Part shown: positions 1 through 64,000 of the stretch, one piece after another
Layout: every line of letters starts with the position of its first letter
How positions within the stretch are numbered: the stretch's first letter is position 1
Origin: Alphaproteobacteria bacterium
GTDB taxonomy: Bacteria; Pseudomonadota; Alphaproteobacteria; SMXQ01
Assembly: GCA_038145705.1 (NCBI GenBank)
Contig: JAYQQF010000011.1
Location: 43,753 to 107,752 of the forward strand
Length of the DNA stretch: 64,000 nucleotides
Direction: 5' to 3'
Made by a program: the position numbers and the translations under genes
The notes under the pieces: generated by a model
What the model was told of the DNA's origin: nothing
Database searches by the model: none
Seen by the model: the letters and a program-made list of their open reading frames with translations, nothing else

Positions 1-670
1 GTTTGCGCACGCCGACCCAGTTGGGCTCTTCGACGATCTCGAAGTGCATCTTTTCGATCGGCCGGTAATAGTAGGTGCCCATGTCACCCTTGCCCTTCAG
101 AACAAGCGTATGGGCATGAAGGTAATAAGTGTGGCAGGGGTCGCAGGAGTTTTCCATCACCTGCAGCCAGTTGCAGTCGAGCAGCGGCAGGACGTCGATG
201 CGGCGCACCCCGTCCTTGCGCAGAAGCTGCGCCCAGCGCGGCAGTTCCGGAGCCTCACCGGGCCCCATATAGGTCCACAGCATGCCGCCCAGTTCGCGCA
301 CCGGGTAGGCGCGCTGGCGCACGTGGTTGATCAGCGTCGTGTCCTTGGGCTCGAACGGCATTTCGATGCACTTGCCGGTGCAGTCGAACTTCCACCCGTG
401 GTAGGGACAGCGCAAACCGTCGTCTTCGACGAACCCATACAGGAGCGAAGCGGACCGGTGGCAGCACTGTTCCTCCACCAGTCCGAAACGGCCCGAGCCG
501 TCGCGAAACAGGACCAGTTCTTCGCCCATCACGCGGATTTTCTTTTTCGGATTTTCCGCAGTAAGTTCCGCCGCGGGGCCGACCGGTTGCCAGTAGCGGC
601 GCATCAACTCACCCGCGGGCGTGCCCGCACCGACACGCGTCAACTCGGCATTCTGTTCGTGAGACAGCAT
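1..670 (-). CDS. Rieske [2Fe-2S] non-heme iron oxygenase alpha subunit (partial; C-terminus beyond window start)
   Basis: Minus-strand translation from ATG at 668-670: MLSHEQNAELTRVGAGTPAGELMRRYWQPV...CCHRSASL...CPYHGW Rieske CxH..CxxH motif; N-terminus parallels the two other Rieske proteins in the window. Absent from ORF track because it runs off the edge; the 44..736 plus ORF is its antisense. Confidence 0.8.
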   Translation of the reverse strand, partial: MLSHEQNAELTRVGAGTPAGELMRRYWQPVGPAAELTAENPKKKIRVMGEELVLFRDGSGRFGLVEEQCCHRSASLLYGFVEDDGLRCPYHGWKFDCTGKCIEMPFEPKDTTLINHVRQRAYPVRELGGMLWTYMGPGEAPELPRWAQLLRKDGVRRIDVLPLLDCNWLQVMENSCDPCHTYYLHAHTLVLKGKGDMGTYYYRPIEKMHFEIVEEPNWVGVRK

Positions 671-697
671 GGCTTCCTCCGTTCAGGCGCTTGCAGG

Positions 698-1456
698 CTA
701 GCCTTCGCCTGCCAGCGTCGCGTAGTAGCGCCATGACGACCGGACGTTACCCATCAGCGGCGGCATGGTGCCATCGGACGCGGTGTTTCCTCCACCTTCC
801 CGACCGTAACCCGGAATGAATGTTCTTATATCTTCGTCGGAAATCGGCCGGGGCGTACCCAAAAGATACGCCTCGTAATTCATTTCCGCCAGTTCGTTGA
901 TCTTGATCGCGGCGAGCGTCGCCTCTTCGACCGTGGGGCCAACGGTGGTGATGCCATGACCGCGCATCAGGCAGATGCGGGCGCGCCCCATGGCGGCGGC
1001 GAACTCCTCGCCCAGAAGATCGTTCTTTATCAAGATGGCGCGGTCATAAAGTGCCGGCCCTTCAACGGCAAGCCGCAGGCCCGTCGGGTCGTAAGCACCA
1101 AACACGGGTAAAATCTGTTTTTCCGTAATGGTAAAAAGCACCACGGTTTTCGGATGGACGTGAACGACGCTGTTCACCTCGGGCCGCATCCGGTAGAGCC
1201 AGGAATGGATGAACACTTCCTGCGGCGCCTTAAGGCCATCGGGACCGTCGAGCTTTTCGCCGTCGCCGTCGACACGGATGATTTCGCCCGCTGTCGTGTA
1301 GCGCACGCCCACTTCGTCGCGCCCGCGCGCGCGCACCAGGAAACCGCCGTCGCAACGGGCGCTGATGTGGCCCGTCGCCGCTTTCGTCAGGCCCAGATTG
1401 CCGATGATGCGGCAAGCCTTGGCGACCAGTTCGCGCTGTGCGGCGAATGCATCCAT
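698..1456 (-). CDS. class II aldolase/adducin family protein
   Basis: ORF 698..1630 trimmed to ATG giving MDAFAAQRELVAKACRIIGNLGL...; HVHP metal-binding motif typical of class II aldolase/adducin N-terminal domain. Confidence 0.75.
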   Translation of the reverse strand: MDAFAAQRELVAKACRIIGNLGLTKAATGHISARCDGGFLVRARGRDEVGVRYTTAGEIIRVDGDGEKLDGPDGLKAPQEVFIHSWLYRMRPEVNSVVHVHPKTVVLFTITEKQILPVFGAYDPTGLRLAVEGPALYDRAILIKNDLLGEEFAAAMGRARICLMRGHGITTVGPTVEEATLAAIKINELAEMNYEAYLLGTPRPISDEDIRTFIPGYGREGGGNTASDGTMPPLMGNVRSSWRYYATLAGEG

Positions 1457-1469
1457 CGCGTTCTCCGCC

Positions 1470-2111
1470 CTACTTCGGCAACGGCGTCCAGCCGTACAAC
1501 TCGATCGTCGACTTGCCCTGCTTGAGCGAGGCGATGGTGCGCGATTCCTTTTCTTCGCGCGACTGGGAGGCATCGAGGGCCGCCTTCGCCGCGCCCTGCG
1601 GGATGACGACGACGCCGTCGCGGTCGCCATTGATTATGTCGCCGGGCGCCACATCGACGTTACCGATGCGGATCACTTGCGCCAGAGAACCGCCTTCGTC
1701 CTTGGTCGTGCCCTGGATGGCGAGGCCCCGCGAAAACACGGGGAAGCCGATCTCTTCCAGAAGGTCGGCATCGCGCACGCAGGCATCGATCACCAGACCG
1801 GCGAGCCCGCGCTGCTGCGCGGCATGGGCCATGATTTCGCCGAAATAGCCCGCCTCATACCCGCCGCCGCAATCGACCACGAGGATGTCGCCGGGCTTCG
1901 CCTGGTAGATCGCGCGATGGATGTTGATGTTGTTGAAGGCCTTGGCCACCACGGTGAAGGCCGGCCCGCAGATCTTCCATGCGTTCGAGACCGGCTTGAT
2001 CGCCGCAGGCAAAGCGCCCTTGCGGCCCATAGCTTCATGAATGGTTGCCGAGGGAAACGTCGCCGCTCGCGCGATCGTCGCCGCGTCGGGCCGGGGAAAA
2101 TCGAAACTCAT
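1470..2111 (-). CDS. RraA-like protein (4-hydroxy-4-methyl-2-oxoglutarate aldolase / RNase E regulator family), paralog 1
   Basis: ORF 1470..2420 trimmed to MSFDFPRPDAATIARAATFPSATIHEAMG...; RraA/DlpA fold signature (SxxHEAxG, GDIxxGDxDGVVVIP). Confidence 0.75.
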   Translation of the reverse strand: MSFDFPRPDAATIARAATFPSATIHEAMGRKGALPAAIKPVSNAWKICGPAFTVVAKAFNNINIHRAIYQAKPGDILVVDCGGGYEAGYFGEIMAHAAQQRGLAGLVIDACVRDADLLEEIGFPVFSRGLAIQGTTKDEGGSLAQVIRIGNVDVAPGDIINGDRDGVVVIPQGAAKAALDASQSREEKESRTIASLKQGKSTIELYGWTPLPK

Positions 2112-2115
2112 GGCT

Positions 2116-2769
2116 CTACCTCTTTGTCTGGAGACTGTGATAGCCGTGCTTCTTGCGGGCATCGACCAGCTTCGCGCCCGCCCTGACCTCGGCGACGATG
2201 CGGGCCTCGGCCTCGGCGACCGCGGTGGCGATGTCGAGGACTTCCTTTTCCTTCTCGACCGGCACCACCAGCACGCCGTCGTCGGAGCCGACAAGGATAT
2301 CGCCCGGACGCACCTGAACATCGCCGAGGGACACGGTGACATTGGTGCCGTCGACCTCGACCCGGTCCTTGCCCGTGCGCATGAAGCGCCCGCGCGAGAA
2401 GATCGGGTAGCCGACCTCAAGCGAGCCGGCGACGTCGCGGCACACGCCGTGAATGACAGTGCCCGCGACCCCGCGCGCCTTGGCCGTCGTCGTCAGGATA
2501 TCGCCCCACACGGTGCAGTCGAGGCGGCCCGCATTGTCGAGCACCACGACGCCGCCCGGGGGCACGTCGTCGATGTAATCGCCGACCGTCCCCTTGACGA
2601 TCCCGCAGGGCCGGTATTTCAGAGTGAAGGCGCGGCCCACGACGTGATGGCCATTGGCGAGCGGCGCAAGCCCCTGTGCCATGCCGTGAATGCCGAGCCG
2701 GTCGAGCGCGTCGGAGATCGACGCGCTGGCCAGTTGCTTGAAACCTTCGATAACGGGATCGCTAGCCAT
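2116..2769 (-). CDS. RraA-like protein, paralog 2
   Basis: MASDPVIEGFKQLASASISDALDRLG...GDILVGSDDGVLVVP; same family; 4 nt from paralog 1. Confidence 0.8.
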   Translation of the reverse strand: MASDPVIEGFKQLASASISDALDRLGIHGMAQGLAPLANGHHVVGRAFTLKYRPCGIVKGTVGDYIDDVPPGGVVVLDNAGRLDCTVWGDILTTTAKARGVAGTVIHGVCRDVAGSLEVGYPIFSRGRFMRTGKDRVEVDGTNVTVSLGDVQVRPGDILVGSDDGVLVVPVEKEKEVLDIATAVAEAEARIVAEVRAGAKLVDARKKHGYHSLQTKR

Positions 2770-2770
2770 C

Positions 2771-3439
2771 TTATTTCTTGTCCTTGTTGAGCATCTGTTC
2801 GTAACCGCCGCTTTCCATCACATGGACGATGGATGCGCCGTTGCGCACGGCTTCGGCCATGCGCGCCTCGCGGGCAGCGATTTCCTCGCCCTTGGCGATG
2901 ACCTCTTCGGCGCGCGCCTGCGGAACGATGATCGTGCCGGAACCGTCGGCAACCACGTAATCGCCGGGGTGAACCTGCACGCCCGCGAACTGGATTTCCT
3001 CGTTCACGCTGTCCTGAATGACGCGCCCGCGCGCGGTGATCGGCACCACGCCCTTGGCGTAAACGGGGAATTTTGCCGCCGCCGAATCGTCGATGTCGCG
3101 ACACGCCCCGTCGATGACGATGCCGGCCAAGCCCTTGGTCGCCGCGGCAAGCGACAGCAGCCCGCCCCAGCCAGGCACGTCGGTGCGCCCGGCCAGTTCC
3201 ATCACCAGCACGTCGCCCGGCGCCGCCGCCTCGATCGCCTCGGTGCCGAGGTGACGGGTGGGCTTTTCCACCCCCTGCGGCTTCAGCTTCACCGTGACCG
3301 CGCGCCCGGCGATGCGCGGGCACGGCCACTGCGGGCGAATGCCGAGCGTCGCGCCCTTGAGGCCCAGCGCATCGAGCGCGTCCGACACCGTGCAGGCATC
3401 CAGTTTCGAAAGGCGCTCGACCAGCGCATCACGTGCCAT
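2771..3439 (-). CDS. RraA-like protein, paralog 3
   Basis: MARDALVERLSKLDACTVSDALDALG...GDYVVADGSGTIIVP; same family; 1 nt from paralog 2. Confidence 0.8.
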   Translation of the reverse strand: MARDALVERLSKLDACTVSDALDALGLKGATLGIRPQWPCPRIAGRAVTVKLKPQGVEKPTRHLGTEAIEAAAPGDVLVMELAGRTDVPGWGGLLSLAAATKGLAGIVIDGACRDIDDSAAAKFPVYAKGVVPITARGRVIQDSVNEEIQFAGVQVHPGDYVVADGSGTIIVPQARAEEVIAKGEEIAAREARMAEAVRNGASIVHVMESGGYEQMLNKDKK

Positions 3440-3495
3440 TTGGCAATCTCCCCCAGATCAAAAACCGATTTTGACGATACTACAGGACGGCGCGT

Positions 3496-5229
3496 TCACC
3501 GCAGCCCCGAAAATCCGAAACGGCGGCCGATCAGCCGCGCGATGATCGCCATGCATCCGGTCATCAGCACGATCAGCACGCCGACGACGGCGGCGGCCTC
3601 GAAGGTGCCGTCGACGATGTGATCGACCTGCAGCATGGCAAGCGGCCGGTTCTCGGCCGTCACCAGCATGGCGATGGTGGAAACGTTGCGCGCCGCCGAA
3701 ACGAAGGTAAGTAGTGCCACAGCAACCAGCACGGGACCGAGCAGCGGCAGCACGATGCGCCGGAACGTATAGGCCCAGGAGCCGCCCGCGATGAAGGAAG
3801 CCTCTTCCAGATCGCGACCGAGCTGCACCATGTTGCTTTTGACGAGCTGCACGCCCGTCGAAATGGAATTGAGGATACAGGCGACGATGAGCACGACGAG
3901 CGTGCCGTAAAGCGGCTGAAACAGATCGACGTTGAGGAACACCCACAGAAGTGCCAGGCCGAGGATGATCCCGGGCAGGCTGGCGGGCAGCCACGACAGG
4001 AAATCGAGAACCCCGCGCGCGGCATAACGCGTGCGCACGGAAATATAGGCGACCAGCGAATACCAGAAGACGCCGATCAGGGCGGCGGAACCGCCCATGA
4101 GAAGCGTGTTCGTCGTCGCGCGCAGCATCGGCGGGTCGGTCAGGACTGTTTCCCAGTGCTCGAAGGTCCAGGCGTCCTCGAGGCCGAAATGGCCGTAAAG
4201 GCTCATGAAGGTGCCCATCAGCAGGAACACGATGGGCACCACCGTGATCAGCGTGCCGAAGGCCGCGATAATGCCGAACACCGGCCAGCGCCAGCCGCGC
4301 AGACGCAGGATGTTGAAGGTGAAGCTGGAGGTGACCGTGACGTAGCTGCGCTTGTGCGACAGGTACTGCTGCCAGAAGATCAGCGGCAGCATGCTGACCA
4401 GGATGGCGAGCCCCAGCACCGTCGAGACGCCGAACATCGGCGGATCTTCCTGAATGAACTGGTAGATCTTGGTCGAGAACACATAGAAGTTGTCGGGCGG
4501 CCCCAGAATCAGCTCGATCTCGAAGGATTCGAGCGAATGGATCAGCGAAATGCACAGCGTGATCATGAACGCCGGCATCAGCACGGGAATGACGATGCGC
4601 CGAAGCGTTCCGAGCGGACTTGCCCCCGAAATGCGCGAGGCTTCCTCCATCGCGCCGTCGAGGTTGCGAAAGGCCGGCGACAGGAAGATGTACTTCGCCG
4701 CCACCGAGCGCGCCGCGATATGGGCGAAGATGATGCCGGAGAAGCTGTAGATATTGAACGGCCCCTCCTCCATCCCGAACAGGGCGACGGCGGCCTGGTT
4801 GGCAAGACCGAACTGCGGATCGAAGAGCAGGATCCAGCCCATCAGCACCGGCAGGGCGGGCAGGAAGAAGGCGACCCAGAAGAACGCATCGATCAGCTTC
4901 TTGCCGGGAAGATCGGTGCGCGCCACCGCCCAGGCGATCAGGATCGCCGCCGGGAAGGCGATGATCTCGGTGGCGATCACGCGCTTGAAGGTATTGAGGA
5001 TGGAGGGGACCATGCCCGGCGCGCTCCACGCCGTGCGCCACAATTCCAACCCGTAGTACTTCTTGCCGTCGGCGCCCTCGACCAGGAAGCTCGCGTCGAT
5101 CAGCAGTGCCAGCGGATAGGCGACCAGCATCAGCATCACGAACAGCACGACGCTGGCGCCGACCGTGCCCGGACGCAGGCGCCGCAGGAAGCCCGGCTTT
5201 GCGGCCGGAGTGATGCCTACTTCGGCCAT
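3496..5229 (-). CDS. ABC transporter permease, fused two-domain iron(III)/spermidine-type (FbpB-like)
   Basis: ORF 3496..5340 trimmed to MAEVGITPAAKPGFLRRL...; about 12 TM segments, two EAA-type permease repeats; 13-nt overlap with upstream ATPase stop. Confidence 0.8.
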   Translation of the reverse strand: MAEVGITPAAKPGFLRRLRPGTVGASVVLFVMLMLVAYPLALLIDASFLVEGADGKKYYGLELWRTAWSAPGMVPSILNTFKRVIATEIIAFPAAILIAWAVARTDLPGKKLIDAFFWVAFFLPALPVLMGWILLFDPQFGLANQAAVALFGMEEGPFNIYSFSGIIFAHIAARSVAAKYIFLSPAFRNLDGAMEEASRISGASPLGTLRRIVIPVLMPAFMITLCISLIHSLESFEIELILGPPDNFYVFSTKIYQFIQEDPPMFGVSTVLGLAILVSMLPLIFWQQYLSHKRSYVTVTSSFTFNILRLRGWRWPVFGIIAAFGTLITVVPIVFLLMGTFMSLYGHFGLEDAWTFEHWETVLTDPPMLRATTNTLLMGGSAALIGVFWYSLVAYISVRTRYAARGVLDFLSWLPASLPGIILGLALLWVFLNVDLFQPLYGTLVVLIVACILNSISTGVQLVKSNMVQLGRDLEEASFIAGGSWAYTFRRIVLPLLGPVLVAVALLTFVSAARNVSTIAMLVTAENRPLAMLQVDHIVDGTFEAAAVVGVLIVLMTGCMAIIARLIGRRFGFSGLR

Positions 5230-6329
5230 AGGCTGAGCGCGTCCTTCGGAATGTGAAGCGGGACGGTATCGCCCTCGCGCAGACGTTCGGCACGCGGTAC
5301 GTAGACCAGCAGGTTCGCGCCACCGACGCGGACATGGCATTCAAAACGATCGCCCACGAACAGCAAGGTCTCGACCCGGCCTTCGAAGGCGTTGTGGTCG
5401 GCGCCCGCCGCAGCCCGGCCGATGCGCACGCTTTCGGGCCGGATGGCCGCCGTCAGCCTGGCGCCCGGAGCGGGAACGACCCCGCAGAAGGCGGAGGAAA
5501 CGAGCGAGATGCCGCCGTCACCGAGCCGGACCTCGGCCTCGGCGCCGTTCAGACCCGCGACTTCGATCTCGATGCGCGTCGACAGGCCGATGAAATCGCG
5601 CACGAAGGGATTGGCGGGATTTTCATAGAGATCCACCGGATCGCCTACCTGCTCGACCCGGCCCGCATCCATCACCGCGACGCGATCGGCAAGGGACAGG
5701 GCTTCGGACTGGTCATGGGTGACGAGAATGACCGTGACGCCGACCTGGCGCTGCAGTTGTTTCAGTTCCACGCGCATCTGCTCGCGCAGCTTGACGTCGA
5801 GGTTGCTGAACGGCTCGTCCAGCAACAGCACGTCGGGCTTGTAGACGAGCGCGCGCGCCAGTGCCACGCGCTGCTGCTGGCCGCCCGACAGCGTCGGCGA
5901 CGGCCGGTCCTCGAACCCGCCAAGGCCGACCTGGGCGAGGGTCTCGCGCACGGCGACCTCGATCTCCGCCGACGGCAGGTTGCGCAGGCGCAGTGGATAG
6001 GCCACGGTTTCCCCTACCGTCAGGTGCGGCCAGATCGCATAGGACTGGAACACCATGCCCATGTTGCGCTTCTGGGGCGGAACGAAAATGTCGTCCTCGG
6101 CCGAATAGAGAACATTGCCGTTGAGCGTGATGGTGCCCGTATCGGGGGAATCGAGGCCGGCGATCTGGCGCAGGGTCGTCGACTTGCCGCAGCCGGACGG
6201 CCCCAGAAGGGCAAAGACCTCGCCCTCAACGATGTCGAGGGTCAGGTCGTCGACTGCTCGGAAACTGCCGAACAGCTTGGAAATATGGGCAAGCCCGAGA
6301 AACGGCTTGCCGCGGTCCGCGGAAACGAT
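5217..6329 (-). CDS. ABC transporter ATP-binding protein (FbpC/PotA-like); start codon non-canonical or mutated
   Basis: Frame is open from stop at 6375-6377 through 5217. Walker A GPSGCGKST, LSGGQQQRV signature and C-terminal TOBE/MOP-like domain present. No ATG/GTG/TTG upstream of Walker A; SD GGGGAGG sits 6 nt before ATC at 6327-6329, which aligns with the paralog's (11136) N-terminus. Confidence 0.6.
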   Translation of the reverse strand: MVSADRGKPFLGLAHISKLFGSFRAVDDLTLDIVEGEVFALLGPSGCGKSTTLRQIAGLDSPDTGTITLNGNVLYSAEDDIFVPPQKRNMGMVFQSYAIWPHLTVGETVAYPLRLRNLPSAEIEVAVRETLAQVGLGGFEDRPSPTLSGGQQQRVALARALVYKPDVLLLDEPFSNLDVKLREQMRVELKQLQRQVGVTVILVTHDQSEALSLADRVAVMDAGRVEQVGDPVDLYENPANPFVRDFIGLSTRIEIEVAGLNGAEAEVRLGDGGISLVSSAFCGVVPAPGARLTAAIRPESVRIGRAAAGADHNAFEGRVETLLFVGDRFECHVRVGGANLLVYVPRAERLREGDTVPLHIPKDALSLWPK

Positions 6330-6515
6330 GACTGGCCTCCCCGGGCCGGGCTTTCCCGGCCTCGTGATTATCGGTCAAGGGGCACGGCCAGAGCCGAGAC
6401 CCACGCTTTCTTGACCCTCGATTTCGAGTTCCTTAGTCTAATATTCGAAAGCGATTTCCCAAATCAAAAAACAAGCGACCGGCAACCCGGCACTTGCGTC
6501 TGCGAGGACCGCCCC

Positions 6516-7796
6516 ATGACGACCCGTGAAGAAAACGAACTGATGTGCCGCGTCGGGCCGGAAACGCCCGGCGGCAAGATGATGCGCCGCTACTGGCTGC
6601 CCGTTGCCTTGTCCGAAGACCTGCCCCAGGGCGGGCGCCCCGTGCCGGTGACCCTGCTCGGCGAAAAGCTCGTGCTGTTTCGCGACGAAAAGGGCCGCCC
6701 CGGACTTTTGCAGCGCGGCTGCCCGCATCGCTGCACCGATCTGAGCTATGGCCGCATCGAGGACGGCGGGCTGCGCTGCCTCTATCACGGCTGGCTGTTC
6801 GACGTCGCCGGCAACTGCACGGAGCAGCCGGGCGAACCGCCCGAAAGCACATACAAGGACGAGGTCAAGGCGCGGTCCTACCCGCTCGTGGAAAAGGCGG
6901 GGATGATTTTTGGATACATGGGGCAGGACGCGCCGCCGGAATTTCCCGACTGGGAGTTTCTGAGAGCCGGCGAGGAAAACCGCTGCCTTCTGCGCTCCCA
7001 CATCGCCTGCAACTGGCTTCAGGCGCTGGAAGGCAATATCGACCCGGTGCATCTTTCCTACCTGCACCGCCCGCTCAAGCAGGTCGACACGCGGCCCGTG
7101 CCGGGCAGCGAGAAATCCGCCGACCAGTTCTACGGCGACGACCGGCGGCCGAACCTCGATCTGGAACAGACCGATTACGGCATCCGCATCTATTCGATCC
7201 GCCGCGCCCCCGATGACAAGCAATACGTGCGCATCACCAACTTCATCATGCCGTGCCAGGCGGCCATCGTCGGCAATGAAGGCCGGGTGAACGAGGGGTA
7301 CTCGGTGCACTGGCATGTGCCCATCGACGACTACAACAACATGCGCTTCGACTTCGTCTACAACCGCGTGCGTCCGGTCGACAAGGAGAAGTACCGCAAG
7401 CGGCTCGGCAACCTGACCGGCCCTGACGGCGTGACGAAGCGCAGTCTCGAAAACCGCTATTTCCAGGATCCCGTCGCCATGCAGACGGAAAACTTCACCG
7501 GCATGGGCGGCTCGTTCAACATCCATGACGCCTTCGCCACCGAAAGCATGGGGCCGATCAGCGACCGCACCCAGGAGCATCTCGCCACCAGCGACCGCAT
7601 CATCGTGCGCGCCCGCCGGCAGGTGCTGGAAGCGATCGCCGACGTCGCCGAAGGCAAGGAGCCGCGCGGCGTGATCCGCGATCCCGCGGGGCGCGACCGC
7701 TCCCACGTCGTCGTGCTGTCGGAGGTTATCCCCCGCGACGTCGATCCCAAGGAACACTGGAAAACACGCGTTCAACGGCGTCAGGCCGCCGAATAG
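6516..7796 (+). CDS. Rieske [2Fe-2S] non-heme iron oxygenase alpha subunit (alpha-only, GbcA/Stc2/VanA-like size class)
   Basis: ORF 5253..7796 trimmed to MTTREENELMCRVGPETPGGKMMRRYWLPV...; CPHR..CLYHGW Rieske motif; 426 aa; the 5' part of the long ORF is antisense of the ABC ATPase. Confidence 0.85.
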   Translation: MTTREENELMCRVGPETPGGKMMRRYWLPVALSEDLPQGGRPVPVTLLGEKLVLFRDEKGRPGLLQRGCPHRCTDLSYGRIEDGGLRCLYHGWLFDVAGNCTEQPGEPPESTYKDEVKARSYPLVEKAGMIFGYMGQDAPPEFPDWEFLRAGEENRCLLRSHIACNWLQALEGNIDPVHLSYLHRPLKQVDTRPVPGSEKSADQFYGDDRRPNLDLEQTDYGIRIYSIRRAPDDKQYVRITNFIMPCQAAIVGNEGRVNEGYSVHWHVPIDDYNNMRFDFVYNRVRPVDKEKYRKRLGNLTGPDGVTKRSLENRYFQDPVAMQTENFTGMGGSFNIHDAFATESMGPISDRTQEHLATSDRIIVRARRQVLEAIADVAEGKEPRGVIRDPAGRDRSHVVVLSEVIPRDVDPKEHWKTRVQRRQAAE

Positions 7797-7837
7797 GCCG
7801 CACGGCCCGGCTTCATAACGATAAGGGAGACTTCACG

Positions 7838-8959
7838 ATGACCGATTCCAACAAGCTCTGGCCGCTGAGCCGGCGCGACTTCGCCCTCGGCCTCGCGGGA
7901 ACCGCCGCCGCCACCTCGCTTCTGCGCGGCATGCCCGCTTTTGCCCAGGACTGGAAGGCGCGCTGGGATCAGGTCGTCGCCGCCGCCAACAAGGAAGGCG
8001 GGCTCGACGTCGCGGGCCCGTCGGGGCGCCAGTGGCAGCAGCTGCTGACGGATTTCGGCAAGGAATATCCGAAGATCAAGATCCGGGTGACGCCCTTCGA
8101 CAGCCGTGACTTCTGGCCGCGCATCCTGAAGGAACGGGAAGTCGGCAAGCACCTGTGGGATATCCGCGTCGGCGGCGCCGATACCCAGGTCTATCCGCTG
8201 GCGAAGGAAGGCGGGCTCGCCGATGTGCGCGCCATGTTCATCCTGCCCGATGTCGCCGATGAGTCGAACTGGTACGGCGGCTTCGACCACATGTTCCTCG
8301 ACAATGCCAAGAAATACGTGCCGAGCTTCGGCGCCTACGAAAGCCCGCTCGCGCATACCAACAAAGCCTTCATCAAGGACGGCGAGATCAAGGACATCAA
8401 GGAACTGCTGCTGCCGAAGTGGAAGGGAAAGATCGCCATGGCCAATCCGCGCGGCGGCTCAACCGCCGTCAGCATGGCGCTACTCCACAAGAAATTCGGG
8501 GCGGACTTCATCCGCGAACTGTTCACCAAGCAGCAGCCGGTCGTCGTGAAGAATTCGCGTCAGCTGATGGACTGGTTCGTATCCGGCAAGTACCCCATCG
8601 GCATCGGCCTGCCCAATTCGCAGATCGTCGCCTACCGCAAGCGCGGCGTGAAGATCGACATGGGCAAGGTTTCCGGCCTCGACATCTGGTCGGTCGGCGT
8701 CGCCGGCATCCAGGTCCTGCAGCCGCGCCCGCACCCCAACGCGACGATCGTCTTCGTCAACTGGCTGCTGAGCAAGAAGGGCCAGGAACACGTCATGCCT
8801 AAGGTGCAGATCAACAGCCGGCGCAAGGACATCCCTGTCGTCGACAAGCACCGCGAGCTTGACTGGAAGGACTACAAGAGCGCCGTTTCCGGCCAGACGG
8901 AAGAATTCACCGCCGCCATGATGGAAGCCAAGCAACTGATTCGCGAGTTGGTGAAATAG
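7838..8959 (+). CDS. ABC transporter periplasmic substrate-binding protein (family 1, iron(III)-type) with twin-arginine signal
   Basis: MTDSNKLWPLSRRDFALGLAGTAAATSLLRGMPAFAQD: SRRxFxLG Tat motif; homologous to SBP at 9996. Confidence 0.8.
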   Translation: MTDSNKLWPLSRRDFALGLAGTAAATSLLRGMPAFAQDWKARWDQVVAAANKEGGLDVAGPSGRQWQQLLTDFGKEYPKIKIRVTPFDSRDFWPRILKEREVGKHLWDIRVGGADTQVYPLAKEGGLADVRAMFILPDVADESNWYGGFDHMFLDNAKKYVPSFGAYESPLAHTNKAFIKDGEIKDIKELLLPKWKGKIAMANPRGGSTAVSMALLHKKFGADFIRELFTKQQPVVVKNSRQLMDWFVSGKYPIGIGLPNSQIVAYRKRGVKIDMGKVSGLDIWSVGVAGIQVLQPRPHPNATIVFVNWLLSKKGQEHVMPKVQINSRRKDIPVVDKHRELDWKDYKSAVSGQTEEFTAAMMEAKQLIRELVK

Positions 8960-8981
8960 CAGCGGCCGCAGCCGCCGGGAT

Positions 8982-9890
8982 TCAGGCGGCAGCGTCCCAG
9001 ACGGCGAACCCCATGGCGCAGCCCACCCCTTGCGGGCTGCGGTAGCAGGGTACGTAATCGACCATGGCGCCGCCCGCGCCCGCCGCCGCCGCCGCGATCA
9101 TCCAGTTGCGGATTTCGGAAGTGCCCGCGGTCAGGTCCTCGTCGCGCATGGCGGCCATGAAATCGAGATCGCCCTTTTCCAGCGCGGCGATGAAGTCGCG
9201 GTCGAGCTTCTCGTCGATCTTGGTGTGGCTCAACCCGCCGGAACCGATGAAGACGACGCGCCCTGCCGCCTTCGATGCGCGCGCAGCTGCACCAAGAACC
9301 CGACCGAAGGCGACGCAGCGCGCCGCTGTCGGCGCCGGCGGAAAATAGGTGTTTACCATCACCGGCAGGATCGGCACGTCCGCCTTCGGCAGAACGAATT
9401 CCAGCACGCGCCCGAAGGCATGGCCGAGACCGCCTTCCATCCGCGTCTTTTTCGACCATGACGGATCGAAGCCTGCGGCCATCAGCGCACCCAGCATTTC
9501 CTTTGCCAGTGCGCCATTGGCCTTGTAGTGACGAGACTGGTTTTCGATGGACGTGCCGAAGTACCGGTACTTGCGCGTCGCGTCCACCTCGTCCTCGATA
9601 AAGAGCGTGAACGGCGGCATGTTGTCGTCGAGCATGTTTTCGTGCTGGTCGTCGCCGATGATGACGATAGTGTCGGGCCGCCACGATTCGAGCTTTTCGC
9701 GCAATGTGGCGATGGCGGCCTTGCAGCGGGCTTCGTGGGCGCGCATCGCCTCGGGCGTGATTTCTTCCTCGATCCCTTGTTTGGGACTGAAGGGGCCGCG
9801 CGCGCGGCCCGGAAGTTCCGCCCATTTCTCCGCGGGCGTCAACAATTGCGGGCTATGGGACAGGGCCATGCAGCCGACGATCTTCGCCAT
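8982..9890 (-). CDS. extradiol ring-cleavage dioxygenase, class III, LigB-family catalytic subunit
   Basis: 302 aa, MAKIVGCMALSHSPQLL...GSGGLSH...; LigB/AmnB/DODA family hallmarks. Confidence 0.75.
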   Translation of the reverse strand: MAKIVGCMALSHSPQLLTPAEKWAELPGRARGPFSPKQGIEEEITPEAMRAHEARCKAAIATLREKLESWRPDTIVIIGDDQHENMLDDNMPPFTLFIEDEVDATRKYRYFGTSIENQSRHYKANGALAKEMLGALMAAGFDPSWSKKTRMEGGLGHAFGRVLEFVLPKADVPILPVMVNTYFPPAPTAARCVAFGRVLGAAARASKAAGRVVFIGSGGLSHTKIDEKLDRDFIAALEKGDLDFMAAMRDEDLTAGTSEIRNWMIAAAAAGAGGAMVDYVPCYRSPQGVGCAMGFAVWDAAA

Positions 9891-9995
9891 TCTCTCTTTA
9901 CCTCCCGATGAAGCAACATCACCATGTTCGACAAAATCGACAAAGCGCGATAGTGTTTTCGAAATTTAGAAACGATTTCTGCAGGGAGACGAAAA

Positions 9996-11123
9996 ATGAA
10001 TTTCGCAAAATTCATCGTCGCGATTTCCGCTGTTCTTGGCTTTTTCCCGGGCACCGTCGCCGCGCAGGCACTGGGCGACTGGAATACCGTCCTTGCCAAG
10101 GCAAAGCAGGAGGGAATTGTCGTCGTCCACGGCGCGCCGGGCAAGCGCTATGCCGAGGCCCTGGTCGGCGCCTTCAACAAGAAATATCCCGACATCAAGG
10201 TGCAGTTTTCCGGCGCCTCCAACCGCACCGACGTGCCGAAGCTGTTGCGCGAACGCAAGGCCAACATCTTTGCCTGGGACGTCTGGGTTTCGGGCCCGTC
10301 GACGGCGGTCGGGCGCCTCAAGCCGCTCGGCGTGTTCCAGCCCCTCCAGCCCTTCCTGACCAAGGACACGATGGACGACCGCCACTGGCATGACGGTTTC
10401 GACGCAGGCTGGATGGATATCGAGAAAAAGTTCTTCTATTCCTTCGACGGCACAACCCAGAACCCGATCCAGGTCAATTACGACTTCATCAAGAAGGGCT
10501 CGATCACCTCGATCAAGGACCTGCTGAAGCCGGAATTCGCGGGCAAGATCGTGTGGGACGATCCGCGCTTCAACGGCTCGGGCAACGGCTCGTCGCAAAC
10601 GATATTCGAAAACATGGGCGAGGATTTCCTGCGTCAGCTCTACAAGCAGCAGATCGTCTACACGGCGAACCGCCGCCAGCTTGCCGAGTGGGTCGTACGC
10701 GGGCGTTATCCGATCGGCCTTGGCGTCGGCGAAAACGATCTTACCGTGTTCCAGAATCAGGGCCTTGGCAAGAACGTCGAGCCGCTGCCCGACAGCGCCT
10801 ACAAGGTCCAGCAGCTGAGCTCGGGCTTCGGCGCGCTCGGCATCGTCGACCGCGCGCCGCACCCGAATGCGGCCGCGGTTTATGTCAACTGGCTGTTGAG
10901 CAAGGACGGTCAGGAAGCCTGGGCCGGCGTGCCGCGCAACTCGCGCCGCGTCGACGTGAAGCCCGGCGACCCCAGTCTCGCGCCGCGTCCCGGCATCAAA
11001 TACTTCAACGGCCAGGCGGAGCAGTTCTTCAAGACACGCGCCCGCCTGATGGACATAGCGAAGGAAACCATCACCGCCGAGATGCCGAAGAAAAAGAAGA
11101 AGCGTTCCGAGAAAAAGGAATAG
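9996..11123 (+). CDS. ABC transporter periplasmic substrate-binding protein (family 1), Sec signal peptide, poly-Lys C-terminal tail
   Basis: MNFAKFIVAISAVLGFFPGTVAAQA signal; paralog of 7838 SBP; ends ...EMPKKKKKRSEKKE. Confidence 0.8.
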   Translation: MNFAKFIVAISAVLGFFPGTVAAQALGDWNTVLAKAKQEGIVVVHGAPGKRYAEALVGAFNKKYPDIKVQFSGASNRTDVPKLLRERKANIFAWDVWVSGPSTAVGRLKPLGVFQPLQPFLTKDTMDDRHWHDGFDAGWMDIEKKFFYSFDGTTQNPIQVNYDFIKKGSITSIKDLLKPEFAGKIVWDDPRFNGSGNGSSQTIFENMGEDFLRQLYKQQIVYTANRRQLAEWVVRGRYPIGLGVGENDLTVFQNQGLGKNVEPLPDSAYKVQQLSSGFGALGIVDRAPHPNAAAVYVNWLLSKDGQEAWAGVPRNSRRVDVKPGDPSLAPRPGIKYFNGQAEQFFKTRARLMDIAKETITAEMPKKKKKRSEKKE

Positions 11124-11135
11124 TCACGGCGCAAC

Positions 11136-12227
11136 ATGAGCAACCCGATCATTGAAATAGAGGGCCTCGGCAAATCCTTCGGCAGCGTGCGCGCGCTCGA
11201 CGGCGTCGGCTTTGCCATCGCCAAGGGCGAGGTCTTCACGCTGCTCGGCCCGTCGGGCTGCGGCAAATCGACCACCCTGCGCATCGTCGCCGGACTGGAA
11301 GATGCCAGCGAAGGCGAGATCCGCCTGTCGGGGCGCACTATTTATTCCTCGACACGGCGCATCAACCTGCCGCCGGAAAAGCGCAACATGGGCATGGTGT
11401 TCCAGTCCTACGCCATCTGGCCGCACATGACAGTGGCAGAAAACGTGGGCTACCCGCTGAAACTCCGTCGCCTGCCCGCGGCGGAAATCCGCGACCGCGT
11501 CGCCCGCGCCCTCAAGGCGGTCGAACTGGAGGCACAGGCCGACCGCGACGCACCGAAACTGTCTGGCGGGCAGCAGCAGCGTGTGGCGCTGGCGCGCGCG
11601 CTGGTCTACGAGCCGGAAGTGCTGCTGCTGGACGAACCGCTGTCGAACCTCGACGTCAAGCTGCGCGAGCAGATGCGCTTCGAGCTGAAACTTCTGCAGG
11701 AACGGCTCAACCTCACCATCATCTACGTCACCCACGACCAGTCGGAAGCGCTGAGCCTGTCGGATCGCATCGCACTGATGAACTTCGGCAGGATCGAACA
11801 GGTCGGCACCCCGTTCGAGCTGTATGAAAAGCCGAAGACGGAATTCGTGCGCGACTTCCTCGGCAAGACCATCACCCTGTCGGGCCGCCTTATCGATGTC
11901 GAAGGCGGCCGCGCGCGCATCGCCCTTCCCGGCACCTCGGGACCGCTGTCCTGCCCTGCGGGCGAGCGCACCTTGCCGTCTGCGGGCAGCGATATCGTCG
12001 TCGCCATACGGCCCGAACGGGTCCGCCTCGTTCTCGACGGGCAGGCGCCGACAAACCTCCAGGGGCGCATCGAGACCGTGCTTTACCAGGGCGAGCGGAC
12101 GGAATGCCTGGTGCGCGTCGGCGAGCAGATCGTCACCGTCTACGGGCCGCCCGAGACGGCCGGGCTGCGCCAGCGCGACGTTGCCCTCCTTCTGCCGGAA
12201 GAGGCGATCAGCCTGTGGCCGAGATAG
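11136..12227 (+). CDS. ABC transporter ATP-binding protein (FbpC/PotA-like)
   Basis: Walker A GPSGCGKST, LSGGQQQRVALARAL, Walker B LLLDEP, C-terminal TOBE domain; paralog of 5217..6329. Confidence 0.9.
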   Translation: MSNPIIEIEGLGKSFGSVRALDGVGFAIAKGEVFTLLGPSGCGKSTTLRIVAGLEDASEGEIRLSGRTIYSSTRRINLPPEKRNMGMVFQSYAIWPHMTVAENVGYPLKLRRLPAAEIRDRVARALKAVELEAQADRDAPKLSGGQQQRVALARALVYEPEVLLLDEPLSNLDVKLREQMRFELKLLQERLNLTIIYVTHDQSEALSLSDRIALMNFGRIEQVGTPFELYEKPKTEFVRDFLGKTITLSGRLIDVEGGRARIALPGTSGPLSCPAGERTLPSAGSDIVVAIRPERVRLVLDGQAPTNLQGRIETVLYQGERTECLVRVGEQIVTVYGPPETAGLRQRDVALLLPEEAISLWPR

Positions 12228-13942
12228 CCTTGCCAGAAGCGGGCTCGCGCGCCCGCCGCCTCTTTGAATTCCGCACGCTGCTGTTCGCGGCGGTGCTGCT
12301 GACGACGCTGTTCCTCGTCCTCTATCCCGTCGTCCTGATCGTCTTTTACAGTTTTTCCGCAGCGGAAACCGGCGCCGATTTCGTCTTCGGGCTGGACGCC
12401 TGGCAGCGCGCCCTGCGCGAGCCGGCGATGTTCGGCACCATCATCAATACCGTGAAGCTGCTGGTCGCCATCAACCTGATTTCCTTTCCCGTCGCCATCG
12501 TCATTTCATGGGTGCTGGCTCGCACGGATATCCCGTGGCGCGGCGGGCTGGAGTTCATGTTCTGGATTTCGTTCTTCCTGCCGTCGCTCTCGGTGACGCT
12601 CGGCTGGATCATGTGCCTTGACCCCGAATACGGGCTCTTGAACAAGCTGGTGATGTTCATCTTCCCCTTCATCGAGGAAGCGCCGTTCAACATCTATTCG
12701 TTCTGGGGCATCGTGTGGGCGCATCTCGGCGCCAATGCCATCGCGGTCAAGGTGATGCTGCTGACGCCGACCTTCCGCAACATCGATTCCTCGCTCGAGG
12801 AAGCTTCGCGGGTGGCAGGCGCCGGCCGTCTCGGCACCCTTGCGCGTATCGTCGTGCCCGCCATGGCGCCGGCGCTGATCGCCATCCTGCTGATGGCGAT
12901 GATCCGCGCCATGCAGTCCTTCGAAATCGAGTTGGTTCTGGGACCGGCGTTCCAGTTCTACGTCTATTCGACGAAGGTCTATACCCTGATCGCGCAGGAG
13001 CCGCCGGAATTCGGCTCCGCCTCCGCGCTTGCAACGCTGGGCCTCGCCGCCATCCTGCCGCTGATCTTCGCCCAGCGCTGGATCACCTCGCGCCGCCAGT
13101 ACGCGACGCTGACAGGCAAGCTGCAGACCCAGCCCGTCCGGCTCGGGCCGTGGCGTATACCGGTATTCCTCGCCGTGCTCACGGTCGTGCTGCTGCTGAC
13201 CGTGGTGCCGCTGGTCTTCGTCGGGCTGGCCTCGACCATGAAGCTGTTCGGCTTCTTCAACATTCCCGATCCCTACACCTTCGATCACTGGGTCACGGTG
13301 CTGACCGACGAAACCTTCGGTCAGTCGGTGACGAACACGCTGGGCATGGCGGGCGGGGCCGGAATCCTGTCGGTCGTGCTTTTCTCGCTGGTCGCCTATT
13401 TCACCGTACGCACCACTTTCAAGGCGCGCGCCGTTCTCGACTTCGTGTCCTGGCTGCCCTTCGCTGTCCCCGGCATCCTGTTCGGCGTCGGCCTCTTGTT
13501 CGTGTTCCTGGAATCGCCGCTGTTCCGGCCGCTTTACGGCACCATGTGGCTGCTGATCCTTGCCACCGTCATCAGTTCGATGACGCTCGGCGTCCAGATC
13601 ATCAAGTCGAACATGATGCAGCTCGGCAACGAGCTGGAAGAAGCCTCGCGCGTCGCAGGCGCTACCTGGTGGCATACCTTTACCCGCGTCGTGCTGCCGA
13701 TCATGGTGCCGGTGCTGCTGCTGGTCGGCATCATGAACTTCATTTCGGCGGCGCGCGACATCGCCTCGGTGGCGCTGGTGGCGACGGCGGAAACCAAGAC
13801 CCTCGCCCTTCTGCAGCTCGACTACATGGTGGAGGGCCGCTACGAGGCGGCCTCGGTCGCATCCTTCGTCGTCATCGTCCTGTCGACGGGGATCGCCCTT
13901 CTCGCCCGCGCGCTTGGCTTGCGCATCGGCATTCGCAACTAG
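12215..13942 (+). CDS. ABC transporter permease, fused two-domain (FbpB-like)
   Basis: ORF 12104..13942; GTG at 12215 gives (M)AEIALPEAGSRARRL, mirroring MAEVGITPAAKPGFLRRL of paralog 3496..5229, with the same 13-nt overlap with the ATPase stop. Confidence 0.75.
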   Translation: MAEIALPEAGSRARRLFEFRTLLFAAVLLTTLFLVLYPVVLIVFYSFSAAETGADFVFGLDAWQRALREPAMFGTIINTVKLLVAINLISFPVAIVISWVLARTDIPWRGGLEFMFWISFFLPSLSVTLGWIMCLDPEYGLLNKLVMFIFPFIEEAPFNIYSFWGIVWAHLGANAIAVKVMLLTPTFRNIDSSLEEASRVAGAGRLGTLARIVVPAMAPALIAILLMAMIRAMQSFEIELVLGPAFQFYVYSTKVYTLIAQEPPEFGSASALATLGLAAILPLIFAQRWITSRRQYATLTGKLQTQPVRLGPWRIPVFLAVLTVVLLLTVVPLVFVGLASTMKLFGFFNIPDPYTFDHWVTVLTDETFGQSVTNTLGMAGGAGILSVVLFSLVAYFTVRTTFKARAVLDFVSWLPFAVPGILFGVGLLFVFLESPLFRPLYGTMWLLILATVISSMTLGVQIIKSNMMQLGNELEEASRVAGATWWHTFTRVVLPIMVPVLLLVGIMNFISAARDIASVALVATAETKTLALLQLDYMVEGRYEAASVASFVVIVLSTGIALLARALGLRIGIRN

Positions 13943-14925
13943 GTATCGCGGAACTCCGGCAGAAACAGGTCATCGACGGGGATTTCCCTGTCGGTAAAGC
14001 CCTGCTCGTGCATGTAGCGCACCAGCGTCGCCAGAGTCTTGCGGTTGGCGGCGAGACCATAGGGCCATGGATCGCTGCCGAACAGGCGCTCGATCTCCGC
14101 CAGATCGTCGAGCAGCCACGGCAGCATCACGTGCTGGCCGTTCTGGGAGGCAAGCCTTCGCCGCGCCTCGGCCTTGGCGCGCCCGCAGGCGTCAAAAAAA
14201 CGCGCCGCCAGCCACGGGTTGGCCTCGTGCATGGCGCGGCGAATAACGACGAGATGCATGATCGGGAAAATTCCGGTGCGGCGGAAATAGTCGGCCTCGC
14301 GCGCCCGGAAATCGGGGAAGAGCCGCACGATTTCGGGATGCGCCGCGACCGCTTCGTCAACGAAGGTACCGAGAATGGCGTCGATTTCCCCCGCCGCCAG
14401 CAGTTCGGCCAGGGAACGCCCGCTGTCGTTCGCCTCGATCGCGGGCGGATGGCGCATGGGGCTTGCCGACGGATCGCCATGCCCGCCCGGCTGCATGACG
14501 GAACCTTCGATCCAGCGGAAGCTCGCGCAATCGACGCCGTATTCATCGGCAAGCATGCCGCGAATCCAGATCGCCGCGGTCTGGGTATAGAGCGGCACGC
14601 CGACGCGCCGGCCTTCCAGATCGCGGGGCTCGCGCACCGGGCCGTCCCTGCGCACGCAGATGAAGCCGTGGCGGAACATCCGCGACGGGAAAACCGGCAA
14701 CGCGACGAAGGGTTCCTTTCCCCAGTCGCGCAGCGCAATGAACTCGGAGCAGGAGAATTCGGACACGTCGAAGTCATCGCCGCCCGCCAGCCGGTCGAAA
14801 ATGAGCCGCGGCGGCCACATGGTCTCGCCCGCGATCTCGACCCCTTCGATACGCACGGAGCCGTCATGCAACCCCTCGAACCTGTCGTAGGGCCCGGAAG
14901 CGAAGTTCAGGCGAAGCGGCGGCAT
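13939..14925 (-). CDS. 4,5-dihydroxyphthalate decarboxylase-like protein (PhtD-like, PBP/NMT1 fold), paralog 1
   Basis: 328 aa, no signal peptide; conserved PVFPSRMFRH and GEIDA blocks shared with paralogs at 35064 and 37855; family assignment from recall, not searched. Confidence 0.5.
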   Translation of the reverse strand: MPPLRLNFASGPYDRFEGLHDGSVRIEGVEIAGETMWPPRLIFDRLAGGDDFDVSEFSCSEFIALRDWGKEPFVALPVFPSRMFRHGFICVRRDGPVREPRDLEGRRVGVPLYTQTAAIWIRGMLADEYGVDCASFRWIEGSVMQPGGHGDPSASPMRHPPAIEANDSGRSLAELLAAGEIDAILGTFVDEAVAAHPEIVRLFPDFRAREADYFRRTGIFPIMHLVVIRRAMHEANPWLAARFFDACGRAKAEARRRLASQNGQHVMLPWLLDDLAEIERLFGSDPWPYGLAANRKTLATLVRYMHEQGFTDREIPVDDLFLPEFRDT

Positions 14926-15013
14926 CGGCGGCGGTACTCCCTGTTGGCGGCGCCAGCATAAGGGCGCGCGCCGCTGCTTGCCAGCGGGAGGGGCGCTGGA
15001 CTAGGCTGCCCCC

Positions 15014-15883
15014 ATGTCCCTGACCGCAGCCAGCAACGCCGACGCCCCCTTCTCGATCGAGCCCATCGGGCCGACCATCGGGGCGGAGATTCACGGCCTC
15101 GACCTCCGCCAGCCGCTCAATGGGGCCACCTTCGCGGCACTTGAGGCGGCGCTGATCGAACAGAAGGTCATCTACCTGCGCGACCAGGCCATGACCACCG
15201 CCGAGCACGTCGCCTTCGGCCGTCGCTTCGGCGACCTGGAAGTTCATCCCTTCCGCCCGGAAGGCGAATTTCCGGAAATCATGGTGCTGGACAACCACAA
15301 GGACAACCCGGTGCTGTCCACCGACGTCTGGCATTCGGACACCACGTTCCGCGAATGCCCGACCAAGTATTCGATCCTGCGCTGCCTGCGCATGCCCGCC
15401 GTCGGCGGCGATACCCTGTGGGCGGACATGTGCGCGGCCTATGACGGGCTCAGCCCCGCCATCAGGAAGCTGATCGACGGCCTCGAAGCCGTCCACGATT
15501 TCCAGAATTTCCGCGCGCTTTACGGCAAGGACGAAGAGAGCCAGAAGAAGCTGCGCCGGATGGAAGAGCTTTACCCGAACCCGACCCATCCCGTGGTGCG
15601 CACGCATCCCGTGAACGGGCGCAAGGTGCTCTACGTCAATCCGCAGTTCACGCTTTACATCAAGGGCATGAACGAGGGCGAGAGCAAGGCCCTGCTGGAA
15701 TTGCTCTACGAGCAGACCCACGTGCCGGAATACCAGTTCCGCCTGCGCTGGCGGCCGGGCACCATCGTGCTGTGGGACAACACGTCGACCCAGCACTACG
15801 CGGCCAACGACTATTATCCGAACCGCCGCACCATGGAGCGCGTCGCCGTCATCGGCGACAGGCCCTTCTACCGGCCGTCCTGA
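15014..15883 (+). CDS. TauD/TfdA-family Fe(II)/2-oxoglutarate-dependent dioxygenase
   Basis: 289 aa; HxD...H facial triad context (VWHSDTTF, RVAVIGDRPFY), typical taurine dioxygenase-like length. Confidence 0.75.
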   Translation: MSLTAASNADAPFSIEPIGPTIGAEIHGLDLRQPLNGATFAALEAALIEQKVIYLRDQAMTTAEHVAFGRRFGDLEVHPFRPEGEFPEIMVLDNHKDNPVLSTDVWHSDTTFRECPTKYSILRCLRMPAVGGDTLWADMCAAYDGLSPAIRKLIDGLEAVHDFQNFRALYGKDEESQKKLRRMEELYPNPTHPVVRTHPVNGRKVLYVNPQFTLYIKGMNEGESKALLELLYEQTHVPEYQFRLRWRPGTIVLWDNTSTQHYAANDYYPNRRTMERVAVIGDRPFYRPS

Positions 15884-15892
15884 CTTCCGGTT

Positions 15893-16669
15893 CTAGCGCT
15901 GTCGCAGGGGCACGCGTTCGCGGGCAAACAGCGGGTTGCCCGCGCCTTCGGCGCGGGCGAGCTTGCGGCAGTAATAATCGTAGAGAACCTGTCCGCCGAC
16001 GATGGCCGGATCGAGCTGGGTGCCTTCTTCCAGCTTGTGGGCCAGTTCGCTTTCCGGCGGCGTCGTGAACTTCAGGTTCGAGCCGTTGATGATCAGACTT
16101 TCCTGGCACATTTTCTCGACGGCGATGGCAATCAGCACCGGGTCCTTGATCGTCGGGCCACAGGTGACCAGCCCGTGGTTGCGCAGCAGCACCGCGTGGT
16201 GGGGACCCATGACCTCGACCATTTCGCACGCCATTTCCTGGGTGCCGACCAGGCCCGAGGAATCTTCGAAGCGCGGCGTGCGCAGGGGCTGCGTCGTTGC
16301 CCGCGGCACGATGGTGGCAAGCGGCTCTTCCGATGCCGAATAAATGGACGCATAGAACGGATGGGTGTGCGCGGTGGCGTCGATATCGGGGCGCAGGCGC
16401 ATCAGCTCCGAATGGATTGGCCATTCGCCGTGCGGCTTGCCGTCGCCCGCGAGCTGGCGGCCCTCGAAGTCGAGCAGCACGAAATCGCGGCGATCGACCA
16501 CCTCGCCGAGAGCGATGCCGGCGCGCTTCATCCACAAGCCACGGCCTTCGGGGTCGCGCAGCGCCATGTGGCCGACGACTCGGTCGCCATGGCCTTCGAG
16601 CTCCAGCACCCGGCAGGCCCGCGCCAGTTCATCGAGATCTGCGGCGAGCGCGTTGCTCATCTCGGCCAT
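15893..16669 (-). CDS. class II aldolase/adducin family protein (paralog of 698..1456)
   Basis: ORF 15893..16768 trimmed to MAEMSNALAADLDELARACRVLELEGHGD...; HTHP metal site. Confidence 0.75.
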   Translation of the reverse strand: MAEMSNALAADLDELARACRVLELEGHGDRVVGHMALRDPEGRGLWMKRAGIALGEVVDRRDFVLLDFEGRQLAGDGKPHGEWPIHSELMRLRPDIDATAHTHPFYASIYSASEEPLATIVPRATTQPLRTPRFEDSSGLVGTQEMACEMVEVMGPHHAVLLRNHGLVTCGPTIKDPVLIAIAVEKMCQESLIINGSNLKFTTPPESELAHKLEEGTQLDPAIVGGQVLYDYYCRKLARAEGAGNPLFARERVPLRQR

Positions 16670-16782
16670 CGGTGTCTCTCCTCCATTTTCCGACCCGCAC
16701 GCTAGCGGCGGGGGCCGGACCTGTCCAGTGCGGCGGTTTGCCGCGAACGAAGGCTGGGATATGCTCATCAGGCAGGGAGAAA

Positions 16783-18375
16783 ATGACCAAAAAACCCAAC
16801 TTCGTTCTGTTCATCACCGACCAGCACCGGGCCGATCACCTCGGCTGCTACGGCAATAAACTGCTGCGCACGCCCGCCATCGACGCGCTCGCGGCGCGCG
16901 GCACGCGCTTCGACAATTTCCATGTCGCCAGCCCCGTCTGCATGCCCAACCGCGCCTCCCTGATGACGGGACGGATGCCGTCGCTGCATGGCGTGCGGCA
17001 CAACGGCATTCCGCTCTCCTTCGAGCACGTCACCTTCGTCGAACTGCTGGCTGCGGCAGGCTATGCAACGGCGCTCGCCGGCAAGTCGCACCTGCAGAAC
17101 TTCACCGGCCGGGCGCCCAATTTCGATTTCAAGGAACGCCCCGGCTACGCCGCCCCGCCGCCCGACCTGCGCGAAGCGGACAGGCGCCAGCGCCGGGGCG
17201 CGCCATACGAATCGGAAAACGACGCGCTCTGGCGCGAGGGCGGCCACGGGGTGGCGCTGCCTTTTTACGGCTTCGCCCGCGCCGATATCTGCACCGGCCA
17301 CGGCGACCAGGTCGGCGGCGATTACCGCAACTGGCTGGCCGCACGCCACCCCGACCCCGACAGCCTGACCGGTCCCGCCAATGCCCTGCCCGCAGGCAAC
17401 CGTAAAGCGCCGCAGTGCTGGCGCACCCGCGTGCCCGAGGAACTTTACCCGACGGCCTATGTCGAGGACCGCGCCGCGGATTTCCTGCGCATCCATGCCA
17501 CAGCGGACGATGGACGACCGTTCTTTCTGCAGGTGTCCTTTCCCGACCCCCATCATCCGTTCACGCCGCCCGGCCGGTTCTGGGACATGTATGATCCGCG
17601 CGATATCGAATTGCCCGAAAATTTCTCCTCGGGCGACGTGGCACCGCTCAAGCATTTGCGCGCCGAACTTGCCGCGGGCAGCGCCGTGCGCGACCAGCCG
17701 ACCCTGCCTTGGGCGGCGACGGAAGATGAAGCGCGCGTCATCATCGCCGCCACCTACGGCATGATCGCCATGGTAGACGAAGCCATCGGCCGCCTGACGG
17801 CGCTGATCAACGAGCTTGGCTTCGGCGACGACACGGTAGTGATGTTCACCGCCGATCACGGCGATTACATGGGCGATCACGGGCTGATGACCAAGTACCT
17901 GCTGCACTACCGCAGCCTGACGCGGGTGCCGTTCATCGTTGCCGATCCGGGCCGCAAGGCCGGCGACACGCGTGGCGATCTCGCCTCCACCCTCGACATT
18001 CCGGCCTCGATCCTTGGCCGCGCCGGTCTGCAGCCGTTCAACGGATTGCAGGGGCGCGATCTGTTCGACGGTGCCGTGGGCGCGCCGGACAGCCTGTTGA
18101 TCGAGGAGGACGCCTCGCTGCCGATGTTCGGAGAAAACAGTCGCGAGCGCGTGCGCACGCTGGTCACGGGCCGCTGGCGGCTGACGCACCATCAGGGGGC
18201 AGTCCCGGATGCCGCGTGGTGGGAGCTTTACGACCTCGCGATCGATCCCGGCGAAAGCCGCAATCTGTGGAATGATCCATCAGCCCAACAAGTCGCCCGC
18301 GAGCTGATGGCGCGCATGATCGCGCGCATGACCGAACTGCAGGACACGAGCCCGCTGCCCACGGGCCGTGCCTGA
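16783..18375 (+). CDS. Cys-type sulfatase (arylsulfatase family, formylglycine-dependent)
   Basis: ORF 16297..18375 trimmed to ATG 16783 (RBS AGGGAGA): MTKKPNFVLFITDQHRADHLGCYGN...; CMPNRASLMTGR = CxPxR FGly motif; FTADHGD metal site. Confidence 0.8.
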   Translation: MTKKPNFVLFITDQHRADHLGCYGNKLLRTPAIDALAARGTRFDNFHVASPVCMPNRASLMTGRMPSLHGVRHNGIPLSFEHVTFVELLAAAGYATALAGKSHLQNFTGRAPNFDFKERPGYAAPPPDLREADRRQRRGAPYESENDALWREGGHGVALPFYGFARADICTGHGDQVGGDYRNWLAARHPDPDSLTGPANALPAGNRKAPQCWRTRVPEELYPTAYVEDRAADFLRIHATADDGRPFFLQVSFPDPHHPFTPPGRFWDMYDPRDIELPENFSSGDVAPLKHLRAELAAGSAVRDQPTLPWAATEDEARVIIAATYGMIAMVDEAIGRLTALINELGFGDDTVVMFTADHGDYMGDHGLMTKYLLHYRSLTRVPFIVADPGRKAGDTRGDLASTLDIPASILGRAGLQPFNGLQGRDLFDGAVGAPDSLLIEEDASLPMFGENSRERVRTLVTGRWRLTHHQGAVPDAAWWELYDLAIDPGESRNLWNDPSAQQVARELMARMIARMTELQDTSPLPTGRA

Positions 18376-18415
18376 AAAACAAGAAGGGCGTCGAACACCA
18401 GAGGGGGAGCCGCTC

Positions 18416-19714
18416 ATGCTGTCATCGGAACTGAACGATCTGATTACCCTGACCGGGCCCGGCACGCCGGGCGGCAACATGTTTCGCCGCTTCTGGATAC
18501 CCGCCTGCCTGTCGAAGGAAGTGGCCGAGCGCGAGGGCCCGCCCGTGCGCGTACGCCTGCTGGGCGAAAAGCTCGTCGCCTTCCGCGGCCGCGACGGCCG
18601 CGTAGCACTCATCGGCGAGCACTGCCCGCACAGGGGCGCCTCGCTCTATTTCGGGCGAAACGAGGACGGCGGCCTGCGCTGCCTCTATCATGGCTGGCTG
18701 GTCAACGCCGAGGGCCGCGTGACCGATGCCCCCGCCGAACCCGATCCTTCCGTCATCTGCCGCGACGCGCGGGGCATCGCCTATCCCACCCATGAAGTGG
18801 CGGGGATGGTTTTCACCTACATGGGCCCGCCCGAGAAAAAACCGCTGTTCCCGGCCTACCGCTTCACCACCGCGCCCGAAAATCACATGTACGTCACCAA
18901 GTCGCTGCAGGACTGCAATTACCTGCAGGGGCTGGAAGGGGAATGCGATTCGGCACATCTGTCCTTCCTGCACCGGGCGCTGCGCGGCCCGCTCGCCAAC
19001 CGCACCATCTTCACCAGCCGCAAGCCGCAGTATTCATATGAGCGCACCGACTTCGGCATCCGCCTGATCGCCACCCGCGAAACCGACGATGACCGGCTTT
19101 ACGTCCGGATATCGTCCTTCGTGCTGCCCTATGGCTGCTGGGTACCGGCGCGCAACCGCGAACTTCATATGCACGTGCCCGCCGACGACACCCACAGCTG
19201 GCGCTTCGATCTGGGGGTGCTCGATCACCCTGTTTCCGAGACTCCCAGCATCGACGACCGCGACCAGTTTCTGGACGAGGATTTCCGCAAGATTCCCAAC
19301 ATGTCGAACGATTACCTGCAGGACCGCGAGGTCCAGAAGCTCGACAATTTTTCAGGCATGAAAGGGTTTCTCGCGCAGGATTCGGCGGTCACCGAAAGCA
19401 TGGGGCCGCGCTTCGACCGCTCGCAGGAGTACCTCGGCCAGAGCGATGCCGGCATCGTCGCCGTGCGCAACCTGATGGTGAAGACCATTCGCGATCTGGA
19501 AAAGGGTATCGAGCCGCCGCAGGTGGTGACGAGGGCCGAAGACAACGTCTTCACCCATGTCGATACCTGTCAGGTCACCATCGACAAGGGCGAGGACTGG
19601 CGCAGGCACCTGCCCCATGTCGCCGCACCCAAGGCGGTGCCGGGGGCGCCATTGCCGCCCTTCCGCGATCCCGAGGGCAGCCTCAGGCGCGAAACCGGGA
19701 CCCACGTGCGTTAG
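18416..19714 (+). CDS. Rieske [2Fe-2S] non-heme iron oxygenase alpha subunit (alpha-only), paralog 3
   Basis: ATG 18416 preceded by GAGGGGGAG SD; MLSSELNDLITLTGPGTPGGNMFRRFWIP...CPHRGASL...CLYHGW; 40 nt downstream of sulfatase stop. Confidence 0.85.
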   Translation: MLSSELNDLITLTGPGTPGGNMFRRFWIPACLSKEVAEREGPPVRVRLLGEKLVAFRGRDGRVALIGEHCPHRGASLYFGRNEDGGLRCLYHGWLVNAEGRVTDAPAEPDPSVICRDARGIAYPTHEVAGMVFTYMGPPEKKPLFPAYRFTTAPENHMYVTKSLQDCNYLQGLEGECDSAHLSFLHRALRGPLANRTIFTSRKPQYSYERTDFGIRLIATRETDDDRLYVRISSFVLPYGCWVPARNRELHMHVPADDTHSWRFDLGVLDHPVSETPSIDDRDQFLDEDFRKIPNMSNDYLQDREVQKLDNFSGMKGFLAQDSAVTESMGPRFDRSQEYLGQSDAGIVAVRNLMVKTIRDLEKGIEPPQVVTRAEDNVFTHVDTCQVTIDKGEDWRRHLPHVAAPKAVPGAPLPPFRDPEGSLRRETGTHVR

Positions 19715-19721
19715 GGAAACC

Positions 19722-20441
19722 TCAGGCCTGGGCGCGGCGCAGCACGGCGTCGCCCGGCATCTGGCCGATGGCCTTGAACGACGAAATCGAGGCGTTCTCG
19801 ACATGGGCACGGGCCGCGGCACGGGCCGCCGTTATGTCGCGCGCCTCGATGGCGGCAACCAGCGCATCCACCTCGCCGATGCTTTCGGCCTTGCGCTCGG
19901 CGCGCGAGATGGACGCCGCGCGCATCGGACTGGTGCGCAGATGCAGCGTCATCAGCAGGTCGAAGGCCACCGGGTTGCGCGCACCTTCGCATAAGGCGTC
20001 GTAATAGATTTTCTTGGCGTCCAGGATAGCTTCCAGGTCGGCCAGCTGATAGGCGCGCTTGAGACCTTCGCCCGCTTCGCGGAATGCCGCGCAATCGGGC
20101 GCGCTCGCGCGTTCGATGAATTGTTCCGCGATCAGGGCTTCGAGCTCGGCGCGGATGCGATAGATGTTTTCGGCATCTTCCGTCGAAATCGGCGTGACCA
20201 TCAGCCCGCGTACGGTGGAATTGGAAATGACCCGCAGCGCCTCCAGCTCGCGCAGGGCTTCGCGCAGGCAGGTGCGGCTAACGCCGAGCTGCGCGCAGAG
20301 GTCCTTCTCGATCAGGCGTTCGCCCGGCTTGAGCACGCCCATTTCGATGGCCCGGCGCAGCGCCGTGATGATCTTCTGGCGCAGCGGCGCGAATTCGGTC
20401 TTGAGCGGCATCAGCTTGGTCGCAGCTTCGGATACGCTCAT
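19722..20441 (-). CDS. GntR-family transcriptional regulator (FadR/FCD subfamily)
   Basis: 239 aa; N-terminal wHTH (LKPGERLIEKDLCAQLGVSRTCLREALRELE) plus C-terminal FCD-like helical domain. Confidence 0.8.
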   Translation of the reverse strand: MSVSEAATKLMPLKTEFAPLRQKIITALRRAIEMGVLKPGERLIEKDLCAQLGVSRTCLREALRELEALRVISNSTVRGLMVTPISTEDAENIYRIRAELEALIAEQFIERASAPDCAAFREAGEGLKRAYQLADLEAILDAKKIYYDALCEGARNPVAFDLLMTLHLRTSPMRAASISRAERKAESIGEVDALVAAIEARDITAARAAARAHVENASISSFKAIGQMPGDAVLRRAQA

Positions 20442-20517
20442 GGTACGGGCCTTTCTTCGGGGGTTGAACGAAACGGCGTCCCGCCCCGGGGACGGGACGC
20501 CGCAATCACCTTGAAGA

Positions 20518-21621
20518 TCAGGACTTCTTGTCCTTGTTCTTCGACTTCTTCTTCACGTCACAGTTGACCTTGCAGTTCTTCTTGTAGCCCTTCATCGCTT
20601 CCTGGGCCTGTGCCACCAGATGCTTCGGCGTCCCCAGGGCTTCGCGGGTCATGGCATCGAGCGCCTCGCCCGTTTCGGGATCGATGTTGGCCTTCTGCTT
20701 CCCGGCATCGGCAAGGAAGCCCGCGTCCTTCGTCATCCTGGCGAAGCCGTCACGCAGGGCCTTCAGGCGGTCCGCGGGCAGGCCTTCCGGCGCGTTGAAT
20801 GCACGGCCGATGAAACCGCCGATCGACAGGAACTTCAGGATCTGCTGCTTTTCCTTGTCCTTGGTCAGTTCATGCATGAGGGGAAGGTTGGGCAGTTCCT
20901 TCTCGCGCTTGAGGCCGACCTGGACGATCGGGATCAGCTTGCCGGTCTTGAAGTCGTCGAAGTAACGGATGCGCCAGCTGGCCCAGGCGCTCGACTGTGC
21001 CTGGATTTCGCCACGGATCATCGCCAGCGTCTGCGCCGCCGAACCGCGGTAGCCGCAGATCATCTGGAAGTTGGCACCGAGCAGCGACATCATCGCGCGC
21101 GGCATGATGTAGCTCTGCGACCCCGCGCCTGTACAGCCGACAATGACCTTGGTTTTCTGTGCATCGGCGAAGGTCTTGACGTTGGCGTCACTGCGTACCG
21201 CAAAGACCGGATTGATCGGCGTAAAGCTGCCGATATAAGGCAGCTTGGCCGCGTCGAACTTGGCCTTCGACGGGAACAGGAGCTGGCTGACGGCCAGCGT
21301 GTCGGCGAACATGCCGATCATCGAGCCGTCCTTCGGCGCCACGTTGGCGAAGTAGTTGGCGGCCACCAGGCTGCCGGCGCCCGCCATGTTCTGAACGATG
21401 ACGTTGGGCTTGCCGGGGATGAACTTGCCGTAATGCCGTGCGGCGAGCTGGGCGTAGGCGGTGTAGGAACCCGCCGGCGGATAGCCGACGAGGATCTTCA
21501 TCGTCTTGCCCTTGTAGAAATCGGCAACCGAATCGGCCTTGGCCGGGGTGCCGGAAGCCGCGAAGGCCAGCGCCGCGACGGCGCCGATGGCGGCAGGTAC
21601 GAGATTTTTCAGACCACGCAT
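20518..21621 (-). CDS. TctC/Bug-family tripartite tricarboxylate transporter substrate-binding protein with Lys-rich, Cys-containing C-terminal tail
   Basis: ORF 20518..21921 trimmed to MRGLKNLVPAAIGAVAALAFAASGTPAKA (signal peptide, RBS GGGAG); TctC signature GKPNVIVQNMAGAGS; unusual tail ...KGYKKNCKVNCDVKKKSKNKDKKS. Confidence 0.75.
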   Translation of the reverse strand: MRGLKNLVPAAIGAVAALAFAASGTPAKADSVADFYKGKTMKILVGYPPAGSYTAYAQLAARHYGKFIPGKPNVIVQNMAGAGSLVAANYFANVAPKDGSMIGMFADTLAVSQLLFPSKAKFDAAKLPYIGSFTPINPVFAVRSDANVKTFADAQKTKVIVGCTGAGSQSYIMPRAMMSLLGANFQMICGYRGSAAQTLAMIRGEIQAQSSAWASWRIRYFDDFKTGKLIPIVQVGLKREKELPNLPLMHELTKDKEKQQILKFLSIGGFIGRAFNAPEGLPADRLKALRDGFARMTKDAGFLADAGKQKANIDPETGEALDAMTREALGTPKHLVAQAQEAMKGYKKNCKVNCDVKKKSKNKDKKS

Positions 21622-21755
21622 GATCAATCTCCCATTCTGTCCTGTTGATGTCCTCGATTCTGGCGCCCCTTGGTGGGGCTGTTGTATCGGGACCGGGTTG
21701 TTTGGGCCGGCAATGCCGGTACGCGTGCTGGTTACTCCTCCTCTGCTAGTGAATG

Positions 21756-23462
21756 TTACTTCGGATCGCCCTCCACCTCGCGACAGGGGGTCTCCGGAAT
21801 GATTCCCGAAGCGCGGCGCTGGGCCGTGCGACGGCCATTCTCGGCATAGTCGCCCTTGACCGCACGTTCGGCAGCGCGGTCCCAGGCCTCGAACCAGTCG
21901 CCGAGATCGTAGCCGTGCCACGGCGACTGGGCCTTGAGCTGCGGCAGGCCGAGCTTCTCCCAGAGCCGCTTCGCGCCTTCCATGTATTCCTTCTTCGGCA
22001 GCGCGAGCGGCGGCATGTCGCCCTTGAGGGTGGCGTCGATCAGCAGCGTGCCGTCCTCGTTGACGTTGCCCGATTTCGGCCCGTGGCCGCGCGGGCGATG
22101 GTGCAGGACCTCGATGTCGGTCAGCACGTTGGCGCGATAGGCCATCGCCCAGAACACCGCATCGCCGTCATCGGGATCGATGTCGTCGTTGACCGCGATC
22201 ACGTACTTGCCGCAGTCGGCGCGTAGTACGGCGGCGCCGTAAAGCGCGCGCCAGACCTCGGTGCGCGAGGTGGCTCGGTCCATGACCAGGAAGATCACCT
22301 TGCGGATATTGGTGAGCGGCTCGTGCAGCGCCACGCGCTTGACGCCGCGCAGGCCAAGCTGGTCGCGCAGGTGGGCCAGGAACATCGGCTCGTAGGCGAC
22401 GCGCTTGATGACGCTCGATTCGCTCGGCGTGACCTGCGAGATGATCGAGGCCAGCACCGGCTTCTTCTTCATGGTGATCGCCGTCACCTCGAAGATCATG
22501 TTGAAATCCTCGAGCGCGATATGGCCGTGGGATTCGCCGAAGGGGGCTTCCGGTTCAAGATAGGTGGTATCTACCTTGCCCTCGATCACCAGTTCGGCTT
22601 CCGCCGGCACCATCAGGTCGTTGGTCTTGCACTTGACCATGTTGATGGGCGCACCCGCGATGCCGCCGGCCACGTCGGCCTCGTCGCGGTGGGTGCCGAG
22701 CTTCTGCGGGCCGAGATAGGCAACAATGGGCGGCGCGCCGACGACGACGGCACACGGCATCGTCTTGGCGCCCTTCTTCTGGTACTTGAGCCAGTGCAGG
22801 TAGCCGCCGGCACCGCCTTCGCGGCTCGCCATGCGCACGGCGAGGCGGTTCGTCGCCTTGAGCCCGGCGCGATAAGTGCCCATGTTCTGCACGCCGGTTT
22901 CGGGATCGACGGTGACGACATTGGTCGCCGTGAAATAGGGTGCCGCGTCGAAACCAGGTGTGGAGATCGGCACCGGCAGGGCGTCGAGGCCCTTGTTGTC
23001 GCCGAGCAGGTCCTTGCCGGTCCACACCACTTCCTGGCAGGGCGCCGTCTTGACCACCTTGGGCGGGATCGGCTTCGCCATGCCGCGTTCCCAGCGCGCA
23101 CCGATCTCTTCAAGGGGCGCGTTCATGCCGATGGCATAGATATCCTGGTTGGCGGCCAGCGCGCCGACCACCACGGGCATGTCGAACTTGCGCCCACGCG
23201 CGTCGGTGACGTTGGTAAACAGGAAGGCCTTGCGCTCGCCCTCCTTGAGCCCGCCGCGGAACTGCCAGCGCACCAGCGGGTGCAACTCGGTGTCCTTGTT
23301 GACGGGCTCATCGATGGTGACAAGAAGCCCGGCCGCCTCGAGTGCCGCGAGGTGCTCCTGCAAATCGCGGTAGCCGCGCTTGGGCAGGGCGGGAATGCGG
23401 CCCTTGCCCGCCTTTGCGGACTTCGTCTTCTTGGTCTTGTCGAGCGCGGCTTTCTTCGCCAT
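21756..23462 (-). CDS. UbiD-family (prFMN-dependent) decarboxylase with Lys-rich N-terminal extension
   Basis: ORF 21756..23588 trimmed to MAKKAALDKTKKTKSAKAGKGRIPALPKRGYRDLQEHLAALEAAG...; UbiD core about 530 aa; no UbiX-like gene in window. Confidence 0.75.
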   Translation of the reverse strand: MAKKAALDKTKKTKSAKAGKGRIPALPKRGYRDLQEHLAALEAAGLLVTIDEPVNKDTELHPLVRWQFRGGLKEGERKAFLFTNVTDARGRKFDMPVVVGALAANQDIYAIGMNAPLEEIGARWERGMAKPIPPKVVKTAPCQEVVWTGKDLLGDNKGLDALPVPISTPGFDAAPYFTATNVVTVDPETGVQNMGTYRAGLKATNRLAVRMASREGGAGGYLHWLKYQKKGAKTMPCAVVVGAPPIVAYLGPQKLGTHRDEADVAGGIAGAPINMVKCKTNDLMVPAEAELVIEGKVDTTYLEPEAPFGESHGHIALEDFNMIFEVTAITMKKKPVLASIISQVTPSESSVIKRVAYEPMFLAHLRDQLGLRGVKRVALHEPLTNIRKVIFLVMDRATSRTEVWRALYGAAVLRADCGKYVIAVNDDIDPDDGDAVFWAMAYRANVLTDIEVLHHRPRGHGPKSGNVNEDGTLLIDATLKGDMPPLALPKKEYMEGAKRLWEKLGLPQLKAQSPWHGYDLGDWFEAWDRAAERAVKGDYAENGRRTAQRRASGIIPETPCREVEGDPK

Positions 23463-23521
23463 TTCGCTGGTGCTCCGGAACAAAAATGGGGATGGCCCCG
23501 GCAAGCCGGGGCTATCACATC

Positions 23522-25288
23522 TTACAGGTATTCCACCATGGGGCGGCGCACATATTCGGGCGCGACGCGGACGTCGAGCACGAAGCACTTACCCGCCTTC
23601 ACGGCAGCAAGCGCGCGCTTCAGGCCATCGGCAACGGCGGCGATGTCGTCGATGCGCTCACCTTCCCATCCTTGCGCGCGGGCGATGCCGACGAGATCGG
23701 CGTCCGGGCCCTCCATGCGCTGGCCGATCGGCGCGTTTTCTTCCGGCCGGCCGCGATGATGCGCGATGTGCTTCTGGTGTTCTTCGTCGTTGTAGTAGGA
23801 ACGGTTGTTGGCGACGACCAGCAGCATCGGGATCTTCTGGTTGGCCGCCGTCCACAGGGCGTTGACCCCCATCATGAAATCGCCGTCGCCCAGCACCGCG
23901 ACCGGGATGCGGCCGGGCGCCGTGTCGCGCAGCGCAAGCGCCGCGCCGACCGCCATGCCCGGGCCGGAGCCAACGCCGCCGCCGCCGTTCGAGCCGAGGA
24001 AATCGAGCGGGCCTTCGATGAAGTTGCCGTTGGGCGGCCAGCCCAGCGAACGCGACATGATGCTGATCGGCTCACCCTGGGTCACGGCCGCGAACACGCG
24101 GGCAAGGTCGTTGATGTTGACCGGGCCCGACTTGGCATCGGGTTCGGGAACCTCGGGCAGCGGACGCGCGGCTGGCTTCGGCTTCTTCGCCACGTTGGCG
24201 CGCGCGAGGCCTTCGAGCAGGCAGACGACCGCCGTTTCCGGCACCGTCGCCATCCACACATCGACGGCGGGCATGATCTCGTAATCCATGCTCCAGCCGT
24301 TGTGGATACGATAGTCGTTGCTGACGTTGATAACGACGGGGCCCTTGCCGGAGCCGGGCGGGAAGGCCTGCTGCACGGTACCGGCGGGATCGACCCAGTC
24401 GAGGCTGAGCACGACGTCGGCCTGTTTCACCAGTTCGACCAGCGACGGGCGCAGCTTCCAGCCGGTTTCACCGGCGTAAAGCGGATGGGAGGTCGGGAAG
24501 CTCGCCGCATCCTTGAGGCTGGTGAGAACCCGCGCCCCCAGCCATTCAGCCAGTTCCACGCGCTTGTCCCAGCCATCCTGGGAGCGCGAAACGCGGCCCG
24601 ACAGGATCAGCGGGTTCTTGGCCTTGGCGAGCGCGGCGACGGCCTGTTCGATGGCGCTGCGCGGCGGCTCGTTGTCGGCGGCGGGCTGGTAGCGCGAGAC
24701 GTCCTCGAACTTCGGCCACTCGTCCAGCTCCATTTCCTGGATCGCGGCGTCGAGGTTGATGTAGCAGGGGCCCGCGGGGCGCGCGCGCGCGATGGTGAAG
24801 GCGCGGCGGATCGATTCGACGGCAGCCGCAGGCGAGGCCGGCTGGTCGTCCCACTTCGTGTAGCCGCGCACCAGCGCGCCCTGGTCGGCGCAGGTGTGGA
24901 TCCAGTCGATCCACGGACGGCGCTTCATGGCGTCGACCGGGCCCGTGGCGCCCAGCAGCACCACCGGCATGCGGTTGCACCAGGCGTTGAAGACGGCCAT
25001 GCTGGCATGCATCAGCCCGACGTTGGAATGGACGATGGCGGCAAGCGGCGTGCCCGTGACCGTCGCCCAGCCGTGAGCCATGGCGACGGCGTGTTCTTCA
25101 TGCATGCAGACGATCATCTGCGGCGTCTTGTTGCCGAGAAAGTTAACGAGGCTGTCGTGCAGGCCACGGTAGCTGGCGCCGGGGTTGAGGCAGACGTAGG
25201 GCACATTTTGTTCCCGCAGCGCCTGGGCAATGACGTCGGACCCCCAAATCTTGTTGGCGTTCTTGGGGTCAGGACCGTGATCGGGCAT
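23522..25288 (-). CDS. thiamine diphosphate-dependent enzyme (acetolactate synthase/benzoylformate decarboxylase superfamily), paralog 1
   Basis: 588 aa; N-terminal Pyr domain (NPGASYRGLHDSL...MHEEHAVAMAHG), central domain, C-terminal PP domain with GDGDFMMG...NN TPP-binding motif. Confidence 0.8.
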   Translation of the reverse strand: MPDHGPDPKNANKIWGSDVIAQALREQNVPYVCLNPGASYRGLHDSLVNFLGNKTPQMIVCMHEEHAVAMAHGWATVTGTPLAAIVHSNVGLMHASMAVFNAWCNRMPVVLLGATGPVDAMKRRPWIDWIHTCADQGALVRGYTKWDDQPASPAAAVESIRRAFTIARARPAGPCYINLDAAIQEMELDEWPKFEDVSRYQPAADNEPPRSAIEQAVAALAKAKNPLILSGRVSRSQDGWDKRVELAEWLGARVLTSLKDAASFPTSHPLYAGETGWKLRPSLVELVKQADVVLSLDWVDPAGTVQQAFPPGSGKGPVVINVSNDYRIHNGWSMDYEIMPAVDVWMATVPETAVVCLLEGLARANVAKKPKPAARPLPEVPEPDAKSGPVNINDLARVFAAVTQGEPISIMSRSLGWPPNGNFIEGPLDFLGSNGGGGVGSGPGMAVGAALALRDTAPGRIPVAVLGDGDFMMGVNALWTAANQKIPMLLVVANNRSYYNDEEHQKHIAHHRGRPEENAPIGQRMEGPDADLVGIARAQGWEGERIDDIAAVADGLKRALAAVKAGKCFVLDVRVAPEYVRRPMVEYL

Positions 25289-25404
25289 GATGTCTCCGTT
25301 CGGATGGGGTGTTGTATATGACGATCATAATGTATTACTAAAACCAGTCCACCTTGTGGACCCCCACAGTCACGATCACCGCAAATTTTTCAGATAGGCC
25401 GAAG

Positions 25405-27819
25405 ATGCCCAAGGACGCCCATCACGCGAGCCTCGAAACCGAACTCGACACTCCCGACGCGGAAGGCTTCCGCGCCATCGGCCAGCCGATCCGCCGCAAG
25501 GAAGACGAGCGGCTGCTGACCGGCAAGGGGCGCTTCTCTGACGATTTTGCCCTGCCCGGACAGACCTACGCGGTGATGGCGCGCTCGCCCTACCCGCACG
25601 CGCGCATCAAGGAAATCCGCAAGGAGAGCGTCGCCAGCATGCCTGGCGTACTCGGCGTGTTCACGGGCAAGGATGTGCTGGCGGAAAACATCGGCCCCAT
25701 CCCGCACGACCCGGTGCCTTCGACCAAGTACGACATGAAGCTGACGGCGCCCGACGGCACCCGCAACGTCTTCATCGGCCCCCATTACCTGCTGCCCGCC
25801 GACCGCGCCCGACATGTCGGCGAGGCCGTCGCCATGGTCGTCGCCGAAACCCGCGACCAGGCGCAGGATGCGGCGGAAGCCCTCGATATCGTTTACGAGG
25901 AACTGCCTTTCGTTGCGGGGACCGCGGCGGCGGCGGAACCCGGCGCGCCCGCCGTCTGGGACGAGGTTCCCGACAACGTCTTCATCGACACCTGGTTCGG
26001 CGACAAGGACGCTACCGACCGCGCCTTCACCCGCGCCGATCACGTGTTTTCGATGGATTTCCATATTGACCGCGTCACCGGCGTACCGATGGAACCGCGC
26101 GCGGCGCTGGCCGCGCTCGACGAGCGGACCGGCAACTTCACCCTGTGGGCGGGATCAGGCGGCGCCGTGCGCCAGAAGCGCGAGCTCGCAAGCATCCTCG
26201 GCATCCCGCAGGACAAGCTGCGCGTGCTGTCCTTCGATGTCGGCGGCAACTTCGGCACGCGCAACCGCGTCTATGTCGAGTTCGGCCTCGTGCTGTGGGC
26301 GGCGCGCACGCTCAAGCGCCCGGTCAAGTTCACCGCGACGCGGTCCGAAGCCTTCCTGTCGGACTACCAGGGCCGCGACCTTGTCACCAAGGTGTCGCTG
26401 GCGATGGATAAGTCGGGGAAGTTCCTCGCCATGCGGGCCGACAACATTTCCAATGTCGGCGCGCGCTGCGTGTCGCTGTCGCCGCTCGGCAAGGGTTCAG
26501 CGCTGATTACCGGCTCCTACGACATTCCGGTGGCGAGCCTTCATGCCCGCGCCGTGTTCACCAACACCATGTGCACCCAGGCCTACCGTTCATCGGGACG
26601 GCCGGAGGTGAACTTCGCGCTCGAACGCCTGATCGATACGGCGGCGCGCGAGCTGGGCTTCGACCGCATCGATCTGCGCCGCAGGAATTTCGTGCCGCCC
26701 GCGAAGATGCCCTACATGAACCCGGTCGGCGCCCAGTACGACAGCGGCACCTATGAAGCCAACCTCGATCTTTCGATGAAGATCGCGGACTGGGACGGCT
26801 TCGCCGCGCGGCGCAAGGAAAGCGAAGCGCGCGGGCGCCTGCGCGGCCTCGGCCTCGGCCATTACGTCGAATCCTCGATCGGCTCGCCGAAGGAACGCGC
26901 CGACATCTCGGTGCACGGGGAAGGCACGGTGACCGTGGTCATCGGCACCCAGCCCTCGGGCCAGGGCCACGAAACCAGCTTTTCGCAGGTAGTGGCGGAC
27001 CGCCTCGGCGTGCCGTTCTCCGCCGTGCGCATCGTCATCGGCGACACCGACGTGGTGAAGGCGGGCGGCGGCAGCCATTCGGGCCGCTCCATGCGCCATG
27101 CCGGCACGGTGATGAGCATGGCGTCGAACGACCTGATCGCCAAGGGCAAGCGCATCGCGGCGGTGCTGTGGAACGTGCCCGCCGACACGGTCATGTGGGA
27201 AGACCATCGCTTCACCCTGCCCGGCACCAACCATGCGCTCAACGTGTTCGACCTTGCGCGCGAGGCGGCCAAGGCGTCGCTGCCCGACGACCTTGCCGAC
27301 GGGCTTGCGGTCAGCCGCGAAAACGAAATGCACGACCCGGTATTCCCCAACGGCTGCGCCATCTGCGAGGTCGAGGTTGACCCCGAGACCGGCCGCGTCG
27401 ACCTGGTGCGCTATACCTCCATCGACGACGTCGGGCGCTGCATCAATCCGCTGATCGTCCACGGCCAGACCCATGGCGGCGTGGCGCAAGGCGTCGGCCA
27501 GGCGATGTGGGAACAGTGCGTCATCGATCCCGATTCGGGCCAGCCGATGATCGGCACCTTCATGGACTACGGCATGCCGCGGTCCGACAACATCCCCTCG
27601 ATCACCTCCGAAATCGTCGAAGTGCTGTCGCCGACCAACCCGCTCGGCATCAAGGCAGGCGGCGAAGGCGGCACGACGCCCGCCCTTTCGGTCGTCACCA
27701 ACGCCGTCATCGACGCGCTGTGGCCGCTCGGCGTGCGCGACATCAAGATGCCGCTGACCCCCATTACCGTATGGCGCGCCATTCAGGCCGCGAAGAAGAA
27801 AGGGAATATCGGAAAATGA
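25405..27819 (+). CDS. xanthine dehydrogenase/CoxL-family molybdopterin-binding large subunit (molybdenum hydroxylase)
   Basis: ORF 25354..27819 trimmed to MPKDAHHASLETELDTPDAEGFRAIGQPIRRKEDERLLTGKGRFSDD...; about 804 aa aldehyde oxidase/xanthine dehydrogenase a/b hammerhead + MoCo-binding domains; no FeS small or FAD medium subunit gene adjacent. Confidence 0.8.
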   Translation: MPKDAHHASLETELDTPDAEGFRAIGQPIRRKEDERLLTGKGRFSDDFALPGQTYAVMARSPYPHARIKEIRKESVASMPGVLGVFTGKDVLAENIGPIPHDPVPSTKYDMKLTAPDGTRNVFIGPHYLLPADRARHVGEAVAMVVAETRDQAQDAAEALDIVYEELPFVAGTAAAAEPGAPAVWDEVPDNVFIDTWFGDKDATDRAFTRADHVFSMDFHIDRVTGVPMEPRAALAALDERTGNFTLWAGSGGAVRQKRELASILGIPQDKLRVLSFDVGGNFGTRNRVYVEFGLVLWAARTLKRPVKFTATRSEAFLSDYQGRDLVTKVSLAMDKSGKFLAMRADNISNVGARCVSLSPLGKGSALITGSYDIPVASLHARAVFTNTMCTQAYRSSGRPEVNFALERLIDTAARELGFDRIDLRRRNFVPPAKMPYMNPVGAQYDSGTYEANLDLSMKIADWDGFAARRKESEARGRLRGLGLGHYVESSIGSPKERADISVHGEGTVTVVIGTQPSGQGHETSFSQVVADRLGVPFSAVRIVIGDTDVVKAGGGSHSGRSMRHAGTVMSMASNDLIAKGKRIAAVLWNVPADTVMWEDHRFTLPGTNHALNVFDLAREAAKASLPDDLADGLAVSRENEMHDPVFPNGCAICEVEVDPETGRVDLVRYTSIDDVGRCINPLIVHGQTHGGVAQGVGQAMWEQCVIDPDSGQPMIGTFMDYGMPRSDNIPSITSEIVEVLSPTNPLGIKAGGEGGTTPALSVVTNAVIDALWPLGVRDIKMPLTPITVWRAIQAAKKKGNIGK

Positions 27820-28739
27820 CCGATCTTAAACTCATCTGCTTTCCCGGCGCGCCCAACCTGCCGATCTTCGCCGCCATCGAAAAGGGCTGGTTTGCCGCGA
27901 ACGGCGTCAACGTCAAGCTGACGACGACGCCTTCTTCCGCCTTTCAGGCCGAGAACCTCGCCAACGGCACGTTTGACATCGCCGGCACCGCTTTCGACAA
28001 CGTCGTCGCCTACCGCGAAAAGCAGGGCGCGGTGATGATCGACCCGGTTCCCGATTTCTTCGCCTTCATGGGCGCGACGCAGATTGAACTGGCGCTGGTC
28101 GCGGCCAAGGACGTGAAGTCCGTTGCCGATCTCAAGGGCCGCTCTGTGGCGCTCGATGCGCTGGCGACGGGCTTCGCCTTCGTGCTTTACGAAATGCTGG
28201 AACGTGCCGGCCTCAAGCAGGCGGACGTCGAAATGGCCGCCGTCGGCGCCACGCCCCTGCGCTGGGAATCGGTGCGCGCGGGCACCCATGCGGCGACGCT
28301 GACCATCGAGCCGTTCACCTCGATCGCCCGCGCCCAGGGCTTCAACGTGGTCGAAACCAGCACCAACATGTTCGCCGCCTACCAGGGTGGCTCTTTCGCC
28401 GCCCGCTATTCCTGGGCATCGGCCAACGCCGACGCGGTCAAGGGCTTCATCCGGGGCTACCTCAAGGGCCTCGACTGGACGCTCGATCCCGCCAACAAGG
28501 ACGAGGCGGTGAAGCTGCTTCTCGCCAACATGGACGGCATCAAGCCGGAAGTCGCGCCCAAGGTCGTCGCCAACCTCGTCAACCCGCGCTCGGGCCTGAC
28601 GCCCAAGGCGGCCTTCCTGCCCGACGGCGTGGCGACGGTGCTGGAACTGCGCCGGCGCTACGGCGGCGGCAAGGCCAATGCCGACCCGGCCCGCTACATC
28701 GACACCAGCTTCTACGACGACGCCGTCAAGGGCGTCTGA
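27816..28739 (+). CDS. NMT1/THI5-like (SsuA/TauA-like PBP fold) protein without signal peptide
   Basis: MTDLKLICFPGAPNLPIFAAIEKGWFAANGVNVKL...; ATG overlaps Mo-hydroxylase stop (ATGA), so translationally coupled; no export signal, so likely cytoplasmic. Confidence 0.7.
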   Translation: MTDLKLICFPGAPNLPIFAAIEKGWFAANGVNVKLTTTPSSAFQAENLANGTFDIAGTAFDNVVAYREKQGAVMIDPVPDFFAFMGATQIELALVAAKDVKSVADLKGRSVALDALATGFAFVLYEMLERAGLKQADVEMAAVGATPLRWESVRAGTHAATLTIEPFTSIARAQGFNVVETSTNMFAAYQGGSFAARYSWASANADAVKGFIRGYLKGLDWTLDPANKDEAVKLLLANMDGIKPEVAPKVVANLVNPRSGLTPKAAFLPDGVATVLELRRRYGGGKANADPARYIDTSFYDDAVKGV

Positions 28740-28760
28740 CACGCATCAGGGGGAAAGATC

Positions 28761-29234
28761 ATGGAAATTCGCCGCGTCGTTATCGGCCACGACAAGGACG
28801 GCAAGGCCGTCGTCGAACAGGACGCCCTGATGTCTAACGTCAAGGTCATGCCGTCGGGCCATTCGGGCTGCGTCATGTGGGCGACCGACGGTTCGCCCGC
28901 CGATCCCGACGTGGCCGAGGACCCCGCCGCCAAGGACCGCCCCCTGCCGCCGCCCGAAAACGGCACCGTGCTCCGCATCCTCCAGCTGGTGCCGCACAAG
29001 CCCGCCTTCATGCATCGCACCGACACGGTCGATTACTGCATCGTCCTTGAGGGCGAATGCTTCATGAAGATGGACGACGACAAGGAAGTGAAGCTGAAGC
29101 AGGGCGACATCCTGATCCAGAAGGGCACCTGGCACGGCTGGGAAAACCGCTCGGACGCGACCTGCCGGCTGGCCTTCGTGCTGATCGACGGCAAGGCGCC
29201 GGCCAAGACCCTGCACCCGACGCTCGGGCACTAG
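28761..29234 (+). CDS. cupin domain protein
   Basis: 157 aa; GTWHGWEN cupin motif. Confidence 0.7.
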   Translation: MEIRRVVIGHDKDGKAVVEQDALMSNVKVMPSGHSGCVMWATDGSPADPDVAEDPAAKDRPLPPPENGTVLRILQLVPHKPAFMHRTDTVDYCIVLEGECFMKMDDDKEVKLKQGDILIQKGTWHGWENRSDATCRLAFVLIDGKAPAKTLHPTLGH

Positions 29235-29238
29235 GTTT

Positions 29239-30042
29239 TTATTTCACGAGCTTGCGAAGGCTGGCGACCTCGGCGCTGGCGGCCTGCTGCAGCAGCACGC
29301 CGTCGACGCGGCCCATGAGGAAACGTCCGCCCATTTCCACCACCTGGTTCAGAACCGGGCCTTCCTTGATGCCGCCGACGCCGAGCGCCTTGCCGTGCCT
29401 GCGGCAGGCCTCCGCCGTGCGGCGATAGGCGTCAAGCACCTTCGGATCGTCGAGCTTGCCGGGAATGCCCATCTCGGCACAAAGATCGTTGGTGCCGATC
29501 AGGAGCATGTCGACGCCCTCGACGGCGGCGATGGCATCGGCATTGTCGATCGCTTCGGGGCTTTCCAGCATGGTCACGAGAACCGTGTTGGCGTTGATCA
29601 GTCGGTAGGATTCCTCGATACCGACGGACAGCCCAGCGAGCGGCCCGTAGCCCGCGAGCGAGCGGTTGCCGAGCGGCGGATAGCGGCAGGCCGCGACGCA
29701 GGCGCGCGCCGTTTCGGCATCGTCCACATGGGGGACGATGACGCCATGACAGCCGCCATCGAGCACGCGGCTGATCCAGTCGTGATCGTGGGACGGAACG
29801 CGGGCCATCGGCACCACGCCCGCAAGGGCCGCCGCCTGGGCGATCTGGGCGACATGATCGAGGGAGAGCGTCGAATGTTCGAGGTCGCAATAGAGCGCGT
29901 CGTAGCCCGCCAGCCGGACGATCTGGGCGATTTCGACCGTGCGCGAGAACCGCACCGTGGCGCAGAGCGTCAGCGCGCCGGCGGCAAGCCGCGCCTTCAT
30001 CTGCGCGCCGAGAAGTCCCGGAATGTCCTTTGCGTCCGCCAT
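29239..30042 (-). CDS. HpcH/HpaI-family 2-keto-3-deoxy-acid (pyruvate) aldolase
   Basis: 267 aa; HpcH/HpaI aldolase/citrate-lyase fold hallmarks (LGNRSL, IGTNDL). Confidence 0.75.
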   Translation of the reverse strand: MADAKDIPGLLGAQMKARLAAGALTLCATVRFSRTVEIAQIVRLAGYDALYCDLEHSTLSLDHVAQIAQAAALAGVVPMARVPSHDHDWISRVLDGGCHGVIVPHVDDAETARACVAACRYPPLGNRSLAGYGPLAGLSVGIEESYRLINANTVLVTMLESPEAIDNADAIAAVEGVDMLLIGTNDLCAEMGIPGKLDDPKVLDAYRRTAEACRRHGKALGVGGIKEGPVLNQVVEMGGRFLMGRVDGVLLQQAASAEVASLRKLVK

Positions 30043-30099
30043 CGCGTCCCCCTGTCTATTTCCCGTGGCCGTTTTCCTGCTTATAGCAGCCCGGGAAGC

Positions 30100-30132
30100 G
30101 AAAAAAAGGGCCGGGTTGACCCGGCCCTTTTC
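30100..30132 (-). terminator. intrinsic (rho-independent) terminator, bidirectional hairpin
   Basis: AAAAAAA-GGGCCGGG-ttga-CCCGGCCC-TTTT immediately after TctC gene stop (30152) on the minus strand; A-run/T-run on both sides. Confidence 0.7.
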
Positions 30133-30151
30133 CGTTTCGGATACCCGAAAC

Positions 30152-31159
30152 CTACTTGATCGCCGCGGCCGCCTTCGGAATCAGGTTCTTGGGCGTGGCG
30201 TAGAGCTTTTCGACCATCTTGGCGACATCCTCGCCGCGCAGGGGATCGATGATGCCGCGCTTGGTCTTGATCGATTCGTCGATCAGGGCCTTGTCGTGGA
30301 TCGTCTTCCAGAACGACTCGCGCAGCACCGCAACCTTGTCCATCGGCACCTTGCTGGACACGATGAAGGGCCGGAAGATCAGGTTGTGGGTGGTCACCAG
30401 ATCGATGATCTGCTTCTGCTCGTCGTTGGCGAACTCGCTGATGTGCGGGATGCCCTTGAGCTCCGGCACGTTGACCTTGGAGATGCGGATGAAGATGTTG
30501 GTCTTTTTCTCCGCAAGCCAGTGCGGCGGCACGCTTTCCCACGTGCCGCAGTCGCCGTCCAGCTCGCCGCGCTCGACCGCGAGGCGCTGCTCGGTGGCGC
30601 CCGGATAGCCGACGATCTGCTTGATCTTGGCGCCGAACACGTTCTTCAGGATCGCTGCATCGAGGTAGGTCGAAGCGGAATTGCCCGTGTGGCCGGTGGA
30701 GAACTGGCTCTTCTTCAGGAGATCCTGGAAGGTCTTCACTCCCGTCGTGTGCCAGGCATGGCAGACGCGGGCATCGGCGGTGGCGCTGCCGATGAAGTGG
30801 ACGTCCTTGGAAAAGTCCGCCTTGACCTTGTTGGGCGTCAGCAGCGAGCCCAGCACCAGGCCGGGATTGAACAGCACGATGTAGGTGCCGTCGGTCGGCG
30901 CAGCCTTGAGGGACTGCACCGCCTTGAACGAACCGGCGCCCGGCATGTTGCTGACGACGATGCTGGGCTTGCCCGGGATATGGGCGCCCAGGTGACGGCC
31001 GACCATGCGGCCGAAGGCATCGAAGCCCGCACCCGCCGACGAACCGACGACGATGCGCATGTTCTTGCCGCCCGAGAAGCTCTCGGCGGCGAAGGACGAG
31101 GTCGCGGCAACCACGCCCGCGACCAACGCCAGACCCGGGAAAACGCCAGCAATCTTCAT
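30152..31159 (-). CDS. TctC/Bug-family substrate-binding protein, paralog 2
   Basis: ORF 30152..31240 trimmed to MKIAGVFPGLALVAGVVAATSSFAAES (signal); FSGGKNMRIVVGSSAGAGFDAFGR; GKPSIVVSNMPGAGS. Confidence 0.8.
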   Translation of the reverse strand: MKIAGVFPGLALVAGVVAATSSFAAESFSGGKNMRIVVGSSAGAGFDAFGRMVGRHLGAHIPGKPSIVVSNMPGAGSFKAVQSLKAAPTDGTYIVLFNPGLVLGSLLTPNKVKADFSKDVHFIGSATADARVCHAWHTTGVKTFQDLLKKSQFSTGHTGNSASTYLDAAILKNVFGAKIKQIVGYPGATEQRLAVERGELDGDCGTWESVPPHWLAEKKTNIFIRISKVNVPELKGIPHISEFANDEQKQIIDLVTTHNLIFRPFIVSSKVPMDKVAVLRESFWKTIHDKALIDESIKTKRGIIDPLRGEDVAKMVEKLYATPKNLIPKAAAAIK

Positions 31160-31178
31160 GGGAAAGGTCTCCTGTAGG

Positions 31179-32186
31179 TTATTCGACCGCCTTGGCCGAA
31201 ACCGCGACCAGCTTGGCCGGGGTCTTGTAAAGTTCTTCAATCATCTTCTCGACGTCCTCGCCCTTCATCGGCGAGATGACCGTGCGGCCGGACCGCTTGG
31301 CGTCATCGAGGAACGGCTTGCCGTTGACCATGTCCCACATCGCCTTGCGCAGGGTGGCGAGCTTGCCCGCCGGGGTCTGCTTGGAGACGATGATCGGACG
31401 GAAGATGTCGCTGTGCGCCGTCAGCAGGTTGACGATCTGGCGCTTTTCGCCGGTCACGAGGTTGCCGACAAAGGGAACGTTGCCGATTTCCGGCATGGTG
31501 ACGCTGGAAACGCGGGCGAAGATGTTGATCTTCTTGTCCTTGATCCAGTTCTCCGGAATGCTGTCGTAGGAACCGCAGTCGCCGTCCAGCTCGCCCTTTT
31601 CGACGGCAAGACGCTGCTCGGCGGAACCGGGGTAACCGACGATCTGCTTCAGGTTGGCGCCGAACACGTTCTTCAGCACGGCGGCGTCGATGTAGTTGCT
31701 GGCGTTCTTGCCGGTGTGGCCGGTGGCGAACTGCTTGCGCTTGAGCAGGTCATCGAGCGTCTTGACGCCGACCGTGTGCCACGAATAGCAGACGCGCGCA
31801 TCGGCGGTCAGGCTGGCGACGAAGCTCACCTCGGTGAACTTCATTTTGACCTTCTTCGGCACGACCAGCGAATTCAGGACCTGGCCCGGGTTGAACATCA
31901 CCATGTAGGTGCCGTCGGCAGGCTGCGCCTTCAGCGACTGCACCGACTTCATCGAGCCCGCGCCCGGCAGGTTGCTGACGACGATATTGGGCTTGCCCGG
32001 CAGGTACTGGCCGAGGTTGCGCCCGGCGAGACGCCCGAACGCATCGAACCCGCCGCCGGCGGACGATCCCACCACGATGCGGACGTTCTTGCCGCCTGAA
32101 AAATCCTGGGCCGCGGCAACGCCCGCGAAGCCCGTCAGGGTGGAAAGGACGACTGCAGCAGTCAGGACACGATGATTGGTCTTCAT
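31179..32186 (-). CDS. TctC/Bug-family substrate-binding protein, paralog 3
   Basis: MKTNHRVLTAAVVLSTLTGFAGVAAAQD signal; FSGGKNVRIVVGSSAGGGFDAFGR; tandem with paralog 2 (19-nt spacer). Confidence 0.85.
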   Translation of the reverse strand: MKTNHRVLTAAVVLSTLTGFAGVAAAQDFSGGKNVRIVVGSSAGGGFDAFGRLAGRNLGQYLPGKPNIVVSNLPGAGSMKSVQSLKAQPADGTYMVMFNPGQVLNSLVVPKKVKMKFTEVSFVASLTADARVCYSWHTVGVKTLDDLLKRKQFATGHTGKNASNYIDAAVLKNVFGANLKQIVGYPGSAEQRLAVEKGELDGDCGSYDSIPENWIKDKKINIFARVSSVTMPEIGNVPFVGNLVTGEKRQIVNLLTAHSDIFRPIIVSKQTPAGKLATLRKAMWDMVNGKPFLDDAKRSGRTVISPMKGEDVEKMIEELYKTPAKLVAVSAKAVE

Positions 32187-32411
32187 GTGACACTCCGGAT
32201 TTTATTATGGGAGGGTGGCCGTTGACGGCCGACGTATTATTGTATTATCGGCAATATGCTAGCATCCCCCCGAGCCGGTCAACTCGAATTGACAGTGGTG
32301 AAAACGGGGGTTTTCCGGCGCTTTGGAACATGCCGAGACCGCAAAAAAAGATGTTTCCGGGCAGAAATTCCCGCAATCGACGGAATTCCCGGGAGCAGCA
32401 TAGGGGGGACC

Positions 32412-33227
32412 ATGACGGCGGCCATATCGGCAGACCGTATCCGTATCGGCGGGCGCGCGCTCAACTACCGCATCGAGGGCGCTGGTCCCGGTGCACCCTG
32501 GCTCACCTTCAGCAACTCCCATGCCACCGATCTTCACCTTTGGGATGAGCAAGCCCCCCTGTTTGCCCGGAACTTCCGCATCCTGCGCTACGACACGCGC
32601 GGCCACGGTTTGAGCGCGGCGGGCTTGGGTCCCTGCGACATGGCCGCCCTTGCCGGCGACGTCGTCGCGCTGTGGGATGTGCTCGCCATCGAGCGCTCGC
32701 ACGTCATCGGGCTGTCGCTCGGCGGCACGACCGGCCTCGAGCTTGCCGCCCGCCATCCCGGCCGCGTCCTGTCGCTGATCGCCTGCGACTGCCGCCACAC
32801 ATCGGGGGCCGAATTCGCCGCGGGCTGGCTGCCGCGCATCGCGCTCGCGCGCGACAAGGGCATGGAAGCACTTGTGTCCTCGACCATCGAACGCTGGTTC
32901 ACCGAAAGCTACCGCGCCAAGAATCCGCCCGACCTCGATCGCGTGCGAGACATGATCCGCGGCACGTCGGTGGCAGGCTATATCGCCTGCGCCGAGGCGC
33001 TGATGGGCATCGACAGCATCGAACGGCTGGGCAGCATCCGCTGTCCGGTGCTTGCCATCGGCGGCGCCTTCGATCCGCCGGCGCCGCCCGCCCTGATGGC
33101 CGACATGGCCGCGCGCATCAAGGGTGCCCGCCACGAAATCATCGCCGATGCCAGCCACATGGCCGTCATCGAACAACCCTCTTCCTTCAACCGTGCCGCC
33201 GCCGCCTTTCTGGCGTCGGTTGCATGA
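32412..33227 (+). CDS. alpha/beta-fold hydrolase (3-oxoadipate enol-lactonase/PcaD-like)
   Basis: ORF 32256..33227 trimmed to ATG 32412 (SD GGGGGGA): MTAAISADRIRIGGRALNYRIEGAG...; GLSLGG nucleophile elbow. Confidence 0.75.
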   Translation: MTAAISADRIRIGGRALNYRIEGAGPGAPWLTFSNSHATDLHLWDEQAPLFARNFRILRYDTRGHGLSAAGLGPCDMAALAGDVVALWDVLAIERSHVIGLSLGGTTGLELAARHPGRVLSLIACDCRHTSGAEFAAGWLPRIALARDKGMEALVSSTIERWFTESYRAKNPPDLDRVRDMIRGTSVAGYIACAEALMGIDSIERLGSIRCPVLAIGGAFDPPAPPALMADMAARIKGARHEIIADASHMAVIEQPSSFNRAAAAFLASVA

Positions 33228-33255
33228 TCTTCCCTTCCTGACAGGAGACAACAGC

Positions 33256-35049
33256 GTGGCTTCCAAGACCCCCGCCAATCGCCCCGGCACCGCCAAGCTC
33301 GACGCCATCGACCGCCCCGCCGACATCGGCAACCCGCAGATGGGTTGGAATTCCGACGCCGTCGCGGAAATGATCCGCCGTCTCGACCTCAAGTACATCG
33401 CGCTGGTGCCGGGCGCGAGTTACCGCGGCCTGCACGACAGCCTGGTGAACTACCTCGGCAACACCAATCCGCAGATGCTCGTCTGCCTGCACGAGGAACA
33501 CGCCGTTGCCATCGCCCACGGCTATGCCAAGGTGACGGACCAGCCGATGGCGGTCGCGCTGCATACCAACGTCGGCCTGATGCACGCCTGCATGGCGGTG
33601 TTCAACGCCTGGTGCGACCGCAAGCCGATGATCATGTTCGGTGCCAACGGCCCCCATGACGCCGACAAGCGCCGGCCGTGGATCGAATGGATTCATACTT
33701 CCGCCGACCAGGGCGCCGTGGTGCGCGACTACACCAAGTGGGACGACAGCCCGCGTTCGGTGCCCGCCGCCCTAGAATCCATCCTGCGTGCCAACCAGAT
33801 CACGCGCACGGCGCCCATGGGCCCGACCTACATCTGCCTCGACGAGGAACTGCAGGAAGCGAAGATCGAAAAGGACATCGCCTTCCCCGACCCGGCGCGC
33901 TACGCCCCTGCCCGCCCTGCCGCACCACGCCCCGACGAGGTGCGCGAGGCGGCCGATATCCTGCTTGCCGCCAAGCGCCCGCTGATCATGGCGGGCCGGG
34001 GCCTGCGCGACCAGCAGGCCTTCGACAACCGCGTGCGGCTGGCCGAGGCGCTGGGCGCACTGGTGGTGACGGACCTGCACAATTCGGCGGCCTTCCCGTC
34101 CGATCATCCGCTGCACGTGCTGGAGCCCCGCTTCCACCCGCGCGACCAACACATGGACGCCTTCAAGCAGGCCGACGCGATCCTCAGCCTCGACTGGATG
34201 GATGTCGGCGGCTGGGTCAAGCGCGCGGGCGGCCCCGACAAGGTGCCGGCCAAGGTCGTCCACGTATCGGTCGATCAATACGTGCACCGCGGCTGGTCGA
34301 TGGACTATCACATCCTGCCGGTGGCCGACATGCGGGTGCTGGCGACGCCCGATGCCTTCGTCGCCGCCCTGCTGGAAGAACTCACCCGGCGCGGCGCCGA
34401 CAAGGCCCGCCCGCTCGGCCTCAAGATCGAAAACAAGAACCCCGACAAGAAGACGCCGATCGCCAGCGGCAAGATGGCGCTGCGCGACATGGCGCTGATC
34501 TGGCGGGCGTTCCGCGACAGCCGCGACGATGTCAGCCTGATTTCGATGCCACTCGGCTGGCCGGGCGACTGCGTCGGCATCGACGGGCCGCTCGACTTCT
34601 TCGGCTCGAACGGTGGTGCTGGCATCGGCGCGGGGCCAGGTATCGCAGTGGGTGCCGCGCTTGCGCTCAAGGGCACCGGGCGGCTTCCGGTGGCGCTGGT
34701 CGGCGACGGCGACTTTTCCATGGGCGCCACGGCGCTGTGGACGGCATCCCACATGGATATCCCGCTGCTTGTCGTGATCGCCAACAATCAGGCCTATTTC
34801 AACGACGTCGTCCACCAGGACCAGGTCGCGGTGAAGCGCGGCCGCCCGCGCGAGAACAAGTGGGTCGGCCAGTTCATGACCGGCCCCGCCGTCGATCAGC
34901 TTCATATCGCGGCAGCCTACGGCTTCGACGGGCGCCGGGTGGATGACGCGGCCGACCTGCGTACCGCGCTGGAAACCGCGGCGCGCGACGTACTCGCGGG
35001 CAAGCGCGTGCTGCTCGACGTCGCGGTGACGCCGGGCTACGCGGAATAG
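33256..35049 (+). CDS. thiamine diphosphate-dependent enzyme, paralog 2 of 23522..25288
   Basis: ORF 33124..35049; GTG 33256 preceded by AGGAGA (alternative ATG 33340, MGWNSDAVAEM...); VPGASYRGLHDSLVNYLGN...GDGDFSMG TPP motif. Confidence 0.75.
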   Translation: MASKTPANRPGTAKLDAIDRPADIGNPQMGWNSDAVAEMIRRLDLKYIALVPGASYRGLHDSLVNYLGNTNPQMLVCLHEEHAVAIAHGYAKVTDQPMAVALHTNVGLMHACMAVFNAWCDRKPMIMFGANGPHDADKRRPWIEWIHTSADQGAVVRDYTKWDDSPRSVPAALESILRANQITRTAPMGPTYICLDEELQEAKIEKDIAFPDPARYAPARPAAPRPDEVREAADILLAAKRPLIMAGRGLRDQQAFDNRVRLAEALGALVVTDLHNSAAFPSDHPLHVLEPRFHPRDQHMDAFKQADAILSLDWMDVGGWVKRAGGPDKVPAKVVHVSVDQYVHRGWSMDYHILPVADMRVLATPDAFVAALLEELTRRGADKARPLGLKIENKNPDKKTPIASGKMALRDMALIWRAFRDSRDDVSLISMPLGWPGDCVGIDGPLDFFGSNGGAGIGAGPGIAVGAALALKGTGRLPVALVGDGDFSMGATALWTASHMDIPLLVVIANNQAYFNDVVHQDQVAVKRGRPRENKWVGQFMTGPAVDQLHIAAAYGFDGRRVDDAADLRTALETAARDVLAGKRVLLDVAVTPGYAE

Positions 35050-35063
35050 AAGGGGGATACGCG

Positions 35064-36059
35064 ATGACCGTCACGCAACTGCAACTCAACATCGCCACGG
35101 CCGATTACGACCACGTGCGCGACATCGCCCTTGGCCGCATACCGGTGGACGGGGCGATCCTCAATTACCAGATCAACCCGATCGAGGAGACGTTCTACCG
35201 CTTCACCCAGTACCGCGAGTGGGACGTTTCGGAAATGTCCTTCGCCAAGTTCGTCTCGATCATGTCGGGGGACGCGCCCGACATCATCGGCCTGCCGGTG
35301 TTTACCTCGCGCATGTTCCGGCTGGCCTCGATCTATGTCCGCGAGGGTGGGCCGGTGAAGACCGGGGCCGATCTCGCAGGCAGGCGCATCGGCGTGCCCG
35401 AATGGGCGCAGACGGCGGCGATCTATACGCGCGGCTGGATGACCGACGAACTTGGCATCCCGCTTTCGGGCGTAACCTGGGTACAGGCGGGGCTGAACGA
35501 GGCGGGACGGCGCGAACAGGTCAAGCTGAAGCTGCCCGACGGCATCAACCTTGTCGCCGAGCAGGAAAAATCCCTGCGCGACATGCTGCGCGACGGCGAC
35601 ATCGATGCCTTCTTTTCGGCCCGCCCGCCCGCCGGCATCCACGGTCCCTACGCGATGATCAGGCCGCTGTTCCCCGATGCGCGGGCGGTGGAAACCGAGT
35701 ACTTCCAGCGCACCGGCGTGTTCCCGATCATGCACACCATCGCCATCCGGCGTCCGGTCTACGAGCGCAACCCGTGGCTCGCGCAGAATCTCTACAAAGC
35801 GTTCCATGCGGCGCGCGCATCGAGCCTCGCGCGCATCTTCGACCGCCAGGCCTCGCGCCTGTTCGTCCCGTGGATCGCCGAATACGCGGAAGAAACCCGC
35901 AAGGTGCTGGGCAAGGACTTCTTCCCTTACGGCATTGAGGAAAACCGTCGCACGCTGGAGGTCTACCTCAAATGGTGCTTCGAGCAGGGCATCGCCCGGC
36001 GCCAGCTGAAGCCCGAAGACCTGTTCGCCCCGGAAACGCGCACGGCCTTCCGCGTTTGA
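35064..36059 (+). CDS. 4,5-dihydroxyphthalate decarboxylase-like protein (PhtD-like), paralog 2
   Basis: 331 aa; LPVFTSRMFRL, GDIDAFF blocks; 14 nt after TPP enzyme stop. Confidence 0.5.
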   Translation: MTVTQLQLNIATADYDHVRDIALGRIPVDGAILNYQINPIEETFYRFTQYREWDVSEMSFAKFVSIMSGDAPDIIGLPVFTSRMFRLASIYVREGGPVKTGADLAGRRIGVPEWAQTAAIYTRGWMTDELGIPLSGVTWVQAGLNEAGRREQVKLKLPDGINLVAEQEKSLRDMLRDGDIDAFFSARPPAGIHGPYAMIRPLFPDARAVETEYFQRTGVFPIMHTIAIRRPVYERNPWLAQNLYKAFHAARASSLARIFDRQASRLFVPWIAEYAEETRKVLGKDFFPYGIEENRRTLEVYLKWCFEQGIARRQLKPEDLFAPETRTAFRV

Positions 36060-36060
36060 T

Positions 36061-37680
36061 TCAAGCGGGCGCCGGTGCGGTGCGGCCCAGCACCATGTCG
36101 GCGCCCTTTTCCGCCATCATGATGACGCAGGCGTTGATGTTGCCCGAAACGAGATCGGGCATGGCCGCGGCGTCGATGACGCGGAGCGCCTCCATCCCGC
36201 GCACGCGCAGCTCACCATCGACGACCGCCTCTTGGCCCGTGCCCATCGGGCAGGTGCAGGACGGATGATGGGCGGTCAACGCACGCGACCGGATCCAGGC
36301 ATCGACCTCGGTGACCGACTGGCGATCGGGACCTGGCGCGGTTTCCCGGCCGCGGAAACGATCCATCGATTTTTCCGCCAACAGGGCGCGCGCCCGGCGC
36401 ACGCCCTCGCGCAAGACCGCGATGTCGTTGGGCTCGGCGAAGAAATTCTGGCGAATCTCGACGCGCGCCAGCGGGTCGGTCGAGCGCAGGCGCACGGTGC
36501 CCCGGCTTTCGGGATGCAGCAGGATGGGCCGCACGCCGCAGCGGTCGGGTTCGGGCTTGCGAATGCCCGGGAACCACAGGTGCGGTGCCGCCGACACGCC
36601 GCGGTAGATGAACTGGATGTCGGGAACGTCGATGTCGGAGCGCGTGCGGATGTAGCCGTGCAACCCGCTCGGCAGCACCGTCGCCGGGCCGGTGCCGAAC
36701 AGGTAGGCGCGCACGACGCTGACCGGCATGCGGTCGGCGCGCAGCTCGCGCACGAAGGGGCCCGGTTCCAGCCGTTCGGCGCCGACGACGACGCCGATGT
36801 GATCCTGCAGGTTGCCGCCGACGCCGGGCAAGTCATGCACCGGCGCGATGCCGACGGATTTCAGATGATCGGCGGGGCCGATGCCCGACAGCATCAGGAG
36901 CTGGGGTGAATTGAACACGCCGCCCGACAGGATGACCTCGCGCGCGGCATGGGCGATATGCTCGCGCCCGCCGCGCACATAAGCGATACCGGTGGCACGC
37001 GTGCCGTCCAGCACGATGCGCGTCGCATGGGCGCGCGTCAGCAGCGTCACGTTGCCGCGCGCCAGCGCCGGACGCAGGTAGGCTACCGCCGCCGACTGCC
37101 GCCGGCCGCGCCAGATGCAGGACTGGCTGCGGCTGACGCCTTCCTGGCGGGCGCCGTTGTGATCGGGGGTGAAGGGGTAGCCCTGGGCCTCCGCCGCTTC
37201 GCGGTAGGCATCGAACACCGGGTCCGTGGTGCGCGCGCCCTGCACCCGGATCGGCCCGTCGCCGCCGCGCCATTCGTCGGCGCCGCCTTCCCATGATTCG
37301 CAGCGCCGGAAATAGGGCAGCACCTCGCGATAGGACCAGCCGGCGAGGCCCGCGCGCGCCCAGCGGTCGTAATCGCCCGGGTTGCCCCGCACCCAGCTCA
37401 TGTGATTGATGGCGCTGGAGCCACCCACGACCTTGCCGCGCATCGCCTCGATCGCGCGCCCGCCGAGGCCGGGTTCCGATTCGGTATCATAGCCCCAGTC
37501 GTGGCTGCGCCGTTCGTGCATCACGCCGATGCCGAGCGGCACGTGGATCAGCGGATCGCGATCGGGCCCGCCCGCCTCCAGCACCAGGATTTTCGCCTCG
37601 GGCGCGCCTTCGGAAAGGCGCAGGGCCAATACGCAGCCGGCCGACCCGGCGCCGACGATGATGTAATCGTATTCGGACAT
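36061..37680 (-). CDS. GMC-family FAD-dependent oxidoreductase (choline dehydrogenase-like)
   Basis: ORF 36061..38046 trimmed to MSEYDYIIVGAGSAGCVLALRLSE (GxGxxG FAD fold)...; C-terminal HHPSCTCPMG active-site region. Confidence 0.85.
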   Translation of the reverse strand: MSEYDYIIVGAGSAGCVLALRLSEGAPEAKILVLEAGGPDRDPLIHVPLGIGVMHERRSHDWGYDTESEPGLGGRAIEAMRGKVVGGSSAINHMSWVRGNPGDYDRWARAGLAGWSYREVLPYFRRCESWEGGADEWRGGDGPIRVQGARTTDPVFDAYREAAEAQGYPFTPDHNGARQEGVSRSQSCIWRGRRQSAAVAYLRPALARGNVTLLTRAHATRIVLDGTRATGIAYVRGGREHIAHAAREVILSGGVFNSPQLLMLSGIGPADHLKSVGIAPVHDLPGVGGNLQDHIGVVVGAERLEPGPFVRELRADRMPVSVVRAYLFGTGPATVLPSGLHGYIRTRSDIDVPDIQFIYRGVSAAPHLWFPGIRKPEPDRCGVRPILLHPESRGTVRLRSTDPLARVEIRQNFFAEPNDIAVLREGVRRARALLAEKSMDRFRGRETAPGPDRQSVTEVDAWIRSRALTAHHPSCTCPMGTGQEAVVDGELRVRGMEALRVIDAAAMPDLVSGNINACVIMMAEKGADMVLGRTAPAPA

Positions 37681-37854
37681 TTTTCCCCCATGTGCGGGCC
37701 CCGTGTCCCGCAGCCTTTTTCTAGCACGCAAGCGGCCGCGCGGGCCAAGATTCGGCGCGACCACAGGGAACCGAGCGGCTAGGATAAGATCAGAAAAATG
37801 CCCCGGCCACGGCCCCTTCGGGCCATCCATCCGGGCACGTCCATCGGGGGAGCC

Positions 37855-38865
37855 ATGACCGACATCGACATCACCATCGCCGGCGGCGATTACGACCGCA
37901 CACGGCCCATCGCCGACGGGCGCGTCAAGGTTGACGGCTGCCGGGTGACCTACCTGAAGATCCAGCCGGCGGAACTGTTCTTCCGCGCCATGCGCTACGC
38001 GGAGTTCGACGTCACCGAGCTGTCGATCTCGAGCTACATGCTGCAACTGCAGCAGGGCATTTCCCCCTACACGGCGATACCCGTGTTCCTGTCACGCAGC
38101 TTCCGCCACAACAACCTGTTCATCCGCACCGACCGCGGCATCAAGTCGCCCGCCGACCTCAAGGGCAAGACGGTGGGCTGCCCCGAATACCAGCTGACCG
38201 CGGCCGTCTGGCTGCGCGGCCTGCTGAAGGACGAACACGGGGTCGAGTCGTGGGAGATGAAGTGGCGCACCGGCGGGCTCGAGGTGCCGGGCCGCGAGGA
38301 ACGCACGCCCATCAAGCTGCCGCCCAAGTACGATTACGCCTCCATCGGCAACCGGACGCTTTCGGACATGCTGGAAAAGGGCGAGATCGACGCGCTGATG
38401 AGCCCGCACGATCCCAGCTGCTACAAGCGCGGTGCGCCCAACGTCGCGCGCATGTGGCCCGACTACAAATCGGAAGAACAGGCCTATTACAAGCGCACCG
38501 GCCTGTTCCCGGTGATGCACCTTGTCGCCATCAAGAAGGTGCTGGTGGAAAAGTACCCGTGGCTGCCGCTGGCACTCAGCAAATCCTTCGCCAGGGCCAA
38601 GGACATGGCCATCGAGGACCTCAAGTTCCGCACGGTCGCGACGTCCACCCTGCCCTGGCTGCAGGCCGAGGTCGAAGCGACCGAGGCCAGCATGGGCAAG
38701 GACTACTGGCCCTATGGTTTCACCAAGAACCGCGAGGTTCTGGAAAAGCTGATCCGCTATTCGGCCGAACAGCACCTGACGGAACCCGGCCTCAAGCCCG
38801 AGGACCTGTTCCACGAAACGACGCTTGCCCCGGTGCCGGGCACCGGCGGGCAGGCGGCGCCGTAA
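37855..38865 (+). CDS. 4,5-dihydroxyphthalate decarboxylase-like protein (PhtD-like), paralog 3
   Basis: ORF 37798..38865 trimmed to ATG 37855 (SD GGGGGAG): MTDIDITIAGGDYDRTRPIADGRVKVDG...IPVFLSRSFRH...GEIDALMS. Confidence 0.5.
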   Translation: MTDIDITIAGGDYDRTRPIADGRVKVDGCRVTYLKIQPAELFFRAMRYAEFDVTELSISSYMLQLQQGISPYTAIPVFLSRSFRHNNLFIRTDRGIKSPADLKGKTVGCPEYQLTAAVWLRGLLKDEHGVESWEMKWRTGGLEVPGREERTPIKLPPKYDYASIGNRTLSDMLEKGEIDALMSPHDPSCYKRGAPNVARMWPDYKSEEQAYYKRTGLFPVMHLVAIKKVLVEKYPWLPLALSKSFARAKDMAIEDLKFRTVATSTLPWLQAEVEATEASMGKDYWPYGFTKNREVLEKLIRYSAEQHLTEPGLKPEDLFHETTLAPVPGTGGQAAP

Positions 38866-38877
38866 AGGGGGGCCGCG

Positions 38878-39708
38878 ATGAGCGAAAACTGGCAGATCCT
38901 GAAACAATGGCCGGAACTGATCCTCGACCGGCTGGCCGATGCGGGCGTGGCGCGCATCACCCTCAACCGGCCGGAAAAGCGCAACGCCTGGAACGAGGCG
39001 ATGGTCGAGGCGTTCTTCGAATCCCTTGAGATCGTACGCGCCGACCGCGAGTTGAAAGTCGTCATCACCCGGGGCGCGGGGCCGTTGTTTTCGTCTGGCC
39101 TCGATCTCTACTTCCTGAAGGAGGCCAATGCCTCCCCGCGCGACTGGGACCGGCCGACGCCGACGGTGGCGCTGGCCGAGGCGCTGCGCACCTTCCCCCG
39201 CGTCATGATGGCGCAGGTACACGGCTATTGCCTGGGTGGCGCGCTCGGCATCATGAACTGCCATGATTTGGTGATTGCCGCCGACGACGCGCAGTTCGGC
39301 ATGCCTGAAGTGCTGCGCGGCTCCTTCGGCCAGTTGGTGACCTCTACGCTGCTGCATGGCGGCGTACCGGTGAAGAAGGTGGTGTGGATGCAGATGGTCG
39401 GCCGCAACATTTCGGGTGTGGAGGCCGAGCGCCTCGGCATCGTCTCCCATGTCGTGCCCGCGGCGGAGCTGGAAGCGACGACGATCGAGACCGCGCGCGC
39501 CATCGCATCGCGTCACCTGGCGCCGCTTGAACACGCCAAGATCACCGTGCAGATGGGCCGCGATCTCAGCCTCAGCCAGGCGATTGCCCTTGACCAGCTG
39601 GTCGGCCAGCGCCTGCGCCGCGCCGTCGATCCGACGGGCGACGTGGAAAATTACCTGAAGTCCCAGAAGGGTGGGCCGAACCCCAATTACAAGCGGCCCG
39701 ACGTCTAG
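38878..39708 (+). CDS. enoyl-CoA hydratase/isomerase (crotonase) family protein
   Basis: 276 aa; ARITLNRPEKRNAW, oxyanion-hole GGALG motif. Confidence 0.8.
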   Translation: MSENWQILKQWPELILDRLADAGVARITLNRPEKRNAWNEAMVEAFFESLEIVRADRELKVVITRGAGPLFSSGLDLYFLKEANASPRDWDRPTPTVALAEALRTFPRVMMAQVHGYCLGGALGIMNCHDLVIAADDAQFGMPEVLRGSFGQLVTSTLLHGGVPVKKVVWMQMVGRNISGVEAERLGIVSHVVPAAELEATTIETARAIASRHLAPLEHAKITVQMGRDLSLSQAIALDQLVGQRLRRAVDPTGDVENYLKSQKGGPNPNYKRPDV

Positions 39709-39711
39709 GCG

Positions 39712-40302
39712 TCAGTCGATCGGCAGCACGGGCGCGTCGGGTGGCGGCTGGTTGTCGAAGACGCACAGGAGCGTCGCCGTCGCCATGTAATTGCCGATCA
39801 GCCCCATCAGGTCGACGAGCTGCTTCGCCCCGAACTGCTTGATCGCACGCTGGTAGGTTTCCGGGGACACCTTGTGCCTGCCCATCGCCTCGCGTCCCAG
39901 ATCGATGATCACCGCCTCGTCCTCGGGCAGGCCGGCTGTCGGCTTGCGGAACTTGATGATGTCGATGGTCGCCTGGCTGACGCCCCGGCGCAGGCCTTCA
40001 GGCTCGTGCGCCGCCCATTCGAAGCGCGAATCCATCTCGCGCGCGGTGATCAGGATGGCGATCTCGCGGTGCTTGTGGGAAAGACCGGTGTCGAAGCGCA
40101 GGTACTTGGCGACGGGTCGCAGAAGCGCGGACAGCGTCGGGCTATGCAGACGCACCCCGCCCGGGCCGCGCAGGCCCGCGAGCGAATCGGTGCCCGGCGC
40201 CACGTGGTGGTCGAAGACCTTCTTACCGGCCTCGTCGAGGTCCTCGCGGCGCACCAGCGGCAGCCGGCAGCCGGAATCCGAATGAATGTCGCTTGCGGTC
40301 AT
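39712..40302 (-). CDS. carboxymuconolactone decarboxylase (AhpD-like) family protein
   Basis: ORF 39712..40338; internal SD GGGGAGG places start at MTASDIHSDSG (40302); CMD-family helical domain. Confidence 0.65.
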   Translation of the reverse strand: MTASDIHSDSGCRLPLVRREDLDEAGKKVFDHHVAPGTDSLAGLRGPGGVRLHSPTLSALLRPVAKYLRFDTGLSHKHREIAILITAREMDSRFEWAAHEPEGLRRGVSQATIDIIKFRKPTAGLPEDEAVIIDLGREAMGRHKVSPETYQRAIKQFGAKQLVDLMGLIGNYMATATLLCVFDNQPPPDAPVLPID

Positions 40303-40373
40303 GGTGCCTCCCCAGAAGCCGTGTTCTCGTTGCGCCAAAGCTAACAGGCTTTGGCGGCGCGGGTAAGAGGGGG

Positions 40374-40562
40374 CTATTTGCGCCGCGTGTGTTCGGGCAG
40401 GCGCTTGCTGGCCGTCGCGGCGTAATCGTGAAGCTGCTTTTCGGTCATGGTGTCGAACATCTCGCGCGCGGCGCCTTTCAGCTTGCGCGGATCGATCTCG
40501 CCCCTTTTGGCCGCCAGCGCCATGCCGGCGGCGCGCTGCTGGGCCTTCGAGATCGCGGGCAT
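40374..40562 (-). CDS. small conserved protein (DUF3008-like)
   Basis: MPAISKAQQRAAGMALAAKRGEIDPRKLKGAAREMFDTMTEKQLHDYAATASKRLPEHTRRK; 62 aa; family call from recall. Confidence 0.5.
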   Translation of the reverse strand: MPAISKAQQRAAGMALAAKRGEIDPRKLKGAAREMFDTMTEKQLHDYAATASKRLPEHTRRK

Positions 40563-40572
40563 GGCGCCCCTA

Positions 40573-41550
40573 TTACGCCGCGCCGGCGCGGTTCTGGGCG
40601 TGGTTGCTGTCGCCCACCGCACCCTTCGGGCAGATGGCAGCGATGCGCGAGATATCCTCGGCAGACAAGGCAAGATCCAGCGCCTTGATGTTCTGCTCCA
40701 GGTGCCGGCGGCTCTTCGACGACGGGATGGGAATGACCTGCCCCGGCTGGTGCATCAGCCAGGCCAGCACCAACGCCGAAACGGCGACGCCCTTTTCCGC
40801 CGCCATGTCGGCAAGGGCCTTCACCATCTTGGCGTTCGCCTCGAAATTGCCGGGCGCGTAGCGGGCGTCGTCCAGCCGTTCGTCGCCCGCCGGGATATCG
40901 GCGCGCGAGCCGAAAAGCCCGGCAAGGATGCCGCGGCCGAGCGGCGCGAAGGCCATGAAGGCCATGCCGTGGGAGCGCGCCGAAGCCAGCAGCTTTTCCT
41001 CCGGCACGCGCACGAACAGCGAATATTCGTCCTGCATCGAGGCGACCGGATGCACCTTCCAGGCGCGGTCCAGCAGTTCCGGCGTCAGGCCCTTGGAAAT
41101 GCCGATGTTGCGCGTTTTGCCTTCCTTGACCAGTTCGGCCATGAAGCCGACCGAGTCCTCGACCGGGATATGGAGATCGACGCGCGAGATGCAGATCGCA
41201 TCGAGGCAGTCGATGCCGAGCCGCTTGAGCGCGCCTTCGGTCGAATTGCGGATATGCTCGCGCGAGCCGGCGACCTGGGTCTTGCCGTCGGGACGAACGG
41301 TGCCGAGCTTCGAATGGATCACGTACCTGTCGCGCTTGCCCTTGATGGCGCGCGCGATCAGCTGGTGATTGTGACCCTTGCCGTAGTTGGACGAGGTGTC
41401 GAGCAGGTTGACCCCGCCGTCGAGCGCAGCATGGATCGTCGCCACGCATTCATCGTCGTCCTGTGCGCCATAGCAGCCCGACATGCTCATGCAGCCGAGC
41501 CCCATGGGCGAGACCATCAGGTCGCTGGTGCCGAATTTTACCCGTTTCAT
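40573..41550 (-). CDS. aldo/keto reductase
   Basis: 325 aa; MKRVKFGTSDLMVSPMGLGCMSMSG...DTSSNYG AKR hallmarks. Confidence 0.85.
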   Translation of the reverse strand: MKRVKFGTSDLMVSPMGLGCMSMSGCYGAQDDDECVATIHAALDGGVNLLDTSSNYGKGHNHQLIARAIKGKRDRYVIHSKLGTVRPDGKTQVAGSREHIRNSTEGALKRLGIDCLDAICISRVDLHIPVEDSVGFMAELVKEGKTRNIGISKGLTPELLDRAWKVHPVASMQDEYSLFVRVPEEKLLASARSHGMAFMAFAPLGRGILAGLFGSRADIPAGDERLDDARYAPGNFEANAKMVKALADMAAEKGVAVSALVLAWLMHQPGQVIPIPSSKSRRHLEQNIKALDLALSAEDISRIAAICPKGAVGDSNHAQNRAGAA

Positions 41551-41576
41551 CGCTCTCCTCCCCGGCGCAAAGACGC

Positions 41577-43292
41577 CTAGTTGTGGCAGAGCGGCCCGCG
41601 CATCAGGCGGCCCGCATACGCGCCGGTATGCTCGTTGTCGTTCATGAAGCGCTGGCCGTTGACGATGGTGTGCCTGATGCCGTCGGTCTTCTGGATGATG
41701 CGCGGCGCGCCCGCGGGCAGGTCGCGCACCAGGTTGGGCATGGCGGGCGCCACCGTTTCGGGGTCGAACACGCAGACATCGGCGTAGTTGCCTTCGCGCA
41801 GCCAGCCGCGGCCTTCGAGGCCGAAGAAGGACGCGACATCGAAGCTGATCTTGCGCACCGCCGCTTCCAGCGTCATCGCGCCTTCGTTGCGCACCCAGTG
41901 GCCGAGAAGATGCCCGTGGATCGGGTTGATCGTCGTCGCCACATGGGCGCCCGCATCGGAGAAGGTGACGGCGGTCGCCGGGTGGCTGATCAGCGCGCGG
42001 ACGAAATCCTGGTCCTCGTTGTTGCTGGGCTGGATGAAGAACAGCTTCAGGTGCCGCTCGAGCGCCAGGTCGATAAAAACATCGACGGGGTCGTGCCCGC
42101 GTTCGCGCGCAATATCGGCGACCGAGGGGAACGGCGGCAGCGTACGGGTCAGCGGGAAGATCCAGTCCCAGTCGACGGGGCGCTGGAACAGGTTGGGCAA
42201 CGCCGGGTCCGGCTTGTGCCGGTGGGCATGGACGGCATCGACCAGTTTCGCCCGCATGGCCGGATCGCGCAGGCCCTTGTCCTGTTCTTCCAGGGGCAGC
42301 TTGCGGAAGGTCTTCCAGACCGGCAGCACGTCATAGGGCGTGCGCGTCTCGAAGGACCGAAGCGACACGTTCCACGTCGCGGTGCCCTGGATCATCATGC
42401 GAGCACCTTCGGAAATGGCCTGATCGACCATGCCGATCTGGCTGCGCCAGTGATCGGGATGGGTGCGACGGTAGAACGAACTGCCGAAGGTAAACGGCAC
42501 GCCGGTATCGACGGCAAGGCGACGGATGCTGTCCTGTTCGGCGCGGAATTCGTCGGGGTCGTCGATGCCGTTCTGGCGCGCGATCTCGACGATGCCGGTA
42601 CCCAGCTCGCCCAGCAGGCCGACGAGGCCGGCAAACTCGTCCCAGCTCGCCATGCGGCTTGCGACCGGCTTGCCGAGCGGCGTGCGATGCGCGTTGGTGC
42701 GCGAGGTCGAGAACCCGACCGCGCCCGCGCGCATGCTGGCTTCCAGCTCGCGCTTGAGCGCCGCGTAATCGTCGGCATCGGCTTCCTCTTCCATCGCGCG
42801 TTCGCCCATGACATGGGTGCGCAAAGCGGAATGGCCGACATAGCAGGCATAGTTGATGCCCTTGGGCAGCGCATCGACGACATCGAGATATTCGGGGAAG
42901 GTATCCCACTGCCAGGGAATGCCCGCTTCCATCGCCTCGATGGGGATGTCCTCGGCGCGCTCGAAGTTATGCAGCACGAGGGACTTCTGCGCCTCGGAGC
43001 ACGGCGCCAGCGTGAAGCCGCAATTGCCCATCACCACAGACGTCACCCCCGCCCAGCAGGAATTGCCGCCGAGATGATCCCAGAACACCTGGGCGTCCAT
43101 GTGGGTGTGGCCATCGACGAAGCCGGGCGACACGGTGAGCCCGTCGGCATCGATGGTGTCCTTTGCGCTTTCGCCCTTCAGGTTGCCGATGGCGGCGATG
43201 CGGTCGTCGCTGATGCCGACGTCGGCGCGGAAGCCCGGCAGCCCGGTACCATCGACCACGGTGCCGCCCTTGATGAGAATATCGTAGGCCAT
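41577..43292 (-). CDS. N-acyl-D-amino-acid deacylase (D-aminoacylase) family amidohydrolase
   Basis: ORF 41577..43460 trimmed to MAYDILIKGGTVVDGTGLPGFRADVGISDDRIAAIG (SD GGGGAGG); PGFVDGHTHMD metal site. Confidence 0.8.
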   Translation of the reverse strand: MAYDILIKGGTVVDGTGLPGFRADVGISDDRIAAIGNLKGESAKDTIDADGLTVSPGFVDGHTHMDAQVFWDHLGGNSCWAGVTSVVMGNCGFTLAPCSEAQKSLVLHNFERAEDIPIEAMEAGIPWQWDTFPEYLDVVDALPKGINYACYVGHSALRTHVMGERAMEEEADADDYAALKRELEASMRAGAVGFSTSRTNAHRTPLGKPVASRMASWDEFAGLVGLLGELGTGIVEIARQNGIDDPDEFRAEQDSIRRLAVDTGVPFTFGSSFYRRTHPDHWRSQIGMVDQAISEGARMMIQGTATWNVSLRSFETRTPYDVLPVWKTFRKLPLEEQDKGLRDPAMRAKLVDAVHAHRHKPDPALPNLFQRPVDWDWIFPLTRTLPPFPSVADIARERGHDPVDVFIDLALERHLKLFFIQPSNNEDQDFVRALISHPATAVTFSDAGAHVATTINPIHGHLLGHWVRNEGAMTLEAAVRKISFDVASFFGLEGRGWLREGNYADVCVFDPETVAPAMPNLVRDLPAGAPRIIQKTDGIRHTIVNGQRFMNDNEHTGAYAGRLMRGPLCHN

Positions 43293-43445
43293 GTTGTCCT
43301 CCCCGGATGCGGAACCGGGCCTCGGGCAATCCGCCACGGGCCGCTTTTCTTGTTGCGGGTGCGTTTGCCCGCCGTTCCTTGGGGATAGCCTACCCCCTCG
43401 CGCCGCCGACCGGCAACCGCCGAAGGCCCCGCTGACCGGCGGCCG

Positions 43446-44192
43446 TTGAAATACGCCCACCCCCGGTGTCTACTGGCGGGGATGCTACGCGCGCTTGTCC
43501 TTACGGTATTTATGGTCTTGTCGCTCACCGGTGCCGCCCGGGCCCAGGAGAAGGTCGATCTCGAACTGATCCTGATGGCCGACGTGTCGGGCAGCGTCAA
43601 TTACGAGGAATTTCGCCTGCAACGGCTGGGCTACGCGCAGGCTCTGCGCAACCCGCGCGTCCTGTCCGCCATCCGCAACGGACCCATAGGGCGCATCGCT
43701 GTTTCCTACGTCGAGTGGAGCGGCCATTTCCTGAAATCGGTGATCGTGCCGTGGACCGCCGTACGCGATCCGGCCGATGTCGAGAAAATCGCCCAGTTGC
43801 TGGAAACAGTGCCGCGCGAAATCTACGGCGGCGGCACCGCGGTCGGCAGCGCCATCCTCTACGGCGCCCAGTCGATCAACAACAACGCCTTCGATGGCAC
43901 GCGCAAGGTCGTCGATCTGTCCGGCGACGGCCCCGACAAGGACGGCCTGCCCGCAGCGGTCGGCCGCGACCAGGCGGTGGCGCAGGGTGTGACCGTCAAC
44001 GGGCTGCCGATCCTGGGCGACTTCCCGGGCCTCGACGTGTTCTTTCTCGATCACGTCATCGGCGGGCCGGGCGCCTTTTCCATCCCCGCGCGCGACTTCA
44101 AGGATTTCCAGTCGGCGATCCTGACCAAGCTGATCCGCGAAATCGCCGGCATCAACGACCCCGACGCGCCGCAGGCGGCCGAACGGCCCTAA
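43446..44192 (+). CDS. DUF1194 (vWA-like) domain secreted protein
   Basis: Signal peptide MLRALVLTVFMVLSLTGAARA (start TTG 43446 or ATG 43482); LILMADVSGSVNYEEF MIDAS-like motif. Confidence 0.65.
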   Translation: MKYAHPRCLLAGMLRALVLTVFMVLSLTGAARAQEKVDLELILMADVSGSVNYEEFRLQRLGYAQALRNPRVLSAIRNGPIGRIAVSYVEWSGHFLKSVIVPWTAVRDPADVEKIAQLLETVPREIYGGGTAVGSAILYGAQSINNNAFDGTRKVVDLSGDGPDKDGLPAAVGRDQAVAQGVTVNGLPILGDFPGLDVFFLDHVIGGPGAFSIPARDFKDFQSAILTKLIREIAGINDPDAPQAAERP

Positions 44193-45649
44193 GCGGCCGA
44201 GCGCCGCCCCATGCGCACCAGCATGGTGACGAAAACCACCGCCAGCACCAGCGGCAACAGGTTGAACGCATAAACCAGCGTCACCGCGCGGCCGACGTTT
44301 TCGGGCTCGGTCGCATCGCCAAGTCCGGCCATCGTCGAAATGCCGCCCGCGACGGCGGCGCCGAAGGCGGTGCCGAGCGAGCGCATGGAAGGCACGGCCG
44401 CCGACGTGATGCGTTCCTCGCCCTTGCGGGCATGGCCGATGGTGCGGGCAACGATATGCACGTTGTGGATGCCGACACCGATGCCGAGCACGAAGGCGGC
44501 GATCGCCAGGAATCCGAGCATCGGCTTCGCCGCAATCAGCGCCATGGTGCCGATGCCGACGAACATCAGGATGGGCCCCGCGCGCAGCGCCCAATCCTCG
44601 CGCCGGCCGGACCAGCCCGATACGGCGAAGGTGCCGAGCGTCCAGCCGAACGAAATGATGATGGCGATGAAGCTGATGAACAACGGCGTCACGCCGTGGA
44701 CGACCTGAAGCAGCAACGGCATGAACAGGTTCACCGAGGTCTGCGCCATGCCGCCCGTGAACAGCACCAGAAGCCCGAGCCCGACGGGCGAGCGCGGCGA
44801 AAAGGCCGCCGTCGGATAGAGCCGGTTGGCAGAGCGCGAATCGAGGCGCAGGGTCAGCCAGACGAGTGCGGCGGCGAGCACAAACAGCGCGATGCGCGGG
44901 GCAAGGTCATGAACCGGCCCCGACAGGCCGATGGCGAAAACGCCGGCCGCCAGCAGCGAAAGCCGCAGGAAGGGAATGGCCTGGGTGCGCGGAGGCTCGC
45001 CCGATGGCTCTTCCTCCGGAACGCGAAACCAGACGAGCGCCATGAAGATGAGCGCCAGAGGCACCATCGACCAGAACGAGCCGCGCCACCAGCCCAGTTC
45101 CGCGAAGCCGCCGCCGAGCGCGGGGCCGAGCAACTGGGCGATCATCCAGATGCCCTGCTGGGCGGCGATGATCCGTCGGCGCAAGGTTTCGTGAAACAGG
45201 CCCGCGATCAGGGCCATGCCGCCGCCGAAGATCAGCCCGCCGCCGTAACCCTGCACAAGGCGTGCGGCGCAAAGGGCGAACATGTTGGGCGCTAGCGCGC
45301 AGGCAATGGTGGCGACGAGGAAGATCGCCGCCGAAATAACGGTACCCCCGCGCCGCCCGCAGGCCGCCCACAACGGGCCGACGCTCGCCGTGCCGACAAT
45401 GGCGCCGACGGTGTAGAGCATGGAAGGCCAGGTGTAAAAATCGGCGCCGCCCACATCGGCGACGACGGTGGGCATGATGATGACGACGACGAGGATCTGC
45501 AGGGCGTGAACGATCACGCCCAGCATGACGATGGACGAATAAATGGCACGGCCGTCGCGGAACAGATCGCCCCAGGGGGCGGCCTGGGACGCGGACTTGG
45601 ACGTGGACTGGGCGGCGGATTCGCCTTTGTTTTCCGGTGTCTGGGTCAT
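44189..45649 (-). CDS. MFS transporter (DHA2/EmrB-like, 14 TM)
   Basis: 486 aa, multiple hydrophobic TM segments, MFS motif GRRGG-like loops. Confidence 0.8.
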   Translation of the reverse strand: MTQTPENKGESAAQSTSKSASQAAPWGDLFRDGRAIYSSIVMLGVIVHALQILVVVIIMPTVVADVGGADFYTWPSMLYTVGAIVGTASVGPLWAACGRRGGTVISAAIFLVATIACALAPNMFALCAARLVQGYGGGLIFGGGMALIAGLFHETLRRRIIAAQQGIWMIAQLLGPALGGGFAELGWWRGSFWSMVPLALIFMALVWFRVPEEEPSGEPPRTQAIPFLRLSLLAAGVFAIGLSGPVHDLAPRIALFVLAAALVWLTLRLDSRSANRLYPTAAFSPRSPVGLGLLVLFTGGMAQTSVNLFMPLLLQVVHGVTPLFISFIAIIISFGWTLGTFAVSGWSGRREDWALRAGPILMFVGIGTMALIAAKPMLGFLAIAAFVLGIGVGIHNVHIVARTIGHARKGEERITSAAVPSMRSLGTAFGAAVAGGISTMAGLGDATEPENVGRAVTLVYAFNLLPLVLAVVFVTMLVRMGRRSAA

Positions 45650-45762
45650 GGGCCGGCGCAGTTTGCCACGGGGGCGCGCAAAACAGCATCACTTTCCGCA
45701 AACAGGCCCGGACGCTAAACTGCATCCCGGCCCGGCAGCGGGCCCAAACGAGGGAGGCCGCC

Positions 45763-46584
45763 ATGCCCGATTCAGACCGCGCACCGCGTTTCGTCGAGGC
45801 CGATATGGCCTATATCGTCGAAGGCGAGGAAAAGCCGGAATCGCGCAGCTTCGGCGACGCCAGTTCCCTGCACACCCATACCGGCACCTACGAACAGCAC
45901 CGGGTGCGCATCGAAAACGGCCGCGGCATGGAGTTCGTGCTCGATCGCGAGGGTTTTCGCCTCGCGTCCCATCCCACGCAAATGCGCGACTTCTATGACG
46001 AAGACGAAGTCCGCGGCGTTTATTTCGGCGAACTCGAAGACCTGGTGAAGCGCGAAACGGGATGCGCGCGCGTTCACATCTTCGACCACACGCGACGCGC
46101 CGGCGACGAGGAAACCCGCGAAGCGCGCAAGGTCAAAGGCCCCGTGCGCCACGTGCACAACGACTACACCGAATGGTCGGGCCCCCAGCGCGTGCGCGAT
46201 CTTCTGCCCGCAGAGGCCGATGAATTGCTGAAGCATCGTTTCCAGGTCGTGCAGGTCTGGCGCGCCGTGCGCGGGCCGATCCTGTCGTCGCCGCTTGGCA
46301 TCTGCGATGCGCGCTCGATCGCGCCACGCGACCTGATCGCCACAGCGCGGGTCTATCCCAACCGGCGCGGCGAGATCTACCACGTCGCCTACAACCCCGC
46401 GCACAAGTGGTTTTATTTTCCGGAAATGACGCGCGACGAGGCGCTGGTCTTCAAGTGCTACGATTCGCGCAACGACGTGGCGCGCTTCACCATCCATTCG
46501 GCCTTCGCCGATCCGACGACGCCCGCGGGCGCGCCGCCGCGCGAAAGCATGGAAGCGCGGCTGCTCTGCTTCTTCGACGACTGA
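45763..46584 (+). CDS. hypothetical protein, possibly CmcJ/NvfI-family oxidoreductase
   Basis: ORF 45637..46584 trimmed to ATG 45763 (SD GGGAGG): MPDSDRAPRFVEADMAYIVEGEEKPE...; RVHIFDHTRR and VRHVHNDYT His-rich motifs; family from recall only. Confidence 0.45.
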   Translation: MPDSDRAPRFVEADMAYIVEGEEKPESRSFGDASSLHTHTGTYEQHRVRIENGRGMEFVLDREGFRLASHPTQMRDFYDEDEVRGVYFGELEDLVKRETGCARVHIFDHTRRAGDEETREARKVKGPVRHVHNDYTEWSGPQRVRDLLPAEADELLKHRFQVVQVWRAVRGPILSSPLGICDARSIAPRDLIATARVYPNRRGEIYHVAYNPAHKWFYFPEMTRDEALVFKCYDSRNDVARFTIHSAFADPTTPAGAPPRESMEARLLCFFDD

Positions 46585-46593
46585 AGCGCCGCG

Positions 46594-47733
46594 CTATTCG
46601 GCGGCGGCCTTGTAGGTGCAGAACGGGTGGTATCCCCCCATCCTGCAATCGGCCCCGGCGGTCTTGAGGGATTTTTCGAACTCTTTGTGAATATTGGGAT
46701 TTTCGTCGACGAACTCGATCTGGCTGCCGCCTTCCTTGATGCTGGTGAAGGTCTCGTTGCGCCGCTTGGCCGATTTCATGAAACGGAAGCGCCAGTTGTT
46801 CCAGCGCAGCGCCAGGTAACGCGCGGGCTTCGCACCCGAATTGAAATGCTGGTGGAACCACTGGTCGGGCGGCACCACGACGCTGCCCGGGCCCCAGTCG
46901 ACCCGGCGAGGCTCTTCGCCGTCGCGCCACAGGATCGAGTAGCCCTGGCCCGACACGATGATGACATGGGCGCCCGGGCCATGACGGTGGCCCTTCTTGT
47001 AGGTGCCGACCGGGAATTCCGAGATATGCGCGCCCATCGTGTTGCCGGCGAGATCGAACTTCATGTTCGTCGACCCCTTGCCGCGCTCGGAGTAATCAGC
47101 GAGATGCAGGGTCTTGAGATCCGGCACGAAGTTGGTCGTCATGAAGAAGCGGCCGAAGATTTCCTGCTTGCCGAAATATTCGTCCTCATTCGCGTTGAAG
47201 CGGTCCTTGAAGACGTAATCGCTGTTGAAGATGAAATCGGGGCTGTGAAACAGGTTCATCACGAAACAGCAATTCGTCACCGCGTAATAGCGCACGACGT
47301 CGCTGCCCGACGAATTGAAGTGCTGGTAGTTGGCGTTGATGGGGATGGAGAACAGGCTGCCCGGCCCCCATTCGAACGTATGCTTGCGCCCGTCGCGCTG
47401 CCAAACCGTGGTCGCCCCCTGCCCCTTGGTGACGTAGACGGTTTCCTCATAGAGGTGCTTCTGAGGCTTCGTCTTGCCGCCCGCCGGAATTTCGCAGATG
47501 TAGGCGTCGTTGGTGTCGCCCGCCCCGTCGAGGATGACGAAGGCCGCGGGAACGCCCTTGAGGTCCCAGTGGCCGAGTTCGACCGCGTTGATGTCCTTGA
47601 TGAAGAAATCGGTGATGACGGGAATGCCCTGGGCATTGCGCCATTCAAGGAACGTGTCGATGGGCAGCGGCTGCCAATCCTTGTCCTTGGGGTCGGCGCC
47701 CTTGGCGGCCTTCGGGAAGGGAAGCTGCGACAT
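46594..47733 (-). CDS. bicupin dioxygenase-like protein (gentisate 1,2-dioxygenase-like)
   Basis: ORF 46594..48180 trimmed to MSQLPFPKAAKGADPKDKDW (SD GGAGGA); two cupin halves, GHRHGPGAHVIIVSGQG metal motif. Confidence 0.6.
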   Translation of the reverse strand: MSQLPFPKAAKGADPKDKDWQPLPIDTFLEWRNAQGIPVITDFFIKDINAVELGHWDLKGVPAAFVILDGAGDTNDAYICEIPAGGKTKPQKHLYEETVYVTKGQGATTVWQRDGRKHTFEWGPGSLFSIPINANYQHFNSSGSDVVRYYAVTNCCFVMNLFHSPDFIFNSDYVFKDRFNANEDEYFGKQEIFGRFFMTTNFVPDLKTLHLADYSERGKGSTNMKFDLAGNTMGAHISEFPVGTYKKGHRHGPGAHVIIVSGQGYSILWRDGEEPRRVDWGPGSVVVPPDQWFHQHFNSGAKPARYLALRWNNWRFRFMKSAKRRNETFTSIKEGGSQIEFVDENPNIHKEFEKSLKTAGADCRMGGYHPFCTYKAAAE

Positions 47734-47848
47734 GGTCCTGTATCCTCCGGTTTCCGGCACAAAGAAGTGAAATCCTAGTCCCGCTTCGGCCGCACGATAA
47801 GCGCGCCCGCGCGCAAAACAGACTTGCCCAAAGTTCGGGGCCTGAAAT

Positions 47849-49543
47849 TCAGGCCTTGTGGCCGTAATCGCGCGCGGCCGCCGCGGCTGAGACATAGCCG
47901 CGGGCAACGTCGCGGGCGATGGCGTCGCGCGACCGTTCGGCCGGGTCGCCCCAACCGCCGCCGCCGCCCGTCTCCAGAACGACACGGTCACCGGCCTCAA
48001 GACGATAACCCTTGGCCTTGCAGACCGTCTCGGGTGCGCCGCCCGCCTTGCGATAGACCGTGACGCAACCGGGCAGCGCATCCTTGCCGCCGGCGACGCC
48101 CCAGGGCGCGAACTTGGTGCGATCGAGGTTGGTCTGCAGCAGGCAGGGCGAAATGATGTCATAGACCTTGCGGAAGCCAAGCCCGCCGCGATAGCGCCCG
48201 GCCCCCGCCGAATCCTGGCGCAGGGTAAACTCGCGGATGCGGATGGGCAGGATCGTTTCCTGCAGTTCCAGCGGGATCAGACGCGTATCGCCATGGGCCA
48301 TGGTGCGGAACGGCCCGGCACCGTCGCCGAAGGCCGATGCGCCCCAGCCGCCGTGGCCGCTGTCGTGACCGTTGAAGGGCCTGCCGTCGGGCCATTTGCC
48401 GTAAAGGCGGAAGCCCGAATGGGTGGCGAAATGGCCGCCGGTGGCGAGCTCCGGCACCGCCTTGCCGAGCGCGCGGATCACCGTGTCGATCACGGTCGGG
48501 AACGGCATCGAGTAATTGCCCATCGGCGCCGTCGCATCGGCGCTGAGGATGGTGCCCTCGGGCAGCACCAGCCTGAGCGGGCGGAAGATGCCTTCGTTCG
48601 CCGGCTCGTTCGGCATGATCAGGTACTTGAAGGCGACGCGCGCCGTCGTCACGCCGCCGCCGAAATAGCCCGAATTGACGCAGCCCTTCTGCTGGGGTGC
48701 GAGGCCCGAGTAATCCACCGTCACCTCGTCGCCCGCGATCACCACCCTGACGCGGACCGGGATCGGCGTATCGTTGTCGCCGTCGTTGTCGAGGAAGGTT
48801 TCGGCCTCGTAGGTGCCGTCGGGAAGCTCGCGGATGCGGGCGCGGGCCGCCGCCTCGCCCTGGTCGAGGATTGTCTCGACCGCGCCGAAGAAGGTCGACA
48901 AGCCGTAGCGGTCGGCGAGCGCCGCGACATGATCGCGCCCCAAAATGCAGCCCGCGAGCTGGGATTCGATGTCGCCCAACAGGTCCACGGGAAAGCGCGT
49001 GTTGCTTTCGATGATGCGATAGACCTCTTCGATCGGCTCGCCCTTCGACCACAGCTTGATGCTGCGCAGCTGCAGGCCTTCCTCGAAAATGTCCGAAGAC
49101 CGCGGTGTCGAGCCGCCGATGTCGATCCAGTGCACGTTGATGGCGAAGAACCCGATCAGCGTGGCGCGCTCGGGCCCCGCATAGATCGGCGTGTACATCA
49201 CCGTGTTGTTGAGGTGCTGGCCCTGCACCGCGGCATGGTTGCACACGATGACGTCGCCATGGTGCAGGCGGTCGCGCCCATAGACCTTGAGGCCGTCGCG
49301 CACCGCCGTACCGACCGAATCGGCGACGAAGGGCGGCATGCCGCCCTTGCATTGGGCCATCAGGTTGCCGTCGGCGGTGACGATGCCGACGGCGAAGTCC
49401 TTGTATTCGTAGATATAGGGGCTGAAGGCCGTGCGCGTGATATTGGCGTCGATCTGGTCGGTGATCGAGATCAGGCCATGACGGATGACCTCAAGGGTGA
49501 TCGGATCGATGCCGGTCCCGGGCTTGTCTTTCGTCGCGTCCAT
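47849..49543 (-). CDS. hyuB: hydantoinase B/oxoprolinase family protein (HyuB)
   Basis: ORF 47849..49612 trimmed to MDATKDKPGTGIDPITLEVIRHGL...; HyuB family conserved blocks. Confidence 0.85.
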   Translation of the reverse strand: MDATKDKPGTGIDPITLEVIRHGLISITDQIDANITRTAFSPYIYEYKDFAVGIVTADGNLMAQCKGGMPPFVADSVGTAVRDGLKVYGRDRLHHGDVIVCNHAAVQGQHLNNTVMYTPIYAGPERATLIGFFAINVHWIDIGGSTPRSSDIFEEGLQLRSIKLWSKGEPIEEVYRIIESNTRFPVDLLGDIESQLAGCILGRDHVAALADRYGLSTFFGAVETILDQGEAAARARIRELPDGTYEAETFLDNDGDNDTPIPVRVRVVIAGDEVTVDYSGLAPQQKGCVNSGYFGGGVTTARVAFKYLIMPNEPANEGIFRPLRLVLPEGTILSADATAPMGNYSMPFPTVIDTVIRALGKAVPELATGGHFATHSGFRLYGKWPDGRPFNGHDSGHGGWGASAFGDGAGPFRTMAHGDTRLIPLELQETILPIRIREFTLRQDSAGAGRYRGGLGFRKVYDIISPCLLQTNLDRTKFAPWGVAGGKDALPGCVTVYRKAGGAPETVCKAKGYRLEAGDRVVLETGGGGGWGDPAERSRDAIARDVARGYVSAAAAARDYGHKA

Positions 49544-49553
49544 CGGCTTCCCC

Positions 49554-51605
49554 CTATTTCGCCCCGCACCGGATGCGGATTTCGCGCATCTTGCCCACCT
49601 CGAAACTGTCACCGGGTGCGACGATGGTGGTCGAGCCGTATTCCTCGATCACCGCCGGGCCTTCGGCCGCGAACCCTGCCGGCAGGCTGTCGCGCTCATA
49701 GACGCGCGTCTCGACCATGCCGCCCGCAGCGCCGAAATAGACGGGCCGTCTCGCCTGCGGGCCCGCGGCCACCGCCCTGCGCGGCAGGCGGGCGGTATCG
49801 GGGCGCTGGCGGCGCGCGAAGGCCGACAGGTGCAGGGCCTGGAACTCGGCTTGCGCCTTGTCGTCGGCATGGCCGTAGCGGCGCTTGTAGTCGTGCTGGA
49901 AGGCGGCGCGGATGGCGGCGACATCGGCAAGCCCCGTCACCGGCACCTTGATGTTGTGGCGCTGGCCGCGATAGCGCATTTCGGCGTGATGCTCGAAGCT
50001 GATATCGGTGGTGCCGAACTCGGCGGCGAGCGCCGCGGCTGCTTCCTTTTCCATCTCCTCGAAGCGGCCGCGGATCGCGGCGACGGTATCGGGGCCAAGC
50101 ACGCCCGTGAAAGTCACCGAGGTATCGAGGCGGGCATCGGCCAGCAGCATGCCGATGGCGGAGAAGTTGCCGGGTTCCGGCGGGATGATCACGGTCGGAA
50201 TGGACAGTTCGCGCGCCAGTGCGGACGCGTGCAGCGGCCCGCCGCCGCCATAGGCGAAGAGCGCGAAGTCGCGCGGATCGAGGCCGTGCTCGACGGAGAC
50301 GCGCCGTATCGCGCCGGCCATGATGACCGTGGCGATAGACAGGATTCCCTCGGCCATGCGGATGAGGCCGTCCTCACCATCAAAGCCGAGCGGGCCGGCG
50401 ATCTTCCCGGCGATGGCGCGCCGCGCCGCTTCGGTGTCGAGGCCGAGCTCGCCGCCCAGAAAATGCGAAGGATTGAGGCGGCCCAATACAAGATTCGCAT
50501 CGGTCACGGTCGGCGCCTCGCCGCCGCGCCCGTAGCAGACGGGACCCGGCGTCGAGCCTGCGCTTTCCGGGCCGACATGCAGGCGCTTCTGGTCGTCGAG
50601 CCAGGCGATGGAGCCGCCGCCCGAGCCCACTTCGACGATGTCGATGACCGGCGACTTGATCGGGAAGCCCTTGATGTAGCCGTTGGCGTAATAGACCGAT
50701 TCGACCGAGAAGCGGCCGTTTTCCACCAGCGCGCACTTGGCCGTGGTACCGCCCATGTCGAAGGCGACGACGTTGTCGATACCGAGCGCCTCGGCATAGG
50801 CGCCGGCGCCGATGCAGCCGCCGATCGGCCCCGATTCGACCAGCGCGATGGGCTGGCGGCAGGTGCGCTCCACCGACAGGAGGCCGCCGTTCGATCCCAT
50901 CATGAACAGCGAGCCGTCGAAACCCTTGTCCTGCATTTCGGCCTCGAGGCGGCGAATGTAGGTATTCACCTGCGGGCCGACATAGGCGTTGGCGGCGACG
51001 GTGGCGCAGCGCTCGTATTCGTACCATTCCCGCGTCAGTTCCGTCGAAACGGTGACGTAAGCTTCGGGCAGCAGGCGGCGCAGGATTTCGGCGGCGCGGT
51101 CTTCGTGGGCAGGATTGAGGTAGGAGTTCATGAAGAAGATGCCGACCGCTTCGACCCCCAGGCCGCGCAGTTCCCCGGCCAGCTTTTCGAGCGCCCCTTC
51201 GTCGAGCGGCGTGATCACCTGGTTTCCGGCGTCGATGCGCTCGGCGACCTCGAGGCGCAGGTCGCGGGGGATCAGCGCCTCATCGCGCTGGTAGTAGAGG
51301 TCGAAGGGATCGGGCCGGTTGCCGCGCGCGATTTCGAGCACGTCGCGAAAGCCCTCGGTCGTCACCAGCGCCGTCCTGGCGCCCTTGCGCTGAATCAGCG
51401 AATTGATGACCAGCGTCGTGCCGTGGTTGAGGAACGTCGCCGAAGCAGGCGCCACTTTCGCCTTGGCGAAACAGTCGAGAATGCCGTCGACGAAATTGCC
51501 GTAGGTCGTCGGGCTCTTGGTATAGAGGACGCTCTGGCGTTCGTGATCGAAAGCGACAAGATCGGTAAAGGTTCCGCCGATATCGACGGCAACGACGTAA
51601 GCCAT
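49554..51605 (-). CDS. hyuA: hydantoinase A/oxoprolinase family ATP-dependent protein (HyuA)
   Basis: 683 aa; MAYVVAVDIGGTFTDLVAF ATPase (ASKHA) N-terminus. Confidence 0.9.
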   Translation of the reverse strand: MAYVVAVDIGGTFTDLVAFDHERQSVLYTKSPTTYGNFVDGILDCFAKAKVAPASATFLNHGTTLVINSLIQRKGARTALVTTEGFRDVLEIARGNRPDPFDLYYQRDEALIPRDLRLEVAERIDAGNQVITPLDEGALEKLAGELRGLGVEAVGIFFMNSYLNPAHEDRAAEILRRLLPEAYVTVSTELTREWYEYERCATVAANAYVGPQVNTYIRRLEAEMQDKGFDGSLFMMGSNGGLLSVERTCRQPIALVESGPIGGCIGAGAYAEALGIDNVVAFDMGGTTAKCALVENGRFSVESVYYANGYIKGFPIKSPVIDIVEVGSGGGSIAWLDDQKRLHVGPESAGSTPGPVCYGRGGEAPTVTDANLVLGRLNPSHFLGGELGLDTEAARRAIAGKIAGPLGFDGEDGLIRMAEGILSIATVIMAGAIRRVSVEHGLDPRDFALFAYGGGGPLHASALARELSIPTVIIPPEPGNFSAIGMLLADARLDTSVTFTGVLGPDTVAAIRGRFEEMEKEAAAALAAEFGTTDISFEHHAEMRYRGQRHNIKVPVTGLADVAAIRAAFQHDYKRRYGHADDKAQAEFQALHLSAFARRQRPDTARLPRRAVAAGPQARRPVYFGAAGGMVETRVYERDSLPAGFAAEGPAVIEEYGSTTIVAPGDSFEVGKMREIRIRCGAK

Positions 51606-51648
51606 CCCCTGCTCCGGCTGAGGCGTTAAGTACTGCAGGACGCAGGTA

Positions 51649-52815
51649 TCATTGCGCCTTTTTCTTCTTCTTCGGTCCCGGGCCGCCCGCGGCCAGCCAG
51701 TACTTGTTCCATTCCTCGATCACGCGCTTCGACAGCTCCTCGGCATTGTCGTCCAGCACGGCGATCTTCTTGCCGGCGACGGCTTCGGGATAGAACAGGA
51801 ATTCCTTGCGCAGCAGCTCTTTGTGCGACGGGGGCGAATAGTTGCCCCAGTACTGGGCGATCTGGCCTTCCTTGGACAGGAACCAGTTGACGAAGACCTT
51901 GGCGGCGTTGGTATGCGGGCTGTTCTTGACGATCGCCATGTCGGAAATCGTGTAGGGCACGGGTTCCGGACAATGGAAGGCGACGGGGGCGCCCTTCTGC
52001 GCTTCCGGCCCGACGCGCATCATGGCCGACGGCACCGCCGCGCTGGCCTCGCCGAGCGAAACAAGGTTGATGCCGGCGTTCAGGCCTTCCTTGCGCAACT
52101 GCGGCGACAGTTTGCCGAACAGGTCGCGCGTGTAGGCCTTGCCCCAGTCGTCACCCTTCGCCGTCCAGACGTTCAGCAGCCACAGGTTGGCGCGGTTGAG
52201 CAGCGCCAGGTTCTTGTCGGCGAATTTCGGATTCGTCAACAGGTCGTCCCAGGTTTTGGGCAGGTCCGCCTTGCTGATCTTCTTGGTGTTGTAGGACATG
52301 CACCAGTAGCGCGAGCGCACGGCGACGGCGATGTGGTCCTTCTGGCGCACCTCGGCCGGGAAGTTGGCATAGCCGGGCAGGTCATCGAGCGGAATCAGGG
52401 CGCCCGCCTCGCGGAATTTGTAGACGCTGCCCGACATGTCCATGATCACGTCGGCGATCACGCGGCCTTGGGTGAAGGCGGCGAGCGGGCGCACCCAGCG
52501 GCGCTCGGCCGTGTTGACTTCCTCGTGGCGGAAATTGATGCCGGGATACCGTTCCTTCAGGACACCGGCGATTTTGGCCCAGGCCTTCGGCCGGGTAGAG
52601 GTGTAGATCACCACCTCCTTTTCCTTCCTGGCGGCATCGAGCCAGGCCTGCGGCACGGCCAGTTCCTTGTCGAGGCCCGACAGGATCGAGGCGTCGAGCT
52701 TGAGCGCGGCCAGCATCTTCTGCGTCGCCTGCGGCAGTTCCGCCCCCTGGGCAGGCACGGCGAAAGCGGCGGCAGCAAGCACGCAGGCGCGAAGGATCGC
52801 GGATTTTCCGGTCAT
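51649..52815 (-). CDS. orphan ABC transporter periplasmic substrate-binding protein (family 1) with poly-Lys C-terminus
   Basis: MTGKSAILRACVLAAAAFAVPAQGAE signal; homologous to SBPs at 7838/9996; ends GGPGPKKKKKAQ; no permease/ATPase adjacent. Confidence 0.8.
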   Translation of the reverse strand: MTGKSAILRACVLAAAAFAVPAQGAELPQATQKMLAALKLDASILSGLDKELAVPQAWLDAARKEKEVVIYTSTRPKAWAKIAGVLKERYPGINFRHEEVNTAERRWVRPLAAFTQGRVIADVIMDMSGSVYKFREAGALIPLDDLPGYANFPAEVRQKDHIAVAVRSRYWCMSYNTKKISKADLPKTWDDLLTNPKFADKNLALLNRANLWLLNVWTAKGDDWGKAYTRDLFGKLSPQLRKEGLNAGINLVSLGEASAAVPSAMMRVGPEAQKGAPVAFHCPEPVPYTISDMAIVKNSPHTNAAKVFVNWFLSKEGQIAQYWGNYSPPSHKELLRKEFLFYPEAVAGKKIAVLDDNAEELSKRVIEEWNKYWLAAGGPGPKKKKKAQ

Positions 52816-52896
52816 TTCTCTCTCCCCAGTATTATTCCGGCGCTTGCGCCGTTTTGTGCATTTTCGAATATCGCAAAGGGATGCGAAAGCAAAAAT

Positions 52897-53949
52897 TCAA
52901 CCGAGCCCGTAGAGCGCCCGGGCATTGTCCCAGAGAATCTTGCGCACGGACGTCTCCGAAAGGCCCTTCTTGCCCTTGAGGTTACGGATCGCCTCGATCT
53001 CGCTCGAAAAATCGGCATGGCCGTAATCGGTGCCGATCACGAGGTTGTCCTCGCCCGCGACCGAAATCACGTGCTCGAGGTCATCATAGGTCTGGCAGGT
53101 GACGTAGACGCGATTGGCGGCCAGCAGGTTTTCCGGCAGCCGCCTGCCCTGCTTGAGAAAGCGCTGGCGCACGTCGGCAACGAGGAACGGCACCCAGTCG
53201 GCGCTGGCCTCGATGATGCCCCAGCGCAGCCTCGGGAACTTCGCGGGCGTGCCCGCCATCAGCAGAGAATGCAGCGCGCCGATCATCGGCAGCTTGAACT
53301 TGGTGAAGGTCGTGTCGCGCGTGTAGAAGTCATGAACCTGGAAACTGCCGTTCCCCAGATGCACGCAGATGGCGAGGTCGAGCTCCTGCGCCAGTTCGTA
53401 CATGGGATGGAAATAAGGGTCCGACAGCGGCAGTTCGCATTCGAGCGGGCGCATGAACACCGCGCAGGCGCCGTTGTCGCGCGCAAAGCGCAGCTCCTCA
53501 CCCACCCGGTCCATGTCGGAAAGAGGCGGCACGGCAGCCCAGCGCAGGCGGTCGGGCGCCTGCTTCCAGATTTCGGCGAGCCAGCGGTTGTAACTCTTGG
53601 ATAAGGCGTGATCGAGGCGCGGGTTGTTGGCGATCGGGCGCAGCAGCAGGGTCGGAAAAAGAATCTGGATTTCGACGTCGAGCTCGTCCATGTGGCGCAG
53701 GCGGGCAGAAACATCGCGCATTTCGCGCGAGTCCTCGGGCGTATTCGAGCCGAGGTTGCGGTCCCGGTTGTGGACGCGGCCATTGATCACCCAGAACTGC
53801 TGCTGGACGCGGCCCTCGCTGTTGCGGATTTCGCGGCCCGACACGCGCTCGGTGATCATCGGCATCAGGTCGGGCGCCTCGCGCGCGACCGTGTCCCAGG
53901 TGGCCATGGTTTCGATGACATGGGCATCGGCATCTATGGCGCGCATCAC
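52897..53949 (-). CDS. amidohydrolase-2 family protein (ACMSD/LigW/LigI-like metal-dependent hydrolase/decarboxylase)
   Basis: 350 aa; MMRAIDADAHVIE N-terminal HxH metal motif; ...HLGNGS..., DYGHAD C-terminal His/Asp. Confidence 0.75.
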   Translation of the reverse strand: MMRAIDADAHVIETMATWDTVAREAPDLMPMITERVSGREIRNSEGRVQQQFWVINGRVHNRDRNLGSNTPEDSREMRDVSARLRHMDELDVEIQILFPTLLLRPIANNPRLDHALSKSYNRWLAEIWKQAPDRLRWAAVPPLSDMDRVGEELRFARDNGACAVFMRPLECELPLSDPYFHPMYELAQELDLAICVHLGNGSFQVHDFYTRDTTFTKFKLPMIGALHSLLMAGTPAKFPRLRWGIIEASADWVPFLVADVRQRFLKQGRRLPENLLAANRVYVTCQTYDDLEHVISVAGEDNLVIGTDYGHADFSSEIEAIRNLKGKKGLSETSVRKILWDNARALYGLG

Positions 53950-54084
53950 TTCCTCCCCCTGCTTGGCGGCGCCATTCTTCGCGGCGCTCGCCTCCTTTAT
54001 ACGCGCGCCCGGTCCAACCGTGAAGGCGGCCAGAAGCTTTTCGAGCTTGTTCTGCCCGCCCCGGAGGATGACAATGTTTCCACA

Positions 54085-54969
54085 ATGACGTTAACGGCCA
54101 CGCCCCTTCATCCCCTGTTCGCTGCCCGCATTTCCGGGCTCGACATGCATCATGCGACCGATCCGGCGACGCTCGCCGAACTGGTCGCCCTGATGGACCG
54201 CTTTGCCGTCTGCGCCGTCGGCCACGACCGGCCACTCAGCAACGAAGAGCACATCGCCTTCAGCCTGCAGCTCGGCCCCATGGATCGCGGCAAGTCGCCC
54301 AAGATCGCGGGCACCGGCATCCGCATCCCCCATAACGAGATCGTCGACCAGAGCAACATGGACCAGGACGGCGCCATCTATGCCGAAGGCGACCGGCGAC
54401 TTGCCTTCAAGCGCGCCAACCGCCTGTGGCACACGGACATGTCGTTCCGCCAGGTGCGCGCCACCTATTCGCTGCTGTCGGCCCATGTCGTGCCGCCTGA
54501 AGGCGGGGATACCGACTTCATCGACATGCGCGTGGTCTATGACGCGCTGCCCGAAGCGACGAAGGCGCGCCTCGACGGCCTGGTCGCCGAACACAGCTAC
54601 TGGTATTCGCGCAAGCTCGGCGGCGGCCCCGACCCGACCGAGACCGAGCGCGCCTCGCGCCCGCCCGCCCGCCACCCGGTGGTCTATGTCTGCCCGCGCA
54701 CCGGGCGGAAGTCGCTCTATATCGCTTCGCACGTCTCGGGCATCGTCGGCTGGCCCGCAGACGAAGCACGCTCGCTGATCGACGAGCTGATGGCCTTCGC
54801 AACGCAGCCCGAATATGTCTACAGCCACAAGTGGCGCGCGGGCGACGTGGTGATCTGGGACAACCTGATCACGCTGCACCGCGCAACACCCTTCGACGAC
54901 ACGCGCTACCGCCGCGACATGCGTCGGGCCACCTGCCGCGAGGCCCCGGTCCATTCGGTTCCCGCCTGA
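54085..54969 (+). CDS. TauD/TfdA-family Fe(II)/2-oxoglutarate-dependent dioxygenase (TfdA-like)
   Basis: ORF 53608..54969 trimmed to MTLTATPLHPLFAARISGLDMHHA...; LWHTDMSF (HxD), HRATPFDD. Confidence 0.75.
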   Translation: MTLTATPLHPLFAARISGLDMHHATDPATLAELVALMDRFAVCAVGHDRPLSNEEHIAFSLQLGPMDRGKSPKIAGTGIRIPHNEIVDQSNMDQDGAIYAEGDRRLAFKRANRLWHTDMSFRQVRATYSLLSAHVVPPEGGDTDFIDMRVVYDALPEATKARLDGLVAEHSYWYSRKLGGGPDPTETERASRPPARHPVVYVCPRTGRKSLYIASHVSGIVGWPADEARSLIDELMAFATQPEYVYSHKWRAGDVVIWDNLITLHRATPFDDTRYRRDMRRATCREAPVHSVPA

Positions 54970-55054
54970 TCCCGCAATGTTGATGGACGCGGGTAGGCGC
55001 CGCGCCTAATCTTCCCGTTACCGCCGGCAACAAGGCGGATCGGAGGAGACGTTC

Positions 55055-56074
55055 ATGCTGCTCGGCGCGCTTTTCGCCGTATTGTCCTCGGCTACCTTTG
55101 CCCTCAACGGCGTCTCGGTCCGGCGCGGCGTGCTCACCGGCTCCGTCGCCCAGGCGATGGCTATTACCGTGCCGATGGGCGTGCCCATCTTCTTCGTTGC
55201 AGCGCTTGCCACCGGCGGCCTCGGCGCGCTGTTCGATTTTTCCGGCCTGGCGCTTTTTTATCTCGCGCTGGCCGGCGTGTTCCACTTCGTCTGGGGGCGC
55301 TACTGCAACTACCGCGCCACCAAGGCCATCGGCGGCAACGCGGTGACGCCGCTGCAGCAGCTCGACTTCCCGCTCAAGCTGGCGCTTGCCATGATCTTCC
55401 TTGGCGAAAAGCTGACCGTGCTCAGCCTCGTCGGCATCGCCCTCATCTTCCTTGGCGGCGCCGTCGCCATCAAGCCGCGCGGCAAGCGCGCCGCCCAGAA
55501 GGAAGAAAAGAAGGAAGAAAAGAAGGAAGCCCCGAAAGAGGGATCGGCCCCGGTTTTCGTCCCCCAGTATGTCGAGGGCTATACCTTCGCCCTGCTGTCG
55601 ATCACCGGCTATGGGGTGAGCCCCTTGTTCATTCGCCTTGCGCTTGAGGACGCGGGCATCGCCGCAAGCCTCGCCGGCGGGCTTGTGTCCTACATGGCGG
55701 CGACCGTCGTCATCATCGCCATGGCCTGCCTGCCCGGACGCTTCGCCCATATCCGTTCGATCAACACGGTATCGGCGCGCTGGTTCATGGCGTCCTCGCT
55801 GTTCGTCGGCGTGTCGCAGATCTTCCGCTACATGGCGCTGGCGCTGGCGCCGGTCATCGTCGTCGCCACCGTGATGCGCGGGGCAGGCCTGTTCAAGCTG
55901 CTGTTCAACTGGTTCGTCAACCGCCAGTACGAAATCTTCGAGGCGCGCCTGCTGGTCGGCATTTTCATCTCGATTGCGGGCGGCGTCGCCATGACCATAA
56001 GCCCGGCCTTCGTCGCGGAAATCCTGCCGCTTCCGGCATCGGCCCTTGGTACGCTCGAGTGGCGCTGGCCCTAG
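55055..56074 (+). CDS. DMT-superfamily (EamA-like) membrane transporter with KE-rich inter-domain linker
   Basis: 339 aa, two 5-TM EamA-like halves separated by KRAAQKEEKKEEKKEAPKEGSAP. Confidence 0.7.
   Translation: MLLGALFAVLSSATFALNGVSVRRGVLTGSVAQAMAITVPMGVPIFFVAALATGGLGALFDFSGLALFYLALAGVFHFVWGRYCNYRATKAIGGNAVTPLQQLDFPLKLALAMIFLGEKLTVLSLVGIALIFLGGAVAIKPRGKRAAQKEEKKEEKKEAPKEGSAPVFVPQYVEGYTFALLSITGYGVSPLFIRLALEDAGIAASLAGGLVSYMAATVVIIAMACLPGRFAHIRSINTVSARWFMASSLFVGVSQIFRYMALALAPVIVVATVMRGAGLFKLLFNWFVNRQYEIFEARLLVGIFISIAGGVAMTISPAFVAEILPLPASALGTLEWRWP
55498..55529 (+). repeat. tandem 12-nt repeat (gaaggaagaaaa) x2.7 within DMT transporter gene
   Basis: gaaggaagaaaagaaggaagaaaagaaggaag read directly; encodes EEKKEEKKE. 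Confidence 0.8.
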
Positions 56075-56083
56075 GCCACGCAG

Positions 56084-57055
56084 CTACTTCACTGCCCGGC
56101 GCACGCCTTCCTTGATGCGATCGACATTGGGGGTCACGTAGTCCTCGATCGGCTGGCTGTAGCCGACCGGCACGTCCGGCCGCGCCACGCGCACGGGCGG
56201 CGATTTCAGGGGCACGCCCTCTTCCGCCACCAGCGCCACGATTTCCGACGCGATCGAGCAGGTTACCGAAGCCTCGTCGAGCGCCACCAACCGCCCGGTC
56301 TTGCGGACCGAGGCGAAGATCGTTTCGCGGTCGAGCGGTACCACCGTGCGCGGATCGACAACTTCCACGTCGATGCCTTCGCCTGCAAGATCGTCTGCGG
56401 CCGCGAGCGCGCGCTGCACCATCAGCCCGTTGGCGACGACGGTGACGTCCTTGCCCTTGCGCTTGACGTCGGCCTGGCCGAAGGGAATGGCGAAGTCGCC
56501 GTCGGGCACTTCGCCTTCCAGCCCCTGCAGCTTGACGTGGTTGATCAGCACCGTCGGGTTCGGGCTCTTGAAGGCGGTGCGCAACAGGCCCTGCATGTCG
56601 GCGGGCGATGCCGGCATGACCAGCTGCAGGCCCGGCGAGTTGGCAAAGGCCGACTGCGGGCTCTGGCTGTGCTGGACGCCGCCCGAACCGCGGATCCCTG
56701 AAAACATGTGGAAGATCACCGGCACCTGCATCTGGCCGCCGGACATGAAATGGGCGTTGGCCGCTTCGTTGACCATCTGGTTCCACGCCTCAAAGGCGAA
56801 GGTGGACGTGCCGAAGTTGACGAAGGGCCGCAAGCCCGCCATCGCCGCACCCGCGCCGAGCGAGGCAATCGCGCTTTCGGAAATGGGCGGCTGCAACAGG
56901 CGGTTCTTGTAGGTCTCGAAGAAGGCCTTCTTGGTGTCGTCGCGCAGCGGACGGCCCGCGGCAAAATGTGGGCCGACGACGCGGGTCGTCGGGTCCGTCT
57001 CGAAGGAATAGACGATGGCGTCCATCATCGCCTGGATGAAGCTTTTCTTTGCCAT
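56084..57055 (-). CDS. TPP-dependent 2-oxoacid dehydrogenase E1 component beta subunit (transketolase-like pyrimidine-binding/C-terminal domains)
   Basis: ORF 56084..57766 trimmed to MAKKSFIQAMMDAIVYSFETDPTTRVVG...; acetoin/pyruvate dehydrogenase E1-beta-like. Confidence 0.8.
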   Translation of the reverse strand: MAKKSFIQAMMDAIVYSFETDPTTRVVGPHFAAGRPLRDDTKKAFFETYKNRLLQPPISESAIASLGAGAAMAGLRPFVNFGTSTFAFEAWNQMVNEAANAHFMSGGQMQVPVIFHMFSGIRGSGGVQHSQSPQSAFANSPGLQLVMPASPADMQGLLRTAFKSPNPTVLINHVKLQGLEGEVPDGDFAIPFGQADVKRKGKDVTVVANGLMVQRALAAADDLAGEGIDVEVVDPRTVVPLDRETIFASVRKTGRLVALDEASVTCSIASEIVALVAEEGVPLKSPPVRVARPDVPVGYSQPIEDYVTPNVDRIKEGVRRAVK

Positions 57056-57066
57056 GGCGCAATTCC

Positions 57067-58068
57067 TCAGGCGAAGACGCCGGAAAGCGCGCTTTCCGGC
57101 TTCGGGTATGGACTGTTGTCGGCAAACTCGCGCGCGGCCTTGATCCTGGCGGCCACTCGCGCGTCGGCCGCCTGCAGGGCTGCGGCATCGGCCGCCTTGT
57201 CGGCGAGCAGCCTGCGCGCGAAAGCCAGCACCGGATCGTATTTCGCGATCCATTCGGCATGCGTCCCCGCAATGCGCGCGGGCTCCCACGCCATGGCGAC
57301 ATCGGTCACGCCGGTGACGAAATCGGGTTTGGCCTGGTGCGAGCCGGGCCAGCGCTCGAGCCGGGATTCGAGGAATACCGGCTCGCCCTTGCGCACAGAC
57401 TTGAGCGCTTCCATGGTTGCGGCATAGACCGCATCGGCATCGTGGCCGTCGACGGTGACGACCGGGATGCCAAGCGCACGCGGCACGTCGCCCAGCTGCT
57501 GGGCGGCAAGGCGCGAGGTTTCGTGGGCGCCTTCCTTGCTGTTGTTTTCGCAGACGAACAGCACCGGCAGTTCGTAGCGCGAGGCGAAGTTCATCGCCTC
57601 GTAGCTGATGCCTTCGTCCAGTACGCCGTCGCCGAAGAAGGCGACGGAAACGTTGTCGGTGCCGAGTTCGCGCGTCGCCCAGCCGCCGCCGATGGCGAGC
57701 CCGATGCTGCCGCCGACCATGGCCGAAGTGGACTGGATGCCCGCCGCGCGGTCGCACAGGTGCCACGTGCCGCCGCGCCCGCGGTTGAGCCCGCCCTCGC
57801 GCCCCATGATCTCGGCCAGCGCCTTGCCCGGATCGGCGCCGCGCCCGATGACGTGGCCGTGGTTGCGGTGGGTGGTGTGCACGAGGTCGCCCTGCTTGAG
57901 CGCGGCCAGCACCGCCGCCCCGGTCGCCTCGTGACCTATATATAGGTGGTTGCGGCCGATATCCTTGTGAACGGCGGCGGCATGGATGATTTCTTCCTCG
58001 AAGCGGCGCATCAGCAGCATGCGCTCGAACAGCGCAAGGCGCGCGGCATCGGACAGCCTTTCGGCCAT
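57067..58068 (-). CDS. TPP-dependent 2-oxoacid dehydrogenase E1 component alpha subunit
   Basis: 333 aa; GDG...NN TPP-binding motif (FFGDGVLDEG...CENN). Confidence 0.8.
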   Translation of the reverse strand: MAERLSDAARLALFERMLLMRRFEEEIIHAAAVHKDIGRNHLYIGHEATGAAVLAALKQGDLVHTTHRNHGHVIGRGADPGKALAEIMGREGGLNRGRGGTWHLCDRAAGIQSTSAMVGGSIGLAIGGGWATRELGTDNVSVAFFGDGVLDEGISYEAMNFASRYELPVLFVCENNSKEGAHETSRLAAQQLGDVPRALGIPVVTVDGHDADAVYAATMEALKSVRKGEPVFLESRLERWPGSHQAKPDFVTGVTDVAMAWEPARIAGTHAEWIAKYDPVLAFARRLLADKAADAAALQAADARVAARIKAAREFADNSPYPKPESALSGVFA

Positions 58069-58254
58069 GATCGTTCCCCCCGGTTCGTTTTTCTGCGCCC
58101 GGCCTCGGCCCGGCGCCTGTTATGCCGATATCGTGGCCCGGCCCGCCATTCCGGGCAAGCCTGCATTCGCGCCAATTTCACGCCAAAGGCGGTTGCCGGG
58201 CGCGCAGCGGGGAGTAAGATTTTCACAATCGAACACCAGCAGAAGGAACAGGCC

Positions 58255-58578
58255 ATGATCATCAGGACCGTCATCGGGCTCGCCGCCGCCGCCATCGTTT
58301 CTGCCGTCGTTGCGACGGGCGCCTTCGCCCAGGGCGCACCGGACAGCCGCGGCCTCGACCGCGCCATCGAACGCGCCAATCCGAAGGCCCAGGATCAGCT
58401 GCGCGAAAACAGAGAGCGCAAGAAGTCGCGCGAGGCGGAGAAGGCGCGCAAGCGCTCCGAACGCGACGCCCGCAAGGCCCGCGAGAAATCCGAAGAGATG
58501 AAGGAAAAAGGCAAGCGCAAGGCCAAGGGAAAAGGCAAGGGCAAGAAGCGCGAGCGCGACGAAAAGAAGTCGGACTGA
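58255..58578 (+). CDS. small secreted, highly charged (K/R/E-rich) hypothetical protein
   Basis: MIIRTVIGLAAAAIVSAVVATGAFAQGA signal then ...ERKKSREAEKARKRSERDARKAREKSEEMKEKGKRKAKGKGKGKKRERDEKKSD; RBS AAGGAA upstream. Confidence 0.6.
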   Translation: MIIRTVIGLAAAAIVSAVVATGAFAQGAPDSRGLDRAIERANPKAQDQLRENRERKKSREAEKARKRSERDARKAREKSEEMKEKGKRKAKGKGKGKKRERDEKKSD

Positions 58579-58603
58579 CGCGAGCCGTCAGGCCGTTAGG
58601 CAC

Positions 58604-59563
58604 TCAGGCCGGCATCTTCTCGTTACGCCGGATCTGGGTGAGCCCGACACCCTTCAGCTTGCCGAAATCCGCCCGCAACCGCGCCATGCTGGCCTCATGC
58701 AGGGGCGGGCTGAGCAGCGAGGCGACGTTGGCCTCCAGGTGGTCCGGATTGCCGGTGCCGAACAGGACGACATCGGCGCCCGAGGCATGGCGGGCAAAAC
58801 GGTAGGCGGCATCGAGAAGATTTTTGGCACCACCGTCGCGCATCAGGAAGCCAAGCGGATCATCGGTTTCGCCGATCGCCGCCGGCAGCTTGCCTTCCGC
58901 CGCCAGCGTCTTGAGCGCTTCCGCCAGCCGGTCGGGCGTGCCGACCTGGCAACGCGCCGGCGCCATGATCAGCGTGCCGACGCCGCGCCTGCGCGCCTCC
59001 GGCAGGACATGGTCGAGCGCGCCCTGATGCATCATGTTGAAGGACACCATGATGACATCCCAGAAATCTTCCTTCAGCGCGCGCGTCAGCATCACGTGCT
59101 CAAGATCATGGGCGGTTCCTTCGGTAATGCCCAGAAACCGGAACTTGCCGCGCTCGCGCTCGCGCAGCAGGATCGGCACGAGCACATCGACGGCATGGTC
59201 ATAATGATCGGGCAGGACACCATGCAGATGAAAGACATCGAGATAATCGGTGTCCATGGTGCGTAGCGCATTGTCGAGCGCGTCTACGATCTCGCCCGCC
59301 GAAACGTCTTCGGCGTGGTATTTGGTCGACAGGACCACAGAATCGCGCGGCACCAATTTCACCGCCGCGCCGACGACCCCTTCGGTTCCGTAATTTTCCG
59401 CGGTGTCGAAAAAATTGATCCCGAGATCGATGGCGTGGCGAATCAGGGCAACACCCTGGTCCTTTTCCACTCCCTTTTTCCGGCCCAGCCGGCTGGGTCC
59501 GCCCGACCCCATCCCGGCGACGCTGACCTTCAGCCCCGTCCGCCCCAGTGTCGTGAATTCCAT
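58604..59563 (-). CDS. aldo/keto reductase
   Basis: 319 aa; MEFTTLGRTGLKVSVAGMGSGG...FDTAENYG. Confidence 0.85.
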   Translation of the reverse strand: MEFTTLGRTGLKVSVAGMGSGGPSRLGRKKGVEKDQGVALIRHAIDLGINFFDTAENYGTEGVVGAAVKLVPRDSVVLSTKYHAEDVSAGEIVDALDNALRTMDTDYLDVFHLHGVLPDHYDHAVDVLVPILLRERERGKFRFLGITEGTAHDLEHVMLTRALKEDFWDVIMVSFNMMHQGALDHVLPEARRRGVGTLIMAPARCQVGTPDRLAEALKTLAAEGKLPAAIGETDDPLGFLMRDGGAKNLLDAAYRFARHASGADVVLFGTGNPDHLEANVASLLSPPLHEASMARLRADFGKLKGVGLTQIRRNEKMPA

Positions 59564-59782
59564 GCAACGCCTCTTACAAAATCTTGAAAAAACCAGGATA
59601 CGACGGCGCGGCCTTCTTAATGAACCCGACCGCCCGCGCCAAGCGTTCGCGGACCATAGCGACGTCTGCGCGAATCATCAAATGCACCAACGCAACAAGG
59701 CCCGTCGCGGAAGGCCTTCGTCACGGACCCTCTTCCACCCCTGCCTGAACGAGCCCATGCGAACGAAGGCAAACGCCCTGGC

Positions 59783-60526
59783 TCAATCGCCGCGCGCGCT
59801 AGCGGCACTGCTTGCGAGATTGCGCAGATACTCCGTTGCCGTGCCGATAGAAATGACATCGCCATATTTCTGGTGCATGTCGAAAAGGTTGATGGCATGG
59901 CACGCTTCGTGGCGATCGAATACGCAGTCCTCGACGATCTGTACGCGGAACCGGTGGCTGGCAGCATCTACCACCGTGGCACGTACGCAGCCGCTCGTGC
60001 TCTCGCCCGCAACCAGGATCGTGTCGACCCCGCGACGGATGAGCTCGGCCACAAGCGGAGTACCCCAGAACGCACTAGGTGCGGTCTTTCGCACGACCAC
60101 GTCCCCCTCCTGCGGCGAGACCTCGTCGATGATGTCGTACCGTCGGGCGAAACGCTCGCGCGCATCGGGATCGGCAAGGTCAAACCGGCGTGGTGAGCCT
60201 GAGTGAATGGCCTGCGACCAGCCGGGAATTCCGGATTCTTCGTCAAGCAGCCCTGTGGCATGACAGATGGGAACGCCTGCTTCCCGCGCTGCGCGGATCA
60301 AGGCCTGGACGTGGGGGATCGTGCTCCAGCCTGCCGGGCCACAGTAGCCCGGCCAGTTCTTGACGCCCTCAAGAAGCGGCAGGTTTTCATCGCCAAATAC
60401 GCCGCGATAAATGTCGATGGTGAGGACGGCAGGCCGCTGGCCGAACCCGACGCGCCGATCGCCCCGCCTTTGGGCGAGGTGGGCCTTGTCTTGTGCAGTA
60501 AGGAAACGGTCCCAGACGCGATTCAT
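59783..60526 (-). CDS. isochorismatase-family cysteine hydrolase
   Basis: ORF 59783..60544 trimmed to MNRVWDRFLTAQDKAHL... (SD GGGGGG); VLTIDIYRG (catalytic Asp) and VAGESTSGCVRATV (catalytic Cys). Confidence 0.8.
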   Translation of the reverse strand: MNRVWDRFLTAQDKAHLAQRRGDRRVGFGQRPAVLTIDIYRGVFGDENLPLLEGVKNWPGYCGPAGWSTIPHVQALIRAAREAGVPICHATGLLDEESGIPGWSQAIHSGSPRRFDLADPDARERFARRYDIIDEVSPQEGDVVVRKTAPSAFWGTPLVAELIRRGVDTILVAGESTSGCVRATVVDAASHRFRVQIVEDCVFDRHEACHAINLFDMHQKYGDVISIGTATEYLRNLASSAASARGD

Positions 60527-60672
60527 CGTCAACCCCCCGGTCATTTTATGAAAGCTTGAGGGGCACTATAGCAATCCGGCGCGGAGCTTGCAGTCACGGC
60601 GCCTTCGAGCCGATGGGGCGGATTGCCCAGGAAACATGCGGCGCGGCCGATTCTTTTCGGGGCGTGGGGAAA

Positions 60673-60762
60673 TGGCGGTGGGGGTGGGATTCGAACCCAC
60701 GGTACCCTTACGGGCACAACGGTTTTCGAGACCGCCCCGATCGACCGCTCCGGCACCCCACC
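60673..60762 (-). tRNA. tRNA-Ser (anticodon CGA), class II with long variable arm, encoded CCA
   Basis: Reverse complement GGTGGGGTGCCGGAGCGGTCGATCGGGGCGGTCTCGAAAACCGTTGTGCCCGTAAGGGTACCGTGGGTTCGAATCCCACCCCCACCGCCA: 7-bp acceptor stem, anticodon loop CTCGAAA, T-loop GGTTCGAATCC. Confidence 0.85.
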
Positions 60763-60986
60763 GTCGGGGCCTCCCCTATATAAAGGCGGGGCGGCCCGGG
60801 TCTTCGACGCCCGGCCTTTTAAACCCGAAGGGTTAATATAAGGTGGCGGGCGCAACGGGAGCCGGAAACTAGCCCACCGCCCGTCCCCTTGCAAGGCCCG
60901 GAATCCGCCGGACCCCGCAGCTTTCGGGGCCCGGGGCCCCCGCCGCCGGGTCCCGCCGAAACGGGCGGAAAACCGGGCAAAAACCG

Positions 60987-61014
60987 TTGACAGGGGCGCG
61001 TCTGGCGCTATATT
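60987..61014 (+). promoter_or_regulatory. sigma70-type promoter upstream of rplU-rpmA (TTGACA-16 nt-TATATT)
   Basis: ccgTTGACAggggcgcgtctggcgcTATATTccg about 55 nt upstream of rplU ATG; followed by GGCGGC-ttg-GCCGCC hairpin in the leader. Confidence 0.6.
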
Positions 61015-61069
61015 CCGCGCTTCCGGCGGCTTGGCCGCCTTCCTGTATTTGCAAGAGCGAGAGAGCGTC

Positions 61070-61552
61070 ATGTACGCCGTCATCCGCACGGGCGGAAAAC
61101 AATACAAGGTTGCCGAGAACGACGTCGTTGCGGTCGAGAAGATCGAAGGCGAAGCCGGCAGCGAGCTGACCTTCTCCGAGGTCCTGGCGCTTCACAACGG
61201 TTCGCAGGCCAAGATCGGCGCTCCGCTGGTCGAAGGCGCGCAGGTGATCGCCGACGTGCTGGAACAGCGCAAGGGCGAGAAGGTCATCATCTTCAAGAAG
61301 AAGCGGCGCCAGAACTATCGCCGCAAGAACGGCCATCGCCAGCTCGAGACCGTGGTGCGCATCACCGCCATCCTCGATGCCGGCCAGCCGCGCCCCGAGC
61401 GCAAGGCCGCCGCCGAAAAGCCGAAGGCCGCGCCCAAGGCGAAGAAGGCTCCGGCCAAGAAGGCCGCGCCGAAGCGCGCCGCGCCCAAGTCCGCCGCTAA
61501 GAAGAAGCCGGCGAAGAAGGCCGCGGCCAAGAAGTCCGCGAAGAAGGAGTAG
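61070..61552 (+). CDS. rplU: 50S ribosomal protein L21 with alphaproteobacterial Lys/Ala-rich C-terminal extension
   Basis: [30 protein letters not shown]... then [24 protein letters not shown]... tail. Confidence 0.95.
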
Positions 61553-61558
61553 TCGTCC

Positions 61559-61816
61559 ATGGCTCACAAAAAAGCAGGCGGTTCATCCCGTAACGGTCGC
61601 GACTCCGCGGGCCGTCGCCTCGGCGTGAAGAAGTTCGGCGGCGAACAGGTCATCGCCGGCAACATCCTCGTCCGCCAGCGCGGCACCAAGTTCCATCCGG
61701 GCCCCAACGTCGGCATCGGCAAGGACCACACGCTGTTCGCCCTCATCGACGGCGAAGTGCGTTTCGCCCGCAAGGAAGGCGGACGGTCCTTCGTATCGGT
61801 GGAGCCGCGCGACTGA
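61559..61816 (+). CDS. rpmA: 50S ribosomal protein L27
   Basis: [31 protein letters not shown]... Confidence 0.95.
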
Positions 61817-61843
61817 CGACGCAACGCCATTTCCGAATCCGAG

Positions 61844-61877
61844 AAAGGGGAATGGCGAACATTCCCCTTTTTCTTTG
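61844..61877 (+). terminator. intrinsic terminator/attenuator between rpmA and obg
   Basis: GGGGAAT-ggcgaac-ATTCCCC followed by TTTTTCTTT. Confidence 0.65.
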
Positions 61878-61905
61878 GACACCCTTTTGACGGTCACCGA
61901 CGACG

Positions 61906-62958
61906 ATGCAGTTCCTCGATGAAGCCAAGATCTACGCCAAGGCGGGCGACGGCGGCGGCGGCAGCGCCAGCTTCCGGCGCGAGAAGTTCATCGAGTTCGG
62001 CGGGCCCGACGGCGGCAACGGCGGACGCGGCGGCTCGGTGATCGCGGTCGCGGTCGACGGCCTCAACACGCTGATCGATTTCCGCTTCCGCCAGCATTTC
62101 GTCGCCAAGAACGGCCGCGGCGGTTCGGGGCGCAACAAGACCGGCGCCGATGCCGAAGACATCGTGCTGGAGGTTCCCGCCGGCACCCTGATCCTGGCCG
62201 AAGACAAGGAAACCGTTCTCGCCGATCTCGCCACCGTCGGCAGCCGCTACGTCATCGCCAAGGGCGGCGACGGCGGCTTCGGCAACGCCCATTACAAGAG
62301 TTCAACCAACCAGGCGCCGAGGCGCGCCGATCCCGGCTGGCCCGGCGGCGAATGCTGGATATGGCTGCGCCTCAAGGTGCTGGCCGACGTCGGCCTCGTC
62401 GGCCTGCCCAACGCGGGCAAGTCGACGCTGCTGGCCGCAAGCTCGCGCGCGCGGCCCAAGATCGCCGACTACCCCTTCACCACCCTGTCGCCCCAGCTTG
62501 GCGTCGTCTATGTCGACGACAGCGAATTCGTCATGGCCGACATTCCCGGCCTGATCGAGGGCGCCCACGAAGGCGTCGGGCTGGGCACGCGCTTCCTCGG
62601 CCATGTGGAACGCTGCGGCGTGCTGCTGCATCTCGTCGACGGCACTCAGGACGACATCGCCGGCGCCTATCGCACGGTGCGCCGCGAACTTGCCGAATAC
62701 GGCGAAGGCCTTGCCGACAAGCCCGAAATCCCGGTGCTGACCAAATGCGACGCGATGGATGAAGCGGAAGTCACGGCACGGGCCAAGAAGCTCGCCCGCG
62801 CGGCCAAGTGCAAGCTGGCCGAGGTGCACCGGATTTCCGGTGTCACCGGCGCCGGCGTCATCGAACTTATGCGCGCGGCCTTCACCCATGTGAAGGCGAA
62901 ACGCGCCCGCGACGCCGAGGCCGCGGGCATCGCGCCCGCCGACGGGGACTGGCGATGA
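61906..62958 (+). CDS. obgE: GTPase Obg/CgtA
   Basis: [43 protein letters not shown] (Obg fold Gly-rich) + G-domain [22 protein letters not shown]. Confidence 0.95.
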
Positions 62959-64000
62959 CCCAATCGATTTCCGCTTCGAAGCGGCTGGTCGTCAAGATCG
63001 GCTCGGCCCTGCTTGCCGACGAACGCAAGGGACAGGTGCGCACGCGCTGGCTCGGCGCGCTGGCGCGCGACGTCGCCGCACTGAAAGCGCGCGGCACCCA
63101 GGTCGTGCTGGTGTCGTCGGGCGCGGTCGCCATCGGGCGCGGGCTTCTGGGCCTCGACCGGCCCAAGCTGCGTCTTGAGGAAAAGCAGGCGGCGGCGGCG
63201 GCCGGCCAGATCAAACTGGCCCACGCCTATCAGGCGGCCCTTGCGCGGCACGGCGTTTCCGTCGCGCAAGTGCTGGTGACCCTGGAAGACACCGAGGAAC
63301 GGCGGCGCTATCTCAACGCGCGCTCGACCATCGAAACCCTGCTCAAGCTCGGCGCCGTGCCGGTCATCAACGAAAACGACACAGTCGCCACCAACGAAAT
63401 CCGCTACGGCGACAATGATCGCCTCGCCGCCCGCGTCGCCGCCATGATCAGTGCCGACACGCTGGCGCTGTTTTCCACCATCGACGGTCTTTACACCGCC
63501 GATCCGGGCAGCGACCCCGACGCCGAATTCATTCCCGAGGTGCGCAAGCTCACACCGCAGATCATGGCCATGGCGGGAGACGCACCGCCGGGCTATTCGT
63601 CGGGCGGCATGGTGACGAAGCTGGAAGCCGCGCGCGTGGCGCTTGGCGCCGGCTGCCGCATGGTCATTGCCGACGGCCGCAAGGCGCATGTGCTACGCGA
63701 TCTCGACAAGGCGCCACGCAAGACCTGGTTCGTGCCCGAGGGCAGCCCGCGGGCCGCGCGCAAGCACTGGATCGAGGCCTCCCTGAAGCCGGCCGGCACA
63801 CTCACCGTCGACGACGGCGCGCTCAAGGCGCTGCGCGACGGCAAGAGCCTGCTGCCCGCCGGCGTGACGAAGGTGGAGGGCCGCTTCGACCGCGGCGATG
63901 CCGTCATCGTGCGCGACCGCACCGGGCGCGAGGTGGCGCGCGGCCTGATCGCCTATGCGGACGCCGATGCGCGCCTGCTGGCGGGGCATAAAAGCCGTGA
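62955..64000 (+). CDS. proB: glutamate 5-kinase (partial; C-terminus beyond window end)
   Basis: ATG overlaps obg stop (ATGA); [26 protein letters not shown]...[23 protein letters not shown]; not in ORF track because it runs off the edge. Confidence 0.9.

What the first reader, a model, noticed from the sequence alone, without database searches (positions are those of the whole stretch)
9996..58578. Recurrent poly-lysine / KE-rich low-complexity tails on periplasmic binding proteins and other exported proteins
Read directly: the SBP at 9996 ends EMPKKKKKRSEKKE; the SBP at 51649 ends GPGPKKKKKAQ; TctC at 20518 ends KGYKKNCKVNCDVKKKSKNKDKKS (plus a CxxxC). UbiD starts MAKKAALDKTKKTKSAKAGKG; the DMT transporter has a KEEKKEEKKE linker encoded by a 12-nt tandem repeat; a small secreted protein (58255) is almost entirely K/R/E. 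In a 66% GC genome these AAR-rich stretches are compositionally costly, so they are probably selected. Possible roles are anchoring to LPS/membrane, polyanion binding, or lineage-specific export/retention signals. I know of no such tails on characterised TctC or family-1 SBPs.
Basis: seen in the sequence. Interest (0 to 1): 0.5.

Follow-up and report, generated by a model that had tools for sequence, protein, structure and literature searches.

The report
Poly-lysine tails on supercharged periplasmic binding proteins
In this uncultured alphaproteobacterium, several exported nutrient-binding proteins are unusually positively charged and end in a floppy run of lysines that relatives have kept through long divergence, so the tails are real and selected, though what they do is still only inferred.

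Summary
Three Sec-exported solute-binding proteins (SBPs) end in poly-lysine tails: SBP1 at 9996-11123, TctC at 20518-21621 and SBP2 at 51649-52815.

The tails are coding and conserved by composition, not by sequence.
- SBP1 orthologs keep K/R tails down to about 62% identity.
- TctC orthologs keep a fixed module, C-x3-C followed by K6-12, down to about 45% identity and in genomes from 39% to 67% GC.
- SBP2-type proteins gained tails more than once.
- Tail codons mix AAG and AAA whatever the genome GC, and A-runs are 5 nt in 15 of 18 tails.
- AlphaFold2 predicts the TctC tail to be disordered.

New here: the tails sit on top of a larger shift. All six SBPs in the window have pI 9.5-9.8, net charge +12 to +24 and K/(K+R) 0.68. 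Cytoplasmic proteins have pI about 5.4-6.7. Tail-bearing orthologs have bodies of +16 to +21, tail-less ones +2 to +3. None of the tail-bearing homologs has a Tat-like signal.

The UbiD N-terminus and the L21 tail are histone-like A/K/P extensions on cytoplasmic proteins. The DMT "linker" is a 12-nt slippage polymorphism.

The most likely role is an electrostatic tether or charge appendage that holds SBPs on anionic envelope surfaces (inferred, about 0.4). [quoted passage not shown]

The parts
9996..11123 (+). SBP1: family-1 solute-binding protein (375 aa) with a Sec-type signal peptide. pI 9.6, net +14.
   Evidence: Pfam SBP_bac_1/8/11. PDB relatives are Fe3+-type SBPs. Charge. Orthologs.
11085..11120 (+). 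SBP1 polybasic tail, PKKKKKRSEKKE. Codons are mixed AAG/AAA.
   Evidence: Orthologs down to about 62% identity keep a K/R tail of different sequence, such as KKRKRRKRRGKKKKN. Arg codons CGC/CGG occur in the L091 tail.
20518..21621 (-). TctC/Bug-family solute-binding protein (367 aa) with a Sec-type signal peptide. pI 9.8, net +24.
   Evidence: Pfam TctC, 48 bits against a cut-off of 27. PDB TctC/TBP relatives at E about 1e-8. AF2 mean pLDDT 86.9.
20521..20592 (-). TctC C-terminal module KGYKKNC-x3-C followed by a Lys-rich tail (KGYKKNCKVNCDVKKKSKNKDKKS). Predicted disordered.
   Evidence: C350 and C354 are invariant in 34 orthologs. CxxxC and polyK co-occur: 58 with both, 6 with CxxxC only, 4 with polyK only, 49 with neither (p = 3e-21). 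pLDDT is below 50 over most of 348-367 (segments 348-351 and 355-367); the last helix ends at residue 342.
51649..52815 (-). SBP2: family-1 solute-binding protein (388 aa) with a Sec-type signal peptide. pI 9.5, net +15.
   Evidence: Pfam. Charge.
51652..51684 (-). SBP2 tail, GPGPKKKKKAQ.
   Evidence: K5-K7 in orthologs of 82% identity or more. Independent K/R tails in P0283 and P0325 and in the second SBP of L091.
7838..8959 (+). Family-1 SBP with a Tat-like signal (SRRDFALG) and no tail, but still pI 9.7, net +15, K 9.4%.
30152..31159 (-). Distant TctC-like SBP with no tail. pI 9.6, net +12.
   Evidence: Its paralog hits PDB TctC structures.
31179..32186 (-). Distant TctC-like SBP with no tail. 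pI 9.7, net +15.
58255..58578 (+). Small exported protein (107 aa): signal peptide, a conserved GLDxAIERANPKA motif, then a K/R/E-rich region with GKGKGK repeats. Net +16.
   Evidence: Only 3 representative clusters were found among 1.84 billion proteins, and they share this architecture.
23379..23462 (-). UbiD-family decarboxylase N-terminal basic extension (about 28 aa) on a cytoplasmic protein. A different class of feature.
   Evidence: Pfam UbiD_N starts at residue 38. The extension is hypervariable but always basic among cluster members of 90% identity or more, and absent from distant orthologs.
55497..55529 (+). Perfect 12-nt tandem repeat (x2.8) encoding KEEKKEEKKE in the central loop of the EamA/DMT transporter. 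A slippage polymorphism, not a tail.
   Evidence: Relatives at 97-98% identity lack one KEEK unit.
61373..61549 (+). Ribosomal protein L21 C-terminal A/K/P-rich extension (about 59 aa), histone-H1-like and cytoplasmic.
   Evidence: The Pfam L21p domain covers residues 1-101 only. Degenerate 15/27-nt repeats. Conserved in cluster members.

Best explanation
The window comes from an uncultured alphaproteobacterium in which Sec-exported periplasmic solute-binding proteins of the TctC/Bug family and SBP family 1 are systematically lysine-rich polycations. Some carry an added, intrinsically disordered C-terminal poly-lysine appendage. In one TctC clade the appendage is preceded by an invariant Cys-x3-Cys, which probably forms a small disulfide loop.

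Shown:
- The tails are translated.
- They are conserved by composition over deep divergence.
- They were gained repeatedly in different SBP families.
- They occur only with Sec-type signal peptides.
- They go together with a very large positive charge on the folded body.

Inferred: the tail is a cheap, fold-neutral way to add 6-10 positive charges on a flexible leash. The SBP would then adhere electrostatically to anionic envelope surfaces: the periplasmic face of the inner membrane, peptidoglycan or periplasmic glucans, or acidic parts of the cognate membrane transporter. This would keep the ligand-loaded SBP concentrated next to its transporter. It would be a non-covalent counterpart of the lipid or transmembrane anchors of SBPs in Gram-positive bacteria and archaea.

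Lys rather than Arg is used because Arg is the residue that limits Sec transport, whereas Lys can cross deprotonated (Allen et al. 2022, PMC9110029).
For: Real and conserved:
- In SBP1 homologs, 36 of the 120 listed carry a K/R tail of differing sequence and 72 are tail-less.
- In TctC homologs the C-x2-3-C + polyK module reaches down to about 45% identity, with invariant C350 and C354.
- The module is present in MAGs from 39% to 67% GC.
- SBP2 tails occur in close orthologs and arose independently elsewhere.

Protein-level selection:
- K and R interchange through CGC/CGG codons.
- Tail AAG:AAA is 75:27 against 331:51 in the body in high-GC loci (p = 0.002), and 13:12 against 23:79 in low-GC loci (p = 0.006).
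- The longest A-run is 5 nt in 15 of 18 tails.

Charge context:
- Bodies of tail-bearing orthologs are +16 to +21, against +2 to +3 for tail-less ones (MWU p about 1e-17).
- All six window SBPs have pI 9.5-9.8, against about 5.4-6.7 for cytoplasmic enzymes, and K/(K+R) 0.68 against 0.35.
- The same holds in related loci.

Other points:
- The tail is disordered in the AF2 model.
- 0 of 97 tail-bearing homologs have a Tat-like signal, against 27 of 250 tail-less ones (p = 2e-4).
- The Lys preference of Sec substrates is documented in PMC9110029.
Against: - There is no direct evidence for binding to membrane, peptidoglycan or transporter.
- Marine relatives (TMED23, Black Sea) keep the tail although high ionic strength would screen electrostatic binding.
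- Three of the six window SBPs lack a tail yet are equally basic, so a tail is not required.
- The CxxxC module is not explained by a pure charge model.
- Sticking to fixed polyanions could slow SBP diffusion rather than help it.
- The correlation between tail and body charge is phylogenetically non-independent.
- Runs of lysine have been used experimentally to block Sec transport (cited in PMC9110029), so export of these tails is itself unexplained.
Confidence: 0.4

Rival explanations
1. Bulk charge tuning without specific binding. The SBPs, which are very abundant, are made polycationic to change the electrostatics of the periplasm by neutralising or inverting the normally negative Donnan potential, and/or to steer anionic substrates (aromatic and tricarboxylic acids) electrostatically. 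The tail is simply extra charge.
For: - The whole bodies are supercharged, not only the tails.
- The supercharged SBPs sit in gene clusters for aromatic-acid catabolism (LigB, Rieske oxygenases, UbiD decarboxylase, Amidohydro_2, aldolase II).
- TctC-family proteins bind carboxylates (PDB terephthalate-binding protein).
- In L092 a haem-type SBP (Peripla_BP_2) and a TonB receptor of the same genome are not Lys-rich, so the shift is specific to a class of SBPs.
Against: - SBP abundance in these organisms is unknown.
- In seawater a few tens of mM fixed charge is negligible, yet marine relatives keep the tail.
- It does not explain why the charge is concentrated in a terminal run, nor the invariant CxxxC.
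Confidence: 0.22
2. A specific sorting, processing or attachment signal. The tail, with CxxxC in TctC, would be recognised by dedicated machinery. Examples are covalent linkage of a Lys epsilon-amine to peptidoglycan by an L,D-transpeptidase (as for the C-terminal Lys of E. coli Lpp), disulfide tethering to a partner, or export to the cell surface.
For: - The C-x3-C spacing is invariant and tightly coupled to polyK in TctC orthologs.
- In the metagenome pattern scan the module occurs only at TctC C-termini.
- Many TctC orthologs end exactly in ...KKKK.
Against: - There is no hydrophobic helix or signature motif of the kind found in known C-terminal sorting signals.
- No NCBIfam model hits the tail.
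- Tails of SBP1 and SBP2 share no motif with TctC and vary freely in sequence and in the last residues.
- The window proteins end in E, S and Q, not K.
- No conserved candidate enzyme gene lies next to the tail-bearing genes.
- Immobilising an SBP on the sacculus would hinder delivery to the transporter.
Confidence: 0.12
3. Neutral by-product. AAG/AAA-rich 3' ends expand by replication slippage and are tolerated because a disordered C-terminus is harmless. The tails would have no function.
For: - Tail length varies among close relatives: K5, K6 and K7 in SBP2, and K6-12 in TctC.
- Sequence turnover is rapid.
- A clear slippage polymorphism exists in the DMT loop of the same window.
- Low-complexity repeats encode the L21 tail and the tail of the small protein.
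Against: - The tails are retained across about 45-100% identity and across 39-67% GC.
- Tail codons are deliberately mixed, so they are not perfect repeats or long A-runs.
- In a 65% GC genome, mutation pressure opposes AAR codons.
- The tails are restricted to Sec-type SBPs, coupled to CxxxC and correlated with body charge.
Confidence: 0.1
4. An export-related role. A terminal Lys run acts in Sec translocation itself, for example as a final 'proton-ratchet' that prevents back-sliding, or as a brake that delays release until the domain has folded or its disulfides have formed.
For: - The tails are found only with Sec-type signal peptides.
- K strongly outnumbers R in the tails (TctC 498:11).
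- The proton-ratchet model and the Lys/Arg bias of Sec substrates are described in PMC9110029.
Against: - The same paper notes that consecutive lysines may overwhelm the machinery and that poly-Lys inserts block transport.
- SBP1 tails contain many Arg residues (251 K: 93 R).
- Tail-less paralogs in the same cell are presumably exported normally.
Confidence: 0.08
5. Artefact or RNA-level feature. The tails would be read-through of frameshifted stops, or the purine-rich 3' ends would serve as a Shine-Dalgarno or translational-coupling element for the downstream gene.
For: The last codons of SBP1 (GAG AAA AAG GAA TAG) lie 13-25 nt upstream of the ATG of the next gene (11136) and contain AAGGA.
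Against: - Orthologs from many independent assemblies have the same gene lengths and tails.
- The TctC and SBP2 tails lie 76 and 43 nt from the next gene, and the TctC tail is followed by a terminator-like hairpin.
- Arg codons CGC/CGG replace AAR in some tails.
Confidence: 0.02

Closest known systems
Lipid- or transmembrane-anchored solute-binding proteins of Gram-positive bacteria and archaea, and lipoprotein SBPs of some Gram-negatives (established knowledge)
   Same: The same protein class (ABC/TTT substrate-binding proteins) carries an extra terminal element outside the Venus-flytrap fold that would keep the SBP at the membrane near its transporter.
   Different: Those anchors are N-terminal lipobox Cys acylation or a hydrophobic helix. 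Here the element is C-terminal, hydrophilic and purely polycationic, with no lipobox, and tethering is only inferred.
Polybasic membrane-targeting regions of eukaryotic proteins (K-Ras4B KKKKKKSKTKCVIM, MARCKS) (own knowledge; polybasic motifs appear in papers listed)
   Same: A disordered run of 6-10 Lys at the C-terminus lies next to Cys residues. The known function of those regions is electrostatic binding to acidic phospholipids.
   Different: Those act on the cytosolic leaflet and cooperate with Cys prenylation. Here the protein is periplasmic, the Cys pair precedes the Lys run, no lipidation system is known, and the Cys pair is more likely a disulfide.
Lys-over-Arg bias of Sec substrates and the 'proton ratchet' (Allen et al. 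2022, eLife, PMC9110029)
   Same: The window's SBPs show the reported bias strongly (K/(K+R) 0.68 against 0.35 for cytoplasmic proteins). All tail-bearing homologs have Sec-type signals.
   Different: That work explains the choice of Lys over Arg. It does not explain a net charge of +15 to +35 or terminal K8-12 runs. [quoted passage not shown]
Characterised TctC/Bug proteins (BugD 2f5x, BugE-like 2dvz, 7ndr, terephthalate-binding protein 8hka)
   Same: The same Pfam family (PF03401) and the same predicted two-domain fold.
   Different: The solved proteins are about 305-314 residues and align only up to query residue 315; no solved chain aligns to the region holding the C-x3-C + polyK module. 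Identity to the window protein is low (E about 1e-8).
A/K/P-rich (PAKKA-type, histone-H1-like) tails of bacterial nucleic-acid-binding proteins, such as Mycobacterium smegmatis Ku (PMC3553676)
   Same: This matches the L21 C-tail and resembles the UbiD N-extension: low-complexity, basic, fast-evolving, and on cytoplasmic proteins.
   Different: It does not match the SBP tails, which are nearly pure Lys, short, periplasmic, and not mixed with Ala and Pro.

Membership tests
TctC/Bug family substrate-binding protein (PF03401) | Significant match to the family profile above the curated threshold | tested here: met
   48.0 bits against a cut-off of 27, E = 1.5e-12, for 20518-21621. PDB TctC and terephthalate-binding proteins at E about 1e-8.
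TctC/Bug family substrate-binding protein (PF03401) | N-terminal signal peptide and a two-lobed alpha/beta periplasmic-binding fold | tested here: met
   The signal is MRGLKNLVPAAIGAVAALAFAASGTPAKA. The AF2 model has mean pLDDT 86.9 and alternating beta-alpha elements over residues 27-342. No fold search was run.
TctC/Bug family substrate-binding protein (PF03401) | Genetic association with TctA/TctB membrane subunits | tested here: inconclusive
   There is no TctA/B next to the gene in the window or in L002. A roughly 690-aa fused TctA/B gene is adjacent in L008, L011, L012, L014, L018, L020 and L021.
Bacterial extracellular solute-binding protein family 1 (PF01547/PF13416) | Profile match above threshold and a signal peptide, adjacent to ABC ATPase and permease genes | tested here: met
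   SBP1 scores 43.6-57.2 bits and SBP2 48.5-68.8 bits on the models above their cut-offs. SBP1 is followed by an ABC ATPase (11136-12227) and a permease (12215-13942) (Pfam calls in the syntenic L091).
C-terminal protein-sorting signals (PEP-CTERM, GlyGly-CTERM, LPXTG and similar types) | Signature motif followed by a hydrophobic transmembrane helix and then a short basic cluster | tested here: not met
   No hydrophobic stretch lies between the last helix (residues 333-342) and the Lys run. No NCBIfam model hits either the full proteins in that region or a consensus tail peptide.
Polybasic plus lipid membrane anchors (K-Ras4B type) | Run of six or more Lys/Arg in a disordered terminus | tested here: met
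Polybasic plus lipid membrane anchors (K-Ras4B type) | Adjacent lipidated cysteine and demonstrated binding to acidic phospholipids | not testable with these tools
   The Cys-x3-Cys is present, but its modification state and any lipid binding need experiments.
Lpp-type covalent attachment to peptidoglycan through a C-terminal lysine | Lys as the last residue, used by an L,D-transpeptidase | tested here: not met
   The window proteins end in E, S and Q. Only some orthologs end in K. Linkage through an internal Lys cannot be excluded computationally.
Sec substrates with Lys-over-Arg bias (Allen et al. 2022) | Sec-type signal peptide and a higher K/(K+R) than cytoplasmic proteins of the same genome | tested here: met
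   K/(K+R) is 0.62-0.73 for the SBPs against a mean of 0.35 for cytoplasmic proteins (MWU p = 1.7e-4). 0 of 97 tail-bearing homologs have a Tat-like motif.

The most novel reading that the evidence does not exclude
Terminal poly-lysine, with a Cys-x3-Cys loop in one TctC clade, is a previously unrecognised non-lipid retention or anchoring device for periplasmic binding proteins in widespread uncultured Alphaproteobacteria. These proteins would also be natural Sec substrates carrying K8-12 runs that in vitro work treats as translocation blocks. That would imply either an adapted Sec machinery or a real role for lysine deprotonation during export.
Probability: 0.3. Interest if true: 0.72.

Novelty: new variant of a known kind. 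Interest (0 to 1): 0.55.

Why it matters
- SBPs are the high-affinity front end of nutrient uptake and among the most abundant envelope proteins of oligotrophic bacteria. A conserved polycationic design (body +15 to +35, plus a poly-Lys leash) in soil, freshwater and marine Alphaproteobacteria suggests a physical strategy not seen in model organisms, whether membrane or polyanion tethering or electrostatic capture of anionic substrates.
- These proteins are natural test substrates for a current question in Sec biology: how positive charges, and consecutive lysines in particular, cross SecYEG.
- The C-x3-C + polyK module is a simple, scorable marker for a clade of TctC proteins linked to UbiD-type decarboxylase and Mo-hydroxylase gene clusters.

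Tried and rejected
- Read-through or frameshift artefact: rejected. Orthologs and public gene calls keep the same lengths and tails, and a terminator-like hairpin follows the TctC stop.
- RNA-level or Shine-Dalgarno function: rejected for TctC and SBP2 on distance to the next gene, and for SBP1-type tails because they contain CGC/CGG Arg codons.
- Known C-terminal sorting signal: no NCBIfam hit and no hydrophobic helix.
- Portable module on other protein families: a metagenome scan for the DNA pattern CxxNC-K6 gave 67 stretches. Only 6 lay in long ORFs, all at TctC C-termini; the rest were AT-rich noise.
- Acidic docking patch on the cognate membrane protein: the fused TctA/B proteins of polyK loci share HFDIQADYGDL, and the two loci with weak tails differ there. 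With only 8 sequences and 3-4 acidic residues this is inconclusive.
- Compartment-wide adaptation such as acidophily: weakened. A haem SBP and a TonB receptor in L092 are not Lys-rich or basic, and the relatives come from neutral or alkaline marine habitats.
- Unbiased proteome-wide enrichment: not achievable. Only 64 kb plus about 400 kb of query-centred loci were available. My signal-peptide heuristic was crude, and my gene caller failed on L005.
- Literature: seven full-text searches found no report of poly-Lys tails on periplasmic SBPs. The library lacks most subscription journals.
- Small protein 58255-58578: an exhaustive phmmer search found only 3 representative clusters, so it gave no functional lead.

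Full report
**1. What is in the window**

The window is 64 kb at about 65% GC. I called genes with a codon-usage model trained on the window itself. For the proteins of interest, the lengths match public gene calls of identical sequences: SBP1 375 aa, TctC 367 aa, UbiD 568 aa, SBP2 388 aa, DMT 339 aa. The public records name only uncultured "Alphaproteobacteria bacterium" MAGs.

Three corrections apply:
- The TctC gene starts at 21621 (MRGLKNL...), not at the upstream GTG of the 467-aa ORF.
- The DMT stretch is an internal loop, not a tail.

**2. Are the tails real and conserved?**

*SBP1.* Among the 120 best homologs, 36 carry a K/R-rich tail by the criterion. These reach down to about 62% identity, and the tail sequences are unalignable: PKKKKKRSEKKE, PPESKGRKKKRKKKSEE, LKKRKRRKRRGKKKKN. 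More distant homologs end directly after the last helix (...AIDGK) or in a short Gly/Ala stretch.

*TctC.* The result is sharper. Orthologs from 96% down to about 45% identity end in (K)GYKKNC-x3-C followed by K6-12 and one or two small residues. There are C-x2-C variants such as NCPGCGKKK. C350 and C354 are invariant in a 34-sequence alignment. Among the listed homologs the Cys pair and the Lys run co-occur: 58 have both, 6 have only the Cys pair, 4 have only the Lys run, and 49 have neither (Fisher p = 3e-21).

*SBP2.* Close orthologs (82% identity or more) keep K5-K7. Similar K/R tails appear independently at 63% (GGPKRKSRKKKKKAKKQ) and 50% identity (GGPKKKKRGKKKKK). Another appears in the second SBP of locus L091 (GKGRKRGKKRKGKRKKNQ). 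Most other homologs have short endings or none.

They show persistence of composition with free turnover of sequence.

**3. Protein-level or nucleic-acid-level?**

A scan of one genome per GTDB species found TctC orthologs with the module only in uncultured MAGs. The labels were Alphaproteobacteria, Rhodospirillales, Rhodospirillaceae TMED23 and "Hyphomicrobiaceae". The sources were soil, lakes, wastewater, the Black Sea and the Mediterranean, and genome GC ran from 39% to 67%.

Tail codons converge on an interspersed AAG/AAA mix whatever the genome composition:
- In high-GC loci the tails are 75 AAG : 27 AAA, against 331:51 in the gene bodies (p = 0.002).
- In low-GC loci the tails are 13:12, against 23:79 in the bodies (p = 0.006).
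- The longest A-run is 5 nt in 15 of 18 tails.

This avoids both slippery poly-A and perfect (AAG)n, as expected if a stable, translated Lys run is wanted. In SBP1-type tails, Lys is replaced by Arg through CGC/CGG codons, so basic charge is conserved rather than purine content.

The TctC and SBP2 tails end 76 and 43 nt before the next gene. The TctC stop is followed by a terminator-like hairpin. Only the last few codons of SBP1 could double as a ribosome-binding region for the downstream ABC ATPase gene.

**4. Structure and family**

The TctC protein matches PF03401 above threshold and matches solved TctC/Bug/terephthalate-binding proteins at E about 1e-8. The solved chains are 305-314 residues and align only up to query residue 315, so none aligns to the region that holds the tail.

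AlphaFold2 with the ortholog alignment gives a confident two-lobed model (mean pLDDT 86.9) through the last helix at residues 333-342. The last 20 or so residues are mostly below pLDDT 50 (segments 348-351 and 355-367), so the module is a disordered appendage.

No NCBIfam model, including the curated C-terminal sorting-signal models, hits the tails, and there is no hydrophobic helix. SBP1 and SBP2 are family-1 SBPs distantly related to Fe3+/phosphonate-type binders.

**5.

The tails go with an extreme positive charge on the whole protein. After removing the approximate signal peptide and the last 15 residues:
- Tail-bearing SBP1 homologs average +15.8 net charge, against +2.1 for tail-less ones.
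- TctC homologs average +20.9, against +3.3 (Mann-Whitney p about 1e-17 for each).
- SBP2 homologs average +17.5, against +10.0 (p = 0.016, only 6 tail-bearing).

In the window, all six SBPs have pI 9.5-9.8, net +12 to +24, 9-10% Lys and 3-6% Arg. That includes the three without tails (7838-8959, 30152-31159, 31179-32186). Cytoplasmic enzymes mostly have pI 5.4-6.7, 1-5% Lys and 7-11% Arg. K/(K+R) is 0.68 against 0.35 (p = 1.7e-4).

Related loci show the same split, with SBPs at +14 to +36. It does not apply to the whole compartment: in L092 a haem-type SBP (Peripla_BP_2: 2% Lys, net +2) and a TonB-dependent receptor (pI 4.9) are ordinary.

The supercharged SBPs lie among genes for aromatic-acid catabolism: LigB, Rieske oxygenases, Amidohydro_2, class II aldolase, and a UbiD-like decarboxylase next to a ThDP enzyme and a Mo-hydroxylase.

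**6. Link to export**

All three window tails follow Sec-type signal peptides. The one Tat-type SBP in the window has no tail. Across the three families, 0 of 97 tail-bearing homologs have a twin-arginine-like motif, against 27 of 250 tail-less ones (p = 1.7e-4). This comparison is not phylogenetically independent.

Allen et al. (eLife 2022, PMC9110029) showed that Arg limits the rate of Sec transport, that Lys can pass deprotonated, and that Sec substrates of E. coli, S. meliloti and B. subtilis prefer Lys over Arg. That explains why these cations are Lys. [quoted passage not shown] It also says that consecutive lysines, used experimentally to block transport, might overwhelm the machinery. 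Natural K8-12 runs on Sec substrates are therefore unexpected.

**7.

- *UbiD N-extension.* The first 28 or so residues are hypervariable yet always basic among proteins that are otherwise 90% identical or more (MAKKAALDKTKK..., MAVKAKSRSVTK..., MARKGVDTKTTQ...). The extension is absent from distant orthologs.
- *L21 tail.* It is an A/K/P-rich, histone-H1-like extension encoded by degenerate 15/27-nt repeats.
- *Other cytoplasmic cases.* A VOC-family protein and a ThDP enzyme in related loci carry similar extensions. Together with UbiD and L21 these are cytoplasmic proteins. They resemble the PAKKA-type tails of nucleic-acid-binding proteins (PMC3553676) more than the pure-Lys SBP tails.
- *DMT KEEKKEEKKE.* It is charge-neutral and comes from a perfect 12-nt repeat with one more unit than in relatives at 97-98% identity. 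This is a recent slippage event.
- *Small protein 58255-58578.* It is a real exported, lineage-restricted protein. Three representative clusters among 1.84 billion proteins share a signal peptide, a GLDxAIERANPKA motif and a K/R/E/G-rich remainder.

**8. Mechanism**

Shown: the tails are translated, disordered, polycationic, conserved, restricted to Sec-type signals, and coupled to supercharged bodies.

Inferred, my best explanation (about 0.4): the tail is an inexpensive, fold-neutral charge appendage on a flexible leash. It makes the SBP adhere to anionic envelope surfaces or to its transporter. In function it would parallel the lipid or transmembrane anchors of SBPs elsewhere.

The closest rival (about 0.22) is bulk electrostatic tuning of the periplasm, or steering of anionic substrates, without specific binding. 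The gene context and the SBP-class specificity support this rival.

The remaining rivals are less likely:
- A specific attachment or sorting signal (about 0.12) is kept alive mainly by the unexplained invariant C-x3-C.
- Neutral slippage (about 0.10) is disfavoured by the evidence in sections 2, 3 and 6.
- A direct role in Sec transport is rated about 0.08.
- Artefact or RNA-level explanations (about 0.02) are essentially excluded.

Against every electrostatic model, marine relatives keep the tail although seawater would screen the charges.

**9. Novelty and verdict**

Seven full-text searches found no description of poly-Lys tails or of systematic supercharging of periplasmic SBPs. The library is incomplete, so this is absence of evidence only. 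I classify the finding as a new variant of known kinds: anchored SBPs, polybasic tails, and the Lys bias of Sec substrates.

Interest is 0.55.

Noticed in passing
window 20518-29234; also L002, L004, L012, L014, L018, L021: A conserved gene set surrounds the TctC gene: a UbiD-like decarboxylase, a ThDP enzyme (588 aa), a Mo-hydroxylase large subunit (804 aa), an NMT1-like protein and a cupin. In more distant loci a roughly 690-aa fused TctA/TctB membrane protein and a second UbiD paralog are also present. It looks like an uptake-plus-decarboxylation pathway for an aromatic or heteroaromatic carboxylate. The window and L002 lack the TctA/B gene next to TctC.
   Followed up: partly
L008 12339-14426, L011 11148-13226, L012 16027-18126, L021 7637-9691, compared with L017 5784-8204 and L020 7558-9621: Fused TctA/B proteins encoded next to polyK-tailed TctC genes share a short acidic motif, HFDIQADYGDL, between the TctA part and the TctB-like part. 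The two loci whose TctC has a weak tail or none differ at this site. This could be a docking site, but there are too few sequences to judge.
   Followed up: partly
window 23379-23462 (-); cluster members P0126-P0139: The first 28 or so residues of the UbiD-like enzyme are hypervariable among proteins that are otherwise 90% identical or more, yet they stay basic and of similar length. This is a fast-evolving disordered N-extension on a cytoplasmic enzyme.
   Followed up: partly
window 55497-55529 (+): A perfect 12-nt x2.8 tandem repeat lies in the central loop of the EamA/DMT transporter. Relatives at 97-98% identity have one unit (KEEK) fewer, so this is a recent in-frame slippage polymorphism.
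   Followed up: yes
window 61373-61549 (+): Ribosomal protein L21 carries a C-terminal A/K/P-rich extension of about 59 aa, encoded by degenerate 15/27-nt repeats. Public gene calls for this gene differ at the start (160 vs 173 vs 213 aa).
   Followed up: partly
window 58255-58578 (+): This small exported basic protein has a conserved GLDxAIERANPKA motif and GKGKGK repeats. Only three representative clusters were found among 1.84 billion proteins. Its function is unknown.
   Followed up: partly
SBP2 homologs P0287-P0299 and others; L002 6883-8106; L092 2961-4313: A subfamily of SBP2-like and TctA-adjacent SBPs carries an extra C-terminal domain of about 70 aa with conserved cysteines (...CKVNYAGDGGEAKSIECK) in place of a Lys tail. 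These proteins are also strongly basic (net +21 to +23).
   Followed up: no
L002 4504-4968 and L004 5015-5476; L004 3159-4955: A VOC/glyoxalase-family protein has a basic K/R/P-rich C-tail in two relatives. The L004 ortholog of the window's ThDP enzyme has a basic N-extension that the window copy (23522-25288) lacks. Basic terminal extensions on cytoplasmic proteins therefore seem to come and go quickly in this clade.
   Followed up: no
window 7838-19714: A dense block of aromatic-catabolism-type genes surrounds SBP1: a LigB-type extradiol dioxygenase (8982-9890), Rieske oxygenase alpha subunits (2-670, 18416-19714), a sulfatase-like protein (16783-18375) and class II aldolase-like genes. The block is syntenic with L002 and L091.
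   Followed up: partly

What the first reader, a model, noticed from the sequence alone, without database searches (positions are those of the whole stretch)
15014..19714. Candidate organosulfur/aryl-sulfate catabolic module: TauD dioxygenase, Cys-type sulfatase co-transcribed with a Rieske oxygenase
A formylglycine-type sulfatase (CMPNR motif) is followed 40 nt later by a Rieske oxygenase with its own strong SD, so the two are likely one transcript. A TauD-family sulfonate/alpha-KG dioxygenase and a class II aldolase are divergent neighbours. Desulfation followed by ring hydroxylation would fit catabolism of aromatic sulfate esters or sulfonated aromatics. I do not know a described sulfatase-Rieske operon. 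No FGE/anSME maturase is in the window.
Basis: inference. Interest (0 to 1): 0.6.

Follow-up and report, generated by a model that had tools for sequence, protein, structure and literature searches.

The report
Sulfatase block beside phthalate-type Rieske oxygenase
The sulfatase and the Rieske oxygenase are real, intact neighbouring genes, but comparison with relatives shows the sulfatase belongs to a separable four-gene block set into an ordinary aromatic-acid breakdown island, so this is not a dedicated sulfatase-Rieske pathway.

Summary
Five intact genes lie at 15014-19714: a TauD-like dioxygenase, a class II aldolase-fold protein, a cytoplasmic Cys-type sulfatase (CMPNR), a 40-nt gap with a Shine-Dalgarno site, and a Rieske oxygenase.

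The Rieske is a phthalate/isophthalate-dioxygenase-type enzyme. It belongs to a larger aromatic-carboxylate island with an ABC importer, a LigB ring-cleavage enzyme and several decarboxylase-type genes. Orthologues at 86% and 77% identity have no sulfatase upstream, and their active-site motifs are unchanged.

The sulfatase travels with three neighbours: a 4,5-dihydroxyphthalate-decarboxylase homologue, the TauD-like gene and the aldolase-fold gene. In one relative this four-gene block stands alone, with no Rieske within 10 kb. Sulfatase-Rieske adjacency occurs in five lineages of one clade of uncultured Alphaproteobacteria. It is absent from 79 other species genomes that carry the sulfatase family.

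Co-transcription in this window is plausible but looks secondary: relatives keep an AT-rich element upstream of the Rieske that is missing here.

Best reading: an accessory desulfation block that feeds sulfated hydroxy-aromatic acids into the island. The substrate is unknown. This is a new variant of a known kind, of modest interest.

The parts
9996..13942 (+). ABC importer of the island: solute-binding protein (9996-11123), ATPase (11136-12227) and fused double permease (12215-13942).
   Evidence: Pfam and synteny. In L008 the Rieske follows this permease directly.
13939..14925 (-). 328-aa cytoplasmic protein with a solute-binding-protein fold, a homologue of 4,5-dihydroxyphthalate decarboxylase. 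First gene of the four-gene block.
   Evidence: About 40% identity to plasmid genes annotated as 4,5-dihydroxyphthalate decarboxylase. Weak Pfam NMT1 match. Conserved in L001, L003, L093 and L099.
15014..15883 (+). TauD/TfdA-family Fe(II)/2-oxoglutarate dioxygenase that is not a canonical taurine dioxygenase.
   Evidence: Pfam TauD 2.8e-67. NCBIfam taurine dioxygenase scores 306.6 bits, below the 313 cut-off. The Fe, 2-oxoglutarate and anion-binding residues are kept; Y73->R, N95->T and S158 deleted, in all six block lineages.
15893..16669 (-). Class II aldolase/adducin-fold metalloprotein (258 aa), transcribed divergently from the sulfatase.
   Evidence: Pfam Aldolase_II 3.6e-32. Weak similarity to 3,4-dihydroxyphthalate decarboxylase PhtC (82.5 bits against a cut-off of 200). 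Best PDB match is pyruvic oxime dioxygenase, 5.6e-20. The divergent pairing with the sulfatase is kept down to L006 (AldII 69%, sulfatase 62%).
16699..16779 (+). Conserved intergenic elements upstream of the sulfatase: ACGCTAGC (16699-16706), CCTGTCCAGT (16720-16729), TTGCCG (16738-16743), a 16-nt spacer, TATGCT (16760-16765), and the Shine-Dalgarno site CAGGGAG (16773-16779).
   Evidence: Alignment of the intergenic regions from window, L001, L003, L093, L005 and L006. The hexamers fall below the consensus-scan threshold, so the promoter assignment is an inference from conservation.
16783..18375 (+). Cytoplasmic Cys-type (formylglycine) S1 sulfatase, 530 aa. CMPNR motif at 16939-16953.
   Evidence: Pfam Sulfatase 2.2e-38. 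Best PDB match is the arylsulfatase SpAS1, 4upi, 3.3e-57. D13, C53, R57, K101, H103, D358, H359 and K371 are invariant in 14 homologues. dN/dS 0.135.
18376..18415 (+). 40-nt sulfatase-Rieske spacer with the Shine-Dalgarno site GAGGGGGAG (18401-18409). It has no terminator. It also lacks the AT-rich -10-like element that relatives carry upstream of the Rieske.
18416..19714 (+). Phthalate-family (alpha-only) Rieske non-haem iron oxygenase, 432 aa.
   Evidence: Pfam Rieske plus LigXa_C. PDB isophthalate dioxygenase 9ina 1.6e-78 and phthalate dioxygenase 7fjl 2.2e-76. The protein has CPH...CLYH, H181/H186/D322, and R231/H251, which match the IPDO carboxylate-binding residues R234/H257. dN/dS 0.05.
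19722..20441 (-). GntR/FCD-family regulator of the island.
   Evidence: Pfam. Conserved next to the Rieske in L001, L005, L008 and L093.
20518..25288 (-). Island genes downstream: TctC-type binding protein (20518-21621), UbiD-family decarboxylase (21756-23462) and a thiamine-diphosphate enzyme (23522-25288).
   Evidence: Syntenic in L001, L003, L005 and L008.
8982..9890 (-). LigB-type extradiol ring-cleavage dioxygenase of the island.
   Evidence: Pfam LigB 9e-21. Syntenic in L001, L003, L008 and L009.

Best explanation
The region is part of a chromosomal, paralogue-rich island for breaking down aromatic (poly)carboxylic acids in an uncultured alphaproteobacterium.

The Rieske gene (18416-19714) is the island's own phthalate/isophthalate-dioxygenase-type oxygenase. 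Its lasting partners are the ABC importer, decarboxylase-type genes (PhtD-like and class II aldolase-fold) and a LigB ring-cleavage enzyme.

The sulfatase belongs instead to a separable four-gene accessory block: a PhtD-like decarboxylase homologue, a TauD-like dioxygenase, a class II aldolase-fold protein and the sulfatase. In one sub-lineage this block lies between the importer and the Rieske.

Proposed mechanism (inferred): a sulfated hydroxy-aromatic acid is imported. The cytoplasmic formylglycine sulfatase hydrolyses the aryl sulfate ester. The freed phenolic hydroxyl makes the acid a substrate for the non-oxidative decarboxylases, which need an ortho or para hydroxyl. The products then join the island's Rieske/LigB route.

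In this window and its closest relative, the Rieske has lost the AT-rich upstream element that other relatives keep. It has also lost its downstream aldolase-fold partner. It is therefore probably read through from the sulfatase promoter. That would make co-transcription a secondary fusion and not the signature of a two-enzyme pathway.

Shown: gene identities, intactness, purifying selection, separability of block and Rieske, and lineage-restricted adjacency. Inferred: substrate class, order of reactions, promoter assignments.
For: The Rieske belongs to the island:
- L008 (Rieske 77%) has the order permease, Rieske, AldII with no sulfatase block.
- L095 (Rieske 86%) has PhtD-like, a 10-nt gap, Rieske, AldII.
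- L009 and L010 (66% and 59%) have the ABC importer, Rieske and AldII.
- Active-site motifs are identical with or without the sulfatase. Only 2 alignment columns differ.

The block is separable:
- L099 carries PhtD-like 76%, TauD 81%, AldII 82% and sulfatase 70%, with no Rieske within 10 kb.
- L006 keeps the divergent AldII-sulfatase pair without the Rieske.

Adjacency is lineage-restricted. It occurs in the window and in the lineages of L001 (with L002, L011 and L094), L003 (with L004), L093 and L005 only. None of 79 other species loci shows it.

The aromatic-carboxylate theme is supported by several results:
- The Rieske matches IPDO/PDO and keeps the carboxylate-binding Arg and His.
- A PhtD homologue is present.
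- The aldolase-fold gene resembles PhtC.
- UbiD, a thiamine-diphosphate enzyme, LigB, RraA-like and HpcH aldolases are in the window.
- The window holds three Rieske, three PhtD-like and two aldolase-fold paralogues.

The sulfatase looks catalytically competent and cytoplasmic. All genes are under purifying selection.

On transcription, the spacer has no terminator. The AT-rich CG(C/T)TAnAAT element is present upstream of the Rieske in L003, L093, L005 and L008, and absent from the 40-nt and 36-nt gaps of the window and L001. The sulfatase has its own conserved upstream elements.
Against: - No substrate is known for this sulfatase subfamily, so aryl sulfate specificity is inferred from 4upi (SpAS1) only.
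- The class II aldolase-fold protein's nearest solved structure is a dioxygenase, not a decarboxylase.
- The TauD-like enzyme has no assigned role in the scheme.
- No shared operator motif links the sulfatase promoter region to other island promoters.
- The direction of the event (block gained, or lost in L008, L095 and L099) is not resolved by the trees.
- The L095 contig is only 2.4 kb, so a sulfatase further upstream cannot be excluded there.
- The L099 sulfatase carries a frameshift. This may be an assembly error or a decaying gene.
- No reductase for the Rieske and no FGE are in the window.
Confidence: 0.55

Rival explanations
1. The sulfatase and Rieske are a dedicated, co-transcribed two-step unit: the sulfatase removes sulfate from an aromatic sulfate ester, and the Rieske hydroxylates that same product.
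For: The two genes share a strand with a 40-nt gap, a strong Shine-Dalgarno site and no terminator. Adjacency is kept in five lineages down to 67% sulfatase and 78% Rieske identity. The Rieske keeps the carboxylate-binding residues, and the sulfatase family is generally linked to carboxylate-type transporters. The literature searches found no description of such an operon.
Against: The Rieske occurs without the sulfatase at 86% and 77% identity, with unchanged active-site motifs. The block occurs without the Rieske in L099. The pair is conserved no better than the whole ~20-gene island. Relatives appear to keep a separate upstream element for the Rieske, with gaps of 85-155 nt.
Confidence: 0.2
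2. Sulfur scavenging. The sulfatase and the TauD-like dioxygenase are sulfate-starvation genes that release sulfate or sulfite from organosulfur compounds for assimilation, as in the Pseudomonas ats/tau systems. Their position beside aromatic-catabolic genes would then be incidental.
For: An S1 sulfatase and a TauD/AtsK-family enzyme lie side by side next to an ABC importer. The TauD-like enzyme keeps the His and Arg that bind the sulfonate or sulfate group in TauD and AtsK. These two genes have the highest dN/dS in the cluster.
Against: The sulfatase's constant partner is an aldolase-fold gene, and the block includes a PhtD-like decarboxylase homologue. The local regulator is GntR/FCD, not the CysB/Cbl type. 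Cys plus Met content of the sulfatase (3.2%) and TauD (3.5%) is not lower than in neighbouring genes. No ssu/tauABC-type transporter genes are in the block. The ABC importer also occurs in clusters that lack the block.
Confidence: 0.15
3. The 'sulfatase' is an alkaline-phosphatase-superfamily hydrolase for another ester class, such as phosphonate monoesters or phosphodiesters, and not a sulfate esterase.
For: PDB matches include phosphonate monoester hydrolases (2w8s 5.6e-35, 2vqr 2.2e-34). NCBIfam gives a weak PehA match. The GntR regulator and the binding protein give weak matches to phosphonate-associated models, all far below their cut-offs.
Against: The best matches are arylsulfatase SpAS1 and choline sulfatases. 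The G-K101-S-H103 motif matches the Lys/His pair of arylsulfatases; from my own recollection, phosphonate monoester hydrolases have Tyr/Thr at this site. The phosphonate-related model scores are 3-7 times below their cut-offs.
Confidence: 0.05

Closest known systems
Phthalate and isophthalate dioxygenase systems (PDO and IPDO of Comamonas testosteroni KF1; pht/oph clusters with 4,5-dihydroxyphthalate decarboxylase)
   Same: The Rieske is an alpha-only oxygenase with a LigXa_C-type catalytic domain, matching IPDO at E 1.6e-78 and PDO at 2.2e-76. The IPDO carboxylate-binding Arg and His are conserved. A homologue of 4,5-dihydroxyphthalate decarboxylase and a relative of 3,4-dihydroxyphthalate decarboxylase lie in the same cluster.
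   Different: The window has no cognate reductase and no cis-dihydrodiol dehydrogenase. The substrate is unknown. A sulfatase block lies immediately upstream. The residue after the first Fe-ligand His is Leu, where IPDO has Val178.
Arylsulfatase SpAS1 of Ruegeria (Silicibacter) pomeroyi (PDB 4UPI), and the cytoplasmic arylsulfatase / choline sulfatase / phosphonate monoester hydrolase group of S1 enzymes
   Same: It is the best solved relative (E 3.3e-57). Both are cytoplasmic, use a Cys-type CxPxR nucleophile motif and have a C-terminal extension. SpAS1 hydrolyses 4-nitrophenyl sulfate (bioRxiv 10.1101/479162).
   Different: The relationship is distant: NCBIfam arylsulfatase scores 191 bits against a cut-off of 481. 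The natural substrate of both enzymes is unknown. Here the gene sits in an aromatic-acid island with a conserved divergent aldolase-fold partner.
Pseudomonas sulfate-ester utilisation genes (AtsA arylsulfatase, AtsK 2-oxoglutarate-dependent alkylsulfatase, ABC importer)
   Same: A hydrolytic S1 sulfatase and a TauD/AtsK-family dioxygenase are encoded close together near an ABC importer. The anion-binding His and Arg of AtsK/TauD are conserved in the TauD-like protein (PMC5066984).
   Different: The Pseudomonas genes serve sulfur scavenging under sulfate limitation (my own knowledge). Here the partners are decarboxylase-type and ring-oxidising genes under a GntR/FCD regulator. The TauD-like protein is closer to TauD (269 bits) than to AtsK (159 bits).
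4-Sulfobenzoate and toluenesulfonate oxygenases (PsbA, TsaM), phthalate-family Rieske enzymes acting on organosulfur aromatics
   Same: A phthalate-family Rieske oxygenase works in a pathway that removes a sulfur oxyanion from an aromatic acid (my own knowledge; not tested here).
   Different: Those enzymes cleave C-S bonds of sulfonates oxygenolytically and need no sulfatase. Here the sulfur-removing candidate is an ester hydrolase. Similarity to PsbA or TsaM was not tested.
Choline-O-sulfate operon betICBA (BetC sulfatase co-transcribed with the oxidising enzymes for its product)
   Same: A cytoplasmic Cys-type sulfatase is transcribed together with oxidative enzymes that consume the desulfated product. 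BetC is a detectable homologue (6fny 7.6e-33; TIGR03417 181 bits).
   Different: The score is below the choline-sulfatase cut-off (181 against 433). There are no bet genes, and the downstream oxidase is an aromatic Rieske oxygenase.

Membership tests
S1 formylglycine-dependent sulfatases | C/S-x-P-x-R nucleophile motif followed by xxxxTG | tested here: met
   C53-M-P-N-R57-A-S-L-M-T-G-R. C53, N56, R57, T62 and G63 are invariant in 14 homologues.
S1 formylglycine-dependent sulfatases | Sulfatase-fold domain with the metal-binding and catalytic residues (N-terminal Asp, Lys-x-His, Asp-His, distal Lys) | tested here: met
   Pfam PF00884 2.2e-38. D13, K101, H103, D358, H359 and K371 are invariant. 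The mapping of these residues to catalytic roles rests on my own knowledge of Pseudomonas AtsA.
S1 formylglycine-dependent sulfatases | Post-translational conversion of Cys to formylglycine by a maturase (FGE or anSME) | not testable with these tools
   No FGE or radical-SAM maturase was found among the window ORFs scanned. The rest of the genome is not available.
S1 formylglycine-dependent sulfatases | Sulfate-ester hydrolase activity, and the substrate class (aryl or alkyl) | not testable with these tools
   The only lead is the nearest solved relative, an arylsulfatase. NCBIfam arylsulfatase and choline-sulfatase equivalogs both score below their cut-offs.
Phthalate-family (alpha-only) Rieske oxygenases | Rieske CxH...CxxH cluster ligands plus the 2-His-1-carboxylate mononuclear iron site | tested here: met
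   C70-P-H72 ... C89-L-Y-H92; H181, H186 and D322. All are conserved in 10 homologues.
Phthalate-family (alpha-only) Rieske oxygenases | Close similarity to characterised phthalate or isophthalate dioxygenases, and no beta-subunit gene | tested here: met
   9ina 1.6e-78, 7fjl 2.2e-76, 7fhr 9.2e-72. The genes flanking the Rieske are the sulfatase and GntR.
Phthalate-family (alpha-only) Rieske oxygenases | Carboxylate-binding residues of the substrate pocket | tested here: inconclusive
   The equivalents of IPDO R234 and H257 (R231, H251) are conserved. The position equivalent to PDO R207 / IPDO L198 falls in an indel region and cannot be assigned.
Phthalate-family (alpha-only) Rieske oxygenases | A cognate flavin/[2Fe-2S] reductase | tested here: not met
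   No reductase domain was seen among the window ORFs scanned. It may be encoded elsewhere in the genome.
Taurine dioxygenase (TauD, NCBIfam NF007104 equivalog) | Score above the curated cut-off, and conserved taurine amine-binding residues (Tyr73, Asn95, Ser158) | tested here: not met
   306.6 bits, below the cut-off of 313. Y73->R81, N95->T103 and S158 deleted, in all six block lineages. The roles of these residues come from my own knowledge. The Fe and 2-oxoglutarate ligands and the anion-binding H70 and R270 equivalents are kept, so superfamily membership (PF02668, 2.8e-67) is met.
Sulfatase-Rieske operon (the claimed unit) | Same strand, short terminator-free spacer, downstream gene with its own ribosome-binding site | tested here: met
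   The gap is 40 nt with GAGGGGGAG, and no + strand terminator-like site lies in it.
Sulfatase-Rieske operon (the claimed unit) | Adjacency conserved wherever either orthologue occurs | tested here: not met
   Adjacency is present in five lineages. It is absent in L095, L008, L099 and L006, and in 79 of 80 species loci.
Sulfatase-Rieske operon (the claimed unit) | A single transcript | not testable with these tools
   This needs RT-PCR or RNA-seq across 18376-18415.
4,5-Dihydroxyphthalate decarboxylase family (the 328-aa protein) | Sequence similarity to Pht5/PhtD-type decarboxylases; cytoplasmic protein with a solute-binding-protein fold | tested here: inconclusive
   It is about 40% identical to genes annotated as 4,5-dihydroxyphthalate decarboxylase, but equally similar genes are annotated as ABC substrate-binding proteins. 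It has no signal peptide and no curated model hit.

The most novel reading that the evidence does not exclude
The four-gene block (PhtD-like, TauD-like, class II aldolase-fold, cytoplasmic sulfatase) is a dedicated carbon-catabolic module for sulfated aromatic carboxylic acids. Candidate substrates are the sulfooxy-benzoates, sulfooxy-phenylacetates and sulfooxy-cinnamates of seagrasses and green algae, or animal phase-II conjugates. In this reading, desulfation unmasks the phenolic hydroxyl that non-oxidative decarboxylases need. In this lineage the module has become transcriptionally fused to a phthalate-type Rieske oxygenase. That would be a first described bacterial pathway using an S1 sulfatase to gain carbon from small aromatic sulfate esters, as opposed to scavenging sulfur or degrading polysaccharide.
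Probability: 0.25. Interest if true: 0.55.

Novelty: new variant of a known kind. Interest (0 to 1): 0.32.

Why it matters
If the block really feeds sulfated phenolic acids into an aromatic-acid pathway, it would give a genetic handle on how free-living bacteria turn over small aromatic sulfate esters. Such compounds include plant and algal defence metabolites and excreted conjugates. Catabolic genes are essentially undescribed for them.

It would also give a first physiological context for a widespread, uncharacterised family of cytoplasmic sulfatases found beside TctC and TRAP transporter genes in many Proteobacteria.

As it stands, the finding is mainly a caution. Tight adjacency and likely co-transcription here reflect a lineage-specific insertion or fusion, not a conserved enzyme partnership.

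Tried and rejected
- Shared operator: I searched the window for the conserved CCTGTCCAGT motif from the sulfatase promoter region, allowing up to 2 mismatches. It gave 33 matches against 36 expected, with only the one exact site. There is no evidence of co-regulation with other island promoters.
- Consensus promoter scan of 13800-20600: 0 sigma-70-type sites. The promoter-like elements I describe rest on conservation only.
- Sulfur-starvation signature: Cys plus Met content of the sulfatase and TauD is not depleted relative to neighbours. This is a weak test and does not discriminate.
- Literature: searches for sulfatase with Rieske, UbiD or LigB, for arylsulfatase with ring-hydroxylating dioxygenase clusters, and for sulfated phenolic acid catabolism found no description of such a cluster. 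A SAR202 paper mentions both enzyme families, but in different clades and unlinked.
- Metagenome scan with the Rieske returned only 5 loci, too few for a frequency estimate.
- Gain or loss of the block: neighbour-joining trees of Rieske, permease, UbiD, TctC and GntR place L008 either as sister to L005 or outside the block-bearing group. The direction is unresolved.
- RNA fold of the spacer: z-score -1.13, so there is no notable structure.
- Recent horizontal transfer of the block: GC content of 14-18 kb (0.66) equals that of the flanks, so there is no compositional signal.

Full report
**1. What is in the sequence**

The window is 62-70% GC. Real genes stand out by third-position GC of 0.79-0.93. 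The flagged interval 15014-19714 holds these features:
- A TauD/TfdA-family dioxygenase, 15014-15883 on the + strand (Pfam 2.8e-67).
- A class II aldolase/adducin-fold gene on the - strand, 15893-16669 (3.6e-32). The start was chosen from the 258-aa orthologues and a GGAGGAGAG ribosome-binding site.
- A 530-aa sulfatase, 16783-18375 on the + strand (Pfam 2.2e-38).
- A 40-nt spacer containing GAGGGGGAG.
- A 432-aa Rieske plus LigXa_C oxygenase, 18416-19714 on the + strand.

The sulfatase starts MTKKPNFVLFITDQHRADH, so the metal-binding Asp is residue 13. That leaves no room for a signal peptide, and the enzyme is cytoplasmic. The motif C53-M-P-N-R57-ASLMTGR is the Cys-type formylglycine signature. 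D13, C53, R57, K101, H103, D358, H359 and K371 are invariant across 14 homologues of 54-88% identity.

No + strand terminator-like site lies in the spacer, and its predicted fold is unremarkable. One correction: TauD is on the same strand as the sulfatase and convergent with the aldolase-fold gene. Only the aldolase-fold gene is divergent from the sulfatase.

**2. What the individual proteins are**

*Rieske.* It is a phthalate-family, alpha-only oxygenase. Its best solved relatives are isophthalate dioxygenase IPDO of Comamonas testosteroni KF1 (9ina, 1.6e-78; identified through PMC12445078), phthalate dioxygenase 7fjl (2.2e-76) and 7fhr. That paper names R234 and H257 as the residues holding the two carboxylates of isophthalate. 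With the 23-residue tag offset of the PDB chain, both align to identical residues of the window protein, R231 and H251. The substrate is therefore very probably an aromatic carboxylate.

*Sulfatase.* Its best solved relative is SpAS1, the well-characterised arylsulfatase of Ruegeria pomeroyi (4upi, 3.3e-57; bioRxiv 10.1101/479162). Choline sulfatases and phosphonate monoester hydrolases follow. It reaches no curated NCBIfam cut-off: arylsulfatase scores 191 against 481, and choline sulfatase 181 against 433. It is thus an uncharacterised subfamily of the small-molecule, cytoplasmic branch of S1.

*TauD-like protein.* It is closest to E. coli TauD (268.8 bits) and scores 159 bits against AtsK. 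It falls just under the taurine-dioxygenase equivalog cut-off, 306.6 against 313. In the alignment to 1gqw, the Fe ligands (H99, D101, H255), the 2-oxoglutarate Arg266, and His70 and Arg270 are all kept. His70 and Arg270 bind the sulfonate in TauD, and their equivalents bind sulfate in AtsK (PMC5066984). The taurine amine-binding residues are replaced: Y73->R, N95->T and S158 deleted. The roles of these three residues come from my own knowledge of the TauD structure. The changes are invariant in all six lineages that carry the block. The enzyme is therefore not a canonical taurine dioxygenase. Because TfdA-type relatives use the same Arg for a carboxylate, it cannot be counted as firm evidence of organosulfur metabolism.

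*Aldolase-fold protein.* It shows only family-level similarity. The closest model is 3,4-dihydroxyphthalate decarboxylase PhtC, at 82.5 bits against a cut-off of 200. The nearest solved structure is pyruvic oxime dioxygenase, 5.6e-20.

*328-aa protein, 13939-14925 (- strand).* It has no signal peptide. It is about 40% identical to plasmid genes annotated as 4,5-dihydroxyphthalate decarboxylase.

**3. The surroundings**

The interval lies in a large chromosomal catabolic island. Ribosomal protein L21, Obg and ProB sit at the right end of the window. The island contains:
- a LigB extradiol dioxygenase, two binding proteins, an ABC ATPase and a fused permease;
- a GntR/FCD regulator and TctC-type binding proteins;
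- a UbiD-family decarboxylase and thiamine-diphosphate enzymes;
- a molybdenum hydroxylase large subunit;
- RraA-like and HpcH-type aldolases.

It is rich in paralogues: three Rieske/LigXa_C genes, three PhtD-like genes, two aldolase-fold genes (one again beside a Rieske, at 884-1414 and 2-682), two thiamine-diphosphate enzymes, three TctC genes, two ABC systems and two TauD-family genes. There is only one sulfatase. The theme is oxidation, decarboxylation and ring cleavage of aromatic (poly)carboxylates. I found no reductase for the Rieske enzymes and no FGE or anSME.

**4. Comparative test of the pair**

Sulfatase homologues number in the thousands. I read the context of ten sulfatase homologues and three Rieske homologues directly. 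I also scanned 80 species-representative genome loci.

The order TauD, aldolase-fold, sulfatase, Rieske is present in:
- the window;
- the L001/L002/L011/L094 lineage (sulfatase 88%; MAG Alphaproteobacteria SFB_Oligo_Co_118);
- L003/L004 (76%);
- L093 (73%);
- L005 (67%).

Each member also occurs without the other:
- Rieske at 86% identity (L095) is preceded, after 10 nt, by a PhtD-like paralogue and followed by an aldolase-fold gene.
- Rieske at 77% (L008) follows the ABC permease directly, in an otherwise syntenic island.
- Rieske at 66% and 59% (L009, L010) again sits with the ABC importer and an aldolase-fold gene.
- In L099, the four genes PhtD-like (76%), TauD-like (81%), aldolase-fold (82%) and sulfatase (70%) form the same alternating-strand block. 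There it lies between a two-component system and an ECF sigma gene, with no Rieske within 10 kb.
- In L006, only the divergent aldolase-fold/sulfatase pair persists (69% and 62%).
- Among the 79 other species loci (sulfatase 44-55%), none has the Rieske adjacent. The commonest neighbours are a TctC-type binding protein (28 loci), a LysR regulator (20) and a TAXI-TRAP transporter (13-15).

An alignment of ten Rieske proteins shows identical cluster, iron and substrate-pocket motifs whether or not a sulfatase is upstream. Only two columns separate the two groups.

I conclude that the stable units are (a) the island's importer, Rieske and decarboxylase set and (b) the four-gene block. Sulfatase-Rieske adjacency is what results when (b) lies between the permease and the Rieske. 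Trees do not settle whether the block was gained once, or lost in L008, L095 and L099.

**5. Transcription**

The aldolase-sulfatase intergenic region carries blocks conserved in five to six lineages: ACGCTAGC, CCTGTCCAGT, and TTGCCG-N16-TATGCT ahead of the ribosome-binding site. The hexamers are too weak for the consensus scan, so calling this a promoter is an inference from conservation.

Upstream of the Rieske, relatives with gaps of 77-155 nt (L003, L093, L005 and the sulfatase-less L008) share an AT-rich CG(C/T)TAnAAT element. In L093 it reads TGCTATAAT. The 40-nt and 36-nt gaps of the window and L001 lack it.

The same two genomes have also lost the aldolase-fold gene that overlaps the Rieske stop codon in L003, L093, L095, L008 and L010. 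They have further lost the Fer2 and aldolase-fold genes beside GntR.

So in this window the Rieske probably depends on read-through from the sulfatase. This looks like a derived, lineage-specific fusion.

**6. Are the genes functional?**

Between the window and L001, dS is 0.27-0.59 and dN/dS is 0.02-0.15 for all twelve genes compared. The Rieske is at 0.05, the sulfatase at 0.135 and TauD at 0.149. All are under purifying selection. The two 'sulfur' genes evolve two to three times faster at the protein level than the Rieske.

**7. Most likely mechanism and rivals**

*Best explanation (0.55).* The block is an accessory desulfation/decarboxylation module plugged into an aromatic-carboxylate island. 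A sulfated hydroxy-aromatic acid is imported and hydrolysed by the cytoplasmic sulfatase. The exposed hydroxyl lets the decarboxylase-type enzymes act, and the product enters the Rieske/LigB route.

Three things support this indirectly. The family is linked to carboxylate-type transporters. The sulfatase has constant decarboxylase-like partners. Sulfated phenolic acids exist in nature (papers listed). The substrate class and reaction order remain inferences.

*Rivals.*
It is weakened by the separability data.
- Sulfur scavenging by the sulfatase plus TauD (0.15). It is weakened by the partners, the regulator type and the absence of Cys/Met depletion, but it is not excluded.
- A non-sulfate ester hydrolase (0.05).

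**8. Comparison with what is known, and verdict**

Every protein belongs to a known superfamily. The island resembles phthalate/isophthalate clusters. The sulfatase-plus-TauD pairing recalls the Pseudomonas ats genes. A sulfatase co-transcribed with enzymes that oxidise its product has a precedent in betICBA.

I found no described cluster that joins an S1 sulfatase to aromatic-acid decarboxylase and oxygenase genes.

I rate it a new variant of a known kind, with modest interest (0.32). The striking feature, a sulfatase-Rieske operon, is real in this window but lineage-specific and probably secondary. The more interesting object is the four-gene block and the wider uncharacterised cytoplasmic sulfatase family, whose substrates remain unknown.

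Noticed in passing
window 2-682 (-), 884-1414 (-), 6402-7793 (+): Two further phthalate-family Rieske genes are in the window. The left-end one is cut by the window edge and is preceded by a second class II aldolase-fold gene. This repeats the Rieske plus aldolase-fold pairing seen in relatives.
   Followed up: partly
window 33124-38865: There is a second thiamine-diphosphate enzyme (50% identical to the one at 23522-25288). Two more PhtD-like paralogues (35064-36059 and 37798-38865, 35-36% identity) flank a GMC oxidoreductase. The island looks built from duplicated modules.
   Followed up: partly
L003 9600-9754, L093 6734-6853, L005 3764-3848, L008 9924-10000, compared with window 18376-18415: An AT-rich CG(C/T)TAnAAT element (TGCTATAAT in L093) lies 45-85 nt upstream of the Rieske start in four lineages, whatever the upstream gene is. 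It is deleted in the window and L001. In L003 the string AATGATTCCAC occurs both here and upstream of the sulfatase.
   Followed up: partly
window 16699-16765: The aldolase-sulfatase intergenic region holds conserved blocks: ACGCTAGC, CCTGTCCAGT and TTGCCG-N16-TATGCT. CTGTCCAG is kept even in L006. The motif is not repeated elsewhere in the window.
   Followed up: yes
window 15014-15883 and its orthologues in L001, L003, L093, L005 and L099: The TauD-like enzyme keeps the anion-binding His and Arg but has Arg in place of TauD Tyr73, Thr in place of Asn95, and lacks Ser158. This holds in every lineage. It suggests a substrate with an anionic group, not an amino group, at the distal end.
   Followed up: partly
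L012-L090 (79 species genomes): The wider sulfatase family (44-56% identity) is spread through Alpha-, Beta- and Gammaproteobacteria. It usually sits beside a TctC-type binding protein, a TAXI-TRAP transporter or a LysR regulator. This is an uncharacterised cytoplasmic sulfatase family, probably acting on an imported anionic small molecule.
   Followed up: partly
L092 7714-21584: A 62%-identical sulfatase lies within 10 kb of a UbiD gene, an aldehyde dehydrogenase, a methionine sulfoxide reductase, a TauD-family gene, DsbA, a TauE sulfite-exporter homologue, a 39%-identical Rieske/LigXa_C gene and a TAXI-TRAP transporter. This is a looser co-occurrence of the same enzyme families.
   Followed up: no
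L099 10001-11719: The sulfatase of the stand-alone block is split over two reading frames at about residue 460. This is either an assembly error or a decaying gene.
   Followed up: no
window 25354-30042 and L099 1-2572: The gene run molybdenum hydroxylase large subunit, NMT1-like protein, cupin, HpcH aldolase is conserved at 75-87% identity between the window and L099. The first two genes recur (Mo subunit 59% identical) next to the sulfatase in L006. No Fer2 small-subunit gene lies beside GntR, where L005, L008 and L093 have one.
   Followed up: no
window 47849-54969: There is a hydantoinase/oxoprolinase A and B pair, an Amidohydro_2 protein and a second, distant TauD-family gene (30% identity). 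They form a neighbouring, apparently unrelated catabolic cluster.
   Followed up: no
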